Source of the DNA: an uncultured Spirochaetia bacterium
GTDB taxonomy: Bacteria; Oederibacteriota; PGYV01; CAYGHG01
NCBI GenBank assembly: GCA_964349515.1
Contig: CAYGHG010000003.1
Location: 1 to 55,556, forward strand
Length of the DNA stretch: 55,556 nucleotides
Direction of reading: 5' to 3'
The translations under genes were made by a program, and so were the position numbers. Shown here piece after piece: positions 1 to 55,556 of this stretch. A model generated the notes under the pieces. The model was not told where the DNA came from and made no database searches. It worked only from the letters and a program-made list of their open reading frames with translations. Numbering within the stretch: the stretch's first letter is position 1; the number at the start of each line of letters is the position of its first letter.

Positions 1-36
1 GCACAGCGAACGAGAAAACCCTTGAATTTAAAATGA

Positions 37-69
37 AAAAGCCCTTCTCCTTGTTAGAAGAAGGGCTTT
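37..69 (-). terminator. Intrinsic terminator after tRNA-Asp
   Basis: Inverted repeat AAAGCCCTTCT / AGAAGGGCTTT; on the minus strand it is followed by a T-rich tract, just 3' of tRNA-Asp. Confidence 0.75.
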
Positions 70-77
70 CCATTCAA

Positions 78-154
78 TGGCGGGAGTGACGGGGCTCGAA
101 CCCGCGGCCTCCTGCGTGACAGGCAGGCGCTCTAACCGACTGAGCTACACCCCC
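78..154 (-). tRNA. tRNA-Asp(GTC)
   Basis: Reverse complement folds as a cloverleaf: acceptor GGGGGTG/CACTCCC, anticodon loop CT-GTC-AC, T-loop GGTTCGAGCCC, encoded CCA. Confidence 0.97.
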
Positions 155-236
155 GCAACTTTTATTATTGCGGTTAAGAACTTTAAAACGGCTTACATCC
201 TATACTTTAAATTCATTGTTTTCAAGTACTTTTTAA

Positions 237-474
237 TGTCCTATATATTAATATTTTCCAAGCTTGCTGTCTATTCTCGATTTTCGATTCCCGACCTTTA
301 TAGCCTATGTCCTGATATTAATATCTTCCGAGCCTGCTGTCTATTCTCGATTTTCGATTCTCAGTCCTGCAGTCTTAAAGTCTTCACTACCGAAAATCGA
401 CCGTCGCCTCTCACCTTCACGCGTCTCGTTCTTTTCCTTCGTAGTATTTCTCGAATCTCGATTTTCGATTCTCT
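237..474. repeat. ~60-bp direct duplication (period 70) with TT(C/T)TCGA heptamer arrays in the Asp-Tyr tRNA spacer
   Basis: ATATTAATAT..AGC(T/C)TGCTGTCTATTCTCGATTTTCGATTC at ~245-290 and ~315-360; further heptamer run at 448-474; inverted copy CGAAAATCGA at 391-400. Confidence 0.85.
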
Positions 475-504
475 ACCATTTTTTCCTCCTCAAGGAGGAA
501 AAAA

Positions 505-590
505 TGGTGGGGAGAGATGGATTCGAACCATCGAAGGCATAAGCCAACAGATTTACAGTCTGCCCCGTTTAGCCGCTCTGGAATCTCCCC
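505..590 (-). tRNA. tRNA-Tyr(GTA)
   Basis: Cloverleaf with long variable arm, acceptor GGGGAGA/TCTCCCC, anticodon loop CT-GTA-AA, GGTTCGAATCC, encoded CCA. Confidence 0.97.
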
Positions 591-619
591 ACAGCATTTA
601 AGTTAACATCTGTATTTAG

Positions 620-660
620 TCTACTGTTCACAGTCTACAGTTTACAGTTAAGACCAACTG
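620..660. repeat. T(C/T)TACAG heptamer array in the Tyr-Thr tRNA spacer
   Basis: tctactg-ttcacag-tctacag-tttacag-tt followed by a short inverted aactg. Confidence 0.7.
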
Positions 661-728
661 CTTTATAAGAACTAATCTCGCTCTCTATCTCCATCTATTG
701 CTCTGTTTTTCACCGCAAGGTGAAAAAC

Positions 729-804
729 TGGAGCTGGCGAGTGGACTTGAACCACCGACCTACTGATTACAAATCAGTTGCTCTACCGACTGAGCTACGC
801 CAGC
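729..804 (-). tRNA. tRNA-Thr(TGT)
   Basis: Cloverleaf, 5' end GCTGGCG pairing with the 3' acceptor strand, anticodon loop TT-TGT-AA, GGTTCAAGTCC, encoded CCA. Confidence 0.96.
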
Positions 805-806
805 CC

Positions 807-860
807 TGCAAGTACAGGTTACAAGTTTCAGGTTTCAAGTTTCATGTAAAAAACTGGAAC
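807..860. repeat. T(A/T)CA(A/G)GT heptamer array between tRNA-Thr and rlmB
   Basis: tacaggt-tacaagt-ttcaggt-ttcaagt-ttcatgt, then a degenerate inverted aactggaac. Confidence 0.75.
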
Positions 861-924
861 AAGTCCTGTTGTTTTTAAGAGCTTTTCATTCGTTTTACTG
901 CTAATTTCGCACTACTGCTAATTC

Positions 925-1656
925 CTATTTTGTCTTACTGTTAATTGTCTTTCTTAAGCGTTCGTGGAACGCTACTGCGGCGGCGTTAGACACGTTAAGT
1001 GAGTCCAGTTTTCCTGCCTGCCTTATTTTAACCAAAAAATCGCAGTTTTTCTTTACGAGCTGCCGGAGTCCCCTGCCTTCGTTGCCGAGGACTATGGCTG
1101 TTTTGCGGTCAAAATCCGTCTCGTCTATGAATTTTTCGGCCTGCAAATCAAGTCCGTATATCCAAAAACCCGCTTCTTTCAGCTGTTCAAGGGCCAGGTT
1201 TATGTTGCTGACCCTTATTATGTCAATAAACTCAACAGCCCCGCTTGACGCCTTAAAGGCCGCATCATTCAGCGGAGCTGACCTGTCACGAGCCAAAATT
1301 ATACCACAAACACCAAAAACTTCGCAACTCCTTATTATGGCGCCAAAGTTGTGCGGATCCTCAATTTCGTCAAGCACAGCCACGGTCTGCATCTCATCAT
1401 TTTTATGCTTTTCAAAGAATTCCTCAATCGAAAAATCCTTTATGCCTTCGGTATTTGCGGCCATTCCCTGGTTTTTATCCGTGCCGGTAATCTTTGCGAG
1501 TATGTGTTTTTCGCTCAGTTTTACCTTTATTCCCTTATTGGCCGCGTCGTTTAATATGTCGTCCGCATCCTTTATCCCTTTTAGTGCGTGAATCTCATAA
1601 ATCTTCCTGCCGCTTTTTAGTACTTCCCTTATCACATTCCTTCCATAGAGCCACAT
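925..1656 (-). CDS. rlmB: 23S rRNA (guanosine-2'-O)-methyltransferase RlmB (SpoU/TrmH family)
   Basis: LYGRNV N-terminus, DPHNFGAIIRS, VLGNEGRGL, SLNVSNAA SPOUT motifs; follows cysS. Confidence 0.93.
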   Translation of the reverse strand: MWLYGRNVIREVLKSGRKIYEIHALKGIKDADDILNDAANKGIKVKLSEKHILAKITGTDKNQGMAANTEGIKDFSIEEFFEKHKNDEMQTVAVLDEIEDPHNFGAIIRSCEVFGVCGIILARDRSAPLNDAAFKASSGAVEFIDIIRVSNINLALEQLKEAGFWIYGLDLQAEKFIDETDFDRKTAIVLGNEGRGLRQLVKKNCDFLVKIRQAGKLDSLNVSNAAAVAFHERLRKTINSKTK

Positions 1657-1657
1657 T

Positions 1658-3079
1658 TTATTTATCCGCCGTTACAGAGGTGCCGAGCGGCCTGAACTTG
1701 ACCGCATAGCCCGCCTCTGTCAGTTTTTTCTTCAGTTCATCAGACTCAGCGTATTTTTTTGCGTCCCGCAGGGTATCTATCTGCCTCACCATCTCTGCTA
1801 TGGCATCAGGCAGCTCTTTTACCGCCGGGTCAACCCCGAGCACGGCACACAGGGTATTTATCCATCCGTAGTACCCTTCAAAGAGTTTCCTGGATGCGCC
1901 ATTGATCGCGAGCTCCTTTGAAGAGAGCGCCTTTTTCACGTAAGAAACCGCGTCATATATGACCGCGACTGCCTTTGGAGTATTAAAATCGTCGTCAAGC
2001 GACTCATTGAACCTCGCAATACTCTTTGCCTTTTCTTCTTCAAAAGAAGAAAAAAGTCCCGTAAATGTTTCCTCTGACGCTTCTTTCGGGTTTGAAATGT
2101 ACTGTCTTAACTCAGAGAGCGTAAAACGTATTTCGTCATGCCCCTTTTTGACCGAATCAATGTTTTCATAGGAAAAATCCAGCGGCCCTCTGTAGTGTGC
2201 AGACAGGATGAACATCCTTATAACTTCAGCGGTGTAGTCGTTTAGAATATCGCGTATGAATATGAAGTTGCCCTTTGACTTGCTCATTTTTTCGCCTTTA
2301 ATATTCATGTAGCCTACGTGCATCCAGTAATTGGCAAAGACGCACCCGTTTGCAGCCTCTGACTGCGCTATTTCATTTTCGTGGTGGGGAAATATCAGGT
2401 CAGCTCCTCCGCCGTGTATGTCAAAGGTATTATCAAGATATTTAGAAGACATCGCCGAGCACTCAATGTGCCACCCCGGCCTGCCTGCGCCCCACGGCGA
2501 ATCCCAGAAAGGCTCGCCGGGTTTTGAAAACTTCCACAGCGCAAAATCCAGCGGGCTTTTTTTCTCTTCATCCACCTCAACGCGCGCGCCCTGCTGGAGC
2601 TCCTCTATATTTTTTTTCGAAAGTTTGCCGTACCCCTCAAAACTGCCCACGCTGAAATAAACACCGTGTTTGGAAACGTATGCATGGGTTTTTTCTATGA
2701 GCCCGGATATTATCTCCAGCATTTTGGGTATCTCTTCAGTAGCCCGGGGGCTGACGTCAGGCGGGGTGATTTTCAGCTTTTTAATATCCTCAAGATACGC
2801 GTCAGTATAGGTCTTTGCTATTACATCCCAGGAAGTCCCTTCTTCCGCGCCTTTTTTTATTATCTTGTCGTCTATGTCGGTTATGTTCTGCACAAAAGTA
2901 ACGTTTAGCCCGCGGTATTTCAGATAGCGCCTGAAGGCGTCAAATACAATAAATACGCGCGAGTTGCCGATATGAAAGTAATTGTAAACCGTGGGGCCGC
3001 AGGCATATATCCTGACCGAGCCTTCTGTTACAGGCTTAAACTCCTCCACCCTGGCGGTCATTGTATTGTATAGTTTCAT
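1658..3079 (-). CDS. cysS: Cysteine--tRNA ligase
   Basis: YACGPTVY, HIGN, GRPGWHIECSAM, HGGGADLIFPHHENE, KMSKS. Confidence 0.98.
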   Translation of the reverse strand: MKLYNTMTARVEEFKPVTEGSVRIYACGPTVYNYFHIGNSRVFIVFDAFRRYLKYRGLNVTFVQNITDIDDKIIKKGAEEGTSWDVIAKTYTDAYLEDIKKLKITPPDVSPRATEEIPKMLEIISGLIEKTHAYVSKHGVYFSVGSFEGYGKLSKKNIEELQQGARVEVDEEKKSPLDFALWKFSKPGEPFWDSPWGAGRPGWHIECSAMSSKYLDNTFDIHGGGADLIFPHHENEIAQSEAANGCVFANYWMHVGYMNIKGEKMSKSKGNFIFIRDILNDYTAEVIRMFILSAHYRGPLDFSYENIDSVKKGHDEIRFTLSELRQYISNPKEASEETFTGLFSSFEEEKAKSIARFNESLDDDFNTPKAVAVIYDAVSYVKKALSSKELAINGASRKLFEGYYGWINTLCAVLGVDPAVKELPDAIAEMVRQIDTLRDAKKYAESDELKKKLTEAGYAVKFRPLGTSVTADK

Positions 3080-3112
3080 GTACTTCCGGCTCCTTTAAAG
3101 TAGTTTGCTTTT

Positions 3113-3310
3113 TGACTCAATGGTCTCACGGTACTACCTGTCTCAACGGTCTCAGGGTACTGACTGACTCAATGGTCTCAGGTTACTGACTGACTCAATG
3201 GTCTCAGGTTACTGCCTGACTCAATGGTCTCAGGTTACTGACTGACTCAATGGTCTCAGGTTACTGCCTGACTCAATGGTCTCAGGTTACTGACTGACTC
3301 AATGGTCTCA
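3113..3310. repeat. 26-bp tandem repeat, ~7.6 copies (TGACTCAATGGTCTCAGGTTACTG[A/C]C)
   Basis: Units start at 3113, 3139, 3165, 3191, 3217, 3243, 3269 and 3295 (partial); no spacers; units 3-7 alternate GAC/GCC ends. Confidence 0.97.
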
Positions 3311-3325
3311 ATGGAAAAAAACTGC

Positions 3326-3388
3326 ACTGAGTCCGCTGAGTCCGTTGAGTCCGTTGAGTCCACTGAGTCCGTTGAGTCCATTGAGTCC
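3326..3388. repeat. 9-bp tandem repeat x7 (NNTGAGTCC), inverted relative to the 26-mer core
   Basis: TGAGTCC at 3328, 3337, 3346, 3355, 3364, 3373 and 3382; reverse complement of ATTGAGTC is GACTCAAT of the 26-mer. Confidence 0.95.
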
Positions 3389-3392
3389 AATT

Positions 3393-3869
3393 CTAGATTT
3401 CCACTAAAAGCACTACAGCATACGCCGCCATTCCTTCTTTTCTCCCCGTAAAACCCATGCCTTCCTCGGTGGTGGCTTTTACTCCCAGCTGTCCGGCGCT
3501 GACGCCGAGTATACCGGAAAGCGTCTCTTTAATCTTTTCTATGTGTGGCGATATTTTCGGCTCTTCAGCCACTATTATCATGTCAGCGTTTGAAATCGTG
3601 TATCCTTCCGCGCTTATGAGCTTTACGGTTTCTTTCAGTAGTTCCGTGCTTCTTATTCCTTTAAACTTCTCATCCTTGTCGGAAAAATAGTACCCGATAT
3701 CGCGAAGGCCGGCAGCTCCCAGCATGGCGTCCATCAAAGCATGTGTGAGCACATCAGCGTCAGAGTGTCCGAGCAGCCCTGTGCCGTTGTTTTCTATTTC
3801 CACCCCGCCGACATAGAGTTTCCTGCCCTTTGCAAATTTGTGGACGTCATACCCGTTTCCTATCCTCAC
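3393..3869 (-). CDS. ispF: 2-C-methyl-D-erythritol 2,4-cyclodiphosphate synthase
   Basis: RIGNGYDVH, GHSDADVLTHA, KATTEEGMGFTGRKEG. Confidence 0.98.
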   Translation of the reverse strand: MRIGNGYDVHKFAKGRKLYVGGVEIENNGTGLLGHSDADVLTHALMDAMLGAAGLRDIGYYFSDKDEKFKGIRSTELLKETVKLISAEGYTISNADMIIVAEEPKISPHIEKIKETLSGILGVSAGQLGVKATTEEGMGFTGRKEGMAAYAVVLLVEI

Positions 3870-4552
3870 GATTTACCTCCGCGCAGACCTTCGAGAGCTT
3901 TTAGGTCTTCCTTTGTCGTAACCTTGATGTTTAAAACATCGTCGTCTACTGCCGCCACCTTGTACCCCGCAGCCTCAAACATAAAAGCCTCGTCAGTGGG
4001 TTTTAACTTTTCTATTTTTTTCGAATCATACAGCCGGCAGAGCTCTGAGTACCGGAAACACTGCGGCGTGTGCGAAGTCCTCAGGTGTTCCCTGTCCAGG
4101 GTCTTCACGACAAGCCCGCCGTAGACGAGCTTTACCGTCGGGAAGACCCTGTTCACAGGTATCACCGCATGCTCTGTTTCAAGCATTTCTATCATTTTCT
4201 TGAGCAGGGGTCCGTTAAAAAAAGGCCTCGCTCCGTCATGTATTGAAACAGTTTCAGGCTTATGGTTTTTCAGAAAATCCAGGGCGTTTTTCACCGAATT
4301 AAACCGCTCCTGCCCGCCTTCTGTCACGGCAATGACTTTTTTCAGGCGGTATTTTTTTACAATACCTTTTACCTTATTAATGTATGGCTTTGCCGCGACA
4401 ATGACCAATGCTTCAATTTCTTTCGCCTTTTCAAATGCAAGAGCCGCATGGGCAAGTATTTCTTTGCCCCTGAACTTTGCATACTGTTTGGGAAGCGCGG
4501 ACTTAAACCTTTTTCCGCGCCCCGCGGCTACTATGACGGCTGCGTGCTTCAA
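3866..4552 (-). CDS. ispD: 2-C-methyl-D-erythritol 4-phosphate cytidylyltransferase
   Basis: VAAGRGKR..PKQY, GGQERFNSV, IHDGARPF, HTPQCF, KVTT. Confidence 0.96.
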   Translation of the reverse strand: MKHAAVIVAAGRGKRFKSALPKQYAKFRGKEILAHAALAFEKAKEIEALVIVAAKPYINKVKGIVKKYRLKKVIAVTEGGQERFNSVKNALDFLKNHKPETVSIHDGARPFFNGPLLKKMIEMLETEHAVIPVNRVFPTVKLVYGGLVVKTLDREHLRTSHTPQCFRYSELCRLYDSKKIEKLKPTDEAFMFEAAGYKVAAVDDDVLNIKVTTKEDLKALEGLRGGKS

Positions 4553-5446
4553 TTAATTGTTGTTCCCTTCGCTTTTATTACCGGATTCCTGCGGTGCAGG
4601 AGCCTGGGTGTTTTGTTCCTGTTTTACTTCAGGCTGATTGGGCCTGTTGTCAGGCCTGTTGTTTCTGCTTCCGCCGCGTTTCTTAAAGAACCTGAATTTG
4701 CCGCGCTTGTCGTTTGTTTTTCCCTGCGGCCTGCCCTGATTCTGCGCCTCGCCCTGCAGGTATTTCGCGAATATCATCCTGCCCGCGTCTGTCTGCAGCA
4801 CGTTGGTGACGGTGACATCTATCTGCCTGTTGAGCATTTTCTTGGCGTTATCAACTACAATCATGGTGCCGTCAGGCATGTAGGCAATGCCCTGCTCGCG
4901 CTCCCTGCCTTCTTTCATTATCTTGACGCTTATTTTCTCGCCCGGAAGAAAGCTCGGCTTGATGGAGTTTGACAGGTCGTTGATGTTTAAAACCCTGATG
5001 CCCTGTATTTCGGCGATTTTGTTCAGGTTGTAGTCGTTTGTGATGATGCTCGCATTCAGTTCACGCGCGAGCTCCACTAACTTTTCGTCTACTTTGTTGG
5101 TATGTTTATAATCGTTGTCAACAATCTCCACGGTTATGCCGGGTATTTTCCTGAAATCATTAAGAATGTCAAGCCCCCTGCGCCCCTTGTTGCGCTTCAT
5201 GTTGTCCTGCGAGTCTGCGATGAGCTGCAGTTCATGAAGCACGAATTTCGGCACTATCAGCGCGCCTTCCAGAAACCCCGTGCGCGCTATCTCATTTAAC
5301 CTGCCGTCAATTATGACGCTTGTATCAACCAGCTTTTTGGAAAGATTCGCCCTCGCGAACTTTATCCTGTAAATGACTGCCTGTATTACAATAATGAGCA
5401 GAAACAATGACGCGGCGCCTGCCGCGATGTAAAATTCCGTAGTCAT
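4553..5446 (-). CDS. PIN/TRAM domain membrane protein (YacL-like)
   Basis: N-terminal TM helix, VDTSVIIDGR, RGRRGLDIL, TNDYNL, GIAYMPDGTMIVV; conserved radA-yacL-ispD context; low-complexity tail. Confidence 0.92.
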   Translation of the reverse strand: MTTEFYIAAGAASLFLLIIVIQAVIYRIKFARANLSKKLVDTSVIIDGRLNEIARTGFLEGALIVPKFVLHELQLIADSQDNMKRNKGRRGLDILNDFRKIPGITVEIVDNDYKHTNKVDEKLVELARELNASIITNDYNLNKIAEIQGIRVLNINDLSNSIKPSFLPGEKISVKIMKEGREREQGIAYMPDGTMIVVDNAKKMLNRQIDVTVTNVLQTDAGRMIFAKYLQGEAQNQGRPQGKTNDKRGKFRFFKKRGGSRNNRPDNRPNQPEVKQEQNTQAPAPQESGNKSEGNNN

Positions 5447-5495
5447 ATTCGTGTACCTCCTTTCTTTAAAATTTTACTCCTGTTTTTGTTCCTAA

Positions 5496-5529
5496 CCCCC
5501 TTTGCCCGGAAAGGGGGGCAGGGGGGATT
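5496..5529 (+). repeat. REP-like GC hairpin element CCCCCTTT..AAAGGGGGG-CAGGGGGGATT
   Basis: Intergenic hairpin CCCCCTTT gcccgg AAAGGGGG followed by the G-rich tail GGGGGGATT. Confidence 0.6.
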
Positions 5530-5543
5530 GCTTTTAGTCTTTG

Positions 5544-5633
5544 TTTCAAGTTTCAAGTTTCAAGTTTCAAGTCTAAACCTTTACACCTTCACACTTTACA
5601 CCTTTACACTTTAATCTTTACACCTTTACACTC
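5544..5633. repeat. Two abutting short-unit arrays: (TTTCAAG)x4 and CTTTACA(C) 7/8-mers
   Basis: tttcaag at 5544, 5551, 5558 and 5565; ctttacac/ctttaca units from 5579 to 5633. Confidence 0.9.
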
Positions 5634-5637
5634 GTTG

Positions 5638-6990
5638 TTAAAAATCCATTATCTTTCTCAGCTCTTCCACGCTTCCTATCTCAGTTACTTCCATTCCTTT
5701 GGTTTTTACACCGCTTCTTTTGGGGATTATGCATTTTGCAAAACCCATTCTCGTGGCCTCTGCCACGCGTTCTTCCATCATGTGCACAGGCCTTACCTCA
5801 CCGTCTAATCCCAGCTCTCCTATGAATGCCCATTTGGTAGGCAGAGGCACCGACCGGAAGCTTGAATACACGGCAGCGGCTATGCCTAAATCGGCCGCTG
5901 TCTCAAATACTTTTATTCCGCCTGCGACGTTCATGAAGACGTCCTGATTCTCCATGCTCAAATCCATCATTTTTTCAAGTATCGCAATTATCAAAAGTAC
6001 CCTATTGTAGTCTATTCCCGTAACAGTCCTCTGCGGCATGCCGAAATTACGCCTTGCCGTCAGGGCCTGTATTTCAAGAAGCATGGGCCTCGTTCCTTCC
6101 AGTACTGTCACTATGGCGCTGCCTGTTTTCTGCTCTTTAATATTTTCAAGAAGCATCTTCGAAGGGCTCATTACCTCTGTAATGCCCGCAGACCCCATCT
6201 CAAACACACCTATTTCATTTGTCGAGCCAAAGCGGTTTTTGACAGCCCTCAGTATCTTAAACCTGTAGTAGTTCTCGGATTCAAAATACATTACCGCGTC
6301 CACCATGTGCTCGAGCGTCTTAGGCCCGGCTATTGAGCCGTCTTTTGTCACGTGCCCGACTATCAAAACCGGTATGCCGCTTTTTTTTGCCGCATACATC
6401 AGGTGCGCGCAGCTCTCACGGACCTGGTTAACCCCGCCTGCCGCTGAGTCTATGTCTTCCTTATATACAGTCTGTATCGAATCTATTATTACAAGCCCCG
6501 GTTTTTCTGATTCCATCAGGGCTGCGATTTTTTCCACGCCTGTTTCTGTCACAACGTACAGTTTTTCAGAATCCGCGCCTATCCTGTCTGCCCTCATTTT
6601 TATCTGCTCAAGCGATTCCTCGCCCGACACATACAGCCCCTTTATGCCCGCTTTGGCGGCTCTGTCTGCGATGGTCAGCGCGAGAGTTGACTTGCCCGCG
6701 CCGGGCTCGCCGCCCAACAGCACAAGCGAGCCTTTTACAATCCCGCCGCCAAAGACGCGGTCTACCTCTCCGATGCCTGTCTTTATCCTGTCGCGCTCTA
6801 TGCTTCCCACGTCCTTTAGCGCGCTTACCGCTCCCGCGTCAAAGCGCCTGTGAGAGCGCTCTTTTAGGGGCTCTTTTTCCTCTGTTTCCTCGCTGAAAGA
6901 GTTAAACTCCCCGCATGACGGGCATTTGCCGAGCCACTTTGCGGAGTTATAGCCGCATGAAGCGCAGGCAAAAAATGTTTTCTTTTTCAA
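5638..6990 (-). CDS. radA: DNA repair protein RadA/Sms
   Basis: CxxC-GKCPSC zinc finger, GGEPGAGKST Walker A, KNRFG motif, C-terminal Lon-like domain. Confidence 0.98.
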   Translation of the reverse strand: MKKKTFFACASCGYNSAKWLGKCPSCGEFNSFSEETEEKEPLKERSHRRFDAGAVSALKDVGSIERDRIKTGIGEVDRVFGGGIVKGSLVLLGGEPGAGKSTLALTIADRAAKAGIKGLYVSGEESLEQIKMRADRIGADSEKLYVVTETGVEKIAALMESEKPGLVIIDSIQTVYKEDIDSAAGGVNQVRESCAHLMYAAKKSGIPVLIVGHVTKDGSIAGPKTLEHMVDAVMYFESENYYRFKILRAVKNRFGSTNEIGVFEMGSAGITEVMSPSKMLLENIKEQKTGSAIVTVLEGTRPMLLEIQALTARRNFGMPQRTVTGIDYNRVLLIIAILEKMMDLSMENQDVFMNVAGGIKVFETAADLGIAAAVYSSFRSVPLPTKWAFIGELGLDGEVRPVHMMEERVAEATRMGFAKCIIPKRSGVKTKGMEVTEIGSVEELRKIMDF

Positions 6991-7003
6991 AATATTCTTC
7001 CCC

Positions 7004-8920
7004 TTATATCCCTATTGCCCTGGTTTTTATTTTATCAAGCACGCCGTTCATGAACCCGTCAAAATCCACTCCCTTTGTCTCTTCTCCGGTACGCAGGCGC
7101 ACAGACACAGTCCTGTCCTGCACTTCCTTGTCTCCGATTATCAGCATGTAGGGGGTTTTATTCATTGCCGCTTTTCTTATTTTGGCCCCTATCTTTTCAT
7201 TTTCGTCATCAAGCGAAACCCTGATGCCTGCTGATTTCAGTTTCAAAACCAGCTCGCGTGCGAACTCATCGCTTCTTTGCGTAATGGTCAGCACGCTTAC
7301 CTGCTCGGGCGAGAGCCATACCGGAAAAGCGCCCTTGTAGTGTTCTATCAGCACGCCGAAGAAACGCTCAAGCGACCCCATCAGCGCGCGGTGTATCATT
7401 ATGGCGCGGTGGTCGGCACCGTCTTTTCCCGTATAGTCAATACTGAATCTCTCGGGCAGGGCAAAATCCACCTGTATTGTGGAGCACTGCCACGTCCTGT
7501 TTAAGGCGTCCTTTATCTTTATGTCAATCTTGGGCCCGTAAAACGCGCCTCCGCCCTCATCAACCTGATATTTTAACTCAGCTTTAGCGAGCGCGGCTTT
7601 AAGTGCTGCCTGCGCTTTATCCCATATTTCATCTGAGCCAATGTGTTCATCAGGCTTGGTGCTTAAATAAACCTCGAACTCGCTGAAACCAAAGGTCTTT
7701 AAAATAAACATCACGAAATTAAGGGCGCTGATTATCTCCTCTTCCACCTGGTCCTCGCGGCAGAAAATATGAGCGTCATCCTGTGTAAATCCGCGCACGC
7801 GCAGCAGGCCGTGCAGGACGCCGGATTTTTCATATCTGTAAACCGTGCCGAGCTCTGCCCAGCGCAGCGGCAGGTCGCGGTAGCTCTTTGGCGTGTTTTT
7901 GTACATTAATATGTGAAAGGGGCAGTTCATGGGTTTGAGCTGGTACTGCATCTCGTCAATATCCATAGTGTCAAACATGTTTGCCCTGTAAAAGCCGGTG
8001 TGGCCCGAGGTGTTCCACAGGTCAATTTTAGCAATGTGAGGGGAGAATACTATGTCGTAACCGTTTTTAATGTGTTCGTTCCGCCAGAAATCCTCCATCT
8101 CTTTTCTGACCATGCCGCCCTTGGGGTGCCAGTAAATCAAGCCCGCGCCAAACTCGTCGTGCGTGGAAAACAAATCAAGCTCGCGTCCGATTTTTCTATG
8201 GTCGCGCTGTTTTGCCTCTTCCATCCTTTTTAAATATTCATCCAGCTGCTCCTGAGACGGAAAAGTAATCCCGTATATTCTCTGCAGCATCTTGTTCTTT
8301 TCGTCACCGCGCCAGTATGCGCCGGCGAGTTTCATCAGCTTTACCGCTTTTATCTTTTTTGAATATGTGACATGGGGCCCGCGGCACAGGTCAACGAAGT
8401 TTTCTGTTTTATAAATCGATACGGACGGGTCTTTTATGGCTTCAAGTATCTCAAGTTTGTAGTTTTCTCCCATGTCCGCGAACATTTTTTTGGCATCCGC
8501 AACAGACATTTCCTCCCTTTTAAAAGGGTGGTTTTCCTTTGACACCTTTTTCATCTCTTCTTCTATCTTTACCAGATCATCTTCCGTAAACGGCTTGTCC
8601 CTGTCAAAATCATAATAAAACCCCTCATCTATTGCGGGGCCTATGGTCACCTCTACCTCGGGAAAAAGCCTCTTTACCGCAACAGCCATAACGTGCGAGC
8701 TCGAATGCCAGTATATTTCGCGGCCCTCAGGATCGTCAAATGTCAGGGCTTTAAGCTCGCCCGCTTCGTTTAAAGGCGCGCCCATGTCGAGATGCCTTCC
8801 GTTCAATGAAACTGCAAGAACGCCCTCTTTCTCTATTCCTGTATTTTTCAGGAAATCAGAGGCGCGTACGCCCGTTTCAGTTTCAAATTCCCGTCCTTCA
8901 TATTGTATCTTAATCGCCAT
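7004..8920 (-). CDS. thrS: Threonine--tRNA ligase
   Basis: TGS domain, HSSSHVMA, DLCRGPH, RDHRKIG, KPMNCP, RVRGFTQDDAH, AFYGPKID. Confidence 0.99.
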   Translation of the reverse strand: MAIKIQYEGREFETETGVRASDFLKNTGIEKEGVLAVSLNGRHLDMGAPLNEAGELKALTFDDPEGREIYWHSSSHVMAVAVKRLFPEVEVTIGPAIDEGFYYDFDRDKPFTEDDLVKIEEEMKKVSKENHPFKREEMSVADAKKMFADMGENYKLEILEAIKDPSVSIYKTENFVDLCRGPHVTYSKKIKAVKLMKLAGAYWRGDEKNKMLQRIYGITFPSQEQLDEYLKRMEEAKQRDHRKIGRELDLFSTHDEFGAGLIYWHPKGGMVRKEMEDFWRNEHIKNGYDIVFSPHIAKIDLWNTSGHTGFYRANMFDTMDIDEMQYQLKPMNCPFHILMYKNTPKSYRDLPLRWAELGTVYRYEKSGVLHGLLRVRGFTQDDAHIFCREDQVEEEIISALNFVMFILKTFGFSEFEVYLSTKPDEHIGSDEIWDKAQAALKAALAKAELKYQVDEGGGAFYGPKIDIKIKDALNRTWQCSTIQVDFALPERFSIDYTGKDGADHRAIMIHRALMGSLERFFGVLIEHYKGAFPVWLSPEQVSVLTITQRSDEFARELVLKLKSAGIRVSLDDENEKIGAKIRKAAMNKTPYMLIIGDKEVQDRTVSVRLRTGEETKGVDFDGFMNGVLDKIKTRAIGI

Positions 8921-8934
8921 AGCAATCCTCCGTA

Positions 8935-9573
8935 TTATCTTTCATCTTCCTTGTTTGTAAGGAAGAATGTGAGCTGTTCCATTTCAAGCGCCAAATCCAC
9001 ATTTCTGACTATCATATCATCATCGGTCAGCACGTGCTTGCCCGCGAAATTGAGCACCCCATTAACCCCGGCTTTTTTCAGCCTCAGGAGCATGTCGGGA
9101 AGCGCGTCTTTTGGTGTTGTCAGTATTGCCATTTCAATTTTTTCCCTTTTTACAACCTCTTCGAGCTTTTCAATATGGTAAAGCGTGACACCGTCAAGCT
9201 CCCATCCCACCTTGTCCGGGTCAACATCAAAACCCGCTATTATGTTAAAGCCCCTCGCCGAAAAACCGCCGTACATGAGAAGAGCGCGGCCCAGGTTTCC
9301 CGCGCCTATTACCGCCACTTTCCAGTTTTTGTGAGTGCCCAGTATTTTAGAAATATTCTCCTTAAGCTGCAGTACGTTATAGCCGTAACCGCGGCGGCCG
9401 AATTTCCCGAAATAAGCAAGGTCTTTTCTGACCTGCGCCGGATTCAGCCCTATTAACTCCGCCACCTGCCCCGAAGACACGTATTCAACCCCTGACGTGG
9501 CAAGCTCGGAAAAACACTTTAAGTAAATGGAAAGCCTGTTCACGGTGGGCAGAGGTATTTTTCTTAACGGCAT
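8935..9573 (-). CDS. rex: Redox-sensing transcriptional repressor Rex
   Basis: TVNRLSIY, QVRKDLAYFGKFGRRGYGY wHTH, GAGNLGRAL Rossmann motif. Confidence 0.97.
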   Translation of the reverse strand: MPLRKIPLPTVNRLSIYLKCFSELATSGVEYVSSGQVAELIGLNPAQVRKDLAYFGKFGRRGYGYNVLQLKENISKILGTHKNWKVAVIGAGNLGRALLMYGGFSARGFNIIAGFDVDPDKVGWELDGVTLYHIEKLEEVVKREKIEMAILTTPKDALPDMLLRLKKAGVNGVLNFAGKHVLTDDDMIVRNVDLALEMEQLTFFLTNKEDER

Positions 9574-11204
9574 CAGTTACCGCCTTCCTTCCCGCCATTG
9601 GCAGGTTTTCCAAAATCGGCTATATCATCGAGCTTAAACCCGTGCTCGTGCGATTTTATGTAGTCGTCTATCTGTTTTTTTTCTTCGGTCATTTCAATAT
9701 CTTTCGCTGCAAGAATGACTTTCTTTGCATCCTTGTCAATTTTTACTATTCTGGCCTTTATGACATCCCCTTTTTTGCAGGAAAGTTTGTGCTTATTCCT
9801 TATAGGTATCCTGCCGATTATTCCATCTACAATACAGCAGACCACCGCCGAATCTTCAATATCTATAACCTTTGTGTCAACTGCCGTGCCCTCTTTGAAT
9901 TTGGCCGCAAATGTAACCCAGGGCGAGGCGTGCATCTGCTTCAAGCCGAGAAGAATACGGTACTTGCTTTTATCAATTTCCAATATCCTGAACTCGCGCC
10001 TGTCGCCGGTCTTAATCGTGTCGGCAATCGGCGCGGATTCATTCCACGAAACGTTTGAAACGCGCACAAACGCGTCAAAATTCTCCTCAAGCTCAACTTC
10101 CGCACCCTCGCCTTCCGCCACCGAAGAGACCGTGCCGATTACTCTCGCGCCAACCGGATAGCGTTCCTCGATTGAATGCCACGGGTTCTTATCAAGCCTT
10201 TTTATGCTGAAATATACCCTGCCCTTTGCTTCGTCGATTTTTACAACAACAGCTTCTATCTCATCCCCTTCTTTATACGCCTCCCTTATGTCTTTTACAC
10301 GCCTGTAATATGATATCTCGCTTTTGTGAATAAACCCGTCCATCTGCGGGTTAATCTCAACCACCATGCCTTCGTCAAGTATTCCGCAGACCTTTAATTT
10401 CATTCTGTCGCCCTGCTTTGAGGTTTTTGCAAAACCTCCGAACGGATTCTCAAAAAGTTTTTTTACGCTTAAAACAGGCCTGCCGCCGTCAATTCCCAAG
10501 ACAAGAGCCTCTATGTCCTGCCCCTCGCTGAAAAGCGTTTTTAAATCCCCCAGCCTTTTCCACGCAAGCTCGGATGACGCTATAAAAGCCCTTACCCCCT
10601 CTTTTTCAACTTCAACGCCCGCATCCTGCACTGACACGACTTTTAACGCCGTTTTTTCATTTACCGTAAATACTCTTTTCACCTTTTCTTCTTCGTCTTT
10701 TGCCTTTTGGTTTATAAGTTCCCTGTAGGACACCACAACATTTCTTTTTACTTCGTCAAGCTGTATAACTTTCAGGTCAAGCTCCTGCCCGGTTATGTCC
10801 TCACCGTAAGAACGCGAGTGGGACATAGGCAGAAACGCCGTAACGTTTGCGCCAAAATCAATGATAAACCCCCCCTTTACAGCCTTTACCACCCTGCCCT
10901 TAAGCGCTTCTCCGTCCTTAAATGCTTTTTTAACCCTTGAAAATATGACTTTTTTATCCGCCACTATCTTTGAAAGCAGCACCATCCCGTCCGGCCCCTC
11001 TGTCTTTTTTACAAAAAGATCTATTTCCCCGCCCTCTTCAAGCGAGTCATAATAGGTGTACTTGGCCGTTTCTTCCGCCGGTATTATCCCCTCTGACTTG
11101 TAGCCTATGTCAATGAAAACATCCCCGCCGGATTTTCTGACAATTTTACCTTTTATTACCGCGCCTTCTCTTATATCCCTGATTGAGTATTCGCTGTTTT
11201 CCAT
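9573..11204 (-). CDS. rpsA: 30S ribosomal protein S1
   Basis: Tandem S1 domains (DIGYKSEG, VKGGFIID, GFIHKSEISY, YPVGARVIGTV, LGLKQ). Confidence 0.92.
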   Translation of the reverse strand: MENSEYSIRDIREGAVIKGKIVRKSGGDVFIDIGYKSEGIIPAEETAKYTYYDSLEEGGEIDLFVKKTEGPDGMVLLSKIVADKKVIFSRVKKAFKDGEALKGRVVKAVKGGFIIDFGANVTAFLPMSHSRSYGEDITGQELDLKVIQLDEVKRNVVVSYRELINQKAKDEEEKVKRVFTVNEKTALKVVSVQDAGVEVEKEGVRAFIASSELAWKRLGDLKTLFSEGQDIEALVLGIDGGRPVLSVKKLFENPFGGFAKTSKQGDRMKLKVCGILDEGMVVEINPQMDGFIHKSEISYYRRVKDIREAYKEGDEIEAVVVKIDEAKGRVYFSIKRLDKNPWHSIEERYPVGARVIGTVSSVAEGEGAEVELEENFDAFVRVSNVSWNESAPIADTIKTGDRREFRILEIDKSKYRILLGLKQMHASPWVTFAAKFKEGTAVDTKVIDIEDSAVVCCIVDGIIGRIPIRNKHKLSCKKGDVIKARIVKIDKDAKKVILAAKDIEMTEEKKQIDDYIKSHEHGFKLDDIADFGKPANGGKEGGN

Positions 11205-11213
11205 TACACTCTC

Positions 11214-12065
11214 CTAAAAACTTTTTATAAGCGCGGCGGCTTCTTCAATCAGCCGCTGCGGCGTCGAGGCTCCGGCGCATATACCCGCCCTGCGCTTGCC
11301 CCTGAACCATTCTTTTTTTATCTCTCCGGGTGACTCCACATGATAAACAGACTTTAAAATTTCCCTGCAAAGTTCATACAACCTGACCGTATTGGCGCTG
11401 TTTTTTCCGCCTATCACTATAATAGTATCGCTTGCCTTTGCAAGCCCGACCGCAGCTTCCTGCCTGTTGCGGGTGGCGTCGCAGATAGTATTAAATACCC
11501 TGACCTCTGCGTTGCGCTCTTCAAAAATCCTCTCTATAGCGGCGCACACCAAACGCGCGAACCTGCTTTTATTTTTCGTCGTCTGCGATACAATACCGGT
11601 CTTTACTCCGGGTTTGATTTTTTTTACATCTTCTTCACTGCTGACCACCACAGCGCCGCTTCCCGCGTAACCGATAATACCTTTTACTTCGGGATGGTCC
11701 CGGTCGCCTGCTATTATAATCCCGTAATTTTCTTCCTTTAATTTATCAACTATTCTGTGTATACGCTTGACGTAAGGGCAAGTGGTATCCAGCACGCCGG
11801 CACATTTTTTATTTAACTTAGCCTCTTCTTCCGGGGTGACGCCGTGCGCGGAAATAATCGCGCGCGAGCCTTTTTTGATGTTACCTATCCTGTCCGTGTG
11901 CCTGGCACCCGCCTCTTCGAGCCTCTTTACTTCCTGGGGGTTGTGTATTATTTCATGGTACGAATAAACCCCCGGGCCTTTTTCGCCCGCGTATTTGTAG
12001 GCCATTTCCATGGCGCGCTTGACTCCAAAGCAAAAGCCGGAATCAGCCGCTATCCTGACCTCTAT
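11214..12065 (-). CDS. ispH: 4-hydroxy-3-methylbut-2-enyl diphosphate reductase; N-terminus extends upstream of the first ATG (12011), apparent ATA start at 12065
   Basis: In-frame IEVRIAADSGFCFGVKRA precedes MEMA; IIHN, SAHG, DTTCPYV, TICDAT, GGKNSANT and AGASTP motifs present. Confidence 0.93.
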   Translation of the reverse strand: MEVRIAADSGFCFGVKRAMEMAYKYAGEKGPGVYSYHEIIHNPQEVKRLEEAGARHTDRIGNIKKGSRAIISAHGVTPEEEAKLNKKCAGVLDTTCPYVKRIHRIVDKLKEENYGIIIAGDRDHPEVKGIIGYAGSGAVVVSSEEDVKKIKPGVKTGIVSQTTKNKSRFARLVCAAIERIFEERNAEVRVFNTICDATRNRQEAAVGLAKASDTIIVIGGKNSANTVRLYELCREILKSVYHVESPGEIKKEWFRGKRRAGICAGASTPQRLIEEAAALIKSF

Positions 12066-12066
12066 T

Positions 12067-12732
12067 TTATTTGCTATCCGGTTTTTCTTTTTCAGCTTTC
12101 ATTCTCCTGATTTCATTTACGATTGCATTTGTGATTTTCTCGTATATTTCCCTCGACCCCTCTTTGTCAAGACAGTCATCAAAACTCATCAGTTTTCCGT
12201 AATGCACTTCCATTTTTTTAAAAAGTTTCGGAAGCCCCCCGCCTTTTGGCCACGCTTCAAACGCGCCTTTTATATAGACAGGCACGACCTTTGCGCGCGA
12301 GGCGTGTACCAGCATCCCTGTTCCCGGCTTTCCGTCCTTTATTTCACCGTCAGGAGTCCTGGTGCCCTCCGGGAAAAAAACCACAGCCCCGCCCTCGCTG
12401 ATTCTGTCTGTCAGAGCCCCCCACGACTTTCTGTCCACAGCGCCGCGCTTTATCGGTATGGCGCCTACAGCCCTGATAAAACCCCCAAAGAACGGGTTTT
12501 TAAAAAGCGTATCTCGCGCCATGAAATTCAGCTGCCTTTTCCAGCTCATGGTGGAAACAAGAGGCGGATCAAAAAAAGAAGAGTGGTTGGACATAAACAT
12601 TACACCCTCTTTTTCAGGGATGTTTTCCTCGCCTGTTACTTTTATTCCGTAAAAAACCCTTAACAGGAGCGTCGCTAATGCCCTTGTAATGATGTGAAGA
12701 AAATTTGAAAATATCCCGCCGGGCTTTTTCAT
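12067..12732 (-). CDS. plsC: 1-acyl-sn-glycerol-3-phosphate acyltransferase
   Basis: NHSSFFD, FPEGTRTPDG; start placed at MKKPGG (ATGA overlap with the aroA stop). Confidence 0.92.
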   Translation of the reverse strand: MKKPGGIFSNFLHIITRALATLLLRVFYGIKVTGEENIPEKEGVMFMSNHSSFFDPPLVSTMSWKRQLNFMARDTLFKNPFFGGFIRAVGAIPIKRGAVDRKSWGALTDRISEGGAVVFFPEGTRTPDGEIKDGKPGTGMLVHASRAKVVPVYIKGAFEAWPKGGGLPKLFKKMEVHYGKLMSFDDCLDKEGSREIYEKITNAIVNEIRRMKAEKEKPDSK

Positions 12733-14018
12733 TTCTGCTTCAACCCCCCTATAAGGCTGAAAAACTCGGGAAACGAAGTGTTCACGCACTCAATATCCTT
12801 TATCAGCAAACCGTTCTCGCTCACCAGAGCCGCAACCGAAAAAGACATCGCAATCCTATGGTCGCCGTAGGAATCAATATCGGCGTATTTAAAGGGCTTT
12901 CCCTCGTTCCCGTATATGACCATTCCGTCGGCGCGCTCTTCTGCCTTTACTCCAATGCGCTTTAAGTTCTCCACAACTGTCGCTATCCTGTCCGTTTCCT
13001 TTACCCTCAGCTCTTTTGCGTTCTTAATTACACTCCTGCCTTTTGCAAAAGCGGCCATCACGGCTATTACCGGAATCTCGTCGATCAGCCTCGGTATTAT
13101 GGCGCCGCCTATTGTTATACCTTTCAACTTTGAGCTCGAAGAAGCAATATCAGCGACCGTTTCACCATTCTTTAATTTTCTGTTTTTCACGGCAATTTTT
13201 GCGCCCATCTTTTTCATCACATCTATAATCCCCGTCCTGCTGCCGTTAATACCCGTGTTTTTAACTGTGATGGAGGACCCTTTCGTAAGTGCGCCTGCGG
13301 CCATAAAATAGGCGGCCGAAGATATGTCGCCCGGCACGAATACTTTTTTCCCCGTCAAAACCTGGCCCGGATTAATTACCAAAGAGCCCTTTTTCTCCTT
13401 TATATCCGCGCCAAAATACTTCAGCATGAGTTCGGTATGATCGCGCGATTTTATCTTTTCGCTGATCTCGGTTTTGCCTGATGCGTGAAGCGCTGCAAAC
13501 ATAATGGCTGATTTTACCTGCGCGCTCGCAACCGGCATTTCATACTTTATGCCCCGCAAAGGGCCGCCGGCTACCGAAACAGGCGCACGCCCGTTATTTG
13601 ACTTAAATCTGGCCCCCATCTGAGTCAGCGGCAGTATCACCCTGTTCATCGGCCTTTTTATTATCTGCCCGTCTCCAGTTATCGAGCAGGAAAAGTTCTG
13701 AGGCGCCAGCACCCCGAGGGTGAGCCTTATGCCCGTACCCGAGTTTCCTACATACAGCTGTTTTACAGGCTGGCGGAAAGAATTCAGCCCTCTGCCAAAA
13801 ACCTGGTATTTGCCCTTCTTTTTTTCTATCTTAACGCCGAGCTGTTTATACACCTTTATCGTATTAAGTGTGTCCTCTGCTTCAAGAAAATTGGATATTT
13901 CCGTTCTGCCCTTTGCAAGGCTTCCTATTATTATTGCCCTGTGAGATATTGATTTGTCCCCCTGCACTGACAGGCTTTTCTTTATCCCCGCAGCCGGTGC
14001 CACATGTATTTTTTTCAT
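12729..14018 (-). CDS. aroA: 3-phosphoshikimate 1-carboxyvinyltransferase
   Basis: GDKSISHR, GNSGTGIRL, SAQVKSA, RDHTE, PGDISSA, RVKETDR, DHRIAM. Confidence 0.98.
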   Translation of the reverse strand: MKKIHVAPAAGIKKSLSVQGDKSISHRAIIIGSLAKGRTEISNFLEAEDTLNTIKVYKQLGVKIEKKKGKYQVFGRGLNSFRQPVKQLYVGNSGTGIRLTLGVLAPQNFSCSITGDGQIIKRPMNRVILPLTQMGARFKSNNGRAPVSVAGGPLRGIKYEMPVASAQVKSAIMFAALHASGKTEISEKIKSRDHTELMLKYFGADIKEKKGSLVINPGQVLTGKKVFVPGDISSAAYFMAAGALTKGSSITVKNTGINGSRTGIIDVMKKMGAKIAVKNRKLKNGETVADIASSSSKLKGITIGGAIIPRLIDEIPVIAVMAAFAKGRSVIKNAKELRVKETDRIATVVENLKRIGVKAEERADGMVIYGNEGKPFKYADIDSYGDHRIAMSFSVAALVSENGLLIKDIECVNTSFPEFFSLIGGLKQK

Positions 14019-14906
14019 TTATTTTACCTTCCTTCTCAGTTCGGCTGCACTGCTTATGATTTCACGCAGCGCTTTCATGTCGTTCATTTCAATCATTGAT
14101 GCGATGTCCTGCGCATGCTTTACCACAGCATCCAGTGCGGACAGCAGCTCCCGTTTATTCGCCGTGAATATTTCCGCCCATATTTCAGCGTCTGATGCCG
14201 CTATCCTGGTGTGGTCCTTAAAACCGGGCCCTATGACAAGCGGCGACTTTTCTATCACCTTACGCGACGCCAGCACGGAGGCAAACGCCAGAAGATGCGG
14301 TGCGTGGCTGATCAGGGCTGTTTTTTCGTCGTGCTCACCGGGTTTCATGGAAATAACCCTCATCCCGAGAGCTTTCCAGAAACGTGCGACTTTTCCGGCT
14401 GCTTTTTTATTTTTACCCGGAGTGACAATGCACACCGCTCCTTTGTAAAGCCCGGGGATTATGTTTTCAATCCCGCTCTTTTCCGAGCCTGCCATCGGAT
14501 GCGAACCCGTAAAACATCCCGCCCTGTCTATCTGCGCAATTTTACCGCATATCATTTCCTTTACACTTCCCATGTCAGTCACAATCGCGCCTTTTTTCAG
14601 GTAAGGCCGAATTGCCGCAAACGCCGCAGGTATCATGAAAACAGGCAGCGATATCACAACCAGGTCCGCCTCTTTAACGCCCTCTTCATAAGAAACTGTA
14701 ATTTTGTGGCAGGTTTTTTTCCCAAGCGCCTTTTTCAGCCTGTTTATGTTTCTGCCGATACCGGTCACCCTGCTGCAGAGTTTTCCCGACACAAGCGAAA
14801 ATCCAAGGCTCCCGCCCATCAGCCCCATGCCGATGATGGAGACATTCTTAAAAACCTGCCTTAAATTCTGTATTCTGTGCTTTGCGTTCTTTTTATTTTT
14901 CAGCAT
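14019..14906 (-). CDS. tyrA: Prephenate/arogenate dehydrogenase
   Basis: IIGMGLMGGSL, TDMGSVK, HPMAGSEKSG, HD..ISHAPH, GPGFKDHTRIA; the first ~15 aa look repeat-derived. Confidence 0.93.
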   Translation of the reverse strand: MLKNKKNAKHRIQNLRQVFKNVSIIGMGLMGGSLGFSLVSGKLCSRVTGIGRNINRLKKALGKKTCHKITVSYEEGVKEADLVVISLPVFMIPAAFAAIRPYLKKGAIVTDMGSVKEMICGKIAQIDRAGCFTGSHPMAGSEKSGIENIIPGLYKGAVCIVTPGKNKKAAGKVARFWKALGMRVISMKPGEHDEKTALISHAPHLLAFASVLASRKVIEKSPLVIGPGFKDHTRIAASDAEIWAEIFTANKRELLSALDAVVKHAQDIASMIEMNDMKALREIISSAAELRRKVK

Positions 14907-14941
14907 TTTTTCACTTTCAGTTTTCAGTTTTAAACTTTCAG
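14865..14941. repeat. Heptamer arrays at the aroF-tyrA junction
   Basis: attctgt x2-gctttgc-gttcttt (14865-14892) and ctttcag-ttttcag-ttttaaa-ctttcag (14914-14941). Confidence 0.7.
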
Positions 14942-14942
14942 T

Positions 14943-15959
14943 TTAAAGCGTTTTTCCTATCGCTTTTGCCACCTTGCGGGCATCAGCTACAATTTTTGCA
15001 AACTCCGAAGGTAAAAGCGACTGGTCCCCGTCAGAGAGAGCTTTTTCAGGGCACGGGTGTACTTCAAGCGCCACGCCGTCAGCACCTGCCGCAACTGATG
15101 CAAGCGTCATGGATGCAATCAGCTGTTTCTTGCCTGTACCGTGCGAAGGGTCGGTAACTACAGGCAGGTGTGAAAGATACTTTGCCATCGGAACAGCAGA
15201 GAGATCGAGCGTGTTTCTGGTTGCAGTTTCAAAAGTTCTGATACCGCGCTCGCAAAGCACCACGTTCATATTTCCGCCTGACAAGATATACTCTGCCGAC
15301 ATCAGCCACTCGCTGATTGTGGACATAAGCCCCCTCTTTAAAAGAACGGGCTTATTTGTTTTTCCCACTTCTTTTAAAAGTTCAAAATTCTGCATATTCC
15401 TCGCGCCTATCTGAAACATGTCTGTATAGCGGTCGACAAGCTCCACGTGGCGGGTGTCGAGCACTTCTGTTACCACCGGCATCCCGTATTTATCGCGCGC
15501 CTCGGCAAGGATTTTCAAACCGTCTTCTCCAAGGCCTTGAAAAGCATACGGCGACGAGCGCGGCTTAAAAGCCCCGCCCCGCAGTATGTTTGCGCCCGCC
15601 TCCTTTACCGCTTTTGCGACGGAAAGCAGCTGCTCGCGTGATTCAACCGAGCACGGCCCTGCTATCACCGCCACTTTATCGCCGCCGATAGACACTGTTT
15701 TTGAAACCTTAATAACCGAAGGGGCCGAGCGGAAATCTTTAGAAGCCAGCTTATAAGGTTTGAGCACCGTCATTACTTTTTCAACACCGGGATAACTCAT
15801 AAAAGGGACAGTTGTCAGCACCCGCTCGTCCCCTATGACCGCGACTATGGTGCGTTCCTCGCCCTTTGAGACCTGGGCGCGAAGCTTGTTTTCCTTTATC
15901 CTGCCGACTATGTGGTCTATCTGTTTCTTTGTTGCCTTTGGCTTCAGTACAATAATCAT
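14943..15959 (-). CDS. aroF: DAHP synthase type I-beta with N-terminal regulatory domain
   Basis: IAGPCSVES, GGAFKPRSSPYAFQG, QIGARNMQN, CERGIRTF, DPSHGTG. Confidence 0.96.
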   Translation of the reverse strand: MIIVLKPKATKKQIDHIVGRIKENKLRAQVSKGEERTIVAVIGDERVLTTVPFMSYPGVEKVMTVLKPYKLASKDFRSAPSVIKVSKTVSIGGDKVAVIAGPCSVESREQLLSVAKAVKEAGANILRGGAFKPRSSPYAFQGLGEDGLKILAEARDKYGMPVVTEVLDTRHVELVDRYTDMFQIGARNMQNFELLKEVGKTNKPVLLKRGLMSTISEWLMSAEYILSGGNMNVVLCERGIRTFETATRNTLDLSAVPMAKYLSHLPVVTDPSHGTGKKQLIASMTLASVAAGADGVALEVHPCPEKALSDGDQSLLPSEFAKIVADARKVAKAIGKTL

Positions 15960-17098
15960 TTCTTCCTCCGCTTCAATTTATTTATGTATTTTTTTATTTT
16001 CTGCCTTCTGCCCTCTTTTTTGCCGAGCATCTCTTCAAGAGCCGATACAAGTTTCCTGTTTTGCCTCATCGTGCCTATGGTCACGCGCGCGAAACTTCCC
16101 TGTTGCGGCCTTATAATGACGCCGCGCCTGAGCATCTGCGCATTCAGTTCCGCAGACGGCCTGTCAAACTTCGCAAAAATAAAATTTGCGTTTGTCTTTA
16201 CGTGGCTTATTCCCATCCTGTCAAAAGCCGCGTACAGGTATTTTTTTCCTTCATTGTTTACTTTTATTGTTTTCACAACGTGCTTTCTGTCTTTGAGCGC
16301 CGCAACAGCCGCCGCCTGTGCAAGCAGGTTGGCGTTAAATGGCGCGCGTACCCTCTCAATGTATCCGGTAATTTCAGCGTCGCACACAGCGTACCCGATC
16401 CTTAACCCCGCAAGCCCGTATATTTTTGAGAACGTCCTTAAAACTATCAGATTCTTGTGTTTTGAAAGATATTTCAGCCCGTCCGGGTAAGCGCTGTCCG
16501 AGGCGTACTCAAAATATGCCTCATCAAGCGCGACTATTGTCTTCGGGCTCACGGCTGCCATGAACTTTTCAAGCTCGGGCTTTGTAATTATAGCACCCGT
16601 GGGGTTGTTGGGGTTGCACAGGAAAACGAGTTTTGTTTTCGGCGTAAGCCTCTTTATGAACCCGTCAATATCGTGCCTGAAATCCCTGTGCGGCACCACT
16701 ACCGGCGTCCCGCCGGCAATATGTGTCACTATGGGATATACCACAAAAGACAGCTCCGAAAACATAACCTCATCACCGGGGCCGACAAATGCTTCGGCAA
16801 TTATCTGCTCAAGTTCGTTTGAGCCGTTGCCGACCGAAATCATCTCAGGTACAGCGCCGGTCTTTTTGGCCAGGGCTTTTTTCAGATAGTAACAGGCGCC
16901 GTCAGGGTATATGTTTACTCCTGCGGACTTTTTAATAACCGCAAGAACCGCCGCTTTTGAAGGCCCAAGCGGGTTTTCATTTGAAGCAAGTTTGACCGCG
17001 TTTCTTATTCCAAATTCACGCTCAACTTCTTCTATAGGTTTCCCCGGAACATAGGGATTTATCTTTAAAACCGATTTTTTTACGACATCTTCAAACAT
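15956..17098 (-). CDS. hisC: Histidinol-phosphate/aromatic aminotransferase (copy 1)
   Basis: YVPGKP, KLASNENP, CNPNNPTG, DEAY, RTFSKIYGLAGLRIGY; start placed at MFEDVV; basic C-terminal extension. Confidence 0.95.
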   Translation of the reverse strand: MFEDVVKKSVLKINPYVPGKPIEEVEREFGIRNAVKLASNENPLGPSKAAVLAVIKKSAGVNIYPDGACYYLKKALAKKTGAVPEMISVGNGSNELEQIIAEAFVGPGDEVMFSELSFVVYPIVTHIAGGTPVVVPHRDFRHDIDGFIKRLTPKTKLVFLCNPNNPTGAIITKPELEKFMAAVSPKTIVALDEAYFEYASDSAYPDGLKYLSKHKNLIVLRTFSKIYGLAGLRIGYAVCDAEITGYIERVRAPFNANLLAQAAAVAALKDRKHVVKTIKVNNEGKKYLYAAFDRMGISHVKTNANFIFAKFDRPSAELNAQMLRRGVIIRPQQGSFARVTIGTMRQNRKLVSALEEMLGKKEGRRQKIKKYINKLKRRKK

Positions 17099-17208
17099 AT
17101 TGATTTCCTTTTGGGCAGGCTTTAAAAATTCAAGCGGGATTATATAAGAAAAAATATATAACCAAGTCCACACAGCTCAAATTCCACACAGCCTTTTACC
17201 CTGTTTTA

Positions 17209-17240
17209 ATTATACCCGCCTTGTGAAATCATTTCACAAG
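17209..17240 (-). promoter_or_regulatory. Promoter (-10 TATAAT) of the hisC-aroF...rex run with an overlapping 21-bp palindromic operator
   Basis: Minus-strand TATAAT at 17209-17214; CTTGTGAAAT-C-ATTTCACAAG at 17220-17240; no clear -35. Confidence 0.65.
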
Positions 17241-17384
17241 CAAGGTAATAACATTTTACATTTATTTTATGGGGTTTTCAAGCGAAACTTGATTAAGGCA
17301 GGTTAAAATTTATAATTTCCGGTTTGCCGCACTGTTTTTCGCCTTATTTCTTAAGGCCTTTATTATTACTTATAGCTTGTTTTT

Positions 17385-17909
17385 CTACCTTCGTCTTCTT
17401 CCCTCATCCTCGCGTGACTTCAGCCTTTTCATCTTGTAGGGCCCGAGCACGTCGTTTATGTGTTTTTCCTTGCCCCTGTCAAACCACACTGCCCCGCACT
17501 TTTCGCACATATCGAGGTTCATGGCACCGAGCTTGGAATCAAGCATCTTTTTGTTACAAAAGGGGCAAATGAGGAAAGGAGGTTTGTCGCGCGGTTCAAA
17601 ATAGGGGGGCTTTACGTGATGGCGCCTGAGCTCGCTTAACAAGAGTTTCTTGGGCTCCATTGCCTGAAGTTTCATAAGGGTTTCTTTTGCCACAGCAGTG
17701 CCCTCACACTCCTCGCAGTGAAGAGCGCTGTGCGAGTTGAATTTCGCGGGGAATATTGGAATCTTACACACAGGGCATTTGGAAAGCCTTGAGAGGTCCG
17801 GCACAGCGTCAGGAGCAAGCGACTGCCTGCAGTTCTCACAGTGCAGCGACATCCGCGGCACCTCTGAGCCGCACCAGCGGCAGGGCTTGGTGTTACTGTT
17901 TTCCATCAT
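17385..17909 (-). CDS. Multi-zinc-ribbon protein (zf-TFIIB-like domains)
   Basis: Six CxxC pairs; LICPFC...LDMCEKCGAVWFDRG pattern; start placed at MMENS after AAGGGGA. Confidence 0.8.
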   Translation of the reverse strand: MMENSNTKPCRWCGSEVPRMSLHCENCRQSLAPDAVPDLSRLSKCPVCKIPIFPAKFNSHSALHCEECEGTAVAKETLMKLQAMEPKKLLLSELRRHHVKPPYFEPRDKPPFLICPFCNKKMLDSKLGAMNLDMCEKCGAVWFDRGKEKHINDVLGPYKMKRLKSREDEGRRRR

Positions 17910-17916
17910 TTCCCCT

Positions 17917-17976
17917 TTCGCGTTTGCGTTCTGAGTCTTGCATTGTTCCCTGAAACCTGAAACCTGTAACCTGTCC
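17917..17976. repeat. Heptamer arrays at the purF-zinc-ribbon junction
   Basis: ccctgaa-acctgaa-acctgta-acctgtc (17948-17975) and degenerate ttgcgtt-type units (17917-17943). Confidence 0.7.
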
Positions 17977-19374
17977 TTACTCCTCAAACCTCGTCTTCAC
18001 CGACTGATCCGCAAGGTTTGTCGGATAATCGCCGTCAAAACAGGCCATGCAGAACTTTTCTTTTCTGCCTCCGACAGCTTTTACAAGGCCGTCAAGCGAA
18101 AGATATGCCACAGAATCCACTCTGATATATTTCTTTATTTCCTCAAGAGTGTGGTTGTTGGCGATAAGCTCGCTTCTTGTCGGAAAATCCATGCCGTAAA
18201 AACACGGGTTAAAAATAGGCGGTGATGAAATCCTGTAGTGTATTTCCTTTGCGCCGGCGTTTCTTACCATTTTGATTATTTTCCTGCTGGTAGTACCGCG
18301 CACTATGGAGTCGTCAACAAGTACTACACGTTTTCCTTTTATGATTTCCCTTACAGGATTGAGCTTCAGCCTCACTCCGAAATCCCTGATATTTTGGGAA
18401 GGTTCTATGAAAGTACGCCCTACGTAGTGGTTTCTGATCAATCCCATATCATATTTTATTCCCGTTGCTTCGGCATATCCTATTGCCGCGCATACGCCCG
18501 AATCAGGAACCGGTATTACGACATCAGCGTCTGCAGGGGCTTCTGTTCCCAGCTGGTTGCCCAGGTTTCGCCTTATGTCGTTTACAGAACGGTTGAAAAT
18601 CATGGAGTCGGGCCGTGAAAAATATATGAATTCAAAAACGCACATCGCGCTTCTCTGCCGCTCCGCAAAGCGCATTGTCCGCATTCCGTCCTTTGAAAAA
18701 ATCACCATCTCTCCGGGTTCCACCGTCGCCACCCATTTGGCGTCAACGAGGTCAAAAGCGCACGTCTCAGAGGCGGCTATATAGCCCCCGTTTTCGAGTT
18801 CGCCTATTTCAAGCGGCCTGAATCCGTTCGGATCACGCGCGGCTATCAGGTAGTCTTTGTTTAAAACAACGAATGAGAAAGCGCCTTTGAGTTCCGCGAG
18901 CGACTGCTTTACAGCCTCAGTAAACTCCATTTTGTTGTTTTTGGCAATTAAGTGTACAAGCACTTCGCTGTCTGCCGTTGATTCAAATATGGAGCCGCGC
19001 TCTTCAAGTGTCCTTTTAATATCATCGGCATTTACCAGGTTGCCGTTATGAGCGACTGCAAGCTCTCCATTAATGTAATTTACCCTTATAGGCTGTGCAT
19101 TTTCTATTATTGAAGAACCTGTGGTGGAATATCTCACATGGCCGATAGCGGTAGACCCTTTCAGGTATGATAATTTTTTTTCGTCAAAAACCTCTGACAC
19201 AAGACCCATAGACTTTGTCTCATGTCCCTTACCCACAGCATCCATTGTCACTATACCGCAGGATTCCTGTCCGCGGTGCTGCAGCGCATAAAGCCCGAGA
19301 TATGTTATGGTGGAGGCTTCCGGATGCCCGAAAACCCCTACTACTCCGCACGCTTCCTTTATCGGATCAGACAT
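17977..19374 (-). CDS. purF: Amidophosphoribosyltransferase
   Basis: EACGVVG (catalytic Cys after a short propeptide), LQHRGQES, GHVRYST, VDDSIVRGTT, Fe-S cysteines. Confidence 0.98.
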   Translation of the reverse strand: MSDPIKEACGVVGVFGHPEASTITYLGLYALQHRGQESCGIVTMDAVGKGHETKSMGLVSEVFDEKKLSYLKGSTAIGHVRYSTTGSSIIENAQPIRVNYINGELAVAHNGNLVNADDIKRTLEERGSIFESTADSEVLVHLIAKNNKMEFTEAVKQSLAELKGAFSFVVLNKDYLIAARDPNGFRPLEIGELENGGYIAASETCAFDLVDAKWVATVEPGEMVIFSKDGMRTMRFAERQRSAMCVFEFIYFSRPDSMIFNRSVNDIRRNLGNQLGTEAPADADVVIPVPDSGVCAAIGYAEATGIKYDMGLIRNHYVGRTFIEPSQNIRDFGVRLKLNPVREIIKGKRVVLVDDSIVRGTTSRKIIKMVRNAGAKEIHYRISSPPIFNPCFYGMDFPTRSELIANNHTLEEIKKYIRVDSVAYLSLDGLVKAVGGRKEKFCMACFDGDYPTNLADQSVKTRFEE

Positions 19375-21631
19375 ATTCTTTCACACCCTTTGACCATATT
19401 TTGTGAAGCTCATCAAGGCTGATGTTCAGTTTATTCGAACACTTTTTGCACGACCAGTCCACGCCTATTATCAGCCTGTTTCCGCCGGTTTCGCCTATCT
19501 CGCTTATCGGAGTCTTGTTCAGCGCTGCAAGTTTCTTAAGCGCAGCCGCATCCTGCCTCTCACAGGCAACTATTATCCTCGACTGTGTCTCGCCAAAAAG
19601 CAGTGCGTCAAGCCTGATGTCGCTTTGCAGTTCCACATATGCGCCTGTCATGGGAGCGCCGTGCAGCGTGCCTGTTATACAAGACTCCGCCAGCGCAATA
19701 CCCAGCCCGCCCTTGCTTACATCATGGGCTGATTTTATCCAGCCTTTCTGTATGCCCTGTCTGCAGGTTTTCTGAACAGAAGCCTCAAGTTTCATACTAA
19801 TATCAGGCACAGGCCCTTTTACCATGTTAAGCATAACTTTTAAATACTCCGACGCCCCGAGTTCCTCTTTATTCTGCCCAAGCATGAATATGAGCTGCTT
19901 GTTTCCTGTAAAATACTGCCTGGCGTATTTCGGGTTCTTACCCTTTATGAACCCGACCATGCCTACGACAGGCGTCGGGTAAACAGCGCCTTTTGAGCCT
20001 TCGTTGTAAAAACTTACATTTCCGCCGGTTACCGGGGTTTTAAGAGCCCGTCCCGCCTCTCCCATACCCTTTACTGCCTGCTCAAACTGCCAGAATATTT
20101 CAGGGTCCTCCGGATTGCCGAAATTAAGGCAGTTGGTAAATGCCGCAGGCTCGGCGCCTGATGCGCTCACATTCCTTGCGGATTCGGCCACGGCTATCAT
20201 CCCTCCTTTATAAGGGTCAAGATATGTGTACCTGCCGTTACAATCTACCGCCGTTGAAATCATGAAACCCTTGTCTTTTACATTAATGACCGCGGCGTCC
20301 GAACCGGGCAGAACGTGCGTGCCTGTCTGCACCATGTGGTCATACTGTTCCCAAACAGCCTGTTTCGAACAGACATTCGGCGAGCCGAGTATTTTCTTAA
20401 GCGCAGGTTCGGCGTCTTCTATCACATCTATTTTGTCTATGTCAATATTTGCTTTTTTAAGGTATTCCGGTTTCTTGCCCTTTTGTTTCTTCAGCGGGAA
20501 TAATTTATGCCCGCTGTCGGCAAGAGGCTCAACCGGCAGGTCAGCCACTACAGTTCCGTGCTCCCGTATCACAACATTCGGCCTCTTTATTACTTTTCCT
20601 ATTACAACCGCATGCAGCCCCCATTTGGAAAGCACCTTTTCAACTTTTTTCTCGTCCCCTTTTTTCGCAACCATGAGCATTCTCTCCTGCGATTCCGAGA
20701 GCATTGCCTCGTATGCGTTCATTCCTTTTTCGCGTTTCGGCAGAAGGTCTATGTCTATTTCCATGCCGTTGCCGGCTCTGTACGACATCTCAACCGAAGA
20801 GGACGTTAAGCCCGCCGCTCCCATGTCCTGAATACCCACCACAAGCCCGCTGTCAATGAGCTCAAGAGTTGCTTCGAGAAGCAGTTTTTCCATGAAAGGG
20901 TCGGCAACCTGTACTGAAGAGCGGTTTTCCTTTGTCTCTTCTGTGAGCTCTGTTGACGCAAATGTCGCGCCGTGTATCCCGTCGCGCCCCGTAGGCGCGC
21001 CGATGTAAATCACCGGGTTTCCTATACCTTTTGCAATTCCCTTTTTTATCTTCTTTTTATCGACAAGCCCTATGGTCATGGCATTTACCAGGCAGTTTTC
21101 CTCGTATGAATCCTCAAATACCGTCTCACCCGCGACAGTAGGCACGCCCACACAGTTGCCGTAAAACGCAATCCCTTTAACTACGCCGGGCAGCAGCCTT
21201 TGGGTATTCTTGCTCTCAAGGCTCCCGAACCTTAAAGAGTTTAAACTCGCGATGGGCCTTGCTCCCATTGTAAATACGTCGCGCAGTATGCCTCCCACGC
21301 CGGTCGCCGCTCCCTGAAAAGGTTCAACAGCAGAAGGGTGGTTATGCGATTCTATTTTAAAAGCAACGCCTAAGTTTGTGCCGGAATCTATAATGCCTGC
21401 GTTTTCGCCGGGCCCCTGGAGGACATATTTTCCCTTGGTCGGGAAAGTTTTTAAAAGCGGTTTTGAATGCTTGTAGCTGCAGTGCTCCGACCACATCGCG
21501 GAAAAAATCCCGAGCTCTACATAGGTAGGCTTGCGTCCGAGAATTTTTAGGATGTTGGGGTATTCATTGCCCTTGAATCCGTGCTGTTTTATTATCTCTT
21601 CTGTTATCTCAATGTTATAGTTGTTCATCAT
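19367..21631 (-). CDS. purL: Phosphoribosylformylglycinamidine synthase subunit PurL
   Basis: MWSEHCSYK, KIESHNHPS, DMGAAGL, SESQERM, NCLNFGNP, GGNVSFYN. Confidence 0.98.
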   Translation of the reverse strand: MMNNYNIEITEEIIKQHGFKGNEYPNILKILGRKPTYVELGIFSAMWSEHCSYKHSKPLLKTFPTKGKYVLQGPGENAGIIDSGTNLGVAFKIESHNHPSAVEPFQGAATGVGGILRDVFTMGARPIASLNSLRFGSLESKNTQRLLPGVVKGIAFYGNCVGVPTVAGETVFEDSYEENCLVNAMTIGLVDKKKIKKGIAKGIGNPVIYIGAPTGRDGIHGATFASTELTEETKENRSSVQVADPFMEKLLLEATLELIDSGLVVGIQDMGAAGLTSSSVEMSYRAGNGMEIDIDLLPKREKGMNAYEAMLSESQERMLMVAKKGDEKKVEKVLSKWGLHAVVIGKVIKRPNVVIREHGTVVADLPVEPLADSGHKLFPLKKQKGKKPEYLKKANIDIDKIDVIEDAEPALKKILGSPNVCSKQAVWEQYDHMVQTGTHVLPGSDAAVINVKDKGFMISTAVDCNGRYTYLDPYKGGMIAVAESARNVSASGAEPAAFTNCLNFGNPEDPEIFWQFEQAVKGMGEAGRALKTPVTGGNVSFYNEGSKGAVYPTPVVGMVGFIKGKNPKYARQYFTGNKQLIFMLGQNKEELGASEYLKVMLNMVKGPVPDISMKLEASVQKTCRQGIQKGWIKSAHDVSKGGLGIALAESCITGTLHGAPMTGAYVELQSDIRLDALLFGETQSRIIVACERQDAAALKKLAALNKTPISEIGETGGNRLIIGVDWSCKKCSNKLNISLDELHKIWSKGVKEYV

Positions 21632-22335
21632 CAGCCCCTCGATTTTTTCAGGTAGTCAATCATGGATTCAAATATCAGCCTGCCGTCGGTGGAGCCGAGC
21701 TCCGGTATCATGGAACGCTCCGGATGCGGCATCATTCCGAGGACATTCCCCTTTTCATTCATTATGCCCGCGATGTTATAAAGCGAGCCGTTGGGGTTGA
21801 ACTCCGGCGTTGTTTCGCCTTTCTCCCCGCAGTAGCGGAATGCTATCTGTTTATTCTTTATGAGGTTATTGAGTGACTTTTCATCGCAGAAATAATTTCC
21901 CTCCTGATGCGCTATCGGAATACGTATTACCTGCCCCTTGGCAAATTTGGAGGTAAAAGGTGTTTCATTGTTTTCAACGCGCAGATTTATGTATTTGCAG
22001 ATAAATTTCAGGGTGTTGTTGGTGAGCATCGCGCCCGGCAGCAGCCCCGCCTCAAGCAGTATCTGAAACCCGTTGCATATCCCTATCACTGCTTTGCTTT
22101 TTTTCGAGGCAAAACCTTTGAGGTTGTCCATGACACGCGCGAAACGGGCGATAGCGCCGGCGCGCAGATAATCGCCGTATGAAAATCCGCCCGGAACAAT
22201 GACCCCGTCATATTTTGCGAGTGATTTTGAATCGTGCCATACAAATTCGGCCTTTTCACCGAGAACGTCTTTTACGGCCCAGAGGCAGTCCGAATCGCAG
22301 TTTGACCCGGGAAAAACTATGACTCCAAATTTCAT
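21631..22335 (-). CDS. purQ: FGAM synthase glutaminase subunit PurQ
   Basis: [36 protein letters not shown]. Confidence 0.98.
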
Positions 22336-22357
22336 GATTGTCTCCTGTAGGTGTGGT

Positions 22358-22600
22358 TTATTCTATCGTAAAGGTGTACTTTTCTATGTTCGGGTTGGCA
22401 AGAAGCCTGTCACAGATTTCGTCTATCTCCTTCTTAAGATTCGCGCTTTTGCCTTCCTTTGTTTCTATCTCAATGTATTTTCCTATCCTTACCTCTTCAA
22501 TACCGGGATACCCCATCTTATCAAGCGCATTTTTTACGGTTTTTCCCTGGGGGTCAAGGACTCCGTCCTTTAAGGTTACATAGATTTTTACTTTTGCCAT
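22358..22600 (-). CDS. purS: FGAM synthase subunit PurS
   Basis: [27 protein letters not shown]; start placed at MAKVK after AGGAG. Confidence 0.96.
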
Positions 22601-22636
22601 TGGTCGCTCCTGTTTTTTTGTAGTAAAAACAGAATT

Positions 22637-22665
22637 ATTATATATAGAAAGGAACTTCTTTACAA
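22637..22665 (-). promoter_or_regulatory. Sigma70-type promoter for purSQLF
   Basis: TTGTAA-17 bp-TATAAT on the minus strand, ~35 bp upstream of purS. Confidence 0.75.
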
Positions 22666-22757
22666 GGACAAAAAAATCAGCCCCTCCACCCAATCCGCCG
22701 GAAATGCCGAAGGGGATTTTATTTTCGCATCCGGGCAAAACCTTTCACCCGTAAAAG

Positions 22758-22786
22758 TTGTATAAAGGCCCTGCCTGTGCTAATAT
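22758..22786 (+). promoter_or_regulatory. Sigma70-type promoter for the YitT-family gene
   Basis: TTGTAT-17 bp-TAATAT with an extended -10 TG; GGAGG at 22795. Confidence 0.65.
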
Positions 22787-22807
22787 GAATTACTGGAGGT
22801 TTTAAAC

Positions 22808-23656
22808 GTGAACAGTAAATTCCGCGAAGTTTTAAAACAGGTACTTCTGCTCACTGCGGGCAGCATCATATCCGCCCTCGCCGTTAAATCCATACTCGTG
22901 CCGCAGGAGTTTCTGGCGCGCGGCGTTACCGGCATTTCACTTATCATCTTTTATAAGACACAGGCTATACCGCTTGCCGTTCTTTATCTCCTTATTAATA
23001 TACCCATATTCCTGCTTGGGTGGAAGTTTGTGGGGGTGCGCTTTACTCTTTACTCGCTCGTGGGGCTCGGAATTTACACCGTAATACTTGCGGTTGTGCC
23101 TTTTGAACTGCAGCTTACCGACAAGCTGCTCGGCGCCTTAACCGCGGGCGCGCTTTCAGGCATAGGCGTTGCCATAATCCTGCGCTCTTACGGCTCAAGC
23201 GGAGGCGCCGAAATACTATACGTGATAATAAACAAGCTGACCTCAATCCCCATAGGTACGGCTTCGCTGATTATAAATGGCGTCATCGTTGGGGTTATGG
23301 CTTTCTTGTTTCCCATTGAAAACGTCCTCTACACGCTTGTTTACATCACCGTTACAATGTACATATCAAACAAGGTTTTTCACGGCCTCGCCAACAGGCA
23401 GGCTGTTTTCATAGTATCTGACAAGTGGAAAGAAATATCAGCCTGCATGATAAAATCAAGGATCGGAGTCACCACAATAGAAGGCAAAGGCGGTTATAAA
23501 GGAATGCCGCGCATAATATTATACTCGGTCATAAATAAAAACATGGTCATGTTCCTTAAAAACTCTGTCAAAACCACAGATCCAAACGCCTTTATCGCGA
23601 TAATGACAGCCGAAGACGTAACCGGAATAGACATAGGAAACCAGCCTCACTGGTGA
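22808..23656 (+). CDS. YitT-family membrane protein (DUF161 + DUF2179)
   Basis: GVTGISL, YLLINIPIFLLG, GSSGGAEI, RIGVT..GKGGY, DPNAFI; GTG start. Confidence 0.92.
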   Translation: MNSKFREVLKQVLLLTAGSIISALAVKSILVPQEFLARGVTGISLIIFYKTQAIPLAVLYLLINIPIFLLGWKFVGVRFTLYSLVGLGIYTVILAVVPFELQLTDKLLGALTAGALSGIGVAIILRSYGSSGGAEILYVIINKLTSIPIGTASLIINGVIVGVMAFLFPIENVLYTLVYITVTMYISNKVFHGLANRQAVFIVSDKWKEISACMIKSRIGVTTIEGKGGYKGMPRIILYSVINKNMVMFLKNSVKTTDPNAFIAIMTAEDVTGIDIGNQPHW

Positions 23657-23704
23657 TAAAATAAAAAGCGCAGGCATTACTGCCTGCGCTTTTTATTTTA
23701 TCAC
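23653..23704. terminator. Bidirectional terminator with a perfect 24-bp stem
   Basis: GTGATAAAATAAAAAGCGCAGGCA-ttac-TGCCTGCGCTTTTTATTTTATCAC between convergent genes. Confidence 0.9.
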
Positions 23705-24487
23705 TTATTTTACAGTGAACTGAAGCCTGTCCTGTATCGCGTATCCGCCGGCGGGATAATCATAATATGCCCTGAGCTCGTATTTGCCGGGTTCAAGGTC
23801 TCCCCCGATGTTAAATGCCCCGGAAGCTTTACCGCCCGCGTACTGCCACTCGCCCCACTCGTCATTAGGAGCTCCGACAGGCACGACATTCATCCAGTCC
23901 TGGCTGTTGCCGGGGAATCCGAAGAATTTTACATTTACCGCGTCCCCTGCCTGAAACACGGCCCTTTCTATCGCAAAGTGTTTGCTTTTTAAGGATGATG
24001 CTTTTGAGGCAGGTTTTGCGGCAGACGCCGGTGCTTTTTTCCCGCCGATTATCACATTAGTCAGCTGTTTTGCCTGGAACTTAACCGACCATGTTTTTTT
24101 CTCTTCTTTTACCACCATTTTGACATATGAATCGATTTTTGCACCTTTCCACAGAAAAGGCGCTTCATTTTTATGAAGAAGTTTATCCCCGTCGTAAAGC
24201 TCTATCTGCGCGCCCACAGGCTCAAGTATTTCCACATTCGGCCAGGGTGTCTGGGATTTCTGATACTTAAAGGGTATTGACCTCCCGTCTTCCAGTTCGA
24301 TTGAGCTTTGTTCAAGAGTTGCGCCGATTTTCTTTAAGGCAGGAGTTGAAGCTTTTTTTTCCTTTTTCGGGGCATCCATTCCCGGCATGCCTTTCACACT
24401 CACATTAAAATTGAACTCTTCCGCGAAAACCAACTGCGATGACAAAACAAAAACAAGTGCAAAAACGCCCGCTAACACCTTCTTCAT
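23705..24487 (-). CDS. Secreted hypothetical protein with a C-terminal Ig-like (SKICH-like) domain
   Basis: Signal peptide (..VFA/EE); C-terminal DWMNVVP..WQY..G..PGKYELRAYY pattern. Confidence 0.75.
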   Translation of the reverse strand: MKKVLAGVFALVFVLSSQLVFAEEFNFNVSVKGMPGMDAPKKEKKASTPALKKIGATLEQSSIELEDGRSIPFKYQKSQTPWPNVEILEPVGAQIELYDGDKLLHKNEAPFLWKGAKIDSYVKMVVKEEKKTWSVKFQAKQLTNVIIGGKKAPASAAKPASKASSLKSKHFAIERAVFQAGDAVNVKFFGFPGNSQDWMNVVPVGAPNDEWGEWQYAGGKASGAFNIGGDLEPGKYELRAYYDYPAGGYAIQDRLQFTVK

Positions 24488-24605
24488 ACAGTCCTCCTCG
24501 ATTGGATTTAACTCATATTTTACTTTAAATACCTGACATATTATCTGACGCTCGTAATTATAGAATAGTTTACAACTTTTTTTAGGTTTATGTATATAAC
24601 AAATT

Positions 24606-25148
24606 ATGTTAAAATTAAAAAAATTTATATGGAGGGCATTTTTGAACTACATAGATATATTCATCATCATAAGCCTTATGTTCTTCCTGATGGTCGGATG
24701 GAACATCCGGGGCATTTATATGATACTCATACCCTTGGCATTTTTCTTGGGAATATTTCTCGCAAACGTCACATACTTTTCACTTGCATCAGCGCTTGAG
24801 GGCCTGATCCCCAACGAAGCCAAAAGATACCTCATATCCTACTCTCTTATTTTTCTGACGGTTATTACCGTGATTGTTTTCGCAGGCATCACAACAGCCA
24901 AATTTTTTGATTTTTTCAAGCTGGCTTTCATAGACAGATTTTTGGGCGCGGTGCTTATGTGCCTCCTGCTCTCAATACCCCTTTATTTCTTGCTGTATTT
25001 CATTCACAAAACAGGTTTCAACGGGTTTGATTTTCAGGTACACCTCAAAGGCTCATTTTTGTACTCCAGGCTTGAGATTTATGCCGCGGCAGTCTTTAAG
25101 ATGCCCTTTATAAAACAGCTGTCGGCATTTGAAAGAATCCTTAAGTAG
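24606..25148 (+). CDS. cvpA: CvpA-family membrane protein
   Basis: IDIFII..GWNIRG, ~4 TM helices, IDRFLGAV, C-terminal GSFLY. Confidence 0.7.
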   Translation: MLKLKKFIWRAFLNYIDIFIIISLMFFLMVGWNIRGIYMILIPLAFFLGIFLANVTYFSLASALEGLIPNEAKRYLISYSLIFLTVITVIVFAGITTAKFFDFFKLAFIDRFLGAVLMCLLLSIPLYFLLYFIHKTGFNGFDFQVHLKGSFLYSRLEIYAAAVFKMPFIKQLSAFERILK

Positions 25149-25899
25149 GCGGATTATTTTTTTCTTTGGTAAAATCTTTAAGTATTTCCTCGGGTTTGGC
25201 AAGCTGTTCTTTTGATTTTTTAATCTTTTTAATTCTGTAAACAAAGACCATTATAAGCGTTGCGGCGAAAAAAAACGCGGAGAAAAAAACAACAAAAAAA
25301 GTGTTTAGCTTGAAAAAATACCCGGCGGCTATGCCTCCTCCGACAAGAAGCAGTATAACCCCTATGACTGTATTCATTATCATATACTGTTTAAGGGATT
25401 TAATGAAAACAGCGGCCAGGCCGGGTTCTTTTTGAGGCGGCCCTGCGTAAAGCTGCTCCCCGGAAAAATTTATTATATTGTCAATCAGTTTTATCTGTTT
25501 TTCTATAAATTCAGCTTCGGCAGAACCCGCGCTTTTCTGATACCAGGCTCTCAAATCAGGCAGTTTTTTATGTTTTGAATAAAGGGTGATAAGCAGTTCG
25601 TGCGCCCTCGGGCTGTAAAAGTTATAAGTAAGAGCCTTAAAAAACATAGCTGACGCACCCTTATCTCCTTTGGCATTCAGGGCATTGCCAATCTTCAGGT
25701 AAATATCTTCGTTTCCCGCTGTAAACTCAAGCGCTTTTTTATAGCTTATAACAGCCTTATCGTATTCGCCCGCAAGCAGGGCTTCATCGCCTTTTATTAC
25801 ATTTGACTTATATATCCCGCGAATATCTATTTCCCGTTCGCACAACGAACAAGAAGGAACCACTCTGGGAAGCTCGGCACCGCAGTGAGGGCAGATCAT
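25141..25899 (-). CDS. Zinc-ribbon + TPR + C-terminal TM hypothetical protein
   Basis: CPHC..CSLC, TPR-like YDKAVISYKKALEF..IYLKIGNAL, two C-terminal TM helices. Confidence 0.8.
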   Translation of the reverse strand: MICPHCGAELPRVVPSCSLCEREIDIRGIYKSNVIKGDEALLAGEYDKAVISYKKALEFTAGNEDIYLKIGNALNAKGDKGASAMFFKALTYNFYSPRAHELLITLYSKHKKLPDLRAWYQKSAGSAEAEFIEKQIKLIDNIINFSGEQLYAGPPQKEPGLAAVFIKSLKQYMIMNTVIGVILLLVGGGIAAGYFFKLNTFFVVFFSAFFFAATLIMVFVYRIKKIKKSKEQLAKPEEILKDFTKEKNNPPT

Positions 25900-25912
25900 A
25901 GTCAGTTAACTC

Positions 25913-25999
25913 CTATTAGTTTACAGTTTACAGTTTACAGTCTACAGTTGCACTTCAAGAACAGGCCTTTTTTCAACTGTAAACTTTAGACTATAGACT
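25913..25999. repeat. Inverted pair of T(T/C)TACAG heptamer arrays
   Basis: tttacag x3-tctacag-tt (25920-25949), 25-nt spacer, then aactgtaaac-tttagac-tatagac-t (25975-25999). Confidence 0.88.
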
Positions 26000-26010
26000 C
26001 TTTGCTGTTT

Positions 26011-27543
26011 TTATTTGTACGGATTCGGATATACCGAAAACCTGAAACTGAAATAACCGACTATTGAATACCCGCCCGGATAATGAAAGTAGCCAATGTC
26101 AAAATTAACGAAGCGGTCAAAATGGGTGTTAATAAGGTAATAATCCGGAAACAGTGCGTTTCTATTCGCGTCAACAGGCACAATATACTCAATCCTGACT
26201 CCCACCCTGTCAAAAAGTTTTCGGCTGAATCCCAGATAGTATGTGCTTGCCGAGTTTTTTACATACACCCCGGTAGCATCAGGGTTTGTGGTAAGTATGT
26301 CGTCTTTCAGATAACTCATAAAAAGCGTAGGCACCCTGTCGTGCACAGCGCCCAGCATGTATCCGGCAGTGAAATATGTATCCCACAGAGCCTTCTTTGA
26401 AACCGCTATATAAGGCGCATACATTTGTGTTATCTGGTCCTTGGGGCTTAGAGCGGCGCTGCCACCCGTCGCACCCGAGCTTCCCAGTTTGTCCTGAAGA
26501 AGCAGCGTGTAAGTCATCCCGACAGCGACAGAGGGCCACGCTTCAGATTCGTTAAAAAGCGAGCCTTTGACATCGGCAGTCAGCAGCCATAACCCTATTT
26601 TGCTGAAAAAATAGTCCTTTGCATCGGCAACATTGTCAATATAACTGTTTGCGCCTGCAATGGTTCCTATATAATAGGAAAACCTCATGTCCGCGTTAAA
26701 GCCATAGTTGTCAAATATATCGTTCCTGTATGCCGTGGGCATCAGTATCAGATTTGTCCTTGCCGGGGGAAAAGGCACTATTTCTTCTATACCTGACTCG
26801 GGCGATTCATTTCCCTCTTTATCAACCGTGCGCAGTTTATAGAAATACTTTACCGCAGGTTCTACATCAAAGTCCTCGTATCTTATTGCCGCCGCAGCGG
26901 TGACAGTCAGCGTTTCAAAAGAAGACCTCGTTTTACCGCGCATTATCCTGTAACCCGCGATTTCAAAGCTGGTTTTTGGCGCGGGCGTCCATTTCAGCAT
27001 GGCAGACTCAATATCCTGATATCCCCTGAAAGAGGCAGGCAGCAAAGGCGCCATAATCCCCGGAGCGGTTACGGTCAGTTCCTGGGAGTATTCATTTTTT
27101 TCCTCTGTCAGCCGCTCCACTTTATAAGTATAAGCAGTCAGCGATGATATGTCGCTGTCAGCATACTCGGTCACTTTAAGCGGTTCTGAATTAAGTTTCA
27201 CTATGTCGGAAGATGATATTCTCTTCAAAACATTGTATTCTTCGCCTTCAAAACTCTTACTCCAGAATATTCTTATGGATTTTACCGCCGAAGTGTCAGC
27301 CTGTATGCTGAAAGCAGGCGGAACAGGAACGGGCGCTGCCGGAGCAGGCGGAACAGGAGCGGGCTGTTCCTGCAACACAGCCTCCGGAACCACGTTGCCG
27401 GCAGAGGGCTGCACAGCCATTTTTCCCGGCTCCTGCGGTATGGCAGCAGGAACGGCAGTCGCCAATGCCGAGGGCCTTTCCTGTGCGTGCGCAATCACAA
27501 ACAGAAACATAATACTCAAGAACAAAAGAGTTGTTTTTTTCAT
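26011..27543 (-). CDS. Exported protein: Pro-rich linker, two fibronectin type III domains, probable C-terminal beta-barrel
   Basis: Signal peptide; FnIII patterns W..YNV.KR..Y.D..Y.YKV and W..GYRI.R..YED..Y.YKL..VD..GNES; aromatic-rich alternating C-terminus. Confidence 0.78.
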   Translation of the reverse strand: MKKTTLLFLSIMFLFVIAHAQERPSALATAVPAAIPQEPGKMAVQPSAGNVVPEAVLQEQPAPVPPAPAAPVPVPPAFSIQADTSAVKSIRIFWSKSFEGEEYNVLKRISSSDIVKLNSEPLKVTEYADSDISSLTAYTYKVERLTEEKNEYSQELTVTAPGIMAPLLPASFRGYQDIESAMLKWTPAPKTSFEIAGYRIMRGKTRSSFETLTVTAAAAIRYEDFDVEPAVKYFYKLRTVDKEGNESPESGIEEIVPFPPARTNLILMPTAYRNDIFDNYGFNADMRFSYYIGTIAGANSYIDNVADAKDYFFSKIGLWLLTADVKGSLFNESEAWPSVAVGMTYTLLLQDKLGSSGATGGSAALSPKDQITQMYAPYIAVSKKALWDTYFTAGYMLGAVHDRVPTLFMSYLKDDILTTNPDATGVYVKNSASTYYLGFSRKLFDRVGVRIEYIVPVDANRNALFPDYYLINTHFDRFVNFDIGYFHYPGGYSIVGYFSFRFSVYPNPYK

Positions 27544-28103
27544 AATTTTAGAAAATTCCTCACTATTAGTTTTCCCTGCTCGGTCAGTATGGACTCAGGG
27601 TGGAACTGCACGCCCTCAAGCGGGTACTTAACGTGCCTTAATCCCATAATCTCCCCCCTGCCTGTTTTTGCCGAGATTATCAGCTCTTTTGGCAGGGATT
27701 TTTCCTCAGCAACCAGCGAGTGGTAGCGTGTTGCCTTGAAGGGGTTTTTGACCCCTTTAAATACGCCCTTGCCGTCGTGGAATATTTCCGATACCTTGCC
27801 GTGCATTATCGTATGGTTTCTGATTACTTTACCGCCGAGCGCTTCGGCTATGCACTGGTGGCCGAGGCATACTCCGAAAATCGGAATCTCTTTCATGAAA
27901 GTTGTGATTACTTCCTTTGATATGCCCGCATTTTTGGGCCATGACGGCCCGGGCGATATGAGTATCCGCTCGGGGTTCATCTTTTTTATTTCATCAGTTG
28001 TTATTTCGTCATTTTTCCTTACGTCTATGTCCTGCCTGAACTCTGATATGTACTGCACGAGGTTGTATGTAAATGAATCGTAGTTGTCTATGACAAGTAT
28101 CAT
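27540..28103 (-). CDS. trpG: Anthranilate synthase component II / glutamine amidotransferase
   Basis: IDNYDSFTYNL, ISPGP, GVCLGHQ, TRYHSL, QFHPES. Confidence 0.93.
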   Translation of the reverse strand: MILVIDNYDSFTYNLVQYISEFRQDIDVRKNDEITTDEIKKMNPERILISPGPSWPKNAGISKEVITTFMKEIPIFGVCLGHQCIAEALGGKVIRNHTIMHGKVSEIFHDGKGVFKGVKNPFKATRYHSLVAEEKSLPKELIISAKTGRGEIMGLRHVKYPLEGVQFHPESILTEQGKLIVRNFLKL

Positions 28104-28106
28104 CTG

Positions 28107-29600
28107 TCAGCCCTCCATCTCTGAGGCTTTTTTGACGGCGCTGAATACCGCTTTTGCCTTATTTATAGTTTCTTTGTATTCGGTATCGGGCTTTGAATCA
28201 GCCACTATTCCCGCGCCTGCCTGCATGTAGGCGCGCTTCTGCAGCCCGTCGTAGTAGAGCGTGCGTATTGAGATGCACGAGTCGAGATTTCCCGAGAAAC
28301 TGACATATCCTACCAGCCCCGAGTACGGCCCTCTTTTTGAAGTTTCATAAGCGTCAATCATCTGCATTGCCCTTACCTTTGGCGCGCCCGAGACCGTGCC
28401 TGCGGGGTATGTGGCTTTGATGACATCAAAAGCGTCGAGCCCTTTTTTTACCCTGCCGGTTACGGAGGATACTATGTGCATGACATGAGAGTAGCGCTCA
28501 ATCACCATCAGGTCTTCTACTTTTACCGTGCCCGGCTGTGCAATTCTTCCTACGTCGTTTCTTCCGAGGTCTATAAGCATCAGGTGCTCGGCGCGCTCTT
28601 TTTCATCTGATAGCAGTTCCTCTTCGTTTGCCTTATCCTCAACGGCGTCCACGCCTCTCGGCCTCGTGCCCGCGATAGGCCTTACCATCGCCGAGCCAGT
28701 TTCCATTCTTGTCATGACTTCAGGCGAAGCGCCTATGATGTGCTTGTTTCCCATCCTGATGTAATGCATGTAAGGCGATGGGTTAACGGTCCTCAGTGCC
28801 CTGTAAATCATGAGCGGGTCGCCGTTGTAGTTTACGCTGAAGCGCTGTGAGATTACCGTCTGTATTGCCTCTCCGTTGTTTATCTCATCAACAGCGCCTG
28901 CAACCCATCTTTTGAATTCCTTTTCACGGGTGTGATATTTTACTTTCTGTGGGCCCGTATGCTTTTTTAGAGGCGTGTATTTCAAAGGTTTTTTCATGCT
29001 TTTAATTACAGAGTCTATCGTGGCGAGCGCCTTTTTATAACGCTTTTCAAGCCCTGTTTTTCCCTCTTTTTCATTTACAAATATGTTCACTACCACCATT
29101 ATCCTGTGATAAACGTGGTCAAACACAAGCACCACGTCTGTCATCATGAAAAACATGTCCGGCCATTTGAGGTCGTCTTTTTTGTTTTCGTGCGGTACTT
29201 TCTCATAAAGTTTTACCACGTCGTACCCTATGTAGCCCACAGCCCCGCCGTGAAAACGCGGAAGGCCGGGCGCGGGAGCGGCTTTAAAGGATGAAAACTC
29301 TTTTTTCATGAAACCGAGCGGGTCTTTTGTCTTTATCTTGCTTTTTTTTCCGCCTTCATTAACATGCACCGCACCCTCATAATAAGCGATTGTCTTAAAA
29401 GGGTCCCTGCCGAGGAATGAGTAGCGCGCCATTTTCTCGCCGCCCTCTATTGATTCAAGCAGGAAAGAGTACTGCGGGTTGTCTATTTTCATGTAAGCGG
29501 AAAGCGGAGTTTCAAGGTCAGCAAGCATTTCCTTATATATCGGCACTACGTTATATTTTTCCGAGAGTTTCAGCACCTCTTTGAAATCAGGTATAAACAT
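28107..29600 (-). CDS. trpE: Anthranilate synthase component I
   Basis: LLES and NPSPYM Trp-feedback motifs, [32 protein letters not shown]; start placed at MFIPDF. Confidence 0.95.
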
Positions 29601-29601
29601 G

Positions 29602-30003
29602 TCAGCCCTTCTTTTTATATACCTCATCAGGGTCAAAATATTTTTTTCCGCCCACGTCAGTTACCGTGTTATCGGCGTTTATTTCCCTGAAGAAGCAGGA
29701 TTTGTAGCCGGTGTGACAGGCAGCCCCGCCTATCTGGTTTACCTTAATCAAAACAGCGTCCAGATCACAGTCAATATATATGTTCTGAACTTCCTGCACA
29801 TTGCCGGATTCTTCGCCCTTAAACCAAAGCTTGTTGCGAGAGCGCGACCAGTAGTGTGCCTTGCGGGTGGCAAGTGTTTTCTCAAGAGCTTCCTTATTCA
29901 TCCACGCTATCATTAATATGTCGCCATTAGAGGCATCCTGAGCAATAGCCGCCATCAGCCCCTTTTCGTCAAACTTTACCTTAGAAATATCAAACTTTTC
30001 CAT
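29602..30003 (-). CDS. hisI: Phosphoribosyl-AMP cyclohydrolase (monofunctional)
   Basis: [28 protein letters not shown]. Confidence 0.97.
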
Positions 30004-30112
30004 GTCATGACTCCTTGTCTTTCATACTTTGTGATTTTTTAAGCGTTTTTAATATAATAACTGAAAAATATGGTAAGTAAAGGGGGAAATTGGGCGTATG
30101 GCTCGTATGGCT

Positions 30113-30145
30113 CCCTCTCCCTTTCAGGGAGAGGACAGGTGAGGG
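30113..30145 (+). repeat. REP-like hairpin element CCCTCTCCC..GGGAGAGG..GGTGAGGG (copy A)
   Basis: Shares consensus with copies at 32367-32398 (minus strand) and 48519-48555. Confidence 0.8.
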
Positions 30146-30228
30146 TGTTTTTTTGTAGTAAAAAGAAACACATGTACTTGGTTCTTTTATCATTCCATTT
30201 ACGCAGCTATCTTTCATTATCATAAATC

Positions 30229-31137
30229 TTATTGAGCTTCTTTGCCAATTATGCTTTCTACCAGCTCCTTTGCCTCTGGCGCGATATTGGTCTGTATCAT
30301 GGCCTTGCCCGAAAGCCTAAGTTGCTCCCTTATCAGTACAAACTTATTCAATATTTCTTTGTCGTCTTTCACCCCCCTCATCAGACCCTTTTTAAGTTCA
30401 ATTTCCCTGCCGTCATTTAATAATACAGAGCAGGTCACTGATTCGCCTGCATTCATTTTGAGCAACAGAACATTTTCCCATGTGTAATTTTTTGTTTTAA
30501 ATGGGAATCTGACTTCGTGTATTCCTGCGCTGTTAAAAGAATAGTATTGAAAAAGCGATATGATTCCGATGACAAGCAATGGTATCATAAATTTTACAAA
30601 CGCCCCGGCAAGTTTCGACTGCGCTTTAGCATATGAATCCCCTCTTCCATGTTTGGCTTCCCATCCCATATCTTCCCTGGCCCAGGGTATCATGTATTCC
30701 ATTGCATTAATCAGCATTAAAAGAAAAGGAAGCGCGGAAAAGAACAGCAACACCGAATATGCATAAACAAAATCCTTTACTACTATCACAAACGCGTCTT
30801 TTCCTGAAATAACCCATAGCAACTCAATTCCAAGGGGTAAAATATGGAAAATCATTATGTACGAAAGCGGCAGTAAAAAAATGATATTTAGAATCTTCCA
30901 GTATGATTTTCTGTAAAAATGTATTTCATCCTTTAACGATATCCAGAATGGCTCCCATCTCCCGCTTACTTCACTTGGCACAAATATTCCGTACGCTATC
31001 CCAAACAAGCCGAACAACAATCCGCCAAGCGTATTTCCAGCCCACGCTAAGATAAATATACTGATGCAAAAAATCACTATCCTGCCCGGCAACAATACTG
31101 TTTGTTCTATTTTTCTGCCCATTCCAGCCCCTTTCAA
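30229..31137 (-). CDS. Multi-pass membrane hypothetical protein (accessory)
   Basis: ~6 hydrophobic segments plus a soluble C-terminal domain; visibly AT-rich; inside the hisF-hisI insert. Confidence 0.75.
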   Translation of the reverse strand: MKGAGMGRKIEQTVLLPGRIVIFCISIFILAWAGNTLGGLLFGLFGIAYGIFVPSEVSGRWEPFWISLKDEIHFYRKSYWKILNIIFLLPLSYIMIFHILPLGIELLWVISGKDAFVIVVKDFVYAYSVLLFFSALPFLLMLINAMEYMIPWAREDMGWEAKHGRGDSYAKAQSKLAGAFVKFMIPLLVIGIISLFQYYSFNSAGIHEVRFPFKTKNYTWENVLLLKMNAGESVTCSVLLNDGREIELKKGLMRGVKDDKEILNKFVLIREQLRLSGKAMIQTNIAPEAKELVESIIGKEAQ

Positions 31138-31417
31138 CCCTGCTTTACAGTTTCATTAACGTTTTATATAAACATATACTTACAAGTTATATTGTCTTTT
31201 CAAAAATACATATTTATCCGTGCTGTCAATATATGCCGCCATTAGAAGCATCCGGAGCAATATCCTACACGAGACCTTTTTGGCTTAATTTTTCCATATT
31301 GCAGCTCCCTGTTCACGGTTAAACGGGTTGATACAACCCGTCTCAATAGTAGTGTTCACTCTGCGGGTTTGGCACAAGACTTCTGTAAAACACAAGACAA
31401 AGTTAAAGTCTGTTTTT

Positions 31418-31443
31418 CGGGCGGCCCACCGGACCGCCCCTAC
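31418..31443 (-). repeat. GTAG-type REP element
   Basis: GTAG-GGGCGGTCC-ggt-GGGCCGCCC; a second degenerate hairpin ACGGGTTG-ata-CAACCCGT lies at 31323-31341. Confidence 0.7.
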
Positions 31444-31458
31444 GAAAAATACACTTAC

Positions 31459-31656
31459 TTACCTCTCATAAAATCTTGTTTTTTTACCGCTTTTCATAAA
31501 CAAAAACAGTTTCATTTCAAGTCTCTCATCGTCCAACCGTCTTTCCTCAGACAGCATCTCAGTCACTGACCTGCTGCTTTTTAAAGAACCCCGAAGCCTG
31601 TCTATGGCTTCGTGTGCCTCTTTAATGCTTTTCTGTTCCTCTTCTCTCTTCTCTCT
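31459..31656 (-). pseudogene. Possible antitoxin C-terminal remnant, in frame after the BrnA-like stop
   Basis: 65 sense codons (..AIDRLRGSLKSSRSVTEMLSEERRLDDER..) with no start codon of their own at the 5' end. Confidence 0.4.
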
Positions 31657-31965
31657 TCATCTCTTTTCCCTTTTCTTAGCAACAGACCTGCCATAGGGGG
31701 CTTCTGTCTCTTTGAGCATATTATCCGCGTATTTATGCAGAACGCTGGAAATCAGGGTCTGGTATGGCATGCCTTCTCGCACTGCTTTTTCCTTGATTTT
31801 ATTCAGGTCGTTCTCGTTTACCCTCATAGTAATGATTTTTCTTTTTCTCATAGAAGCCAAATCCCGCTCTATCTGTTTTCTTTTAGCGCCTGTAACAGGC
31901 GCAAATTCGTGTAAATGATCCTGTATCCACTGTTCTTCCTTATCAAGCTTGTATTTTAGCTTCAT
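31657..31965 (-). CDS. BrnA/CopG-like (RHH) antitoxin
   Basis: ITMRVNENDLNKIKEKAVREGMPYQTLISSVLHKY; overlaps the upstream toxin stop. Confidence 0.85.
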   Translation of the reverse strand: MKLKYKLDKEEQWIQDHLHEFAPVTGAKRKQIERDLASMRKRKIITMRVNENDLNKIKEKAVREGMPYQTLISSVLHKYADNMLKETEAPYGRSVAKKREKR

Positions 31966-32228
31966 TTCCTTCCTCCAAAAATTTTATTCAGTTTCCTGCA
32001 GGGATATGCTGTTTTTATTATATGCCGGCCCTCAACATCGTATAAGAACGGTACCGCATGCACATATCCCTTGTATCTCATGACGAAAATATTCTGCTCC
32101 GGCCGCGATGTATTCTCCAATATCTGGATATATCTTCCTTCACTCAATAAATCCGCAATCTCTTCCATATCAATATTCCTGTCTTTTAGCAGCCTTTCTG
32201 CCTTGGCTTTATCATAAACAAACTCCAT
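31962..32228 (-). CDS. BrnT-like ribonuclease toxin
   Basis: MEFVYD..K, IDMEEI, YVHAVPF..IIKTAYPCRK pattern; toxin-first order with an RHH antitoxin. Confidence 0.8.
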   Translation of the reverse strand: MEFVYDKAKAERLLKDRNIDMEEIADLLSEGRYIQILENTSRPEQNIFVMRYKGYVHAVPFLYDVEGRHIIKTAYPCRKLNKIFGGRK

Positions 32229-32232
32229 GTAA

Positions 32233-32269
32233 AGTATACCCCCTCATATTTACATTGTCAATACATTGT
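32233..32269 (-). promoter_or_regulatory. Consensus sigma70 promoter and candidate operator for the TA pair
   Basis: TTGACA (32256-32261)-17 bp-TATACT (32233-32238); TACATTGT-caa-TACATTGT overlaps the -35. Confidence 0.75.
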
Positions 32270-32326
32270 AAATTGTCATTATCGTTCATATTACTGTATA
32301 ATATCATTTCTTCTTTACCTTAAAAT

Positions 32327-32398
32327 GGGGGGGATAGGTGTGGGGCGTAGTTTTTTTTTAAAGGCGCTCTCACCTAAGCCCTCTCCCGGAGGGAGAGG
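32327..32398. repeat. Inverted pair of REP-like elements (copy B)
   Basis: Partial plus-strand copy GGGGGGGATAGGTGTGGGGCGTAGTTTT facing a full minus-strand copy CCTCTCCC-tccg-GGAGAGGG-cttaGGTGAGAG. Confidence 0.75.
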
Positions 32399-32431
32399 TT
32401 GAATTGTATTATATCCCCCTTTTATTTCGTT

Positions 32432-33193
32432 TTACAGCCTTACAGCCACTCCGTTGTCGCGCAGGTATTCTTTTACTTTTTTCACGGAATATTCTTTGTA
32501 GTGAAATATGGAAGCGGCGAGAACCGCGTCTGCTTTGCCTTCTTTTAATACGTGCAGCATGTGGGAGGGGCCGCCTGCTCCGCCTGAGGCAATGACCGGC
32601 ACCTCGACCGCCTCAGAGACCGCGCGTGTGAGCTCCAGGTCATAGCCGCACTTTGTGCCGTCGCAGTCCATGGAGGTGAGCAGTATTTCGCCCGCGCCGA
32701 GCCGTGCTGCTTCCTTTATCCACGAGATAACGTCAATGCCGGTGTTTTTCCTGCCGCCGTGGGTATAGACCTCCCACTTTTTACCTTTAACTTTCGATTT
32801 CGCGTCAACCGCGAGCACTATGCACTGGCTGCCGAATTTCGCGGCCCCCTGCTTAATGAGCTTTGGGTTGAGGACCGCGGCTGTGTTTACAGAGGTTTTG
32901 TCCGCGCCGCTGTTTAAGATAAGCCTCATGTCCTCAACCGTGCGGATGCCTCCGCCTACGGTTAATGGTATGAAAACCTGCTCGGCTGTCCTGCGGACAA
33001 CGTCATATATGGTTTTTCTTTTTTCATGGGAAGCAGTGATGTCAAGAAATACTATCTCGTCAGCGCCGGCTTTATTGTACCTTACCGCGGCCTCTACCGG
33101 GTCGCCTGCGTCGCGCAGGTTTACGAAATTTATCCCCTTTACGACGCGGCCCTTGTTTACGTCAAGACACGGTATGATGCGCTTTGTAAGCAT
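32432..33193 (-). CDS. hisF: Imidazole glycerol phosphate synthase cyclase subunit
   Basis: [40 protein letters not shown]. Confidence 0.98.
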
Positions 33194-33196
33194 TAT

Positions 33197-33931
33197 TTAA
33201 TCTTCCTTTGTGGCCTTTATGGCTTCTTTGAGGTTCATCGTGCCCGTGTAGAGGGCCTTTCCGACTATTACGCCGTCTATGTTTCCATATTTTTTATTGA
33301 GTTCCATGAGCCTTTCCAGATTTTTAAGCCTGGTAACTCCGCCCGACACAATGACTTTCATAGATGTGTTTTTCAGCACTGTTTCTATTGATTTAAAGTT
33401 CGGCCCCTTGAGCACTCCGTCGCGGTTAATGTCTGTGTAAACTATCCTTTTTACACCTTTCTTTTCCATTTCCTTTACGAAATCAAGCGTCTTTAACTGG
33501 GTTATGTCTTTCCATCCCTTAACCGCTATGTAGCCGTCTTTGGCGTCCACGCCCACCACTATTTTATCACGGTATTTTTCTATCATTTCTTCAAGAAAAG
33601 TACCGTTTCCTATTGCCGAGGTTGAAAGTATCACTCTCTTTACGTCAGCTTTTACATACTTTTTAATCTCTTCCTCGGTTCGGATGCCACCTCCGACCTC
33701 AATCTTGATGCGCAGCTCTTTTGCAATTTTTAATATTATGTCCATGTTCTTGGTCTTGCCTGTAAGCGCGCCGTCAAGGTCAACGACGTGTATCAGCCTC
33801 GCTCCCTGTATCTGCCACAGTTTTGCCATTTCAACGGGTTCATTGGAGTAAACAGTCTCGTCACGCACGTCCCCCATGATCAGCCTTACGCACTTTCCTC
33901 TTCTGATGTCAATTGCCGGTAAAATCTGCAT
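33197..33931 (-). CDS. hisA: ProFAR isomerase
   Basis: [41 protein letters not shown]. Confidence 0.98.
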
Positions 33932-33960
33932 TTTTAAGCTCCCTGTAAAATATAGTTAAT

Positions 33961-34028
33961 GAGACAGCAATTCCTTACTTCTGTCTCCTTACTTCTGTCT
34001 CCTTACTTTTGTCTCCTGTCTTCTGTCT
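33961..34028. repeat. 14-bp (7+7) tandem repeat x3 plus heptamers at the hisH-hisA junction
   Basis: CCTTACTT(C/T)TGTCT at 33973, 33987 and 34001; cctgtct-tctgtct; inverted GAGACAG at 33961. Confidence 0.9.
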
Positions 34029-34665
34029 TTGATTTACTTTTCTTTTCCATGCACTTCCTGTAAAAATTCCCGTATATCTTCAGCGCGGGTTCCCCGCTTT
34101 TTTCCGGATGAAACTGGAATCCGCAGACATTACCCTGTTCCACAGACGAGGCAAACTTGATGCCGCCGTATTCCGTCGAAGTAAGAATGCATTCTTTATT
34201 TCCGGGTATCACCCTGTACGAGTGAACGAAGTAGTAAAGGTAATTGTCCTTTATGCCTTTAAGAAGCGTGCTTTTTTTTTCTATTTTGCCGTGATTCCAG
34301 CCCATATGGGGTATTTTCAGGCCTTTCCCCGTAAACCGCCTGACTGTGCCGCTTATCAGCCCGAGGCCTTTGTGTTTTCCGAATTCCTCGCTTTCATCAA
34401 ACAAAAGCTGCATTCCGAGGCATATCCCCATAAACGGCACACCCTGTGCCGAACGTTGTTTAAGGAAAGAAAGAAGTTTTCGCTTTTTTATTTCCTTCAT
34501 CGCGTCATTAAAAGCGCCCACTCCCGGAAGCAAAATACCGCTGCACTTTTTGATTACAGCCGGCTTGTCTGTCAGAACCGCCGGAACTTTAACTTTTGCA
34601 AGGCCCTTCATCACGGAATGGAGGTTTCCCATCCCGTAATCTATCACTGCTATTTTTTTCATCAA
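34003..34665 (-). CDS. hisH: Imidazole glycerol phosphate synthase glutaminase subunit
   Basis: IDYGMGNL, LPGVGAF, GICLGMQLL, PHMGWN, YFVHSY, QFHPEKS. Confidence 0.98.
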   Translation of the reverse strand: MMKKIAVIDYGMGNLHSVMKGLAKVKVPAVLTDKPAVIKKCSGILLPGVGAFNDAMKEIKKRKLLSFLKQRSAQGVPFMGICLGMQLLFDESEEFGKHKGLGLISGTVRRFTGKGLKIPHMGWNHGKIEKKSTLLKGIKDNYLYYFVHSYRVIPGNKECILTSTEYGGIKFASSVEQGNVCGFQFHPEKSGEPALKIYGNFYRKCMEKKSKSKTEDRRQK

Positions 34666-35258
34666 AGCTTTCCTTTTGTGCTCATCACCGAACTGCCCGT
34701 TATTTCAACAGCCTGTTTGAGTGCTATTGCAAAACCCTTGAAAATCGACTCTATGATATGGTGCGTGTTTTTACCCTTTAATTTGTCTATGTGCAGTGTC
34801 ACGGCAGCGCCGCGCACGAATCCGTTGAAAAACTCTTCTACCAGTTCCGTGTCAAAAGTCCCTATTTTAGCGCACGGCAGTTTTACCTTGTAATCAATGA
34901 ACGCGCGGCCCGAGAGGTCGATCACTACCCTTACCAGCGCTTCGTCAAGCACGCCGGCAGAACCGAAACGCCGCACGCCTTTTTTGTCGCCGAGGGCTTC
35001 TTTTAGCGCGGTTCCTATCGATATGCCCAGATCCTCAGCCAGATGGTGGGAATCTATTTCAACATCACCCTTTGCTTCAATTTCAATGCTTATGCCGCTG
35101 TGTTTTGAGAGCTGCTCCAGCATGTGGGTAAGAAAGGGCTCATTAGTCTTTATTTTATATTTACCCCTGCCGTCTACGCTTAAACGCAGAATTATCTCTG
35201 TTTCCTTTGTTTTCCTCTTAACCGAGGCTTTTCTGTTCTTTCTGCCTGAAGCCATCAC
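34662..35258 (-). CDS. hisB: Imidazoleglycerol-phosphate dehydratase (monofunctional)
   Basis: RKTKET, FLTHML, DSHHLAED, LDEAL..DLSGR, NTHHIIES.FK. Confidence 0.97.
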   Translation of the reverse strand: MMASGRKNRKASVKRKTKETEIILRLSVDGRGKYKIKTNEPFLTHMLEQLSKHSGISIEIEAKGDVEIDSHHLAEDLGISIGTALKEALGDKKGVRRFGSAGVLDEALVRVVIDLSGRAFIDYKVKLPCAKIGTFDTELVEEFFNGFVRGAAVTLHIDKLKGKNTHHIIESIFKGFAIALKQAVEITGSSVMSTKGKL

Positions 35259-36307
35259 ACACCTCTTGCGAGTATTTTCATTATCAGCCTGTTTTCAGCA
35301 GGTTTTCCGACTGTAATCCTTGCAAAGCCTTTTGCCGCACCGTTGTTGAATATTCTAATAGAAACCCCCCTCTTTTGAAAGAGCTTTTTTAACGCCAAGG
35401 GGTCCTGCGCCTTAAAATAGAAAAAGTTTGCACTGCTATCCGCGCTTCCAAGTTTTTGTTGGAAGAACTTTCGCATTTTTTCCCGCTCGCTTATGATTGA
35501 ACTGACACTCTTTTGTATCTCTTTTTCATGTTTCAATCCCGCGAGAGCCGCCTTTATCGTCAGGGTGTTGATGTTATAGGGCAGTTTTACCTTATTGACG
35601 GCTTCGGTAATCTCTTTTGAAGCCGCCATGTAACCGAGCCTTATTCCCGCCATCGAAAAAGCCTTTGAAAAAGTGCGCATGACCACGAGATTTTCATGTT
35701 TTTTCATTTCAGATACGAAGGTTTTCCCCGAAAATTCATGATAAGCCTCATCGCAGACTACAATTGCCCCGCTGCGTTTTATTATTTCGAGTATTTTCTT
35801 TCTGTCAAAACAATTGCCCGTAGGGTTGTTTGGGTAAGCCAGAAATACAAATTTTGCCCTGTTTTTCTTTGCCTGCCTTATCACCTCTTCGGCGTCCAAA
35901 TCATGTTCTTTTCCGAGAGGCGCCTCTATTACTTTTGCGCCGGCAATTTTCGCAAGTATTGAATACATCTCAAAAGATGGCGCAGGCACTATGACGCTGT
36001 CCCCCTCTGAAACGAACGCGAGCAAAAGACAGTACAAAAGTTCATCAGAGCCGTTCCCGAGAGTTATAAGTTCCGGCTGGGTTTTAAGCCTTGCCGCCAG
36101 TTTACGTTTCAGTTCGTCAGGTACTTTTGGGTAGCGGTTAAAGGGCATTGCCGCTATTTCCTTCATTATCTGCCTGCGCACGGATGAGGGTATGTCATAA
36201 TTATTTTCATTTGAATCAACCTTGACAGCTGCTTTTACGAGGCCGGGGGAATAGGCGGCAAGCCCTCTCACGGCGGGCTTTATCATCAGTTTTATCCTGT
36301 TTTTCAT
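35255..36307 (-). CDS. hisC: Histidinol-phosphate aminotransferase (copy 2)
   Basis: DSNENNY, GNGSDE, YPNNPTG, DEAY, RTFSKAFSMAGIRLGY; within the his operon. Confidence 0.95.
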   Translation of the reverse strand: MKNRIKLMIKPAVRGLAAYSPGLVKAAVKVDSNENNYDIPSSVRRQIMKEIAAMPFNRYPKVPDELKRKLAARLKTQPELITLGNGSDELLYCLLLAFVSEGDSVIVPAPSFEMYSILAKIAGAKVIEAPLGKEHDLDAEEVIRQAKKNRAKFVFLAYPNNPTGNCFDRKKILEIIKRSGAIVVCDEAYHEFSGKTFVSEMKKHENLVVMRTFSKAFSMAGIRLGYMAASKEITEAVNKVKLPYNINTLTIKAALAGLKHEKEIQKSVSSIISEREKMRKFFQQKLGSADSSANFFYFKAQDPLALKKLFQKRGVSIRIFNNGAAKGFARITVGKPAENRLIMKILARGV

Positions 36308-37569
36308 TTCTGCCTTCTCACCCTGATGCTCATCATGTGGTTATTAAGCGTCTCTGTCCCTGCCATAAGCTCGGCGTCCGGACCGAATGTTTCAATCGCG
36401 GCTTTTGAGCATTTTACTATGTGAGTGTGCTTCATGAAATCCAGTACAGATAAAGCCGAGAAAAACCTGGCAGTCCCATTTGTCGGCAGTATGTGGTTTG
36501 AACCGGCCATGTAATCGCCAAAAGCCACGGGCGAATAATTCCCCTCAAATATGGCCGGCGAATTTGTTATCTGTTTTATTATTGAACCGGAGTTTTTCGC
36601 AAACACTGCGAGGTGCTCGGGAGCTTTGTATTCGGCGAGCATGACAGCCTCTTTCATGTTTTTTACGGTTATTATCGTTACATCAGCGGTACTTCCTGTT
36701 TTGTGGCGGATAAATAGCGCTTCCACGGCGTCAGCAACTGCTTTGGAATCTGTAATAAGCAGCGAGTGCCCGCCGGTATGCTCTGCCTGCGCCATAAGGT
36801 CGTAATAAATGAAAAGAGGGGCAGCTGTCTTGTCCGCGATTATTGTTATCTCAGACGGCCCGCTTATCGCGTCTATGCCGATTTTGCCGAAAAGCCTGCG
36901 CTTTGCCATGGTGGAGTATATGTTTCCCGGCCCTGCCACCTTATCAACTTTTGTTATGGATTGAGTCCCGAGCGCAAGCGCCGCCACGGCCTGAGCCCCG
37001 CCCACTCTATATATTTCCGATACTCCCGCCATGTACGCTGCCGCGAGTATGTAGGGATTTACCTCGCCTTTGCACCGCGGGGGCGACACTATTACTATTC
37101 TTTTAACGCCGGCTTCAACAGCGGGCACTGCCGCCATGAAAACGGTGGAAAAAAGAGGCGCCTGCCCGCCGGGAATGTAAATCCCTGCTGAATTCACAGG
37201 TATGTATTTATGCCTGACTGTATAACCCCTGTTTTTGTATGTATAGTCTTTTATGGATTTTCTCTGAAGCCGGTGGTAAGCCCTGATGTGCGACAGTGCT
37301 GTCTCCATGGCCTTTTTCAGTTTCCGGTCAAGACTAGAATAACTTTTTTTTATAAGTGCAGCCGGAACCCTAAAGGCCGCGGGCGCAACGCCGTCAAGTT
37401 TGAGGCTTAGTTCTTTAAGCGCCAAATCGCCTTTTTTTGCAACCTGCCCTATGATTTCGTCAACTGCCGCAGGGATTTCTTCGCTGCTTTTGTTAATTCT
37501 ATCTATGAGCGCGAGCGTATCTTTTTTTGCAGCCGCGCTGTATTTAATCCTTTTTATCATTTTTTTCAC
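36304..37569 (-). CDS. hisD: Histidinol dehydrogenase
   Basis: GIYIPGG, GGAQAVAALA, GPGNIY, GPSE, AQAEH, APEHL, GDY.AGSNHILPT. Confidence 0.97.
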   Translation of the reverse strand: MKKMIKRIKYSAAAKKDTLALIDRINKSSEEIPAAVDEIIGQVAKKGDLALKELSLKLDGVAPAAFRVPAALIKKSYSSLDRKLKKAMETALSHIRAYHRLQRKSIKDYTYKNRGYTVRHKYIPVNSAGIYIPGGQAPLFSTVFMAAVPAVEAGVKRIVIVSPPRCKGEVNPYILAAAYMAGVSEIYRVGGAQAVAALALGTQSITKVDKVAGPGNIYSTMAKRRLFGKIGIDAISGPSEITIIADKTAAPLFIYYDLMAQAEHTGGHSLLITDSKAVADAVEALFIRHKTGSTADVTIITVKNMKEAVMLAEYKAPEHLAVFAKNSGSIIKQITNSPAIFEGNYSPVAFGDYMAGSNHILPTNGTARFFSALSVLDFMKHTHIVKCSKAAIETFGPDAELMAGTETLNNHMMSIRVRRQK

Positions 37570-39940
37570 CTTTTATCCCTGCATCTTCTTCCTGCGCCGT
37601 TTCATTTTCAGCTGCAGAAGCCTCCGGTTCTGCATGCGTCCTTTCAGCAGAATATGCTTTTCTTTTTTTGACATTGGTCAGGTTGACCCTCTTTAATTCT
37701 TTGTCTATGAGCAAAGCCTCCACTTCTATGCCAAGCACTTCGCCGAGCGTTTTGGCGTAGCCCGCGCCGTTTAACTGCGGGCTTTTAATGACAAGCTTCA
37801 TCAGCGCTTTTTTCAGGTCAAAAGTCAGGAATTTTATCTTTTCAACGCCGGCGTTCTGTTTGGATGTGATTCTAAGTTTTTTTATGTCTTTCAAGCTTAT
37901 ACCGAGCTTTTTCTCTATATCTTTTGCTTTCATTTTTTTCTTTTTAAGTTTTTCCGCCTCTTTAAGCATCTTATTAAGCACTGCGCCTTCCGTCTTCTTT
38001 TCCTTTATGATGACGAGCGTGATGTCGTCATTTTGCGGGTAGCCCTGGGTAAAATCCCGCAGCTCGTTATTTATTGCGTCAATAATTTCGGCGGATTTCA
38101 GCCCGGCGCATTTTATGATTGCCTCAACAAAACGTTTTTCACCGTACTGTTCTCTTTTTCCGTTCATCGCCTCGGTTATGCCGTCGGTGTAAACGGCAAT
38201 CAAATCGTCCTTTTCAAGCTTAACGGTCTCCTCAACCATAACTTTTTTAAAGAGATCCTCGTCCGGCAGGTTTATTCCCAGCGGAAAACCTTTTGGTTTG
38301 ACATAATATACCTTTTTTTCTTTTGCCCTGTAAAGAATCAGCGCATCGTGGCCTGCGCTCGCAAAATTTATCCTTCTGGTTACAGAGTCAAGCACCAGGT
38401 AAAAAGCGGTTACAAACATGCCTTTGCGCATGTCTTCCTTGACGAAAGTGTTTACTTTGGTCAGTACGCTTTTGGCTGATTTGTTCATATGCGCGACCAG
38501 GCGCATGACCGTCCTGGTAATGGTCATGACCAGAGAGCCGGGCACGCCTTTGCCTGATACGTCCGCCACCACAACGCCTATCAGCCTTGTGCCTACCTTC
38601 ATGACGTCATAATAGTCGCCGCCTACTTCTTTTGCCGAGCGGTAAAGCGCCGAGATGTCAAACCCTTCGGTTTCCGGCAGCTGTTTTGGAAGCAGTGTGT
38701 GCTGTATTTCCTTTGCAACAGCTATTTCCTTCTGAAGTTTTTCCTGCTCTATCAGGGACTCCTGCGCGCCTTTGAACTTTACCGCCATATCGTTGAAAGC
38801 CCGGGCAATCTGCGAGAACTCGTCCTCGCCTTCTAACTCAATCCTGTGGTCAAGCCTGCCGTCGCCTATCGCGCGCACGCCTTCGCGCAGAGTCATAATG
38901 GGTTTGGTGAGCATGCCAAGCAGTATATAAATCCCGACAGCCGAAGCCAGAAAAACAAGGCCGCTCATAAATGCCAGATTAAACTTTTTCCCCTCCATAA
39001 CGCGCGAGAGCATCTTTTCAGGAACTACAATATATGCGGTCCCGAGTTTTTCACCTTTAAAAACCACTTCAGAAGATATTTCATATCTTTTTAAATACCG
39101 TTTTACCGATGCCCCCTGTATTTCAGCCGAACTGAAAGGTTTTTCCTTTTCAGAGTGCACCGAGTATATTTTTTTAACGTCGTTATGGGCTATTATCGTG
39201 CCTTCAGCGTCTGCCACAAACAGTTCTCCTATGCCTTCATTGCTGAACTGTATTTCCCTGAGCACTTTAAGAAGCTGAAGGTAATTGCCTTTTAACAGCC
39301 GTTCCTTGCTTGATTCGGCAATGGAGCGGGTGAGTTCGGCGTTATACTGCAAAAACCTGTTTTTCAGCCCTTCTCTCTCGTGGTTTACAAAAAAAACATA
39401 AGAAGAAGCTATAAGCACAAGTATAAAAACCGTTGTAGCAAGTACAAAGCGCTCCCGCACGCTGCGTATCGGGCTTGAAAGTTTTTTGAAAAAATCAGCA
39501 ACAGTAGGTTTTGAATAATACTTGACCAGGTGAAGTTCGTTGCCTCTTTCAGTTATCTTATAACTGCTTTTATCCGTGAGTTTTCTGATAATCCAGAGCC
39601 CGAGGCCCCCTTTTTTTCCTATGTTCACATAGTGATTTAAATCCGGGGTCCTGAAGCTTTCCCAATTAAAGCTTCTTCCCGTATCTATCACGGTTATGTA
39701 CAACCCCTTTTTTCTGGCCTGAATTTCAAAGGCCATATCGCCTTCAGCCTCCCTGTATGCATGTTTTATAAGATTCGCACACACCTCGTCTATGACAACA
39801 GCAAGATTGTTCATGTCTTTGTAGGAAAAATTATTATCGAGGGCTATTTTTCTAACCTGCTCTTTTACATCGTTTAGATAGGCGGGCTTGGCCGGGTAAG
39901 CGAACTTGTATTCCGCAAAGAGTTCGTTCTTAAAAAACAT
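37544..39940 (-). CDS. Fusion: RsbW-like HATPase_c + TM sensor + HAMP + SpoIIE/PP2C phosphatase + HTH-like tail
   Basis: DEVCANLIKHAY / DTG / GGLGL; two TMs; HAMP (DEFSQIARAFNDM); EVGGDYYD, DVSGKG, YTDGITEA, NDDIT; basic helical C-terminus. Confidence 0.9.
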   Translation of the reverse strand: MFFKNELFAEYKFAYPAKPAYLNDVKEQVRKIALDNNFSYKDMNNLAVVIDEVCANLIKHAYREAEGDMAFEIQARKKGLYITVIDTGRSFNWESFRTPDLNHYVNIGKKGGLGLWIIRKLTDKSSYKITERGNELHLVKYYSKPTVADFFKKLSSPIRSVRERFVLATTVFILVLIASSYVFFVNHEREGLKNRFLQYNAELTRSIAESSKERLLKGNYLQLLKVLREIQFSNEGIGELFVADAEGTIIAHNDVKKIYSVHSEKEKPFSSAEIQGASVKRYLKRYEISSEVVFKGEKLGTAYIVVPEKMLSRVMEGKKFNLAFMSGLVFLASAVGIYILLGMLTKPIMTLREGVRAIGDGRLDHRIELEGEDEFSQIARAFNDMAVKFKGAQESLIEQEKLQKEIAVAKEIQHTLLPKQLPETEGFDISALYRSAKEVGGDYYDVMKVGTRLIGVVVADVSGKGVPGSLVMTITRTVMRLVAHMNKSAKSVLTKVNTFVKEDMRKGMFVTAFYLVLDSVTRRINFASAGHDALILYRAKEKKVYYVKPKGFPLGINLPDEDLFKKVMVEETVKLEKDDLIAVYTDGITEAMNGKREQYGEKRFVEAIIKCAGLKSAEIIDAINNELRDFTQGYPQNDDITLVIIKEKKTEGAVLNKMLKEAEKLKKKKMKAKDIEKKLGISLKDIKKLRITSKQNAGVEKIKFLTFDLKKALMKLVIKSPQLNGAGYAKTLGEVLGIEVEALLIDKELKRVNLTNVKKRKAYSAERTHAEPEASAAENETAQEEDAGIKGEKNDKKD

Positions 39941-41328
39941 CAGCGGTTCTCCTTTGTTTCTATTTCCCTGATTAACGAATTAACTTCCTTGAGGTTGTCT
40001 ATGGCAAGTTTATTATATTGGTCAATCTCCAGAATTTTCATCCAGGCCGCACGCGCGCCTTCATAGTTTTCCTTTAAATACAGCTCAACGCCTTCTTTGT
40101 ACAGAGCGATTATCGCAGCGCTGTATTTGGCGGCCTTAGAGTTCTCCGACATACTTTTTATCAGCGATATGTAGTAGGCGGTATTCATGTACTGCGGGTC
40201 CATTTTTCTTACAGCTTCAAACTCCAACAGCGCGGTTGCGTAATCATATTCATAGTACAGCTCCAATCCCCTGGCATAACGTGCGGCTTTCTGCTGTTCT
40301 TTACGCTGCGCCTCGCCCGTGAGTCTGTCTATCCTGTCACGCATATCTTTTAACTCTTTCGCGGCAAACAGCCTTGCTTCCCTTTCTATCTGTTTCCTGC
40401 GGTTTTCTTCTATATTGGCGCGCTCCTCAAATATGTCCCCGCCAAATCTGTACTTAAGAGACACTCTGTGCTGGAAGCCCGGTTCTGCAACAAAAAAACC
40501 GTAATCAACAGCGCCGTACCCGGGTATTTCAATGCCGAGCCCCGCGGAAAAAATCATATCAGTATTAAAGCCTATTCTTAATGAAAAAACCTTGTAGATT
40601 ATCGTATTAATTCCCGCACTTATCTGAGGCCCGGCGTTAAATGCCCATCCTGCGTCAAGATACCCCTCTGCACTGATATCTTCCGTGACCCCCCTTTTGT
40701 AACATCCTGACAGCATCAGCACTACGGGAAAATCTCCGGGCTGTGACTCAAGTTTTATTGAAGGGCCGAAAATATTTCTAACAGCCAGCCCGGCATCAAA
40801 CGAATGCTCTTCATCCTTAAAAACCGCATACACCGCACCCAAATCAACCCCGAATCCCGTATCGGAATAACCGCCAAGAAAGTGAAAACTGTATTTAATG
40901 CCCGCCCCCAGCTTTCCGTCAAGAAACCCCATACCCCAGCCTGCGTATATCTCACCGATATTCTGATTTTCCTGCGATAAAATTACACTTTCAGAATCTC
41001 TAAAATCAATACCCGCGGTAGTTATTAACGCGGCTGATATACCGAAAACACCGAGTTCCAGAGTGGAAAGCCCGAACACAAGATAACTGTAATATGTGTC
41101 AGGCATAAGCGGGGAAAAAGAGGCATGTATTTCATTTTTGGAAAGCCCATACAGCGTCGCGGGGTTAAAAAACATGGCAGCCGCGTCATCTGACGCCGAG
41201 GAATAGGCCCCTCCAAGCGACTGTGCCTTTACGTTTGTACCTATGTCAAGCGGGCTTGTAAGCCCCTGAGAGGCATATATCCACACGGAAAAAAACATCC
41301 CAAACAGGCATAAAATACCCCTTTTCAT
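39940..41328 (-). CDS. PorV/PorQ-like beta-barrel protein with C-terminal coiled coil and TPRs
   Basis: Signal peptide; KAQSLGGAYSSASDDAAAMFFNPATL; GFGVDLG; HRVSLKYRF barrel end; two TPR-like segments. Confidence 0.8.
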   Translation of the reverse strand: MKRGILCLFGMFFSVWIYASQGLTSPLDIGTNVKAQSLGGAYSSASDDAAAMFFNPATLYGLSKNEIHASFSPLMPDTYYSYLVFGLSTLELGVFGISAALITTAGIDFRDSESVILSQENQNIGEIYAGWGMGFLDGKLGAGIKYSFHFLGGYSDTGFGVDLGAVYAVFKDEEHSFDAGLAVRNIFGPSIKLESQPGDFPVVLMLSGCYKRGVTEDISAEGYLDAGWAFNAGPQISAGINTIIYKVFSLRIGFNTDMIFSAGLGIEIPGYGAVDYGFFVAEPGFQHRVSLKYRFGGDIFEERANIEENRRKQIEREARLFAAKELKDMRDRIDRLTGEAQRKEQQKAARYARGLELYYEYDYATALLEFEAVRKMDPQYMNTAYYISLIKSMSENSKAAKYSAAIIALYKEGVELYLKENYEGARAAWMKILEIDQYNKLAIDNLKEVNSLIREIETKENR

Positions 41329-43388
41329 GCATTGGTCTCCAGCTCAAGTTTTTGATTTTCCAGGTCAACTCTTGTAATTATAACAGATATTTCACACCCT
41401 GTCCTGAAAATTTTCTTTGTCCGTTTTCCGACCGCTCTCTGTCCGTCGCGCTCAAAATAAAAGTAATCACCCATCGAGTCAAAAGTTATGAACCCTTCCA
41501 CGGGATAATCCTTCAGCTCCGCGACAAGGCCTGCCTGCGTCACCTTTGTGACTATGGCCTGCATTTCCCTGTCCAGCATTCCGCGCAGGAAATCCAGGGC
41601 ATATACTTTAAAAACCTCATTCTCGGACCGCTCGGCGCGTTCCTCGCAGCCGCTTATGTGAAGGGCTGTGTCCTTTAAATCTTTCCTGTCAGGCACACCC
41701 TCTTTTTCGGATTTTTGCACTGATTTAATAAGCCTATGCAGCACAAGGTCGGCATAGCGCCTGATAGGAGAGGTAAAGTGCGAGTACTTTTCAAGAGCCA
41801 GCCCGAAATGCCCGCTGTTCTTCTCGGAATATTTGGCAAGCTGCATTGAGCGCAGCAGTTTTCTTTCTATTATCTGCTTTCTCGGGTCGTTCTCTATGGA
41901 GGCCGCCACCCGTTGAAAATCCGCGTTAGTACCCCGCTTTAGCCTTACACCGAGGCCCATTGCCTTCATGTAGTTGTTGAAATCATCTATGTCCTTTACA
42001 AAAGGCTTGGGGTGTATCCTGAACATCCCCGCTTTCAGGCGCTTTAAAATAAAATCCGCAGCGCAGACATTTGCAGCTATCATAAAAAACTCCACGAGCC
42101 TGTGCGCGTCAAACTGAACCTTCCTGACTATATCCTCCACTTCCCCGGCGGCGTTAAAAACAAGTTTGGGCTCTCCGAGGGTAAAATCCACGCTCCCCCG
42201 CCTTTTAGCAGCGGTTTTCAGCACTTCCTTTAATTCGTTCATCGCCAGCAGTGTTTCCTTTAATTTTTCCGGCGCTTCCCGTTCTCCCTCTATGATTTCC
42301 TGAGCCTCCTCGTAAGTCAAACGTTTCGCGCTTCTTATCACGCTTTCGGCAATTTCATAACTTTCAATTTCGCCGTATTTATCTATCTTCATCAGCACCG
42401 AAAATGTCATCCTGTCTTCACCTTCCACCAGCGAACAGATACCGTTTGAGAGTTTTTCCGGCAGCATCGGATAGACTTCTTTGGGCAGGTAAACGCTGTT
42501 ACCGCGCAGCCGCGCCTCCCCGTCAAGAGTTCCGCCGGGGGTGACAAAATTTGAAACATCGGCTATATGCACGCCGAGTGACCAGCCTTCTCTTTCTTTC
42601 TTTATGGAAACCGCATCGTCAAAGTCCCTGGCGTCAACAGGGTCTATTGTTATTATAAAATCATCCCTCAGGTCAATCCTGCTCTTTATGTCCTCTTCCT
42701 GTTTTGTCTGCACGGCCTCAGCCTCGGCTTCATCAGGAAAATCACGCCTTATTTCATATTTATCCAGAATAAAGTTTTTATATGAATTTATATCATCCCT
42801 GTCGTACATATATGATATGACGCGCCCCTCAATAACCCCCTCTTTTTCGCTTACTTTTACCAGCACAATGTCATTTTCCTTTACCGGATGGCCGCCCGCG
42901 TCCGTAATCCTGATTACCGGCATCTGCTTTGACATGAGAAACCCTAAAAGCGCAGCACCCTGCTTTCTGACCCGGCACATAACAGGCGCCTCCGTCCTCG
43001 ACACCACCCTGCGCAGGAGCCCCTCCCGCCTGCCGTCGTACTTTTCTATTATATCCGCCTCAACAATATCGCCGGACAGCAGGGGTTCTACCGCCCTTGA
43101 CCCCATAAATATATCGTTACCGTCGCCGGTGACTATAAACCCAAAGTCGTGCCTTATGTCAACCCTGCCTGTTATAGTGTTTGAATTTGTTTTTGGTTTG
43201 TCGGAAGAAAACTTGTTCCTTCCCCTGTACACACCGCCTTCTTTGCCCAGTTCACGGAGTATTTTTTTTACCTGGCTGCGGTAAGACGGGTGTATCTTCA
43301 GCCTGTGCATAATGGTTTTTAAATCAAGGGGCTTTTCCTCATTTCGAAGAAAAGATATTATCTTCTGCCTGTCAGGGCTGTTTTTCAA
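41325..43388 (-). CDS. rnr: Ribonuclease R
   Basis: N-terminal HTH, cold-shock domains, TIDPVDARDFDDA, HFGLA..YSHFTSPIRRYADL, C-terminal S1. Confidence 0.96.
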   Translation of the reverse strand: MKNSPDRQKIISFLRNEEKPLDLKTIMHRLKIHPSYRSQVKKILRELGKEGGVYRGRNKFSSDKPKTNSNTITGRVDIRHDFGFIVTGDGNDIFMGSRAVEPLLSGDIVEADIIEKYDGRREGLLRRVVSRTEAPVMCRVRKQGAALLGFLMSKQMPVIRITDAGGHPVKENDIVLVKVSEKEGVIEGRVISYMYDRDDINSYKNFILDKYEIRRDFPDEAEAEAVQTKQEEDIKSRIDLRDDFIITIDPVDARDFDDAVSIKKEREGWSLGVHIADVSNFVTPGGTLDGEARLRGNSVYLPKEVYPMLPEKLSNGICSLVEGEDRMTFSVLMKIDKYGEIESYEIAESVIRSAKRLTYEEAQEIIEGEREAPEKLKETLLAMNELKEVLKTAAKRRGSVDFTLGEPKLVFNAAGEVEDIVRKVQFDAHRLVEFFMIAANVCAADFILKRLKAGMFRIHPKPFVKDIDDFNNYMKAMGLGVRLKRGTNADFQRVAASIENDPRKQIIERKLLRSMQLAKYSEKNSGHFGLALEKYSHFTSPIRRYADLVLHRLIKSVQKSEKEGVPDRKDLKDTALHISGCEERAERSENEVFKVYALDFLRGMLDREMQAIVTKVTQAGLVAELKDYPVEGFITFDSMGDYFYFERDGQRAVGKRTKKIFRTGCEISVIITRVDLENQKLELETNA

Positions 43389-43403
43389 ATCGAGCCTCCA
43401 TTT

Positions 43404-44321
43404 TTACTTTTTATCTTCCTTGAGCCATGTTTCGGGTATCATTTCAGTGTCTATTTCCTGCTCCCTCCACGTAGCGCCTTCTTTTACCGCATCCGGTTTT
43501 TCTTCCTCCGCCCTGGAAGACGAATAAACCCTGTATGAAACTCCTGCCCTATAGAGCAGCCTGTCATATCTGTTTAGCAGTGCATCCTGAGCGTAAAAAA
43601 GCCCTTCCACGCCTATGGAAAACCTGAAACCATTATCAAACTGAATTACCGCTTTCGGGATAATGTAAGCGCTGCCTCCTTCATTTGAATCAAAATTATA
43701 TTCCGTCTCAACGGTGAGATCCAAAGAATGCCTGTCATCGCTGTATGCCCTGTATCCTAAAACTCCTGACGCACCGAATGTGTAAGGCGCACCATTTATT
43801 AATCCGGCTTCTCCTGACACTCCGGCCCCCCATATAAACTGCCCTACTGCGCCGTCCGTTTCAGCCGCAGCAAAGAAACCGTAGAAATTTCCACGGTTCA
43901 GCAACCCTTCGGCAAATTCTCCCCAGACACCCGGCATCTTAAACCCCGCAGTAACATTAAGCAGTTCTTCCACTCTTTTATGCGCCGATACATATACCGA
44001 GTGCAGGTCATTTCTGTCTTCATTCCCTGATTTCTGCGTTATGTAGGTGAAGTACAAACCCGCGGCATATCCGTCAGGAAGCCCCACCCTCGCGCCCGCC
44101 TCGTATAAAATACCCCTCAGCGGCTCGCTTCTCTCCTGCCACTCACCGGAAACAGGAAGAAAAAAATCCTCATACAAAGCCGAGTACTCAAAATATTTTT
44201 CACTGTATACGGCGTCAACGTCAAGAACTCCCGGAAATGAACCGGAAATACGGTATATTGGCGCGGCGCTCAAAGAAAAAACAGATAAAAGCATTATCAA
44301 AAACGCGGCGGTCCGCTTCAC
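43404..44321 (-). CDS. Exported hypothetical protein, probable outer-membrane beta-barrel
   Basis: Signal peptide; Gly/aromatic-rich alternating strands; acidic C-terminal tail. Confidence 0.65.
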   Translation of the reverse strand: MKRTAAFLIMLLSVFSLSAAPIYRISGSFPGVLDVDAVYSEKYFEYSALYEDFFLPVSGEWQERSEPLRGILYEAGARVGLPDGYAAGLYFTYITQKSGNEDRNDLHSVYVSAHKRVEELLNVTAGFKMPGVWGEFAEGLLNRGNFYGFFAAAETDGAVGQFIWGAGVSGEAGLINGAPYTFGASGVLGYRAYSDDRHSLDLTVETEYNFDSNEGGSAYIIPKAVIQFDNGFRFSIGVEGLFYAQDALLNRYDRLLYRAGVSYRVYSSSRAEEEKPDAVKEGATWREQEIDTEMIPETWLKEDKK

Positions 44322-45355
44322 TTAGAACCCCTGTTCTTCCTGTTTTCAATCTTTGCCGCATTGTGGCCTTCAAGAGTCTCCGAAAAAGTATGTTCGCCTT
44401 CGTCGCGCACCACAAAAAACCTGTACTTGGTGACTGACGGATTAAGCGCCGCTTCAATGGACTTTAGTCCCGGGGCGCATATAGGCGTAGGCGGCAAGCC
44501 TATGTAAATGTATGAATTGTAGGGGGAATCAACGCGCAAATCACGGTAGGTAAGCGCCCCTGTTTTTTTGTTAAGTGCGTAACGTACGGTTGCACATGAC
44601 TCAAGTTTTTTCTGGTAAGGCTCCGGAGATTTCAGCCTGTTTACAAAAACCGAGGCAACTTTGGCCCTCTCGCTGTCGACCTTGGATTCTTTTTCCACCA
44701 GAGAGGCAAGTTTTATTACATAGTAACCGCTCAAAGAAAGCCCCTGTATGTTGTACCTGCCTTTCAGGTCTATTTTTACCTTTTCCCTGAATCTCGCATG
44801 CATAACTGAAATTATTTTTTTTTCACCTTCGCCCCTTACAAAATTATATGTGTCCGGAAAAAGGAGCCCTTCGGCTGACTTATATTCTATCCCGATGCTT
44901 TTCAAAAACTCGCGGTCCGAAGCTATCCTTAAAAACTCTTCCGCATAACCCAGCCCCGACCTTTCAACCAAAGCAGCCATATCACGAAGTTCGCTGCCCT
45001 CCGGGAAAACAATCCTATATTTGATGACATCACCTTTGACAATCCGGTTAAGTATGGAAACCATGTTTTCCGAATAGGAAAATTCATATTCTCCCGCTTT
45101 TAGTTTTGCCCTGCTGCCGGTTGCGACAGCGTATGCCATAAAAATCAGTTTATTTCTGAGAAGCCCCTCTTTTTTAAGCTCCTCCGCGGCGTTATTAAAC
45201 CCGCTGCCGTATTCTATATAAACCCTGGCTGTTTCATTACTGCCAATCTTTGCAGGCAAAAAAAACGCGGACAAGAAATATACCGTCACAAACGCCGCCA
45301 CAAGGACGGGAACTATCAGTACGTTTCTTTTTATCTTTAATAATTTATCATTCAT
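44318..45355 (-). CDS. mltG: Endolytic transglycosylase MltG
   Basis: LKAGEY, FPEG, EGLLFPDTY, ASLVEKE (catalytic Glu), SPYNSY..GLPPTPI; start placed at MNDKLL. Confidence 0.96.
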   Translation of the reverse strand: MNDKLLKIKRNVLIVPVLVAAFVTVYFLSAFFLPAKIGSNETARVYIEYGSGFNNAAEELKKEGLLRNKLIFMAYAVATGSRAKLKAGEYEFSYSENMVSILNRIVKGDVIKYRIVFPEGSELRDMAALVERSGLGYAEEFLRIASDREFLKSIGIEYKSAEGLLFPDTYNFVRGEGEKKIISVMHARFREKVKIDLKGRYNIQGLSLSGYYVIKLASLVEKESKVDSERAKVASVFVNRLKSPEPYQKKLESCATVRYALNKKTGALTYRDLRVDSPYNSYIYIGLPPTPICAPGLKSIEAALNPSVTKYRFFVVRDEGEHTFSETLEGHNAAKIENRKNRGSK

Positions 45356-45774
45356 TGCTTTTTTCCTCCGGAGTTCCTGTTCAGATAGTCCCGCAATATC
45401 AGCGAAGCGGCAATTTTGTCGTTTAAAAGTTTTCTTTTTTTCCTTGATACACCGGCGCTTATCAGCAGTTCTTCGGACTCCGCCGTGGTCATCCTCTCGT
45501 CCCACAGTATTGTTTCAGGCGCGCCAGCAACTGACTCCACAAGCGCCTTTAGCTCCTCCGCCAGAGTGTTGCCTGCGTTTTTTGTGCCGTCCATATTTAT
45601 CGGGTTTCCCACCAGCACAAGGGAGGGCTCATAGTCCCGAAACAGCTTTTCCAGTTCCTTTGGCAGCCTCTCGTTGTTATTAACAAAAGAAAGCGGGGAG
45701 GCAATAGTTCCCGAGGGATCGCTGATTGCTATTCCTATCCTCACCCTGCCCGGGTCAAGCGCCATTATCCTCAT
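45352..45774 (-). CDS. ruvX: YqgF/RuvX-family nuclease (pre-16S rRNA processing)
   Basis: ALDPG..RIGIAISD, VGNP..MDG, DERMTT, DKIAA; alaS-ruvX-mltG synteny. Confidence 0.96.
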   Translation of the reverse strand: MRIMALDPGRVRIGIAISDPSGTIASPLSFVNNNERLPKELEKLFRDYEPSLVLVGNPINMDGTKNAGNTLAEELKALVESVAGAPETILWDERMTTAESEELLISAGVSRKKRKLLNDKIAASLILRDYLNRNSGGKKQ

Positions 45775-48392
45775 CAGGAGACTTTCACGCTCTCATAAAC
45801 GGTTTCAAGCGCTTCTTTTATTTTAGAGGGGTCCTTTGCGCCTGCTTCCGCCATGTCACGCCTTCCGCCTCCGCCGCCCTTGCAGACTGCGGCGGCTTTT
45901 TTTACTATTGCGGATGCGTCATATTTGTCGGTTATGTCCTGCGTTACCACTGCGAGGAAATTTGCCTTTCCCTCCTCCGCATTGGCTATGACTATCACTG
46001 CCTTTTTCATCTTCTCACGCAGTACGTCACCCAAAGACCTGACCGAATCCTTGTCCGCGGACTGCAGGCTGATAGTAAGCACGTTTATGCCGTTTATTTC
46101 CACGGCAGACGAGATGTAATCGGCGGCGTTTTTGACCACGCTTCCTGTTTTTAATTTCTGTATTTCCCGCTCTTTTTCTTTAAGCTCAATCCCGAGCCTT
46201 GCTATTTTTTCCAAAAGCTCCCCCGTGTCTTTAGCCTTAAATTTATCCTTTAACTGCTTCACGAAATCGTCATAATCATCAAACATCGAAAGCGCGGCCG
46301 GGCCTGTCACCGCTTCTATCCTTCTTACGCCTGCGGCTGTTGAAACCGACGAGGTTATTTTAAAGAGGCCGGCCTCACCCGTATTTTTCAGGTGCGTGCC
46401 GCCGCAAAGCTCCATTGATACGCCTTCTACAGTAACCGTCCTTACACTGTCCTTATATTTGTCTTCAAAGAGCGCTATCGCCCCTCTTTTTTTTGCCTGT
46501 TCAATTTCCATTTCCTCAACACAAACAGGTGAAGCCTGCTCAATCCACGCATTTACCAGGCGTTCTGTTTTTCTTATCTCTTCGCCTGTTAAGGCGGCAA
46601 AATGAGTGAAATCAAAACGCAGCCTGTCTTCGTCAACGTACGAGCCTGCCTGTTCCACGTGGGGCCCGAGTATTGCCCTGAGAGCGGAGTGCAGCAGATG
46701 AGTCGAGGTGTGGTTCTTCATTACCGCCTCGCGCCTCGGAGTGTCCACGGAGGCGGTAATAACCGTTCCTTTTTCAATCAAGCCTGAAGTTATTTTTATC
46801 CTGTGCAGGTATATTCCGTCAATTTTCTGAGTATCTGTTACTTCTGCTTTTAGTGCATCATTGTAAAACAACCCCTTGTCGCCTGTCTGCCCGCCTGACT
46901 CCGCGTAAAAAGGAGTGGCATCAAGCACCACATCTGCGTCCTCGCCGGCCGCAGCCTGCGCGGCAGCTTCGCCTTTTTTAAGTATCGAAATTACTTTGCA
47001 CTGTGCCTCAACTTTTTCATATCCTAAAAATGACGTAACAGGCAGCCCTTCAATGGAGTGCTTTGGCGCGCGCGACGACAGTTCCGCGCTGACGCCCTTC
47101 CAGGCTTTTTTTGCCATTTCGCGCTGTTTTTCCATGTGAGCCTTAAACTGATTCATATCAAGCCCGAGCCCGTTTTCGAGCAGTATCTCGGCGGTAATCT
47201 CAGCCGGAAACCCGAAAGTATCATAAAGTTTGAACGCCGCCTCACCCGGCAGTTCTTTGAGCGATGCCGCTTTGGCCGCTTCTATCTCTTTATTCAGCAT
47301 TTCAAGGCCTTTATCCATAGTCTCCTGAAACTTGTCTTCCTCCATTTTTATTATCTGCGTTATGTATTCTTTCCTCGAAACAATCTCAGGATACGCGCCC
47401 CCCATTATATCAATTACAACCGGCACTGTTTTAAAAAGGAAAGGCTCTTTCATGCCCAGCAGCCTGCCGTGCCTTATGGCGCGGCGTATGACGCGGCGCA
47501 GGACATAACCCCTACCTTCGTTTGACGGAAGCACACCGTCGCCTATCAGGAAAGTAACGCTCCTCGCATGGTCTGCAATAACCCGAAGCGATACGTCCTG
47601 CTTTTCAGTTACGCCGTACTTAACCCCGCATTTTTCGGCAGCGTCTTTGATAATCGGCATGAAAAGGTCTGTTTCAAAATTGGAAAACCTGCCCTGGCAG
47701 ACAGCAGCAAGGCGCTCAAGCCCCATTCCCGTATCTATGTTTTTTTGAGCAAGCGGGCCGAGCGAGCCGTCTTCTTTTTTGTCAAACTCGGTAAATACCA
47801 GATTCCAGATTTCAAGAAACCGGTCATCGTTTTCTTCTATATCCTTGTGTGTCACTACTCCCGCCTTGCCCTCAAGGTCAAAATATATCTCCGAGCAGTA
47901 CCCGCACGGCCCGACAGTGCCCATTTCCCAGAAATTAGTGGCCTCACCCATTCTGAAAATTCTGTCTTCCGGCACCTTCATCTTGTCTTTCCATATCGCA
48001 AAAGCTTCATCGTCTGTTTTATATACGGTTATATACATGCGCTCTTTGGGAAGCTTTGCCTTTTCAGTCAGAAACTCCCACGCCCAGGCTATCGCCTCTT
48101 CTTTAAAGTAATCACCGAATGAGAAGTTTCCCAGCATCTCAAAAAATGTATGGTGCCTTCTCGTTCTTCCGACGTTTTCAATGTCATTTGTCCTGATGCA
48201 TTTTTGGCAGCTTGCGGCACGGGTGAACACAAGCGGTACGCGGCCCAGAAAATAGTCCTTAAAAGGCACCATTCCCGCCACGTTAAAAAGAAGCGTGTTA
48301 TCTTCCGGCACAAGGGGCCAGCTGGCCTTTACCGTGTGGCCCTTGCCCGCGAAAAAATCAAGATACATTTGTCTCAGTTCCGAGCTCTTCAA
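45774..48392 (-). CDS. alaS: Alanine--tRNA ligase
   Basis: LLFNVAGM, RHHTFFEMLGNFSFGDYFK, DTGMGLER, HTSTH, ELCGGTH, GGGG; TTG start after GGAGGAG. Confidence 0.99.
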   Translation of the reverse strand: MKSSELRQMYLDFFAGKGHTVKASWPLVPEDNTLLFNVAGMVPFKDYFLGRVPLVFTRAASCQKCIRTNDIENVGRTRRHHTFFEMLGNFSFGDYFKEEAIAWAWEFLTEKAKLPKERMYITVYKTDDEAFAIWKDKMKVPEDRIFRMGEATNFWEMGTVGPCGYCSEIYFDLEGKAGVVTHKDIEENDDRFLEIWNLVFTEFDKKEDGSLGPLAQKNIDTGMGLERLAAVCQGRFSNFETDLFMPIIKDAAEKCGVKYGVTEKQDVSLRVIADHARSVTFLIGDGVLPSNEGRGYVLRRVIRRAIRHGRLLGMKEPFLFKTVPVVIDIMGGAYPEIVSRKEYITQIIKMEEDKFQETMDKGLEMLNKEIEAAKAASLKELPGEAAFKLYDTFGFPAEITAEILLENGLGLDMNQFKAHMEKQREMAKKAWKGVSAELSSRAPKHSIEGLPVTSFLGYEKVEAQCKVISILKKGEAAAQAAAGEDADVVLDATPFYAESGGQTGDKGLFYNDALKAEVTDTQKIDGIYLHRIKITSGLIEKGTVITASVDTPRREAVMKNHTSTHLLHSALRAILGPHVEQAGSYVDEDRLRFDFTHFAALTGEEIRKTERLVNAWIEQASPVCVEEMEIEQAKKRGAIALFEDKYKDSVRTVTVEGVSMELCGGTHLKNTGEAGLFKITSSVSTAAGVRRIEAVTGPAALSMFDDYDDFVKQLKDKFKAKDTGELLEKIARLGIELKEKEREIQKLKTGSVVKNAADYISSAVEINGINVLTISLQSADKDSVRSLGDVLREKMKKAVIVIANAEEGKANFLAVVTQDITDKYDASAIVKKAAAVCKGGGGGRRDMAEAGAKDPSKIKEALETVYESVKVS

Positions 48393-48518
48393 GTTCTCCT
48401 CCTAAAATTGTAATAAAAACAGATATGTGTAATTTTATCATATTTTATGTAATATAAAAGCCTAAATACAAAGGCAGAACCTGAATATAATAGTGTGTAA
48501 TATTATTTGCTATTATTT

Positions 48519-48618
48519 CCTCTCCCCTTCGGGGGAGAGGACCAAGGTGAGGGGGCGTAGTTTTAAACCTTAAAAACTCACTCTTCCCGCCCGTCTGCCC
48601 CGCGAGCGGAACAAAAGG
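48519..48618. repeat. REP-like element (copy C) with a degenerate inverted partner
   Basis: CCTCTCCCC-ttc-GGGGGAGAGG-accaa-GGTGAGGGGG-cgtagtttt, then CTCACTCTTCCCGCCCGTCTGCCCCGCGAGCGG. Confidence 0.75.
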
Positions 48619-48755
48619 AGAATAGCCCGTTATTATCTCTTGTTCTACAATTATTCACTTTTCGGACAGTGTCACAAAAACGCGCGGCAGACTGCCGTCA
48701 TGCGTTTCCAATCATTGATCACGGCTAATTGCTCAATAATCCGCCTTTTTTACCC

Positions 48756-48784
48756 TTTACACCCGCGTCTTTTATCTATATAAT
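48756..48784 (+). promoter_or_regulatory. Sigma70-type promoter
   Basis: TTTACA-17 bp-TATAAT; GGAGG at 48801 before the ATG at 48811. Confidence 0.75.
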
Positions 48785-48810
48785 TTTTAAAAATCAAACC
48801 GGAGGCACTA

Positions 48811-49230
48811 ATGGACGCCGCAAAAAAGAAGGAAATAGTAACCACAGTTATCATAGTCATCTGCACTCTTATAATAGCTTTTCTCATGGTCAGGTTTGAG
48901 CTGGTAAAGCGGGCCAAACGCGAATACAACGAAGGCGAACGTTATCTTTCATTTTACAAGAGCCCCGACTTGAAAAAGCAGTACTACGATGAAAAACTTA
49001 AAAAGAAAGAAATCTCGGAAACCGAATATGAAATGCTGATGGAAGACAACGCGCTGAAAAACGCCTATGTGCAGTATAATACTGTAGTTGACCTCTTTAC
49101 CCCTCCTGAGTCAAAATGGGTCAAGCTTTCAAGACAGAGGCTCTCGGAAATAACCCCTGAATACAGCGCCTGGGTTGAAAAACTGCGCAGGGAAATAGAC
49201 GATGCGCCGCTTACCCCTCCGGCAAAATAA
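48811..49230 (+). CDS. Hypothetical membrane-anchored helical protein
   Basis: Own promoter and RBS; N-terminal TM; helical body with FTPPESKW motif. Confidence 0.8.
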   Translation: MDAAKKKEIVTTVIIVICTLIIAFLMVRFELVKRAKREYNEGERYLSFYKSPDLKKQYYDEKLKKKEISETEYEMLMEDNALKNAYVQYNTVVDLFTPPESKWVKLSRQRLSEITPEYSAWVEKLRREIDDAPLTPPAK

Positions 49231-49233
49231 GTT

Positions 49234-50088
49234 TTAAAGGTTTATCCTTAGAACGTCAAGTATCCTCTCAAGGTCTTCCTGCGAGTAGTACTCTAACTCT
49301 ATTTTTCCCTTTTTATAATCGCCCTTAACAGACACTTTTGTCCCAAACATCAGTTTCATCTTGTTTTCTATGCTTTTAAGCTCAGGCAGGCTGCTGCCTG
49401 GTTTTGATTTGGAGGTTTTTGTGCTTTTGGTTTTTTTAAGGGCTTTTTCAAGATCCCTCACCGAGAGCCCTTTTATCACGACAGCCTGCGCCATTATGCG
49501 CTGCTTTACCTGGTCATCTATGCCGAGCAGTACTTTTGCGTGGCCGGCTGTTATCTCGCCTTTCACTATCATTTCCTGAACAGGCTTTGAGAGCTTAAGC
49601 AGCCTTACGGCATTGGCAACATATACGCGGCTCTTGCTGAGCTCGTCCGCGAGTTCTTCCTGAGTGAGTTTTTTTGCCTCCATCAGCTGTTTGTACGCAG
49701 CCGCTTCCTCTATCGGATTTAAATCTTCCCTCTGGATATTCTCTATGAGGGCAAGCTCCATTTGTTCGGTGTTTGAAACATTTCTGATGACAACGGGTAT
49801 CTTTTTCAAACCCGCCCGCTGCGCCGCGATAAACCTGCGCTCACCCGCTATAATTTCATATTTCCCGCCTGTGTCCTTTACCACTATGGGGGTTATCACA
49901 CCCTTCTTTTTAACCGATTTTATGAGTTCGTCAAGTTTTTCAGCGGTAAAAGTCTTTCTTGGCTGGTTGGGGTTTGCCCTTATCTCGCTTATCTCTATCT
50001 CTTCAGCGGCAGCTTTTACCGAAGGCTGATTTTTCTTTGCCGTCGGAATCAGCGCGCCCAATCCTTTTCCCAGTGCCTGTCTGGCCAT
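49234..50088 (-). CDS. parB: Chromosome partitioning protein ParB/Spo0J
   Basis: ALGKGLGAL, NPNQPRK, IIAGERR, ENIQREDL, HTH SRVYVANAVRLL. Confidence 0.98.
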   Translation of the reverse strand: MARQALGKGLGALIPTAKKNQPSVKAAAEEIEISEIRANPNQPRKTFTAEKLDELIKSVKKKGVITPIVVKDTGGKYEIIAGERRFIAAQRAGLKKIPVVIRNVSNTEQMELALIENIQREDLNPIEEAAAYKQLMEAKKLTQEELADELSKSRVYVANAVRLLKLSKPVQEMIVKGEITAGHAKVLLGIDDQVKQRIMAQAVVIKGLSVRDLEKALKKTKSTKTSKSKPGSSLPELKSIENKMKLMFGTKVSVKGDYKKGKIELEYYSQEDLERILDVLRINL

Positions 50089-50096
50089 GATGCCTC

Positions 50097-50867
50097 CTAT
50101 TTTCTCTTAACGCCGAGTATTTCGTCGCATAGCTTTTCGTAAGCCTGCGCCCCCTTTGAGTGCTTGTCGTAAAGGTTAATCGGCGTGCCGAAGCTCGGCG
50201 CTTCGGAAAGCCTTACGTTTCTCGGAATAATCGTGTCATATGCCCTGCTCTTGAATTTTTTCTTTATCTCTTCCACAACCTGAAGGGAAAGGCTCGTCCT
50301 GCTGTCAAACATGGTAATCAGCGCGCCCTCTATCGTAAGGCCCGGATTCAAAACCTCCCTGACGTTTTCTACGGTTTCCAAAAGCATCGCAAGCCCGTCA
50401 AGAGCGTAAAACTCGCACTGAATCGGGATGAGCACCGAGTCGGAAGCTGTAAGTGCGTTTAGGGTAAGCAGCCCGAGCGAAGGCGGGCAGTCTATAAATA
50501 CAAAATCATACCTGTCTTTTATTTCAGCAAGCGCGTCTTTCAGCCTTGTTTCCCTGTTTTCTATGTTTACAAGCTCCACTTCAGCGCCCGCGAGGTTGAT
50601 ATTCGCAGGCAGTACATCAAGCCCTTCTATCGCGGTCTTAACCAGGCTTTCATCGGCAGTTGAATCCCCAATCAGCACGCTGTATATCCCTGTTTCTATG
50701 TTTTTTTTATCTATTCCCAAACCAAGCGACGAATTGCCCTGAGGGTCTATGTCTATGAGAAGGGCCTTTTTTCCCCTCGCCGCAATGATACTGCATATGT
50801 TTACGGTTGTAGTGGTCTTGCCCACCCCCCCCTTCTGGTTTACTATGGAAATAACGCGCGCCATCAA
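50097..50867 (-). CDS. parA: Chromosome partitioning ATPase ParA/Soj
   Basis: NQKGGVGKTTT, DIDPQGN, DCPPSLG, PRNVRLSEAPSFG. Confidence 0.98.
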   Translation of the reverse strand: MMARVISIVNQKGGVGKTTTTVNICSIIAARGKKALLIDIDPQGNSSLGLGIDKKNIETGIYSVLIGDSTADESLVKTAIEGLDVLPANINLAGAEVELVNIENRETRLKDALAEIKDRYDFVFIDCPPSLGLLTLNALTASDSVLIPIQCEFYALDGLAMLLETVENVREVLNPGLTIEGALITMFDSRTSLSLQVVEEIKKKFKSRAYDTIIPRNVRLSEAPSFGTPINLYDKHSKGAQAYEKLCDEILGVKRK

Positions 50868-51994
50868 ATACCTCTTTCCGAGATTTGTATGATTTTAGGG
50901 CTTTTTTCAGCCGCAGTGTCGGTTTCAGTACCGAGAATTATATCACTTCCCGCTTTTTTTTCAATTAGTTTTATGACCGGGTTATCCGGGCTGTGTGAAT
51001 TATTCCTTATAACAACAGCTTCACATCCTGCATCTGTTTTTACAAATGTCCCCGGCAGATACCTCACCGCACATTTTTCAAATGCATCGCATACAGCAGG
51101 GTCAAAAAGCACGCCTGAGTTTTCAAGTATGTAATCTTTTGCTTCCCGCACGCTGTATGCCGGCCTGAAGGGCCTGTCAGACACGAGTGCGTCATAAACA
51201 TCCGCTGCCGCAGCAATTCCGGACAATACATTAATTGATTCTTTTTTAACCCCTTTAGGATAGCCGCTTCCGTCATAACGTTCGTGGTGCTGGGAGGCTA
51301 TCAGCGCGGATTTGGCAGGCAGGCCGTATATGTTTTTAAGAAAGTCATAGCCCGCGGACGTGTGCATGGCGAGCTCCATCATCTCCTGCTGTGACAGTTT
51401 TCTGTCTTCCCCCGAGAACGGATAGAGCTTCATTTTACAGTCAAAAAGCATTGCACCGGCCCCCAGTTCACATAGTTCCCGTTCATTTAACCCCATCTCT
51501 CTTCCTATTAATATAGAAAGACAGGCCGCACCCAGCGGGTGGTAGCTGTAGTAGTTTGATTTATTCCTGAAATCCCTTATATCATAAGGCGTTTCCCGGT
51601 TTTTCACCGCCTGCGAGACAAATTCTGAAGAGTAATACAAAAACAGGTGTGCGAAACCTATTTTTGATGCAGTTTCACCTGAATATGAAGCTATTTTTTT
51701 TATATCTTCATCACCATACTTTTTCAGCAGGCCGCTGTCCCGTCCGTCACTGTTGTAAAAAGCGGCTATGACGTTCAGCGCGTCCGCACAGGTTTCAGGG
51801 CTGAAAGGAGAAGAAGAACAGAACACATCGTCTTCAATATATATACGGTTTATTCCCGAATCAATAAGCTTGTTTTTAACCGCACTGTTTATCACAGCGC
51901 CTTTTTTTACCAGATGCCGCCCGCCGGAGTCATATACCAGGCTTGAACATACCGCGCCTTCCTCCAGCTCCCCTGTACTTACACTTTTCATCAC
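50864..51994 (-). CDS. HD-GYP domain protein with a degenerate HD motif
   Basis: HHERYDGSGYP, ADVYDAL, RPFR present; expected LHDIGK reads LFDCKM. Confidence 0.88.
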   Translation of the reverse strand: MMKSVSTGELEEGAVCSSLVYDSGGRHLVKKGAVINSAVKNKLIDSGINRIYIEDDVFCSSSPFSPETCADALNVIAAFYNSDGRDSGLLKKYGDEDIKKIASYSGETASKIGFAHLFLYYSSEFVSQAVKNRETPYDIRDFRNKSNYYSYHPLGAACLSILIGREMGLNERELCELGAGAMLFDCKMKLYPFSGEDRKLSQQEMMELAMHTSAGYDFLKNIYGLPAKSALIASQHHERYDGSGYPKGVKKESINVLSGIAAAADVYDALVSDRPFRPAYSVREAKDYILENSGVLFDPAVCDAFEKCAVRYLPGTFVKTDAGCEAVVIRNNSHSPDNPVIKLIEKKAGSDIILGTETDTAAEKSPKIIQISERGI

Positions 51995-53400
51995 AGGTCA
52001 AAAATATTGCCCGCATTTAGTATTCCCGCAGGGTCAAACGCTTTTTTTATTTTTCTCATCGCCTCAATCTCTTCCTTTTTATACATCAGTTCCAGATATC
52101 CCTTTTTAAGCTTTCCGACGCCGTGTTCGGCCGCCACAGAGCCTCCGAGAGCTGCAATGTCCGCCGCCATAACACCGGCTGTTTTCAGGGCCGCTTCCCT
52201 TTCATTGTTGTCATAGGGCATGAAATTTACGTGCAGGTTGTTGTTGCCTATGTGTCCGAACACAGCATGCTGCATTTCAACCTCATTAAGATGCCTTTCA
52301 TACACGGCATCCATTTCCTTTTTCATGTTTTCAGCCACGCTGAAATCCGTGGATAATTTTATCAGTTTCCTTTTTCTCATCTTATCATTAATTATGGACG
52401 GCAGAGCTTCCCTCATCTCAGAAACAGGGTTGTTCTTTTCACCCGTACCGCAAACCGTTGTTTCCTGAGCCTTTGAGCCCTCTCTGTCTATTAACTTCAT
52501 CAGGCGCTCTTCTTCAGCCGCGGAAGATGCCTCAAACTCGCATATAATCATATATCTGCCGGGTATCAGATTTTTATACTTTGCGGAAAGCAATGATGTG
52601 GAATTGTTGTCAAAATATTCAAGGCCGCATAGCGGAGGGTTTCCGGTTTTAATTTTTGCCGCGAAAGACAAAGCCTCTTTTTTATCCTTAAAAGTAAGCG
52701 CCGCGCTGAAAACCCCAAATGGCACCGGCAGTACTTTAAGTTCGGCAGATATCACGACTCCGAGGGTGCCTTCGCTTCCGATAAAAAGGTCTATCAGGTC
52801 TGTTTCCCTGCCCATATAATACCCCGCGCTGTTTTTAAACGCAAACTTCGGCAGCGTATCGGCCATTTCAAAGCTTATTTCCCTGCCTTTTGCCGCAAAC
52901 CTGAATTTCCCGGCGTGCGCCTTAAGTTCGCCCCTTTTAATTTCCATTACGCCCGCAGCAGGCGTCACTACCGTTATCGCATTTACAAAATTCCTGATGC
53001 TTCCATACTTCAAACCCCTGGCACCCCATGCGCAGGTGGCTATATTCCCTCCGATAGTCGCCGACTGTTCCGTGCTGTCCGCAGGATACCATAAACCGTA
53101 TTTTGAAAGCTCCTTGTGTATGTCTTTTAAACTCGCGCCCGCACCGCAGCGCACGGTCATAAACAGCGGGTCAGCTTCAACTTTTCTGAATTTTTCCGTA
53201 GAGAGCAGCACTCCGCCTTCAGCGCATGCGCCGCCTGTTATGCCGGTTCCCCCGCCGTACACGGTGACAGGTTTTCCTTTTTGCAGAATTTTCAGCACTT
53301 CATCCGCGTCAGAAGGTACGACAACCCCTTCAATGCCGCTGCTTTTGGAATTTGATTCGTCGCTTAAATACCTGTCTATTCCCTCTTTTAGGATTTTCAT
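51991..53400 (-). CDS. FAD-binding oxidoreductase (GlcD / D-2-hydroxyacid dehydrogenase family)
   Basis: GGGTG, ATIGGNIAT..G..KYG, DLFIGSEGTLG, FGHIGNNNLH, AEHGVG, DPAGILN.G. Confidence 0.92.
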   Translation of the reverse strand: MKILKEGIDRYLSDESNSKSSGIEGVVVPSDADEVLKILQKGKPVTVYGGGTGITGGACAEGGVLLSTEKFRKVEADPLFMTVRCGAGASLKDIHKELSKYGLWYPADSTEQSATIGGNIATCAWGARGLKYGSIRNFVNAITVVTPAAGVMEIKRGELKAHAGKFRFAAKGREISFEMADTLPKFAFKNSAGYYMGRETDLIDLFIGSEGTLGVVISAELKVLPVPFGVFSAALTFKDKKEALSFAAKIKTGNPPLCGLEYFDNNSTSLLSAKYKNLIPGRYMIICEFEASSAAEEERLMKLIDREGSKAQETTVCGTGEKNNPVSEMREALPSIINDKMRKRKLIKLSTDFSVAENMKKEMDAVYERHLNEVEMQHAVFGHIGNNNLHVNFMPYDNNEREAALKTAGVMAADIAALGGSVAAEHGVGKLKKGYLELMYKKEEIEAMRKIKKAFDPAGILNAGNIFDL

Positions 53401-53412
53401 TATGTGATAATT

Positions 53413-55556
53413 CTACCTTATTATGGTGAATTTAACCGTAATTATTTTCTGCAGGCCGGTGTCCGTTCTGGCCCTGATTACGGCTATGTATAGGCCCGAA
53501 GAGACGCTCTCAACACCGGTCAGCAGGTTCCACCTGAGTTCGTGAGGCGACGGGCCGCTGTTATCGAGGTCAACTATCAGTTCTCCCGCGAGGTTGTATA
53601 TTCTCGCGTTCACTTTGGTGCCTGCCATAGCGTCAAACGTTATCAGCAACCTGTCAGTATTCTCTATTTTAAGCGGATTCGGTATAACCTTTACGTTATT
53701 TATGACTTCATACCCGTTATGCAGCACTGTAATATTCGCGGTAGCCACAGTCTCATACCCGTTAACATCCACATTGACTATCTGTATGTAGTATACTCCG
53801 TTATCCACTATCAGGCCGTTATTGTTGGTTCCGTTCCATTCAAGCGTAATGTCTGAATAATGTATTGTAAGCTTATTCATACCCGCCTCGTCAGGATAGA
53901 ACGCGGCCGGAGGCGCAGGGTCAAGCGTCAGAGTCTTTGAACCCTTTATAACCGGCGAAGTAACAGGTATTATCTTGACCAGCTCCCCGGCGGTATTGTA
54001 TATTCTGGCCTCTGTTTTTACATTGTTAGTAAGCACAGTCACGCTGTCCACAGATATATGCTCGTAACCGTAGTCGTCTTTTACAACGACTTTTATGTAA
54101 TACACGCCGTTGCCGACGCTTGCGCCCTGGTCGTTTTTGCCGTTCCATTTATATATGTACCCGCCGACATCAATTACCACTTCGCTCCCGTCGTCAGGGC
54201 TGAATGTGCTTCCGCTCGTGATGGTGAAGTTATCAACCATCTCATAAGCCCCCGATGAACTTATGTGTTTCACAACCTCGCCGGCCTCATTGTAAACATA
54301 TATGTCAAGAATATAAACAGGCGTCGGCGACACGGTAGGAGTCTGCGTGGCAGTCGGAGATACCGTGTACGTGGATGTCTGAGTCATAGTCTCCGTAGCG
54401 GTAAGCGTAGCCGTAGGAGTCCCGGTCAGCGTTATAGTAGGCGTAGCCGTAAGCGTCGAAGTAGGCGTAGCCGTAGAAGTCGGCGAATGAACCGGCGTAT
54501 TTGTAGAAGTGCTAGTAGGCGTAGCCGTCCGGGTTATGGAAGGCGTTATAGTTACCGTAATCGTTCCTGTAATAGTCGGCGTCACTGTCTGAGTGACAGT
54601 CTGTGATACCGTCGGCGTTGACGTCTGTGAAACCGTTTCGGTAATAGTAGGCGTTACCGTCACTGTCACAGTGTCCGTTTCGGTAACCGTAGGTGTTACA
54701 GTTTCAGTCACAGTAGGCGTGACAGTCTCCGAAACAGTAGGAGTCACCGTCTCAGTTATTGTCGGCGTTACGGTCTCCGTTATAGTCGGCGTGACTGTTT
54801 CCGTCACTGTAGGCGTTATGGTCTCCGTCACTGTAGGCGTTGCAGTTTCAGTAACAGTATCTGTAGGCGTTACGGTGTCTGTAATTGTCGGTGTTACAGT
54901 CTCTGTAATCGTAGGCGTCACAGTCTCAGTGATTGTCGGTGTCGCAGTTTCGGTAATCGTAGGCGTTGTCGTCTCTGTAATCGTAGGCGTTACTGTCTCT
55001 GTCATTGTAGGAGTTACTGTCTCTGTTATCGTAGCAGTGACAGTCTCGGTTATGGTCGGAGTTACGGTTTCTGTTATTGTCGGCGTTATAGTTTCTGTAA
55101 TCGTCGGGGTAACGGTCTCTGTTATTGTAGGCGTTACTGTTTCTGTAACAGTAGGTGTCGAAGTTTCAGTAATTGTAGGTGTTACGGTATCAGTAATTGT
55201 AGGTGTTACGGTTTCTGTAATAGTCGGTGTCACCGTCTCTGTTATAGTCGGTGTCACGGTCTCAGTAATAGTCGGCGTTGCCGTTTCAGTAATTGTAGGC
55301 GTAACTGTCTCGGTTATTGTCGGTGTCACAGTCTCCGTAATCGTAGGTGTCACGGTTTCGGTTATTGTCGGTGTTGCTGTCTCTGTAACAGTGTCAGTAG
55401 GTGTAATTGTCTCAGTTATAGTCGGTGTCACAGTCTCCGTTATCGTCGGCGTTACCGTCTCAGTTATTGTCGGTGTTACCGTTTCTGTAATTGTCGGTGT
55501 TACTGTTTCCGTGATGGTTGGAGTAACCGTCTCAGTAATCGTCGGCGTTACTGTCT
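53413..55556 (-). CDS. Large exported protein, 5'-truncated: Thr/Pro repeat stalk (TPTITETV)n and three FlgD/T9SS-CTD-like Ig domains
   Basis: Frame is open to the window end; C-terminal repeats of IYN.AGE.V..W.G..G.Y; terminal PNP..IYN..SGLY..KF.II domain. Confidence 0.9.
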   Translation of the reverse strand, partial: TVTPTITETVTPTITETVTPTITETVTPTITETVTPTITETVTPTITETITPTDTVTETATPTITETVTPTITETVTPTITETVTPTITETATPTITETVTPTITETVTPTITETVTPTITDTVTPTITETSTPTVTETVTPTITETVTPTITETITPTITETVTPTITETVTATITETVTPTMTETVTPTITETTTPTITETATPTITETVTPTITETVTPTITDTVTPTDTVTETATPTVTETITPTVTETVTPTITETVTPTITETVTPTVSETVTPTVTETVTPTVTETDTVTVTVTPTITETVSQTSTPTVSQTVTQTVTPTITGTITVTITPSITRTATPTSTSTNTPVHSPTSTATPTSTLTATPTITLTGTPTATLTATETMTQTSTYTVSPTATQTPTVSPTPVYILDIYVYNEAGEVVKHISSSGAYEMVDNFTITSGSTFSPDDGSEVVIDVGGYIYKWNGKNDQGASVGNGVYYIKVVVKDDYGYEHISVDSVTVLTNNVKTEARIYNTAGELVKIIPVTSPVIKGSKTLTLDPAPPAAFYPDEAGMNKLTIHYSDITLEWNGTNNNGLIVDNGVYYIQIVNVDVNGYETVATANITVLHNGYEVINNVKVIPNPLKIENTDRLLITFDAMAGTKVNARIYNLAGELIVDLDNSGPSPHELRWNLLTGVESVSSGLYIAVIRARTDTGLQKIITVKFTIIR
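54580..55556 (-). repeat. 24-bp coding tandem repeat (TPTITETV), roughly 40 units visible
   Basis: 8-aa periodicity with highly variable third codon positions. Confidence 0.93.

Follow-up and report, generated by a model that had tools for sequence, protein, structure and literature searches.

The REP/BIME elements of enterobacteria are short hairpin elements at the 3' ends of genes in operons, often in inverted clusters, and stabilise the upstream mRNA; within a genome REPs follow a single consensus, they lack a tandem-unit build, and RAYT transposases are associated with them. In cyanobacteria, STRR heptamers form hairpins between hupS and hupL, for which roles in transcript stability or translational coupling have been proposed (PMC2670836), and Vioque (1997) reports STRR inside a structured RNA gene. 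Heptanucleotides are, as Mrazek (2007) is quoted in PMC4679880, the commonest class of long simple-sequence repeats (SSRs) in bacteria, and direct TAACTGA repeats occur in marine Beggiatoaceae, cyanobacteria, and Bacteroidetes, with regulon-wide control by protein binding proposed for them (MacGregor 2015, PMC4679880). In Geobacter metallireducens, dozens of sites hold families of tandem heptamers (GGGACCG, MTYCTGA) in sets of four or five, annotated as putative regulatory elements (PMC2700814). RNase III cleavage of heptamer-repeat stems has two published cases. The (ATCTTTC)n hairpin in the Haemophilus influenzae hmw1A 5'-UTR is cut by RNase III, and its copy number tunes expression (PMC12721329). 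Intervening sequences encoding S23p/PF05635 interrupt the 23S rRNA of Coxiella and Leptospira, and the Coxiella element has a terminal inverted-repeat stem of ~28 bp that RNase III cuts, with strain-variable tandem GACAGAT/GACAGAA heptamers at the 5' cut site (PMC4990558).

Short-period arrays are also frequent in the window, the whole 55,556-nt stretch of DNA analysed here. We lean, though not strongly, towards reading them as spacer arrays born by slippage, with an RNA-structural effect where complementary arrays pair and with one dispersed CGAGAAT module as the exception.

Array inventory

Arrays were detected with Tandem Repeats Finder (TRF) in the window letters.

230–300, minus strand: module copy 1, upstream of tRNA-Asp (TRF, core match, and alignment); heptamers CGGGAAT CGAAAAT CGAGAAT at plus-strand 273–294 (ATTCTCG-type, ~3 copies, TRF), followed on the minus strand by TAGACA, the CAGCAAGCTTGGA core (257–269), and TAATAT
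302–370, minus strand: module copy 2, with three heptamers at 343–362 (ATTCTCG-type, TRF), a promoter-like hexamer pair, and core CAGCAGGCTCGGA at 327–339 (minus strand)
387–402, minus strand: degenerate inverted arm UCGAUUUUCGGU, pairing with the module copy 2 array
446–473, minus strand: third CGAGAAT-type array, ~3 copies, directly after the hairpin following tRNA-Tyr (TRF)
618–649, minus strand: AACTGTA-type heptamer array (AGTTTAC), 4.6 copies, tRNA-Thr/tRNA-Tyr spacer (TRF)
815–844, minus strand: TTGAAAC/CTGAAAC array (GTTTCAA/GTTACAA), 3.9 copies, ending ~10 nt upstream of tRNA-Thr (TRF)
3113–3310, minus strand: 26-bp unit, 7.6 copies, ispF/cysS spacer (TRF)
3328–3389, minus strand: 9-bp unit (GGACTCAAC-type), 6.8 copies, beginning 3 nt past the ispF stop; partner of the 26-mer array
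5543–5572, minus strand: TTGAAAC array (GTTTCAA), 4.3 copies, radA/PIN-TRAM spacer (TRF)
5577–5632, minus strand: GTGTAAAG-type 8-mer, ~7 copies (TRF 7.2), beginning 5 nt past the radA stop
14907–14944, minus strand: AAACTGA heptamer array, aroF/tyrA (TRF 14915–14944, TTTCAGT, 4.3 copies)
17949–17973, minus strand: CAGGTTT array (TRF CCTGAAA), 3.6 copies, 3 nt past the purF stop and upstream of a zinc-ribbon gene
25918–25999, minus strand: fn3/TPR hairpin, right arm AACTGTA (AGTTTAC), 4.6 copies, at 25918–25949, left arm at 25974–25999, loop 23 nt
31628–31676, minus strand: AGAGAAG tract across the BrnA stop codon, a doubtful member
33972–34029, minus strand: 14-bp unit (GACAGAAGTAAGGA), 4.1 copies, hisH/hisA junction, across the hisH stop codon (TRF)

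TRF returned a match at every site where a sequence-only reading had located an array, and the gene names it gave are right by Pfam. The hisH/hisA array is present as described, but overlaps the last 27 nt of hisH. The tract placed after the antitoxin gene fared worse: an in-frame TGA (31657–31659) is followed by 65 more codons of a Lys/Arg/Glu-rich frame, so 31628–31676 is probably a Lys/Arg/Glu coding-like tract and not a junction array. The arrays had been called pyrimidine-rich on one strand, which holds for some only, sense-strand purine ranging from 0.50 to 0.86 versus 0.57 in coding DNA. Positions 813–840 match the reverse complement of 17948–17973 at ~23 of 25 bases (counted by eye), in the opposite orientation reported for acaggtt/tcaggtt; tttacag at 641 and 25920, also said to be opposed, has the same orientation at both.

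Between stop codon and ATG, the aroF/tyrA spacer consists of nothing but the AAACTGA array, and this junction has no Shine-Dalgarno sequence. At most array-bearing junctions the Shine-Dalgarno sequence after the array is normal. The real start of the zinc-ribbon gene is at ~17909.

Placement of the arrays

The junction enrichment of tandem repeats noted earlier is real within the window: 15 array loci fall in 3419 bp of spacer versus 17 in ~52 kb of coding DNA, a 13-fold enrichment (binomial p = 1.4e-10), and Markov-shuffled spacers average 1.95 and reach 7 at most. Eleven of the window's 12 period-7 arrays are in spacers. Such arrays (at least 2.8 copies) number 2.0 per 10 kb in the window and 1.9 in the nearest genome, versus 0.07 in 78 cysS loci from other phyla, a density ~29-fold higher, and the trait is lineage-specific.

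Since a reading frame would be disrupted by a 7-nt period, the arrays last in spacers only, and slippage together with selection against that period within frames accounts for the junction placement. The sequence-only reading had held that random slippage would explain neither placement nor pairing; pairing exceeds chance.

Inverted partners and predicted stems

Across eight loci of the lineage, 14 of 43 arrays of period 7–9 have an inverted partner within 130 nt, where 0.25 would be expected, and inverted partners are ~50-fold commoner than in shuffled flanks. Inverted pairs are clear at fn3/TPR and ispF/cysS and partial in the tRNA spacer, but to call them frequent in the window was an overstatement: by a 12-of-14 criterion only 2 of 16 window arrays have one. 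The fn3/TPR arms (25918–25950 and 25974–25999) are 81% complementary, and at ispF/cysS the GACTCAATGG core in each 26-mer unit is complementary to the 9-mer array. In the tRNA spacer the partial partner gives a 12-bp helix (MFE and centroid folds of 155–504), and arm 387–402 is equivalent to a perfect 18-bp arm in the related locus L001 (13985–14003). A partner scan of the window arrays found none for 618–649.

Predicted stems have 18–28 bp at -21 to -55 kcal/mol. The ispF/cysS spacer folds at -107.6 kcal/mol (z = -4.7), the fn3/TPR hairpin at -25.4 kcal/mol, and the tRNA spacer with z = -3.5. On these folds, paired copies probably form RNA hairpins, which could plausibly act as processing signals.

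If our preferred reading is right, the arrays would be lineage-typical SSRs with heptamer-based periods of 7, 8, 9, 14, and 26 bp, arising and changing length as replication slips within the transcribed spacers that separate same-strand genes or tRNAs of a Goldbacteria/FCPU426-type genome, with co-transcription presumed across the array-bearing spacers. Facing complementary arrays (ispF/cysS, fn3/TPR, and partly the tRNA spacer) would likely form a long imperfect stem, a substrate of the type cleaved by RNase III in the hmw leader and in 23S intervening sequences, and cleavage would set adjacent cistrons apart or stabilise them. Arrays lacking a partner would leave A-rich leaders free of structure, with little specific role, if any. 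Two points count against this reading: about 10 of 13 window arrays are without a partner, so that a hairpin role covers a minority only, and among 17 hairpins tested, only 12 have a sense strand that folds better than the antisense, a result that does not establish selection at the RNA level rather than the DNA level.

The arrays in related genomes

Subsets of the junctions were compared in five other genomes (L219, L215, L217, L218/L001, and L223). L219, a sister species with 85.4% nucleotide identity to the window over 21 kb, has the same units at four junctions common to both, three differing in copy number alone: the GTGTAAAG array has 7 copies in the window versus about 4 in L219, and TTGAAAC 4 (TRF 4.3) versus 2, both at radA/PIN-TRAM; CAGGTTT has 3.6 versus ~2; and the AACTGTA arm at fn3/TPR has 4.6 versus 2.5, the L219 hairpin having a 9-nt loop. 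At aroF/tyrA the copy numbers are equal. Three assemblies are otherwise 99.9% identical: the window and two short-read assemblies of the same population (L206 and L207). The 26-bp array numbers 7.6 copies in the window, against 4.6 in one of the other two and 3.6 in the other, with gaps in exact multiples of 26, differences that could arise if a k=141 assembler collapsed a repeat of 200 bp.

Turnover is seen in the other relatives. The junctions of L215 (AroF 84% identical) lack arrays and are 4-bp or overlapping; arrays are thus not needed for operon function, a further point against our preferred reading. Relatives further removed have unrelated arrays at some of these junctions: at aroF/tyrA, the arrays of L217 and L218 are unrelated to that of the window, and at ispF/cysS the window, L001, and L223 each have their own, different, repeat-built hairpin. 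A CAAAGCC hairpin recurs at two junctions of one relative (L001 9894–9954 and L218 9897–9958), which, with the near-identical 25-nt arrays at two window sites, suggests a copy-and-paste process beyond slippage alone.

The CGAGAAT module

The window's tRNA-spacer arrays belong to a CGAGAAT family. An alignment of 10 module copies from four species has three heptamers in every copy and an invariant core, CAGCA.GCT.GGA...ATTA; the window copies have a promoter-like TAGACA-17-TAATAT pair (273 to 245 in copy 1). Downstream genes include tRNA-Asp, tRNA-Tyr, a thioesterase gene, a ROK gene, and PF05635 genes. The module adjoins a PF05635 gene in L001 and L081, on both sides of it in L081, and in L223, at the orthologous position after tRNA-Asp, stands directly before the thioesterase gene. 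It is absent from ~200 loci outside the lineage, and its sequence and copy number are kept across species whose proteins are 60–70% identical. The three-copy CGAGAAT arrays are the exception among the window's arrays: they make up the invariable upstream portion of a promoter-like module that is both conserved and dispersed, with putative promoter activity.

PF05635 genes and alternative explanations

The sequence-only reading pointed to arrays flanking small four-helix-bundle genes inserted in operons, an arrangement that does exist in other genomes and in the Coxiella 23S intervening sequence. Among 120 metagenome contigs chosen solely by the GAATCGAAAATCGAGAAT heptamer, each of the nine distinct PF05635 ORFs lies between inverted period-7/8 arrays, with arms pairing over 30–66 bp around the ORF in elements of 420–710 nt (428 nt in Coxiella); array-bracketed PF05635 genes occur in L116, L157, L154, L171, L161, L184, L101, L110, and L081. 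The L157 element is at an atpC-upstream junction and those of L116 are at two consecutive junctions, and long pairs (15) are fewer than short hairpins without a gene (36) and fewer than solo arrays (57). Together with the heptamer family shared by the tRNA-spacer arrays, the module beside PF05635 genes in L001 and L081, and the same array or hairpin at two sites of one genome, these findings favour a rival in which the arrays are whole or half copies, without a gene, of an element that resembles an intervening sequence, with heptamer arms and optional PF05635 cargo, the junction arrays being former or potential cassette sites. We consider it unlikely: no frame of the window holds a PF05635 ORF, no integrase or transposase was found among the window ORFs scanned, window units other than CGAGAAT were not seen beside PF05635 genes, the L223 module directly precedes the thioesterase gene, and the sister species differs in unit count only. 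A small gene between arrays, sought at the orthologous operon junctions, was found at none of the junction subsets compared in the five genomes.

Junction arrays as empty donor or target cassette sites, also proposed earlier, are not supported: the sister species has the same arrays at four shared junctions, and no small gene was found between arrays at the orthologous operon junctions compared.

It is rather improbable that the arrays have no function and are microsatellite-like by-products of a replication machinery prone to slippage, tolerated in spacers. Their shifting copy number between sister species, their absence from a close relative, the site-to-site differences in unit, and the unpaired majority would all suit such an origin, as would the quoted account in which heptanucleotide repeats outrank all other long SSRs in many bacteria, a pattern attributed to polymerase slippage. 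Against it stand the excess of inverted partners over shuffled flanks, the different repeat hairpin at ispF/cysS in each of three species, the conservation of the CGAGAAT module, and the aroF/tyrA array, which is equal in the sister species and forms the whole tyrA leader.

Very doubtful is a regulon-wide control through protein-binding-site arrays, whether for a transcription factor or as an upstream promoter element (DNA) or for S1, cold-shock, or CsrA-type proteins (RNA), for although CGAGAAT x3 directly precedes a -35-like hexamer, has a CAAGCTTG palindrome lying between the two hexamers, and is conserved across species, and although AAACTGA, one base off TAACTGA, abuts a start codon without a Shine-Dalgarno sequence, copy number is not stable between sister species, the Shine-Dalgarno sequence is normal at most of the junctions with arrays, and units vary by site, so that a single factor cannot read all arrays.

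Comparison with known repeat systems

The REP/BIME elements resemble the window arrays as short hairpin-forming elements within operons, often in inverted clusters, and differ in their single consensus, their non-tandem build, and their RAYT link, none of which was seen here. The Geobacter families have a fixed unit and copy number, which only the CGAGAAT x3 module resembles here. The 23S intervening sequences share GACAGAA, as found in Coxiella, with the window's hisH/hisA unit, and the Coxiella layout is like that in L116, L157, L154, L171, and others; the window arrays, however, are outside rRNA and enclose no PF05635 gene. As in hmw1A, a transcribed heptamer array in the window pairs would form one arm of a long RNA hairpin, and hmw1A is the best-tested model for how paired arrays could work, although it is one contingency locus, lying before an adhesin gene of a pathogen and pairing at least 11 repeats with a G-rich arm, whereas the window has many housekeeping junctions, 3–7 repeats, and two repeat-built arms.

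Like the window arrays, long SSRs (5–11-nt units) and TAACTGA repeats are in sporadic lineage excess, intergenic, and in sets of 2–6 copies; TAACTGA repeats often stand immediately before start codons that have no canonical ribosome-binding site, as does AAACTGA at aroF/tyrA. Beggiatoaceae have one dominant unit, with related heptamers rare, whereas the window has many units, some in inverted pairs. The STRR of filamentous cyanobacteria likewise have tandem 7-bp units, several unit families per genome, intergenic placement, and intercistronic hairpins; they belong to another phylum and have apparently different units, and the window has 8-, 9-, 14-, and 26-bp derivatives in addition. The window arrays thus fit a known kind of bacterial repeat, the slippage-driven heptanucleotide class, and not cassette sites.

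Gene content and affinity of the window

The window, at about 47% G+C, carries nearly all of its genes on the minus strand, and family assignment of its ORFs showed every gene name in the sequence-only reading to be correct. In the direction of transcription the order is the his operon (hisH, hisA, hisF, inserted genes, hisI), trpE/trpG-like genes, fn3 and TPR; purS, purQ, purL, purF, a zinc-ribbon gene and an aminotransferase gene; aroF, tyrA, aroA, ispH, S1, rex, thrS, radA and PIN-TRAM; ispD, ispF, cysS and a SpoU methylase gene; and last the genes for tRNA-Thr, tRNA-Tyr and tRNA-Asp. With a CysS identity of 62%, a 'candidate division FCPU426' MAG is the nearest genome, and the closest named homologues of AroF (80%) belong to Candidatus Goldbacteria/Goldiibacteriota. 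Features lying beside the spacer arrays are as follows.

5491-5526, hairpin rich in G+C (CCCCCTTT...AAAGGGGG), following the arrays between radA and PIN-TRAM on their downstream side
17385-17909 (-), zinc-ribbon gene between purF and the aminotransferase gene
23653-23704, 24-bp inverted repeat without mismatches around a 4-nt loop, lying between convergent genes and likely to terminate transcription in both directions
30005-32431, BrnT/BrnA toxin-antitoxin pair and two ORFs (302 and 72 aa) splitting the his operon between hisF and hisI
31461-31965 (-), BrnA (CopG-type) antitoxin frame
53413-55556 (-), gene for a large surface-type protein with a FlgD Ig-like domain and a weak type IX secretion sorting domain

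The hairpin at 5491-5526 is kept, with a wobble-compatible change, in the sister species (locus L219), and has a terminator-like score on the antisense strand only. The hisF-hisI insert has a low G+C of 0.40, its 302-aa and 72-aa ORFs have no family match, and it looks like inserted foreign DNA. About 36 copies of a 24/48-nt tandem repeat make up the coding sequence of the surface-type protein, which extends past the window end. The purF/aminotransferase position varies because its occupant differs by genome: the zinc-ribbon gene is present in the window and L219 and absent in the relative L215, a Phd/ParE pair precedes the aminotransferase gene in L218, and in L217 this place is taken by a 219-aa ORF without a family match, itself after a giant NHL/CBM_3 protein.

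Tandem arrays in the gene junctions

Tandem Repeats Finder recovered arrays at every site that had been listed from the sequence; the one placed after the antitoxin resembles coding sequence, a tract rich in Lys/Arg/Glu with a TGA in frame, and is not counted as a member. This single TGA (31657-31659) lies in the BrnA frame within an AGAGAAG repeat tract, and the frame continues beyond it for 65 further codons (…EAHEAIDRLRGSLKSS…); it could be a pseudogene, a read-through frame or a second small ORF.

Of the array loci, 15 fall in non-coding DNA, which amounts to 3.4 kb (6% of the window), and 17 in 52 kb of coding DNA (4.4 versus 0.33 per kb, a 13-fold enrichment; binomial p=1.4e-10); Markov-shuffled spacers average 1.95 array loci. 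Eleven of the 12 period-7 arrays are in spacers. By our own count 9 of the 19 spacers of at least 30 bp contain an array, all nine between same-strand genes or tRNAs, and at six of six operon junctions the first array begins between -27 and +11 nt relative to the upstream stop codon. Per 10 kb, the window has 2.0 period-7 arrays of at least 2.8 copies and L001, a locus of the FCPU426 MAG, has 1.9, versus 0.07 in other phyla (1.3 Mb, cysS loci of 78 organisms); among relatives, measured over sampled loci, the figure is 1.9-4.7 in L219, L218, L223 and L081 and just 0.5 in L215 and L217.

Eight loci of other genomes (L082, L088, L121, L130, L170, L175, L176, L178) have GAATCGA/AAATCGA arrays in frame within a PrmC/HemK-like methyltransferase gene, encoding a linker ahead of the VLDVGTGSG motif; heptamer arrays can therefore persist in genes too, if total length keeps the frame.

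Arrays in related genomes

Syntenic loci were fetched from five other genomes (L219, L215, L217, L218/L001 and L223). The sister species L219 is 85.4% identical to the window over 21 kb and has identical units at four shared junctions, with copy number differing at three.

Repeat units at junctions shared by the window and L219
radA/PIN, 8-mer GTGTAAAG: window x7, L219 x4
radA/PIN, TTGAAAC: window x4, L219 x2
purF/zinc-ribbon, CAGGTTT: window x3.6, L219 x2
fn3/TPR, hairpin right arm AACTGTA: window x4.6 with a 23-nt loop, L219 x2.5 with a 9-nt loop
aroF/tyrA, AAACTGA: unchanged

More distant relatives have other sequences at the same places. At aroF/tyrA, L218 (AroF 71%) has an inverted TTACTAA pair, and in L217, from a Goldbacteria MAG (AroF 80%), fifteen 8-mers accompany REP-like hairpins; in the latter the spacer has grown to 559 bp (11018-11576), with GCAGCTAG x7, GCGGATAG x8 and the REP-like hairpin (AACGCACCCTAAAGGGTGCGGCTACC) in two or three copies. 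L215 (AroF 84%) has compact junctions with no arrays at the syntenic positions. A distinct repeat-built hairpin occupies ispF/cysS in each of the window, L001 and L223. The 26-mer there is present in 3.6 and 4.6 copies in two short-read assemblies of the window's population (L206, L207) versus 7.6 in the window, differences that are exact multiples of 26 and in which assembler collapse is possible.

In two genomes one repeat-built hairpin occurs at two operon junctions: CAAAGCC/GGCTTTG at ispF/cysS and aminotransferase/aroF in the FCPU426 MAG (L001 9894-9954, L218 9897-9958), and AGATTTCAGATATAAAG at radA/PIN and ispF/cysS in L223 (6320-6365, 8548-8600). The sequence recurrence hints at copy-and-paste spread.

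The small gene that the sequence-only reading suggested seeking between paired arrays is absent from every orthologous operon junction compared in the five other genomes. Inheritance in place, resizing and slower turnover form the pattern expected if simple-sequence arrays evolve by slippage, and we read the arrays as probably slippage-driven because the junctions are the same, only unit counts change and no gene intervenes in relatives.

Pairing and folding

The description of the arrays as often forming inverted pairs is overstated for the window, where clear partners exist at two junctions only. At fn3/TPR the 26-nt arms are 81% complementary across a 23-nt loop, and at ispF/cysS the 9-mer array is complementary to GACTCAATGG, a sequence present in every 26-bp unit; a predicted terminal stem of at least about 20 bp is present at these two sites, is partial in the tRNA spacer, where there is a 12-bp partner, and is absent at the other approximately ten arrays. 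In the lineage as sampled by eight loci there are 43 arrays of period 7-9, and 14 of them face an inverted copy no more than 130 nt away, where shuffled flanks predict 0.25; pairing is therefore real, though a minority state in the window.

Predicted stems are 18-28 bp long, with energies of -49 and -55 kcal/mol for ispD/ispF and ispF/cysS of L001 and -25 kcal/mol for fn3/TPR of the window, and folding z-scores are -4.7 for the ispF/cysS spacer and -3.5 for the tRNA spacer. The sense strand is predicted to be the more stable in 12 of 17 hairpins, a count that does not separate selection on the RNA from selection on the DNA. Searched against Rfam, the window and eight related loci gave tRNAs only. 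For the minority of window arrays that pair, these folding models make a hairpin interpretation plausible.

Inverted heptamer arrays lie on both sides of whole tRNA genes in loci L193, L105/L194 and L202 (3585-3765), an arrangement that would enclose the tRNA in a long precursor-transcript stem. Such a processing stem is rejected for the window, where the arrays flanking tRNA-Tyr and tRNA-Thr, unlike those of L202, L193 and L105, are not complementary. A reading of the TTGAAAC arrays as stacked -35 boxes was also discarded: there is no -10 element at a usable distance, and a consensus scan gave no sense-strand promoter there.

The CGAGAAT module of the tRNA spacers

Two ATTCTCG arrays (273-294, 343-362) are each part of a unit of about 70 bp, here called the module, which reads on the sense strand CGAGAAT CGAAAAT CGAGAAT, TAGACA, the core CAGCA(A/G)GCT(T/C)GGA and TAATAT; TAGACA-17-TAATAT scored as promoter-like in a consensus scan. 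Copies are at the following positions.

Window 230-370 (-), copies 1 (230-300) and 2 (302-370)
L001 13822-13942
L081 196-300 and 695-800
L223 10888-10955 and 11561-11630

Ten copies from four species can be aligned (alignment A1), each with three heptamers and an invariant core that is confined, among the 223 loci fetched, to this lineage; their parts are TAGACA/TTGATC, the CAGCAAGCTTGGA core holding the palindrome CAAGCTTG, and a -10-like box rich in A+T. A contig with an identical CysS ends inside copy 1. In the window the module stands before tRNA-Asp. The L223 copies precede tRNA-Tyr and a thioesterase gene, the gene downstream in L001 encodes a PF05635 four-helix bundle, and L081 has both a ROK-family gene and a PF05635 gene behind the module, the PF05635 gene with a module on either side. 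The L223 arrangement led us to drop a general link between module and PF05635 gene, and because of it the window tRNA spacer is not confidently an emptied four-helix-bundle site. A sigma-54 promoter does not fit the GG/GC spacing seen in A1. We read the module as a putative dispersed promoter-like cassette specific to the lineage, its array constrained and not drifting.

PF05635 genes enclosed by heptamer arrays in other genomes

That such arrays flank TIGR02436-type genes, as the sequence-only reading put it, holds for other genomes and not for the window, which has no PF05635/TIGR02436 ORF in any frame (stop-to-stop frames of at least 70 codons). The PF05635 protein of L001 (P0001) scores 100 bits on TIGR02436 (cut-off 24). 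A PF05635 ORF lies between array arms in L081 and in these elements of other genomes.

L116 1595-2302 and 3135-3757
L157 150-590
L154 836-1257
L171 592-1022
L161 4060-4660
L184 4646-5357
L101 2872-3398
L110 12974-13570

Public metagenome contigs were scanned with the 18-mer GAATCGAAAATCGAGAAT for more Goldbacteria module copies, a scan that, as it turned out, sampled the heptamer family without bias. The 18-mer matched at least 120 contigs, mostly from high-G+C organisms, with no Goldbacteria module copy among the matches listed. Among these same matches every PF05635 ORF (at least nine distinct genes, those of the elements above, with all five of those scanned passing the Pfam threshold) is bracketed by inverted period-7/8 arrays, whose arms pair over 30-66 bp in elements of 420-710 nt. 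The 108 evaluable arrays among the matches listed comprise 36 short gene-less hairpins, 15 long pairs and 57 solo arrays; four of the long pairs surround a PF05635 gene, three a tRNA, and the rest nothing consistent. PF05635 elements occupy operon junctions of unrelated metagenomic organisms; that of L157 is immediately upstream of an atpC-like gene, and those of L116 are at two consecutive junctions.

A PF05635 gene in Omnitrophota, Auribacterota, Firestonebacteria and one unplaced lineage goes with a short hairpin, an arm beginning AGAGCAATTGAACAATAGACAATAGA, a loop and an arm ending CTCAATTGCGTTCTATTG, with a tRNA gene (Ser, Gln, Ser) directly upstream in three of the four lineages; the arms are conserved in sequence across phyla. 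The hairpin AGAGCAATTGAACAATAGA.../...TCAATTGCGTTCTATTG precedes the PF05635 gene at the loci below, and in L208 only a possible tRNA 3' fragment lies upstream of it.

L202 3711-4003
L208 2790-3003
L213 2886-3003
L214 2886-3003

A full-text literature search found no paper describing PF05635 genes enclosed by heptamer arrays outside rRNA. This enclosure is the most interesting lead of the analysis, and is more about other genomes than about the window.

Interpretation of the arrays

The arrays are lineage-typical simple-sequence repeats, confined to spacers, with junctions kept in the sister species and unit counts that change. We lean towards an account in which they are spacer arrays subject to slippage, the paired ones acting as RNA stems and the solo ones having little or no specific function. 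The arrays would be co-transcribed with neighbouring genes; paired arrays would fold into long stems that, by analogy, may be cut by RNase III-type enzymes or protect mRNA ends, and solo arrays would form A-rich, unstructured leaders. RNase III cleavage of such a stem has been demonstrated in two systems: the Haemophilus hmw (ATCTTTC)n leader, where copy number tunes expression of the adhesin (PMC12721329), and the 23S intervening sequence of Coxiella. For the STRR hairpins between hupS and hupL a similar role has been proposed (PMC2670836).

That the arrays are gene-less elements resembling intervening sequences, or cassette sites, seems unlikely. The PF05635 elements of other genomes and the recurrent hairpins lie on its side; empty donor or target sites at the window's operon junctions, as the sequence-only reading proposed, find no support, there being no gene at the orthologous junctions of the relatives compared. 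We consider it quite improbable that the arrays are functionless slippage products, an explanation with which the drift in copy number agrees and against which the excess of inverted partners can be set. Arrays that bind a protein are very unlikely.

A broader possibility, which we put forward tentatively, is that heptamer-repeat hairpins form a widespread, undescribed class of intervening-sequence-like elements outside rRNA, with arms of tandem 7-8-nt arrays that can pair in many registers and an optional cargo, either a tRNA or a four-helix-bundle gene of PF05635 (S23p/Avd-like), and that they have spread through many uncultured phyla, settling at operon junctions and beside tRNAs. If so, the window would come from a Goldbacteria genome in which copies and half-copies lacking a gene are densely scattered, and STRR-type repeats and the S23p protein, both old puzzles, would be parts of one system.

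The sister-species comparison shows fixed junctions and drifting copy number directly, and the window/L219 series offers a natural test of whether copy number tunes processing or expression of housekeeping operons, as in Haemophilus hmw. The regular presence of PF05635 genes within inverted heptamer arrays, at operon junctions or beside tRNA genes of unrelated metagenomic lineages, may matter more, and links STRR-like repeats, intervening sequences and stand-alone Avd-like four-helix-bundle proteins.

Comparison with known systems

REP/BIME elements have one palindromic consensus dispersed at many sites and a RAYT transposase; within the 55 kb of the window only two array sequences recur (813 vs 17948; 618 vs 25918). 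Integron-type cassettes are promoterless ORFs between attC-type recombination sites and go with an integrase gene; the window arrays differ in flanking ordinary operon genes, and neither the scanned window ORFs nor the Pfam lists for the syntenic loci include an integrase. CRISPR is ruled out, as there are no unique spacers between units.

The PF05635 elements of other genomes resemble in size and layout the Coxiella 23S intervening sequence, which is 428 nt long, encodes a PF05635-family protein and has a 28-bp terminal stem that RNase III cuts; its cut site carries three to four GACAGAT/GACAGAA heptamers in tandem, which vary from strain to strain (PMC4990558). The aroF/tyrA array, which forms the whole tyrA leader without a Shine-Dalgarno sequence, resembles the TAACTGA repeats (PMC4679880); these are defined by a TAACTGA unit, related heptamers being rare as repeats, whereas the window's sense-strand units include AAACTGA, AACTGTA, TTGAAAC, CAGGTTT, CGAGAAT and others.

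As in LSSR/STRR repeats, the window arrays consist of head-to-tail units of 5-11 nt beyond compositional expectation, are predominantly non-coding, are in lineage-specific excess and change in copy number between close relatives. Intergenic heptanucleotide arrays, including those forming intercistronic hairpins, are a known kind, with examples in the cyanobacterial STRR, the first known, the TAACTGA repeats (PMC4679880), the Geobacter heptanucleotide elements and the long SSRs described by Mrazek 2007 (summary in PMC4679880); to these the window adds a candidate-phylum member in which arrays occupy about half of the spacers.

Follow-up and report, generated by a model that had tools for sequence, protein, structure and literature searches.

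A tandem-repeat inverted pair in the ispF-cysS spacer of an uncultured bacterium

The 313-nt spacer between ispF and cysS (3080-3392) in the stretch of DNA analysed here (the window, 55,556 nucleotides in full) contains two facing tandem arrays, one of 9-mers on the ispF side and one of 26-mers on the cysS side, and the element that they form can be described with high confidence as a lineage-typical, slippage-derived inverted repeat pair. Comparison with related genomes supports its placement as a species-specific, greatly expanded member of the repeat-armed intergenic hairpins of this lineage. It is judged somewhat probable that the slippage-expanded pair is transcribed within its operon and forms an intercistronic stem-loop that is either near-neutral or a determinant of processing or stability.

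Architecture of the element

Tandem Repeats Finder delimits the two arrays at the positions given in Table 1 and assigns the larger one a period of 26 with 7.6 copies (93% matches, score 333) and the smaller one a period of 9 with 6.8 copies (score 94), the latter also being described by a period of 27 with 2.3 copies and 94% matches. These coordinates and the inverted pairs agree with an earlier note on this DNA, which had described a 26-mer array of 7.6 copies facing a 9-mer array of seven between the two genes. The same holds for the alternation of units ending in GAC and GCC with a 52-bp period, which runs through five units, and for the observation that the most diverged units are the two nearest cysS. 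The proposed 9+9+8 construction of the 26-mer is borne out for two sub-units, which resemble the complement of the 9-mer (7/9 and 6/9 matches), and is weak for the third. Similarly, the A7 run between the arrays is present as described, and the length of the spacer that contains it is corrected from 15 to 17 nt, counting the 16-nt partial unit as ending at 3310.

Read in the mRNA sense, the locus consists of the ispF stop codon, 5 nt, (GGACUCAAY)x7, GUGCAGUUUUUUUCC, (AUUGAGUCAGKCAGUAACCUGAGACC)n, 17 nt, AAAGGAG, 10 nt and the cysS AUG. Neither array is expected by chance, as shuffles of the window gave 0 matches to the 26-mer vs 6 observed, and 0.18 expected matches to the 16-nt double 9-mer vs 14 observed. 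The arrays are linked by 33 inverted-repeat pairs, the best of which is 93% complementary over 15 nt. When the 9-mer array's 27-nt super-unit is reverse-complemented and aligned with the 26-mer, 19/27 positions are identical with one gap; of 300 shuffles, 1 scored as high. This alignment upholds the earlier statement that the 9-mer array carries the reverse complement of the 26-mer core, and the 26-mer is the decayed reverse complement of that 27-nt super-unit. The perfect alternation of two unit variants shows that later growth of the 26-mer arm proceeded two units (52 nt) at a time.

With respect to classification, the 9-mer array fits the definition of a simple sequence repeat (SSR) with short units (5-11 nt) arranged head to tail and is longer than chance, while the 26-mer exceeds this range of unit lengths and is better termed a minisatellite, with a 3 x 9 super-unit as its source. 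The two arrays have complementary units on opposite strands and lie close together, as in a convergent inverted SSR pair, and the position near the 3' end of the upstream ORF and the length that is not conserved in relatives are those of Xanthomonas-type pairs. The counts of 14 GANTC sites in the array region (7 GACTC and 7 GAGTC) and of a GGTCTC in every 26-mer unit (8/8) were reproduced.

Several other identities were considered and rejected. The 26- and 9-nt units are strictly contiguous and have no unique spacers between them, so that the array is not a CRISPR array, as had already been recognized. A T-box, riboswitch, leader or other Rfam family is likewise set aside: the locus has no match at the gathering threshold (the window yields three tRNAs only), and at E<=10 the interval 3000-3480 returned chance matches only (19 bits vs a gathering score of 55). 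As to a mobile or viral origin, the 24-nt core has no match in IMG/VR. The 16-nt double 9-mer has 12 matches in the same database, about the number expected by chance, one of which is an inverted 3x array located on an unrelated viral contig of 69% G+C (L175), where a 91-nt inverted repeat has three copies of the 9-mer per arm.

Table 1. Positions of the element, its neighbouring genes and further arrays in the window
Feature	Position	Strand	Remarks
9-mer array	3328..3388	-	mRNA GGACUCA(A/G)(U/C) x7; 27-nt super-period (AA-AA-AG types); predicted 5' arm of hairpin
Inter-array spacer	3311..3327	-	A7 run (U7 in mRNA) at 3315-3321; apical loop region in the predicted fold
Partial 26-mer unit, 16 nt	3295..3310	-	adjoins the inter-array spacer; predicted pairing with the last 9-mer
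Five near-identical 26-mer units	3165..3294	-	...GAC/...GCC alternating (52-nt period); copy-number-variable interior
Two diverged 26-mer units (start 3113, 3139)	3113..3164	-	adjoin cysS; 3' arm of the predicted closing helix; inverted repeats I2 and I13
cysS Shine-Dalgarno AAAGGAG	3090..3096	-	17 nt downstream of the 26-mer array; predicted unpaired
cysS (cysteine--tRNA ligase)	1658..3079	-	downstream gene; Pfam PF01406
ispF (2-C-methyl-D-erythritol 2,4-cyclodiphosphate synthase)	3393..3869	-	upstream gene; Pfam PF02542 YgbB on the identical product
ispF stop codon TAG	3395-3393	-	
ispD	3866-4552	-	ORF and Pfam
PIN-domain gene	4553-5446	-	ORF and Pfam
radA	5638-6990	-	ORF and Pfam
GAGAATC-type arrays (sense)	155-504		
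ACTGTAA arrays (sense)	618-649 and 25918-25949		
CTTGAAA arrays (sense)	815-844 and 5543-5572		
GTGTAAAG array (sense)	5577-5631		
ACTGAAA array (sense)	14907-14942		
AGAGAGA-type array (sense)	31628-31676		
14-mer array	33972-34028		

Gene context and transcription

All genes near the element are on the minus strand, with a SpoU/TrmH-type rRNA methylase gene located 1 nt downstream of cysS, and the order thrS, radA, PIN, ispD, ispF, cysS, SpoU-type methylase, tRNA cluster is kept in all relatives that were fetched. Spacers of 11-16 nt between ispF and cysS in some of these relatives are too short to accommodate a promoter, and cysS is therefore most probably co-transcribed with ispF across this lineage. 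The same short spacers, together with the lack of any promoter or terminator detectable here, suggest that the whole 313-nt spacer would be part of the operon mRNA. A scan of 2900-3600 found no sigma-70-like promoter, the scan being based on the sigma-70 consensus, which may not be that of this phylum; a terminator scan found none in the spacer and a single terminator-like site in 2900-3600, which lies inside the ispF coding sequence (3415-3428).

Copy number among assemblies of the species

Three other public assemblies encode an identical IspF, and two of the three also an identical CysS, which indicates that they represent the same species. The occurrence of the same units and flanks in these three assemblies shows that the array is not an artefact of a single assembly, an assembly artefact having been one of the outcomes that the earlier note named as refuting its interpretation. 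Copy number differs among them: one MEGAHIT contig (L001) has 3.6 26-mer units in a spacer of 209 nt and another (L002) has 4.6 units in a spacer of 235 nt, both with the same flanks, 9-mer array and two diverged units as the window, and a Logan contig (L004) terminates within the array. The sequence of the 9-mer array is identical in four assemblies and the two diverged units are present and identical in all alleles, so the difference concerns the near-identical units of the interior, of which there are five in the window and one or two in the short-read alleles. The shorter alleles come from short-read assemblies made at k=141, in which collapse is possible, and copy number is either polymorphic or collapsed by short-read assemblers. 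The 7.6-copy allele is probably real, since its stretch of about 153 nt of perfect 52-nt periodicity is just resolvable at k=141, and the short alleles may be collapsed.

Predicted fold of the transcript

When folded in silico, the sense RNA of 3070-3400 reaches -107.6 kcal/mol (z = -4.55 vs shuffles) and the antisense RNA of the same interval -116.9 kcal/mol (z = -5.4). The greater stability of the antisense strand means that there is no G-U asymmetry favouring RNA over DNA. Among 12 hairpins compared in this way the sense strand was slightly more stable in 9, and at ispF-cysS the antisense strand was the more stable; the comparison of folding energy between strands is uninformative as to whether the element acts as RNA or as DNA. 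Consequently, the earlier proposal of a copy-number-variable structural RNA element stands in part: unit counts do differ and folding exceeds that of shuffles, but the antisense strand folds better and nothing in the fold is specific to RNA.

At an ensemble frequency of 0.0002, the minimum-free-energy structure is one of very many, which bears out the expectation that many alternative hairpin registers are possible. Despite this multiplicity, about 80% of the 9-mer array pairs in the predicted ensemble with 26-mer units downstream of it, and the same closing helix is predicted in all three alleles, in which the first four 9-mers would pair with the two diverged units and close the structure at 3114-3387. 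This predicted helix joins 3351-3387 with 3114-3149 in segments of 10, 4, 3, 3, 2 and 8 bp. The last 9-mers are predicted to pair with the loop-proximal 26-mer units, including a 9-bp helix between 3296-3304 and 3325-3333 that involves the partial unit and the last 9-mer, and the variable units would fold locally in the interior. At the predicted base of the helix the ispF stop codon lies ~22 nt from the cysS ribosome-binding site, a distance comparable with the 11-16 nt spacers of relatives.

Alternative registers that would hide the cysS ribosome-binding site were ruled out, as the predicted probability that the Shine-Dalgarno sequence is unpaired amounts to 0.94 in the three alleles. An intrinsic terminator was also rejected, given that the U7 tract lies between the arms and is preceded by no hairpin in the nascent RNA, and that no U-run follows the array. 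The predicted stem-loop neither terminates transcription nor covers the site at which ribosomes bind cysS.

Relatives and age of the element

The best genome match for CysS is a metagenome-assembled genome labelled 'candidate division FCPU426' (L005, 62% identity), the sole in-lineage relative found by the scan of genome contigs; relatives from the protein search, at 54-61% identity, bear the labels Candidatus Goldbacteria or Goldiibacteriota, and the scan of metagenome contigs gave nothing closer than 53% among the matches listed. The protein search, taken together with the corresponding contigs, provided relatives at 88%, 73%, 64% and about 60%. Their ispF-cysS spacers measure 75 nt in the relative with 88% CysS identity (L165), which has no array there, 70 nt at 73% (L169), 16 nt at 64% (L166), 131 nt in L005, and 11, 105 and 49 nt in L170, L171 and L172, respectively. 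Neither the 9-mer nor the 26-mer occurs in any of these spacers. Its absence from all of these relatives marks the element as young and species-specific, and it arose once the species had separated from the 88% relative.

The spacer of the 88% relative contains GTTTCAA x2 and a single AGTCAGACATTAAC, which agrees with the 26-mer core at 12/14 positions, a marginal likeness that is equalled by 23 of 1000 shuffles (P about 0.02). This sequence is a possible single-copy precursor of the 26-mer and the one match, a marginal one, that would point to an origin in situ from the ancestral spacer. The same relative also lacks the arrays that the window has at the radA-PIN and methylase-tRNA junctions, the species of the window being the richer in arrays. 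The absence of the array from the 88% relative is equally compatible with no function.

Junction arrays and repeat-armed hairpins of the lineage

Tandem arrays in the window are concentrated between genes: intergenic sequence makes up ~7% of the window and contains 10 of the 17 non-redundant arrays (binomial P about 3e-8). The further arrays listed in Table 1 are intergenic and mostly built of heptamers, and five arrays at co-directional junctions start no more than ~10 nt past the upstream stop codon. The heptamers TTGAAAC, GTAAACT and CGAGAAT recur in the window, unlike the 9-mer and the 26-mer: a search of the 55.5-kb window for further copies, which the earlier note had recommended for the 26-mer across the genome, returned no second copy of either unit. 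Among the non-coding arrays of the window the ispF-cysS element scores highest, it is the largest non-coding member seen, and heptamer hairpins are present at junctions of relatives, which together sustain the suggestion that it is the largest example of a family of junction arrays.

The abundance of such arrays was compared with controls comprising 159 loci of other phyla (1.1 Mb; 1,116 kb). Array density is 0.31 per kb in the window vs 0.129 per kb in the controls, where arrays are thus 2.4-fold rarer, and a period of 7 or 14 characterizes about 9 of 17 window arrays vs 8 of 144 control arrays, corresponding to ~0.16 vs 0.007 per kb (about 20-fold denser here). Period-7 repeat-armed hairpins, counted under strict ungapped criteria, number 3 in 142 kb of the lineage vs 0 in 1,116 kb of controls (Fisher P = 0.0014). 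Heptamer-armed hairpins occur in the window at 25900-26010, in L005 at ispF-cysS (-59.9 kcal/mol, followed by a U-run), ispD-ispF and radA-PIN, in L171 at rex-thrS, radA-PIN and ispF-cysS, and in L169 at ispF-cysS. The heptamers of these hairpins vary by locus, and their variants are mirrored in the opposite arm (in L005, for instance, TGGAGAC pairs with GTCTCCA).

Another kind of array is represented by CGAGAAT x3, the sequence of which is conserved in four genomes just upstream of a promoter-like TTGATC...TAATTA module. Its conservation and its position suggest that some arrays of this lineage probably act on DNA.

Proposed explanation and alternatives

The explanation considered somewhat probable combines the history of the sequence with its predicted fold. 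Fold-back or template-switch duplication would have produced the inverted arm, and replication slippage or unequal recombination may have driven growth of the arrays. The spacer would be transcribed within the operon mRNA, where the RNA could form a long, imperfect stem with the constant outer repeats at its base and the variable units inside. Such a stem may simply fold the insertion 'out of the way' and be nearly neutral, or it may serve as a target for a double-strand-specific RNase or as a barrier to a 3' exonuclease, by which the expression of ispDF would be uncoupled from that of cysS and the methylase. Co-transcription and effects at the RNA level are both presumed here. A selected RNA function of the element is regarded as doubtful. 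It is improbable, and proposed here as speculation, that the repeat-armed hairpins are not debris but constitute a functional system of the phylum, in which slippage could change the length of the arms while the closing helix is kept, so that the hairpins would act as heritable and rapidly adjustable 'rheostats' for the relative expression of neighbouring operon genes, perhaps read by a lineage-specific double-strand RNase or repeat-binding protein, with ispF-cysS as the extreme case and the CGAGAAT x3 class as promoter-upstream elements.

A neutral by-product of mutation is a possible though not a probable alternative, in which a species with unusually frequent slippage or template switching tolerates a minisatellite in a non-essential spacer and the element is functionless as RNA or DNA. 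In keeping with such neutrality, this array and those of the radA-PIN and methylase-tRNA junctions are absent from the 88% relative, the junction spacer ranges from 11 to 313 nt across the lineage, unit number varies between assemblies, the units are found at this locus only within 55 kb, and folding has no strand asymmetry. However, the complementarity of the arms and the predicted closing helix are kept in all alleles, arrays in the window consistently start no further than ~10 nt from the upstream stop codon, and hairpins with mirrored heptamers recur at many junctions of relatives; the stop-adjacent starts and recurring mirrored hairpins suggest constraint or a directed process. The neutral alternative overlaps the 'nearly neutral' branch of the proposed explanation. 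Function at the level of DNA, namely an iteron- or operator-like protein-binding or methylation array in which GANTC or TGA(C/G)TCA-like cores recruit a protein or methyltransferase and thereby affect operon transcription or local chromosome structure, is quite improbable. The 14 GANTC sites in 280 bp, compared with 141 in the remaining 55 kb, seem to favour it, but this count follows automatically from repetition of a unit with one site, and elsewhere the ratio of observed to expected sites is about 0.7. The conserved CGAGAAT x3 array upstream of a promoter-like module offers a precedent, whereas the 9-mer and 26-mer are conserved in no relative and absent elsewhere in the window, their periods of 9 and 26 bp are out of step with the helical repeat of DNA, and neither a binding protein nor a methyltransferase emerged as a candidate. 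The viral contig with three 9-mers per inverted-repeat arm has also been taken into account on this side, but such a match could arise by chance (about 7e-5 per 9-mer array), and the 11 remaining viral matches are unrelated.

Attenuation or termination that splits ispDF from cysS, leaving cysS to be expressed by read-through or from its own promoter, is very improbable. Long hairpins can pause RNA polymerase, and the hairpin of L005 at the equivalent position is followed by CUUUUGUUUUC; in the present element, by contrast, U7 lies in the loop between the arms, the nascent transcript up to U7 forms no stem directly ahead of that run, the array is followed by no U-run and the terminator scan of the spacer was empty. 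The canonical terminators of this genome are short stems flanked by A and U runs and located downstream of tRNAs, and the essential cysS has no detectable promoter downstream of the array. The chance that the 9-mer array encodes (Asp-Ser-X)7 in a small protein or an extension of IspF is practically negligible. Its 9-nt period is a multiple of three and a gene caller annotated an ORF of 44 aa in L001, but the TTG start, 2 nt past the ispF stop codon, has no Shine-Dalgarno sequence, all three frames are open over the 9-mer array merely because the unit has no stop codon, the C-terminus would lie in the non-triplet 26-mer array, and the ORF occurs in no relative, the 88% one included. The small ORF and IspF read-through were rejected on these grounds.

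If the inverted repeat pair is functional, it would show an essential operon tolerating or using a hypervariable insertion of 270 nt by hairpin folding, would add an uncultured candidate phylum to the groups with poorly understood intergenic heptamer and inverted repeats (Xanthomonas, cyanobacteria and Beggiatoaceae), and would provide a natural allele series in which the effects of the array can be tested. If neutral, the element would simply mark a genome in which slippage is unusually frequent. In practice, the locus poses a risk to short-read assembly and could serve as a marker for strain typing.

Comparison with known systems

The literature search returned no paper on such repeats in FCPU426 or Goldbacteria, and the closest parallels come from other bacteria. 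Bacterial VNTR or minisatellite (MLVA) loci consist of intergenic tandem units of 9-60 nt with strain-variable copy number and are typically single direct arrays. The ispF-cysS element resembles them in its intergenic tandem units and in a copy number that differs between assemblies, and departs from them in its facing inverted array and in the register match between 27- and 26-nt super-units. REP/BIME elements of enterobacteria and BOX elements of Streptococcus pneumoniae are intergenic and operon-transcribed and form stable stem-loops; REP hairpins shield upstream mRNA from 3' exonucleases, and BOX elements contain a variable count of internal boxB modules between conserved ends. The latter arrangement is similar to that of the ispF-cysS element, with its variable interior units between constant closing arms. 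Both groups are dispersed families with tens to hundreds of conserved copies, the REPs being mobilised by RAYT transposases, whereas the ispF-cysS element has no second copy in 55 kb and its arms are tandem repeats instead of unique palindromes.

Long simple-sequence repeats dominated by heptamers (STRR) have been described in cyanobacteria (Mrazek et al. 2007, as cited in PMC4679880), and effects on expression have been reported for heptamer repeats of Nostoc (Pradhan et al. 2022, bioRxiv 10.1101/2022.06.06.494920). The TAACTGA repeats of marine Beggiatoaceae are direct repeats, with only one indirect, and lie immediately upstream of start codons (MacGregor 2015, PMC4679880). The present lineage shares with these groups a lineage-specific intergenic excess of heptamers, for which an origin by slippage has been proposed in cyanobacteria and Beggiatoaceae; little has been established about what those arrays do, apart from hints of effects on transcription or translation. 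Unlike the TAACTGA arrays, the ispF-cysS element has longer units arranged as an inverted pair and extends from the upstream stop codon to 17 nt before the Shine-Dalgarno sequence.

The nearest described phenomenon is that of Xanthomonas campestris and X. axonopodis, in which each genome has 70-75 convergent intergenic pairs of the heptamer GGGAATC (Rehm et al. 2015, PMC4692102). These pairs follow the upstream ORF at a mean distance of 28 nt and show no conservation of length among species. The ispF-cysS element differs from these pairs in its host, which belongs to a different, uncultured phylum, and in its units, which measure 9 and 26 nt instead of 7 nt and have register-matched 27/26 super-units. 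Its arms are very unequal (63 nt vs 198 nt), its units are not G-rich and therefore permit no G-quadruplex, and they are found at one locus within 55 kb, whereas the Xanthomonas motif is dispersed ~180 times. Like the Xanthomonas pairs, it consists of complementary arrays on opposite strands that lie close together and are capable of forming a stem-loop; it is intergenic between co-directional genes and nearer the upstream ORF, as is mostly the case in Xanthomonas, and its length varies and its arrays are not conserved between related species.

A conserved heptamer module in the tRNA-cluster spacers

The spacers of the tRNA cluster contain a module of conserved sequence, in which three copies of the heptamer CGAGAAT (with A/G variants) are followed directly by TGATCAGCAAGCTTGGA...TTAATTATA; the same module also precedes two protein genes. 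It is common to four genomes, those of the window and of the relatives represented by contigs L005, L166 and L171, despite a CysS identity of only about 60%, and had no occurrence in 159 control loci from other phyla. The heptamers lie just upstream of a promoter-like pair, TTGATC...(17)...TAATTA, a placement that suggests a role as upstream promoter element or as activator site.

Downstream of tRNA-Asp, a stretch of 77 nt shows only a few differences between the window and L170, the contig of another relative; it comprises a terminator-like hairpin, GGAAAGCCCTTCTTCT...AGAAGGGCTTTTTC, together with AAATTCAAGGGTTTTCTCGTTCGCTGTGC. This near-identity stands against only 60% identity between the two CysS proteins, and it could stem from conservation of a non-coding element, from transfer of the segment or from chimeric binning.

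Coordinates of the module and of the other features
Feature	Locus	Position	Remarks
CGAGAAT x3 module	window	155-504	arrays 273-294, 343-363, 447-467; sense = minus strand
CGAGAAT x3 module	L005	7918-7938	
CGAGAAT x3 module	L166	8384, 9246, 9385	
CGAGAAT x3 module	L171	12258, 12931	
Stretch downstream of tRNA-Asp	window	1-77	
Stretch downstream of tRNA-Asp	L170	12466-12545	
Facing 9-mer array	L175 (IMGVR_UViG_3300045933_000156)	2457-2719	unrelated viral contig, 69% G+C
Tandem array, 24/48 nt	window	54689-55556 (and 54394-54714)	
Junction arrays near upstream stop codon	window	5447-5637, 14907-14942, 25900-26010, 31628-31676	14907-14942: ACTGAAA type
Coding-like stretches	window	34894-35254, 45506-45773	
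Hairpin AGATTTCAGATATAAAG...TATATCTGAAAT	L171	7671-7760, 9896-9975	

Other repeats and unassigned stretches

The sole other facing array of the 9-mer ACGGACTCA, the unit of the ispF-cysS array, was found in the viral contig L175. There, an inverted repeat of 91 nt, with arms 82% complementary and separated by 81 nt, carries three identical copies of the unit in each arm and is flanked by more small hairpins. This likeness is probably a coincidence; the remaining 11 viral matches to the 16-mer (a double 9-mer) are unrelated.

Further junction arrays of the window start at most about 10 nt past the stop codon of the upstream gene. The ACTGAAA-type array fills its entire 36-nt spacer, where no recognisable Shine-Dalgarno sequence precedes the next start codon. 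A 24/48-nt tandem array (about 36 copies, 72% matches) continues past the contig end and lies partly within a large minus-strand ORF (53413-55431); it is probably part of a repeat-protein gene, and the contig probably ends here on account of the array itself. Two stretches, counted as intergenic through a 70-aa ORF filter, are unlike intergenic DNA in their coding-like composition and their lack of arrays, and may be short or disrupted genes.

In L171, an identical hairpin, AGATTTCAGATATAAAG...TATATCTGAAAT, occupies two operon junctions, radA-PIN and ispF-cysS, and therefore represents a small dispersed REP-like element of that genome.

Follow-up and report, generated by a model that had tools for sequence, protein, structure and literature searches.

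The locus lies on the reverse strand of a 55.6-kb window (the whole stretch of DNA that was analysed), where a reading frame of 798 aa is framed by a PorV/PorQ-like gene upstream and hisD downstream (table 1). The frame starts with ATG, preceded 7 nt on its 5' side by the Shine–Dalgarno sequence AAGGAG. From the N-terminus, the encoded protein comprises an RsbW-type kinase, a transmembrane (TM) helix, a periplasmic Cache-like domain, a second TM helix, a HAMP domain, a PP2C phosphatase, a basic helical tail and an acidic disordered end. Homologues with 100% coverage share 35–78% identity with it, and the full-length AF2 model has a mean pLDDT of 84 and a pTM of 0.51, the interdomain packing being uncertain. 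In an independent metagenome run, the locus was covered at approximately 10x without indels and a single unitig crossed the junction between PP2C domain and tail, so that this fusion is not an assembly artefact.

Table 1. Features of the locus, with coordinates in the window.
Feature	Residues	Coordinates	Strand	Basis
PorV/PorQ-family outer-membrane beta-barrel with C-terminal TPR (upstream)	462 aa	39940..41328	(-)	NCBIfam PorV_fam
Whole enzyme gene	798 aa	37544..39940	(-)	ORF list, Pfam, full-length AF2 model, homologues
HATPase_c_2 RsbW/SpoIIAB-type serine kinase, cytoplasmic	16-140	39521..39895	(-)	Pfam, PDB profile, conservation
Transmembrane helix 1	~165-187	39380..39448	(-)	Kyte–Doolittle maximum 2.36
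Periplasmic single-Cache-like sensor	~188-320	38981..39379	(-)	Weak dCache_1, homologue annotation, AF2
Transmembrane helix 2	~321-344	38909..38980	(-)	Kyte–Doolittle maximum 2.2
HAMP	341-386	38783..38920	(-)	Pfam 8e-12, 45.7 bits
PP2C/PPM serine phosphatase (SpoIIE family)	454-646	38003..38581	(-)	Pfam, PDB profile, conservation
HTH subdomain 1, three helices	651-695	37856..37990	(-)	AF2, alignment to distant tails
HTH subdomain 2 and start of following long helix	707-751 (to 770)	37631..37822	(-)	AF2, conservation, alignment
Acidic, mostly disordered C-terminal end	771-798	37547..37630	(-)	pI 4.27
hisD (downstream)		36304..37569	(-)	Histidinol_dh 7e-133

Kinase, membrane sensor, phosphatase and neighbouring genes

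The N-terminal domain matches HATPase_c_2 (2.9e-20; 73 bits for a cutoff of 27.4) and the PDB profile of RsbW (6m36, E 1.7e-10), and residues E52, N56, D86, G88 and G111–G114 of its N, G1 and G2 boxes are invariant in an alignment of 60 sequences. Among named matches, RsbW and SpoIIAB rank highest; the protein nonetheless stays far under the equivalog cutoffs of RsbW and SiaA (67 versus 145 bits for RsbW with the kinase domain). TM helix 1 is preceded by a basic stretch (KKLSSPIRSVRER) and falls inside a long AF2 helix (161–217). Between the two hydrophobic helices, dCache_1 gives a weak match (0.068), homologues carry a precomputed sCache_3_2 (PF17203) annotation, and AF2 builds a long helix and a six-strand sheet (pLDDT ~90). 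TM helix 2 runs uninterrupted into the HAMP helix in the model, and a long linker helix (374–416) leads from HAMP to the phosphatase. The latter matches SpoIIE (5.9e-46, 157 bits), finds its best PDB match in Rv1364c (3ke6, E 1.1e-10) and has D442, D445, D460, D586, D638 and D639 invariant in the same alignment. Judged from conserved residues and predicted topology, kinase and phosphatase both have intact catalytic residues and are cytoplasmic, on either side of the TM/Cache-like/TM/HAMP core. These assignments bear out the first-pass annotation, which had proposed an RsbW-type kinase with intact N, G1 and G2 boxes, a TM–extracytoplasmic domain–TM segment followed by HAMP, a SpoIIE phosphatase with metal-binding Asp motifs and a basic helical tail of approximately 120 aa.

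The same annotation had placed the gene as coupled between a PorV-like gene and hisD. Indeed, the upstream stop and the enzyme-gene start share 1 nt (TGATG), which suggests that the PorV-like gene is translationally coupled to the enzyme gene, and the hisD start lies within the final 17–26 nt of the enzyme gene. In the upstream gene, the match to the profile of PorV/PorQ, known from the type IX secretion system (T9SS), runs nearly end to end (positions 7–325 of 326; 3.1e-19), even though the window copy stays under the curated cutoff (69.7 versus 90 bits); its homologues in L002 and L004 reach 117 and 113 bits. It differs from PorV/PorQ in its extra C-terminal TPR, which is found in 16 of 17 members of the PorV-like family. 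Of the 20 loci with upstream sequence, 19 have such a homologue immediately before the enzyme gene, the single locus without a PorV-like call being an ORF-calling artefact. In L002, the next gene upstream encodes a giant protein with a T9SS type-A sorting domain that passes its curated cutoff, and the giant protein of L005 has T9SS C-terminal region matches, all below cutoffs. The synteny of enzyme gene and hisD recurs in L001, L006, L086 and L087. As context only, hisD occupies the place that a STAS gene holds in other phyla.

The helix-turn-helix tail

The tail (approximately residues 647–770) has a pI of 10.1, with 33 K/R per 124 aa, and is predicted by AF2 to be helical (pLDDT ~85–95). It is predicted with confidence to form two three-helix bundles (pLDDT 85), so that a disordered or non-HTH tail, which the first-pass annotation had left to a structure prediction, is not what AlphaFold returns. 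The helices of HTH subdomain 1 (651–667, 672–679 and 683–695) align with the HTH_28/HTH_23 region of distant relatives' tails; this half has diverged in the window's clade, and in the window's tail the family motif S-x-x-T-Y-Y-R is lost and the G-x-x-G-L linker shortened. HTH subdomain 2 (region helices 707–719, 725–736, 742–751 and 757–784) is the better conserved half, with P721 and R760 invariant and L749, R751 and L754 nearly so. It aligns with the HTH_32 region and gives a weak PDB profile match to the RED subdomain of Sleeping Beauty (5unk, E 0.009), CENP-B and TnsB being among the other weak matches of the tail. The acidic end that follows is missing from most homologues and falls below pLDDT 50 over residues 773–798.

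No Pfam HTH match was obtained in the window's own tail even at E <= 1, and a Foldseek search with the two-domain tail gave no significant structural match (best E 0.6). The tails of distant full-length homologues exceed the Pfam gathering thresholds of HTH_28, HTH_23, HTH_29 and HTH_Tnp_1, and the window's tail aligns with these Pfam-positive tails over 121 columns (hhalign 98.8%, E 4.6e-17). As far as computation goes, the tail consists of two basic three-helix bundles from a transposase-type paired HTH module, with a putative DNA-binding function. The first-pass annotation had likened it to the HTH pair of IS3/IS481 transposases; the transposase type stands, whereas the specific attribution does not, the best structural and sequence echoes being the paired-like domains of IS630/Tc1-mariner. 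Transposases of IS630/Tc1-mariner and of the related IS481/IS3 groups likewise possess two linker-joined three-helix HTH subdomains. Their HTH (HTH_23/HTH_28 with HTH_32/HTH_29, HTH_Tnp_1) is N-terminal, whereas the module is C-terminal here, has neither DDE domain nor IS ends and has, in the window, diverged beyond recognition by Pfam. As the catalytic DDE domain was found neither in the 798-aa protein nor in the 10 related HTH-pair proteins scanned, 'domesticated', as the tail had been called, is a fair word. The nearest HTH-pair relatives outside the family are glycosyltransferase (GT2) fusions or tandem HTH-only proteins; therefore, it is not established that the pair serves as a transcriptional output.

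Distribution and STAS partners

In 25 loci, drawn from approximately 11 phylum-level lineages, the same tail occupies the same position. The architecture is widespread among uncultured phyla (Goldbacteria, Calditrichota, Ignavibacteria, Latescibacterota and others), but our literature search found no paper describing the combination of kinase, membrane sensor, phosphatase and HTH tail. A STAS domain follows the enzyme or is fused to it in 16 of the 23 tail-bearing loci with downstream sequence and, outside the Goldbacteria clade, in all such loci but L008; the phosphorylatable-serine motif YISSAG is kept in all STAS copies. Fused variants have the order kinase–sensor–PP2C–HTH followed by one to three STAS domains (STAS is fused to the enzyme in L004, L007 and L016) or by TPR, and these fusions are Rosetta-stone evidence that the parts work together. 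Moreover, a copy of the second HTH subdomain (HTH2) is present at the C-terminus of nine of the 13 separate STAS genes located beside tail-bearing enzymes versus none of 39 elsewhere (Fisher p 2e-7, for loci that are not phylogenetically independent), four loci having a separate STAS without detected HTH2.

Goldbacteria-clade loci have no adjacent STAS or TPR gene; the presumed partner must be encoded elsewhere. The absence of STAS and sigma genes from the window, stated in the first-pass annotation, holds: a six-frame search of the 55.6 kb returned no STAS homologue and the ORFs scanned contain no sigma-factor domain, nor was a sigma-factor Pfam domain detected within 10 kb in L001, L002, L003, L005, L086 and L087. 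A Goldiibacteriota STAS (L025) shares 38–39% identity with tail-type STAS versus 27–29% with STAS of other split systems; its clade comprises 43 clusters and always adjoins a kinase-less sCache-HAMP-PP2C gene. This 'SSAGWG'-type STAS, beside a kinase-less sensor-phosphatase paralogue, is one candidate for the trans partner of the window's enzyme.

A possible envelope-driven partner switch

Kinase and phosphatase are normally kept in separate proteins, as had been noted; fusions have precedents in SypE (as described in PMC3610818), Rv1364c and OsaC (PMC12143880). SypE/SypA of Vibrio fischeri is described as a bifunctional partner-switching regulator of biofilm formation (PMC3610818), and these accounts offer a precedent for kinase/sensor module/phosphatase logic on a STAS protein (PMC3610818; PMC8256260). 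According to the SypE description, an N-terminal RsbW-like kinase and a C-terminal PP2C domain surround a signal-receiving module in a single chain, as here; the conserved kinase Asn required in SypE (N52) has an invariant counterpart (N56); and the target of SypE is a STAS protein whose output is non-sigma (PMC3610818), as we propose likewise for the present enzyme. The central module, however, is a cytoplasmic REC domain in SypE and TM/periplasmic Cache/TM/HAMP here, the SypE described there has no HTH tail, and coupling to a PorV/PorQ-like gene does not figure in that description (PMC3610818). Also unlike SypE/SypA, no STAS gene is adjacent in the window. The RsbU–RsbW–RsbV and SpoIIE–SpoIIAB–SpoIIAA systems employ the same families (PP2C, HATPase_c_2 kinase, phosphoserine-motif STAS), and a HAMP or coiled-coil linker precedes the PPM domain as in the Chlamydia membrane sensor RsbU and HAMP-PPM phosphatases (PMC12143880), but the present protein fuses kinase and phosphatase, carries an HTH tail in addition and has no sigma factor linked to it. 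In Rv1364c of M. tuberculosis and OsaC of S. coelicolor, phosphatase and anti-sigma kinase likewise share one chain, Rv1364c with a fused STAS like L004, L007 and L016 (PMC12143880). Their sensors are cytoplasmic PAS or GAF domains, the order in Rv1364c (PAS, phosphatase, kinase, STAS) differs, and only the present protein has a membrane sensor and an HTH tail. In the membrane-tethered regulators ToxR/CadC and in FecA–FecR–FecI, an inner-membrane protein relays an envelope signal, received outside the cytoplasm, to an output directed at DNA, the first element of the Fec system being an outer-membrane protein; their domain families are unrelated to the 798-aa protein, and the analogy concerns the proposed mechanism only.

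Our best reading, to which we assign a probability of roughly 55%, is that of an inner-membrane, SypE-like bifunctional partner-switching enzyme acting on a STAS partner, driven from the envelope and with the HTH pair as output. Kinase and phosphatase would set the phosphorylation state of the partner's conserved serine, as in SypE, and the membrane sensor would stand in for the central receiver domain of SypE, so that a periplasmic signal could shift the kinase/phosphatase balance, TM1 acting on the kinase and TM2, HAMP and linker helix on the phosphatase. The signal could plausibly come from the PorV/PorQ-like barrel translated together with the enzyme, through its periplasmic TPR domain. 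The HTH pair would form the output or coupling end of the switch; its most likely role, at a little under even odds, is that of a membrane-tethered, DNA-binding regulator working by itself or jointly with the HTH-carrying STAS partner; alternatively, it might dock this partner.

Were the tail a protein docking module recruiting STAS via its HTH2, the real output would be the target of the free STAS protein. This rather unlikely explanation accounts for the confinement of STAS-borne HTH2 to neighbours of tail-bearing enzymes, for the higher conservation of HTH2 than of the other half of the tail and for the occurrence of the same HTH pair in fusions with non-regulatory enzymes, GT2 glycosyltransferases among them, and it agrees with docking interactions being described as setting the specificity of PPM phosphatases for STAS substrates (PMC11418112). 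Yet the tail is kept, confident and conserved, both in the four loci whose STAS has no detected HTH2 and in the Goldbacteria clade, with no STAS adjacent; it is also strongly basic, as expected for nucleic-acid binding, and its parent Pfam families are DNA-binding. A classical anti-sigma switch, in which the RsbW-like domain would sequester a sigma factor whose gene lies elsewhere, dephosphorylation of STAS would free this factor and the tail would be accessory, appears improbable: the named matches of the kinase and the canonical partner-switching logic (PMC12143880; PMC11619594) point to it, but sigma-factor domains are absent from the window and the vicinity of the six related loci, the RsbW equivalog score is low, and non-sigma outputs such as SypA are well known (PMC8256260).

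More improbable again is that the Goldbacteria-clade system survives as an orphan in partial decay, with its STAS and TPR partners lost, a vestigial tail and perhaps a single remaining activity, phosphatase or kinase, directed at another substrate. The missing STAS and TPR neighbours in all loci of the clade, the diverged HTH1, shortened linker and lack of Pfam matches, and a faster-evolving tail (35–48% identity versus 54–63% for the rest, in the same non-nearest clade members) are what decay would leave; on the other hand, all catalytic residues and the key tail residues (P721, R760, ELKR-x-x-L) are conserved across the clade, the tail folds confidently in AF2, tight coupling to the PorV-like gene is retained and the tail-type STAS clade is present in Goldiibacteriota. 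Finally, the relationship of the tail to transposase N-terminal HTH families could suggest an artefact (a transposase fragment joined on through IS insertion, frameshifting or faulty assembly), which is refuted by the recurrence at one position in 25 loci of approximately 11 phylum-level lineages, the absent DDE domain and the indel-free junction in the independent run.

For the envelope-driven partner-switching enzyme that we favour, fused kinase-phosphatases were thus already known (SypE, Rv1364c); what is new is the membrane sensor core, the HTH tail and the linkage to PorV.

Domain architecture and gene context of the fusion

The gene lying between the PorV-like gene and hisD encodes a single polypeptide combining a kinase, a membrane sensor, a phosphatase and a C-terminal helix–turn–helix (HTH) tail (residues ~647-770). 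The ORF described in the first-pass annotation was recovered at the same coordinates, its kinase, TM–domain–TM, HAMP and SpoIIE segments agreeing with both Pfam and the hydrophobic helices (see table), and Pfam gave no match to the enzyme beyond residue 650. An AAGGAG ribosome-binding site stands 7 nt 5' of the ATG, which shares 1 base with the stop codon of the PorV-like gene (TGATG), and the hisD start falls within the final 17-26 nt of the enzyme gene, so that the coupling initially proposed with both neighbours stands. Operon organization is inferred from these overlaps; a scan for terminators found terminator-like sites at around chance level (19 versus 19.9 expected) and a promoter scan yielded no clear candidate. 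In an independent metagenome run, the locus was covered ~10x without indels, one DNA unitig spanning the phosphatase–tail junction; among RNA runs, none was found to contain the locus.

Features of the window and of related loci
Feature	Position	Strand	Details
Enzyme ORF	37544..39940	-	798 aa, ATG start
HATPase_c_2 (kinase)	residues 16-140		Pfam 2.9e-20, 73 bits (cutoff 27.4)
HAMP	residues 341-386		Pfam 8e-12, 45.7 bits
SpoIIE (phosphatase)	residues 454-646		Pfam 5.9e-46, 157.3 bits (cutoff 25)
HTH1; HTH2	residues 651-695; 707-751
PorV-like gene	39940..41328	-	upstream of the enzyme gene
hisD	36304..37569	-	downstream of the enzyme gene
Repeat protein with FlgD_ig domain	53413-55431	-	may run past the window end
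Gene after yceG	43404-44321	-	305 aa
Toxin–antitoxin pair	31657-32228	-	BrnT-like toxin (88 aa), CopG/BrnA-like antitoxin (102 aa)
tRNA cluster	78-804	-	tRNA-Asp(GTC), tRNA-Tyr(GTA), tRNA-Thr(TGT)
Enzymes with fused STAS	L007:9956-14362; L016:9965-14227		three STAS domains behind the HTH tail
Kinase-less cassette	L025:9965-11876; L089:6456-8375; L091:6455-8369; also L023		~507-aa sCache-HAMP-PP2C, 122-124-aa STAS, ~325-aa protein

Two hydrophobic helices (~165-187 and ~321-344) flank a 130-aa domain. A basic stretch ahead of the first helix, and HAMP behind the second, place this domain in the periplasm and the rest of the enzyme in the cytoplasm. In the AlphaFold2 model it consists of a long helix and a six-strand sheet, and in homologs it is annotated as sCache_3_2. 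The centre of the enzyme thus reads TM / Cache-like / TM / HAMP, with no Response_reg (REC) match in Pfam. Downstream of HAMP, a modelled helix (374-416) runs into the phosphatase domain, an arrangement fitting the scheme of PPM phosphatases in which an N-terminal regulatory domain is joined via a helical linker (PMC12143880); HAMP-PPM is itself a listed architecture (PMC12143880).

Both catalytic domains appear intact, as originally suggested. In a 60-sequence alignment, E52, N56, D86, G88 and G111-G114 of the kinase are invariant, covering the N, G1 (DxG) and G2 (GxxGxG) boxes, and so are the phosphatase aspartates D442, D445, D460, D586, D638 and D639. A PDB search retrieved RsbW (6m36, E 1.7e-10) as the nearest solved structure for the kinase and the phosphatase domain of Rv1364c (3ke6, E 1.1e-10) for the phosphatase. 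Orthology to RsbW/SpoIIAB was rejected on NCBIfam scores (RsbW 67.3 bits versus 145; rsbW_low_gc 58.8 versus 155; SpoIIAB 26.3 versus 135), as was orthology to SiaA, for which the score is far under cutoff. The kinase is thus related to RsbW/SpoIIAB without being an ortholog.

Nature and origin of the HTH tail

The tail is basic (pI 10.1; 33 K/R in 124 residues) and, taken alone, gave no Pfam family match at E <= 1. Precomputed annotations assign transposase-type HTH families to full-length homologs at ~35-42% identity, and the tails of three distant homologs were rescanned directly with Pfam. One of these, that of protein P0054, passes the thresholds for HTH_28 (40.3 versus 25), HTH_23 (35 versus 24.6), HTH_29 (31.5 versus 28.1) and HTH_Tnp_1 (28.5 versus 24.1); HTH_32 falls slightly below its threshold in homologous tails (29.8-31.4 versus 33.7). 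A profile–profile alignment (hhalign) of 45 tails from the Goldbacteria clade, to which the window belongs, against 58 distant tails returned 98.8% and E 4.6e-17 over 121 columns. This match to Pfam-positive tails indicates that the window tail is a diverged copy of the same HTH module.

The AlphaFold2 model of the tail (39-sequence alignment, mean pLDDT 85) displays two three-helix bundles (helices 6-22, 27-34 and 38-51; then 62-74, 80-91 and 97-106), a lower-confidence linker and a long helix. The full-length model agrees with it, its final 26 residues being acidic with pLDDT below 50. Hence, the transposase-like character first attributed to the tail is upheld by homology and by the predicted fold, and not by a Pfam match of the window tail itself. 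A Foldseek search of the two-domain model against the PDB gave no significant match (best E 0.6), probably owing to the flexible linker that carries the two small bundles; the non-significant list, made up mostly of bipartite DNA binders (Pax paired domain, POU, Sleeping Beauty RED subdomain, homeodomains), is only suggestive. A sequence-profile search of the PDB gave marginal matches alone, the best being an HTH protein that binds CRISPR repeats (1.4e-3), with the Sleeping Beauty RED subdomain at 9e-3. Within the window's clade, HTH1 has lost the S-x-x-T-Y-Y-R recognition-helix motif of the family and the G-x-x-G-L linker is shorter; HTH2 retains the invariant P721, the ELKR-x-x-L helix and R760.

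Searched exhaustively with the tail profile, a set of 1.84 billion representative proteins yielded 1990 matches at E <= 1e-3, 391 of them at E <= 1e-10. Among 144 new representatives, ~80 were members of the enzyme family or fragments thereof, including variants with C-terminal TPR or one to three STAS domains, and ~60 were tandem copies of the HTH pair. Ten tandem proteins were scanned: six hold HTH domains alone, and four (514 to 1957 aa) fuse N-terminal HTH pairs to family-2 glycosyltransferase domains. In these four (P0168, P0171, P0186 and P0195, all encoded outside the window), two copies of the pair precede the glycosyltransferase domains, which would represent another membrane-enzyme context for this module. 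Pfam detected no DDE/rve catalytic domain in the enzyme or in the ten tandem proteins; a transposase-type DNA-binding domain has thus repeatedly been recruited into non-transposase proteins, and the term 'domesticated' used at the outset is fair. With no DDE domain, the enzyme is not an active transposase. Nor is the tail an IS insertion or an assembly artefact, given its recurrence across loci and the independent read coverage of the junction.

Distribution, neighbourhood and candidate STAS partners

The nearest relatives of the enzyme (53-78% identity) come from Candidatus Goldbacteria/Goldiibacteriota MAGs. Among the matches listed, full-length relatives also occur in GTDB species genomes of Calditrichota, Ignavibacteria, Latescibacterota, KSB1, Eisenbacteria, Zixibacteria, Omnitrophota, FCPU426, Firestonebacteria and Krumholzibacteria. 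Database names for these proteins are limited to 'SpoIIE family protein phosphatase' or 'RsbU / anti-sigma regulatory factor', with 'RsbU / transposase' on occasion. Per-domain HMMs built from our own alignments were run on all fetched loci and identified 25 with a tail-bearing enzyme.

Of the 20 loci with upstream sequence, 19 have a PorV-like homolog as the adjacent same-strand upstream gene, the lone exception (L015) being an ORF-calling artefact. The window copy matches NCBIfam NF033709 along profile positions 7-325 of 326 (3.1e-19) at 69.7 bits, under the cutoff of 90; the homologs in loci L002 (117.4) and L004 (113.4) are above it and that of L007 (84.1) is below. C-terminal TPR repeats were found in 16 of 17 family members. 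Next upstream of the PorV-like gene, L002 encodes a giant protein with a T9SS type-A sorting domain (24.4 bits versus a curated cutoff of 23), and the giant protein of L005 has T9SS C-terminal region matches, all under curated cutoffs. Homologous to these giant T9SS-cargo proteins (phmmer 5.3e-23) is a window protein encoded ~12 kb away from the enzyme cassette, which is rich in TPTITETV-type repeats and also carries an FlgD_ig domain together with a weak match to the T9SS C-terminal sorting domain (Por_Secre_tail, 5e-4).

Several lineages possess split systems, in which the PorV-like gene, sensor-PP2C, kinase and STAS are separate genes and the tail is missing. From this distribution, the pair formed by the PorV-like gene and the sensor-phosphatase looks like the older core, and kinase fusion and HTH tail occur jointly.

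Outside the Goldbacteria clade, a STAS protein is present at every tail-bearing locus with downstream sequence except L008, either as its own gene directly after the enzyme (13 loci) or fused to the enzyme C-terminus (three loci), and a conserved ~375-aa TPR protein often follows. Every STAS copy has retained YISSAG, the motif with the phosphorylatable serine. Moreover, nine of the 13 separate STAS proteins end in a copy of HTH2 (tail-HMM positions ~54-81 to 133-136, E 1e-5 to 6e-8); at loci that lack a tail-bearing enzyme, none of 39 STAS genes does so (Fisher p 2e-7, with loci that are not phylogenetically independent). Two loci with fused STAS domains, L007 and L016, have two further stand-alone STAS genes downstream of the enzyme. 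A single assembly, GCA_964593065.1, holds both a tail-bearing cassette with STAS-HTH2 (L005) and a split cassette (L024) made of a TPR-rich gene with porp/tprd-HMM matches, a sensor-PP2C, a STAS and a protein that ends in a kinase domain, which indicates that paralogous systems can coexist in one genome.

The situation differs in the Goldbacteria clade. Five independent loci were compared (the window, L001, L006, L086 and L087; L088 is a second contig with the same protein as L087), and they share the order alaS-ruvX-yceG ... RNase R, PorV-like gene, enzyme, hisDCBHAF. No STAS or TPR gene adjoins the enzyme in any of the five. The window itself has no STAS in any frame, and its scanned ORFs include no sigma factor, in keeping with the first-pass annotation. 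Elsewhere, one Goldiibacteriota MAG (L025) and three other loci (L023, L089, L091) have a gene for a kinase-less sCache-HAMP-PP2C protein and, after it, one for a STAS, no RsbW-like kinase being found within 8-10 kb. This STAS bears the 'SSAGWG' signature of tail-associated STAS proteins and is closer to them (38-39% identity) than to other split-system STAS (27-29%); its clade comprises 43 clusters, and the sCache-HAMP-PP2C gene adjoins it each time. This STAS could serve the fusion's kinase as a partner in trans, and the fusion is one candidate kinase for it; the two cassettes share no contig, and the ERZ accessions are whole-metagenome assemblies that link nothing to one genome.

Other genes of the window were recorded in passing. 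The Pfam-less gene after yceG encodes a protein with a signal-peptide-like N-terminus; L001, L086 and L087 also have a Pfam-less gene of like size at that place. The toxin–antitoxin pair lies within histidine/tryptophan biosynthesis genes, and L001 has a similar CopG-antitoxin gene at the equivalent position. A 174-aa plus-strand ORF (77-601) was discarded as spurious read-through of the tRNA genes.

Proposed partner switching and its possible outputs

Partner-switching modules rank among the major devices of bacterial signalling, and their known outputs are, to our knowledge, sigma factors, a small number of enzymes, or targets as yet unknown. That kinase and phosphatase normally reside in separate proteins was asserted at first; fused kinase–phosphatases are already known in SypE, Rv1364c and OsaC. 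SypE of V. fischeri consists of an N-terminal serine kinase, a central receiver and a C-terminal phosphatase (PMC3610818), and the enzyme resembles it in bearing an N-terminal RsbW-like kinase and a C-terminal PP2C on one polypeptide. SypE controls the phosphorylation state of SypA, a STAS protein with a target that is not a known sigma factor (PMC3610818; PMC8256260). Unlike SypE, the enzyme has no central REC, and the window has no STAS at the same locus, whereas relatives outside the Goldbacteria clade have one. By analogy, we consider the enzyme SypE-like in its presumed working and not a member of the SypE family.

Our main explanation, given a probability of about 0.55, is a bifunctional partner-switching enzyme whose kinase and phosphatase would together set the phosphorylation of a STAS partner. 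A membrane sensor would take the place of the SypE receiver, and a periplasmic signal could act on the kinase via TM1 and on the phosphatase via TM2, HAMP and the linker helix. The second of these routes agrees with the way PPM phosphatases are generally activated through their linkers (PMC12143880). Given the 1-nt overlap and the universal linkage, the PorV-like-TPR outer-membrane protein is the most plausible source of the signal.

Six related loci were found to have no sigma-factor gene within 10 kb, so the best candidates for an output are the HTH pair and the copy of HTH2 carried by STAS. The reading we prefer, at slightly under even odds, is that these modules bind DNA as a membrane-tethered regulator; its pI of 10.1 and its DNA-binding parent families are indirect signs that the tail itself may be a sequence-specific DNA binder. 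The main rival, in which the modules on enzyme and STAS substrate would instead dock the two to each other, appears unlikely. DNA binding also enters a more far-reaching reading of the conserved cassette, a hitherto undescribed, sigma-free trans-envelope pathway uniting T9SS-type cargo, a PorV/PorQ-like barrel with TPR, the enzyme, STAS-HTH2 and the TPR protein, which as a whole we regard as rather improbable. There, the outer-membrane barrel would use its periplasmic TPR arm to inform the Cache domain of the state of the surface or of secretion, the enzyme would toggle STAS-HTH2 between phosphorylated and dephosphorylated states, and the domesticated transposase HTH on enzyme and substrate would provide a phosphorylation-gated, membrane-tethered DNA-binding output.

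The architecture proved to be widespread among uncultured lineages; in the literature searched, no description was found of the kinase–sensor–phosphatase–HTH arrangement or of a PorV–Rsb link. Three features are without counterpart there: a periplasmic sensor between kinase and phosphatase, a transposase-type HTH pair on both the enzyme and its STAS partner, and strict linkage to a PorV/PorQ-like gene. The family would add to partner switching a direct DNA-binding (or HTH-docking) output derived from a domesticated transposase module and carried by enzyme and STAS substrate alike, as well as a sensor in which a single periplasmic domain has a kinase on its N-terminal and a phosphatase on its C-terminal side and the two TM helices could drive opposing activities. 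The strict PorV/PorQ-like linkage over ~11 mostly uncultured phylum-level lineages hints at regulation linked with the cell surface or with type IX secretion, and the family as a whole gives a concrete and testable function to genes so far annotated only as 'SpoIIE family protein phosphatase'.
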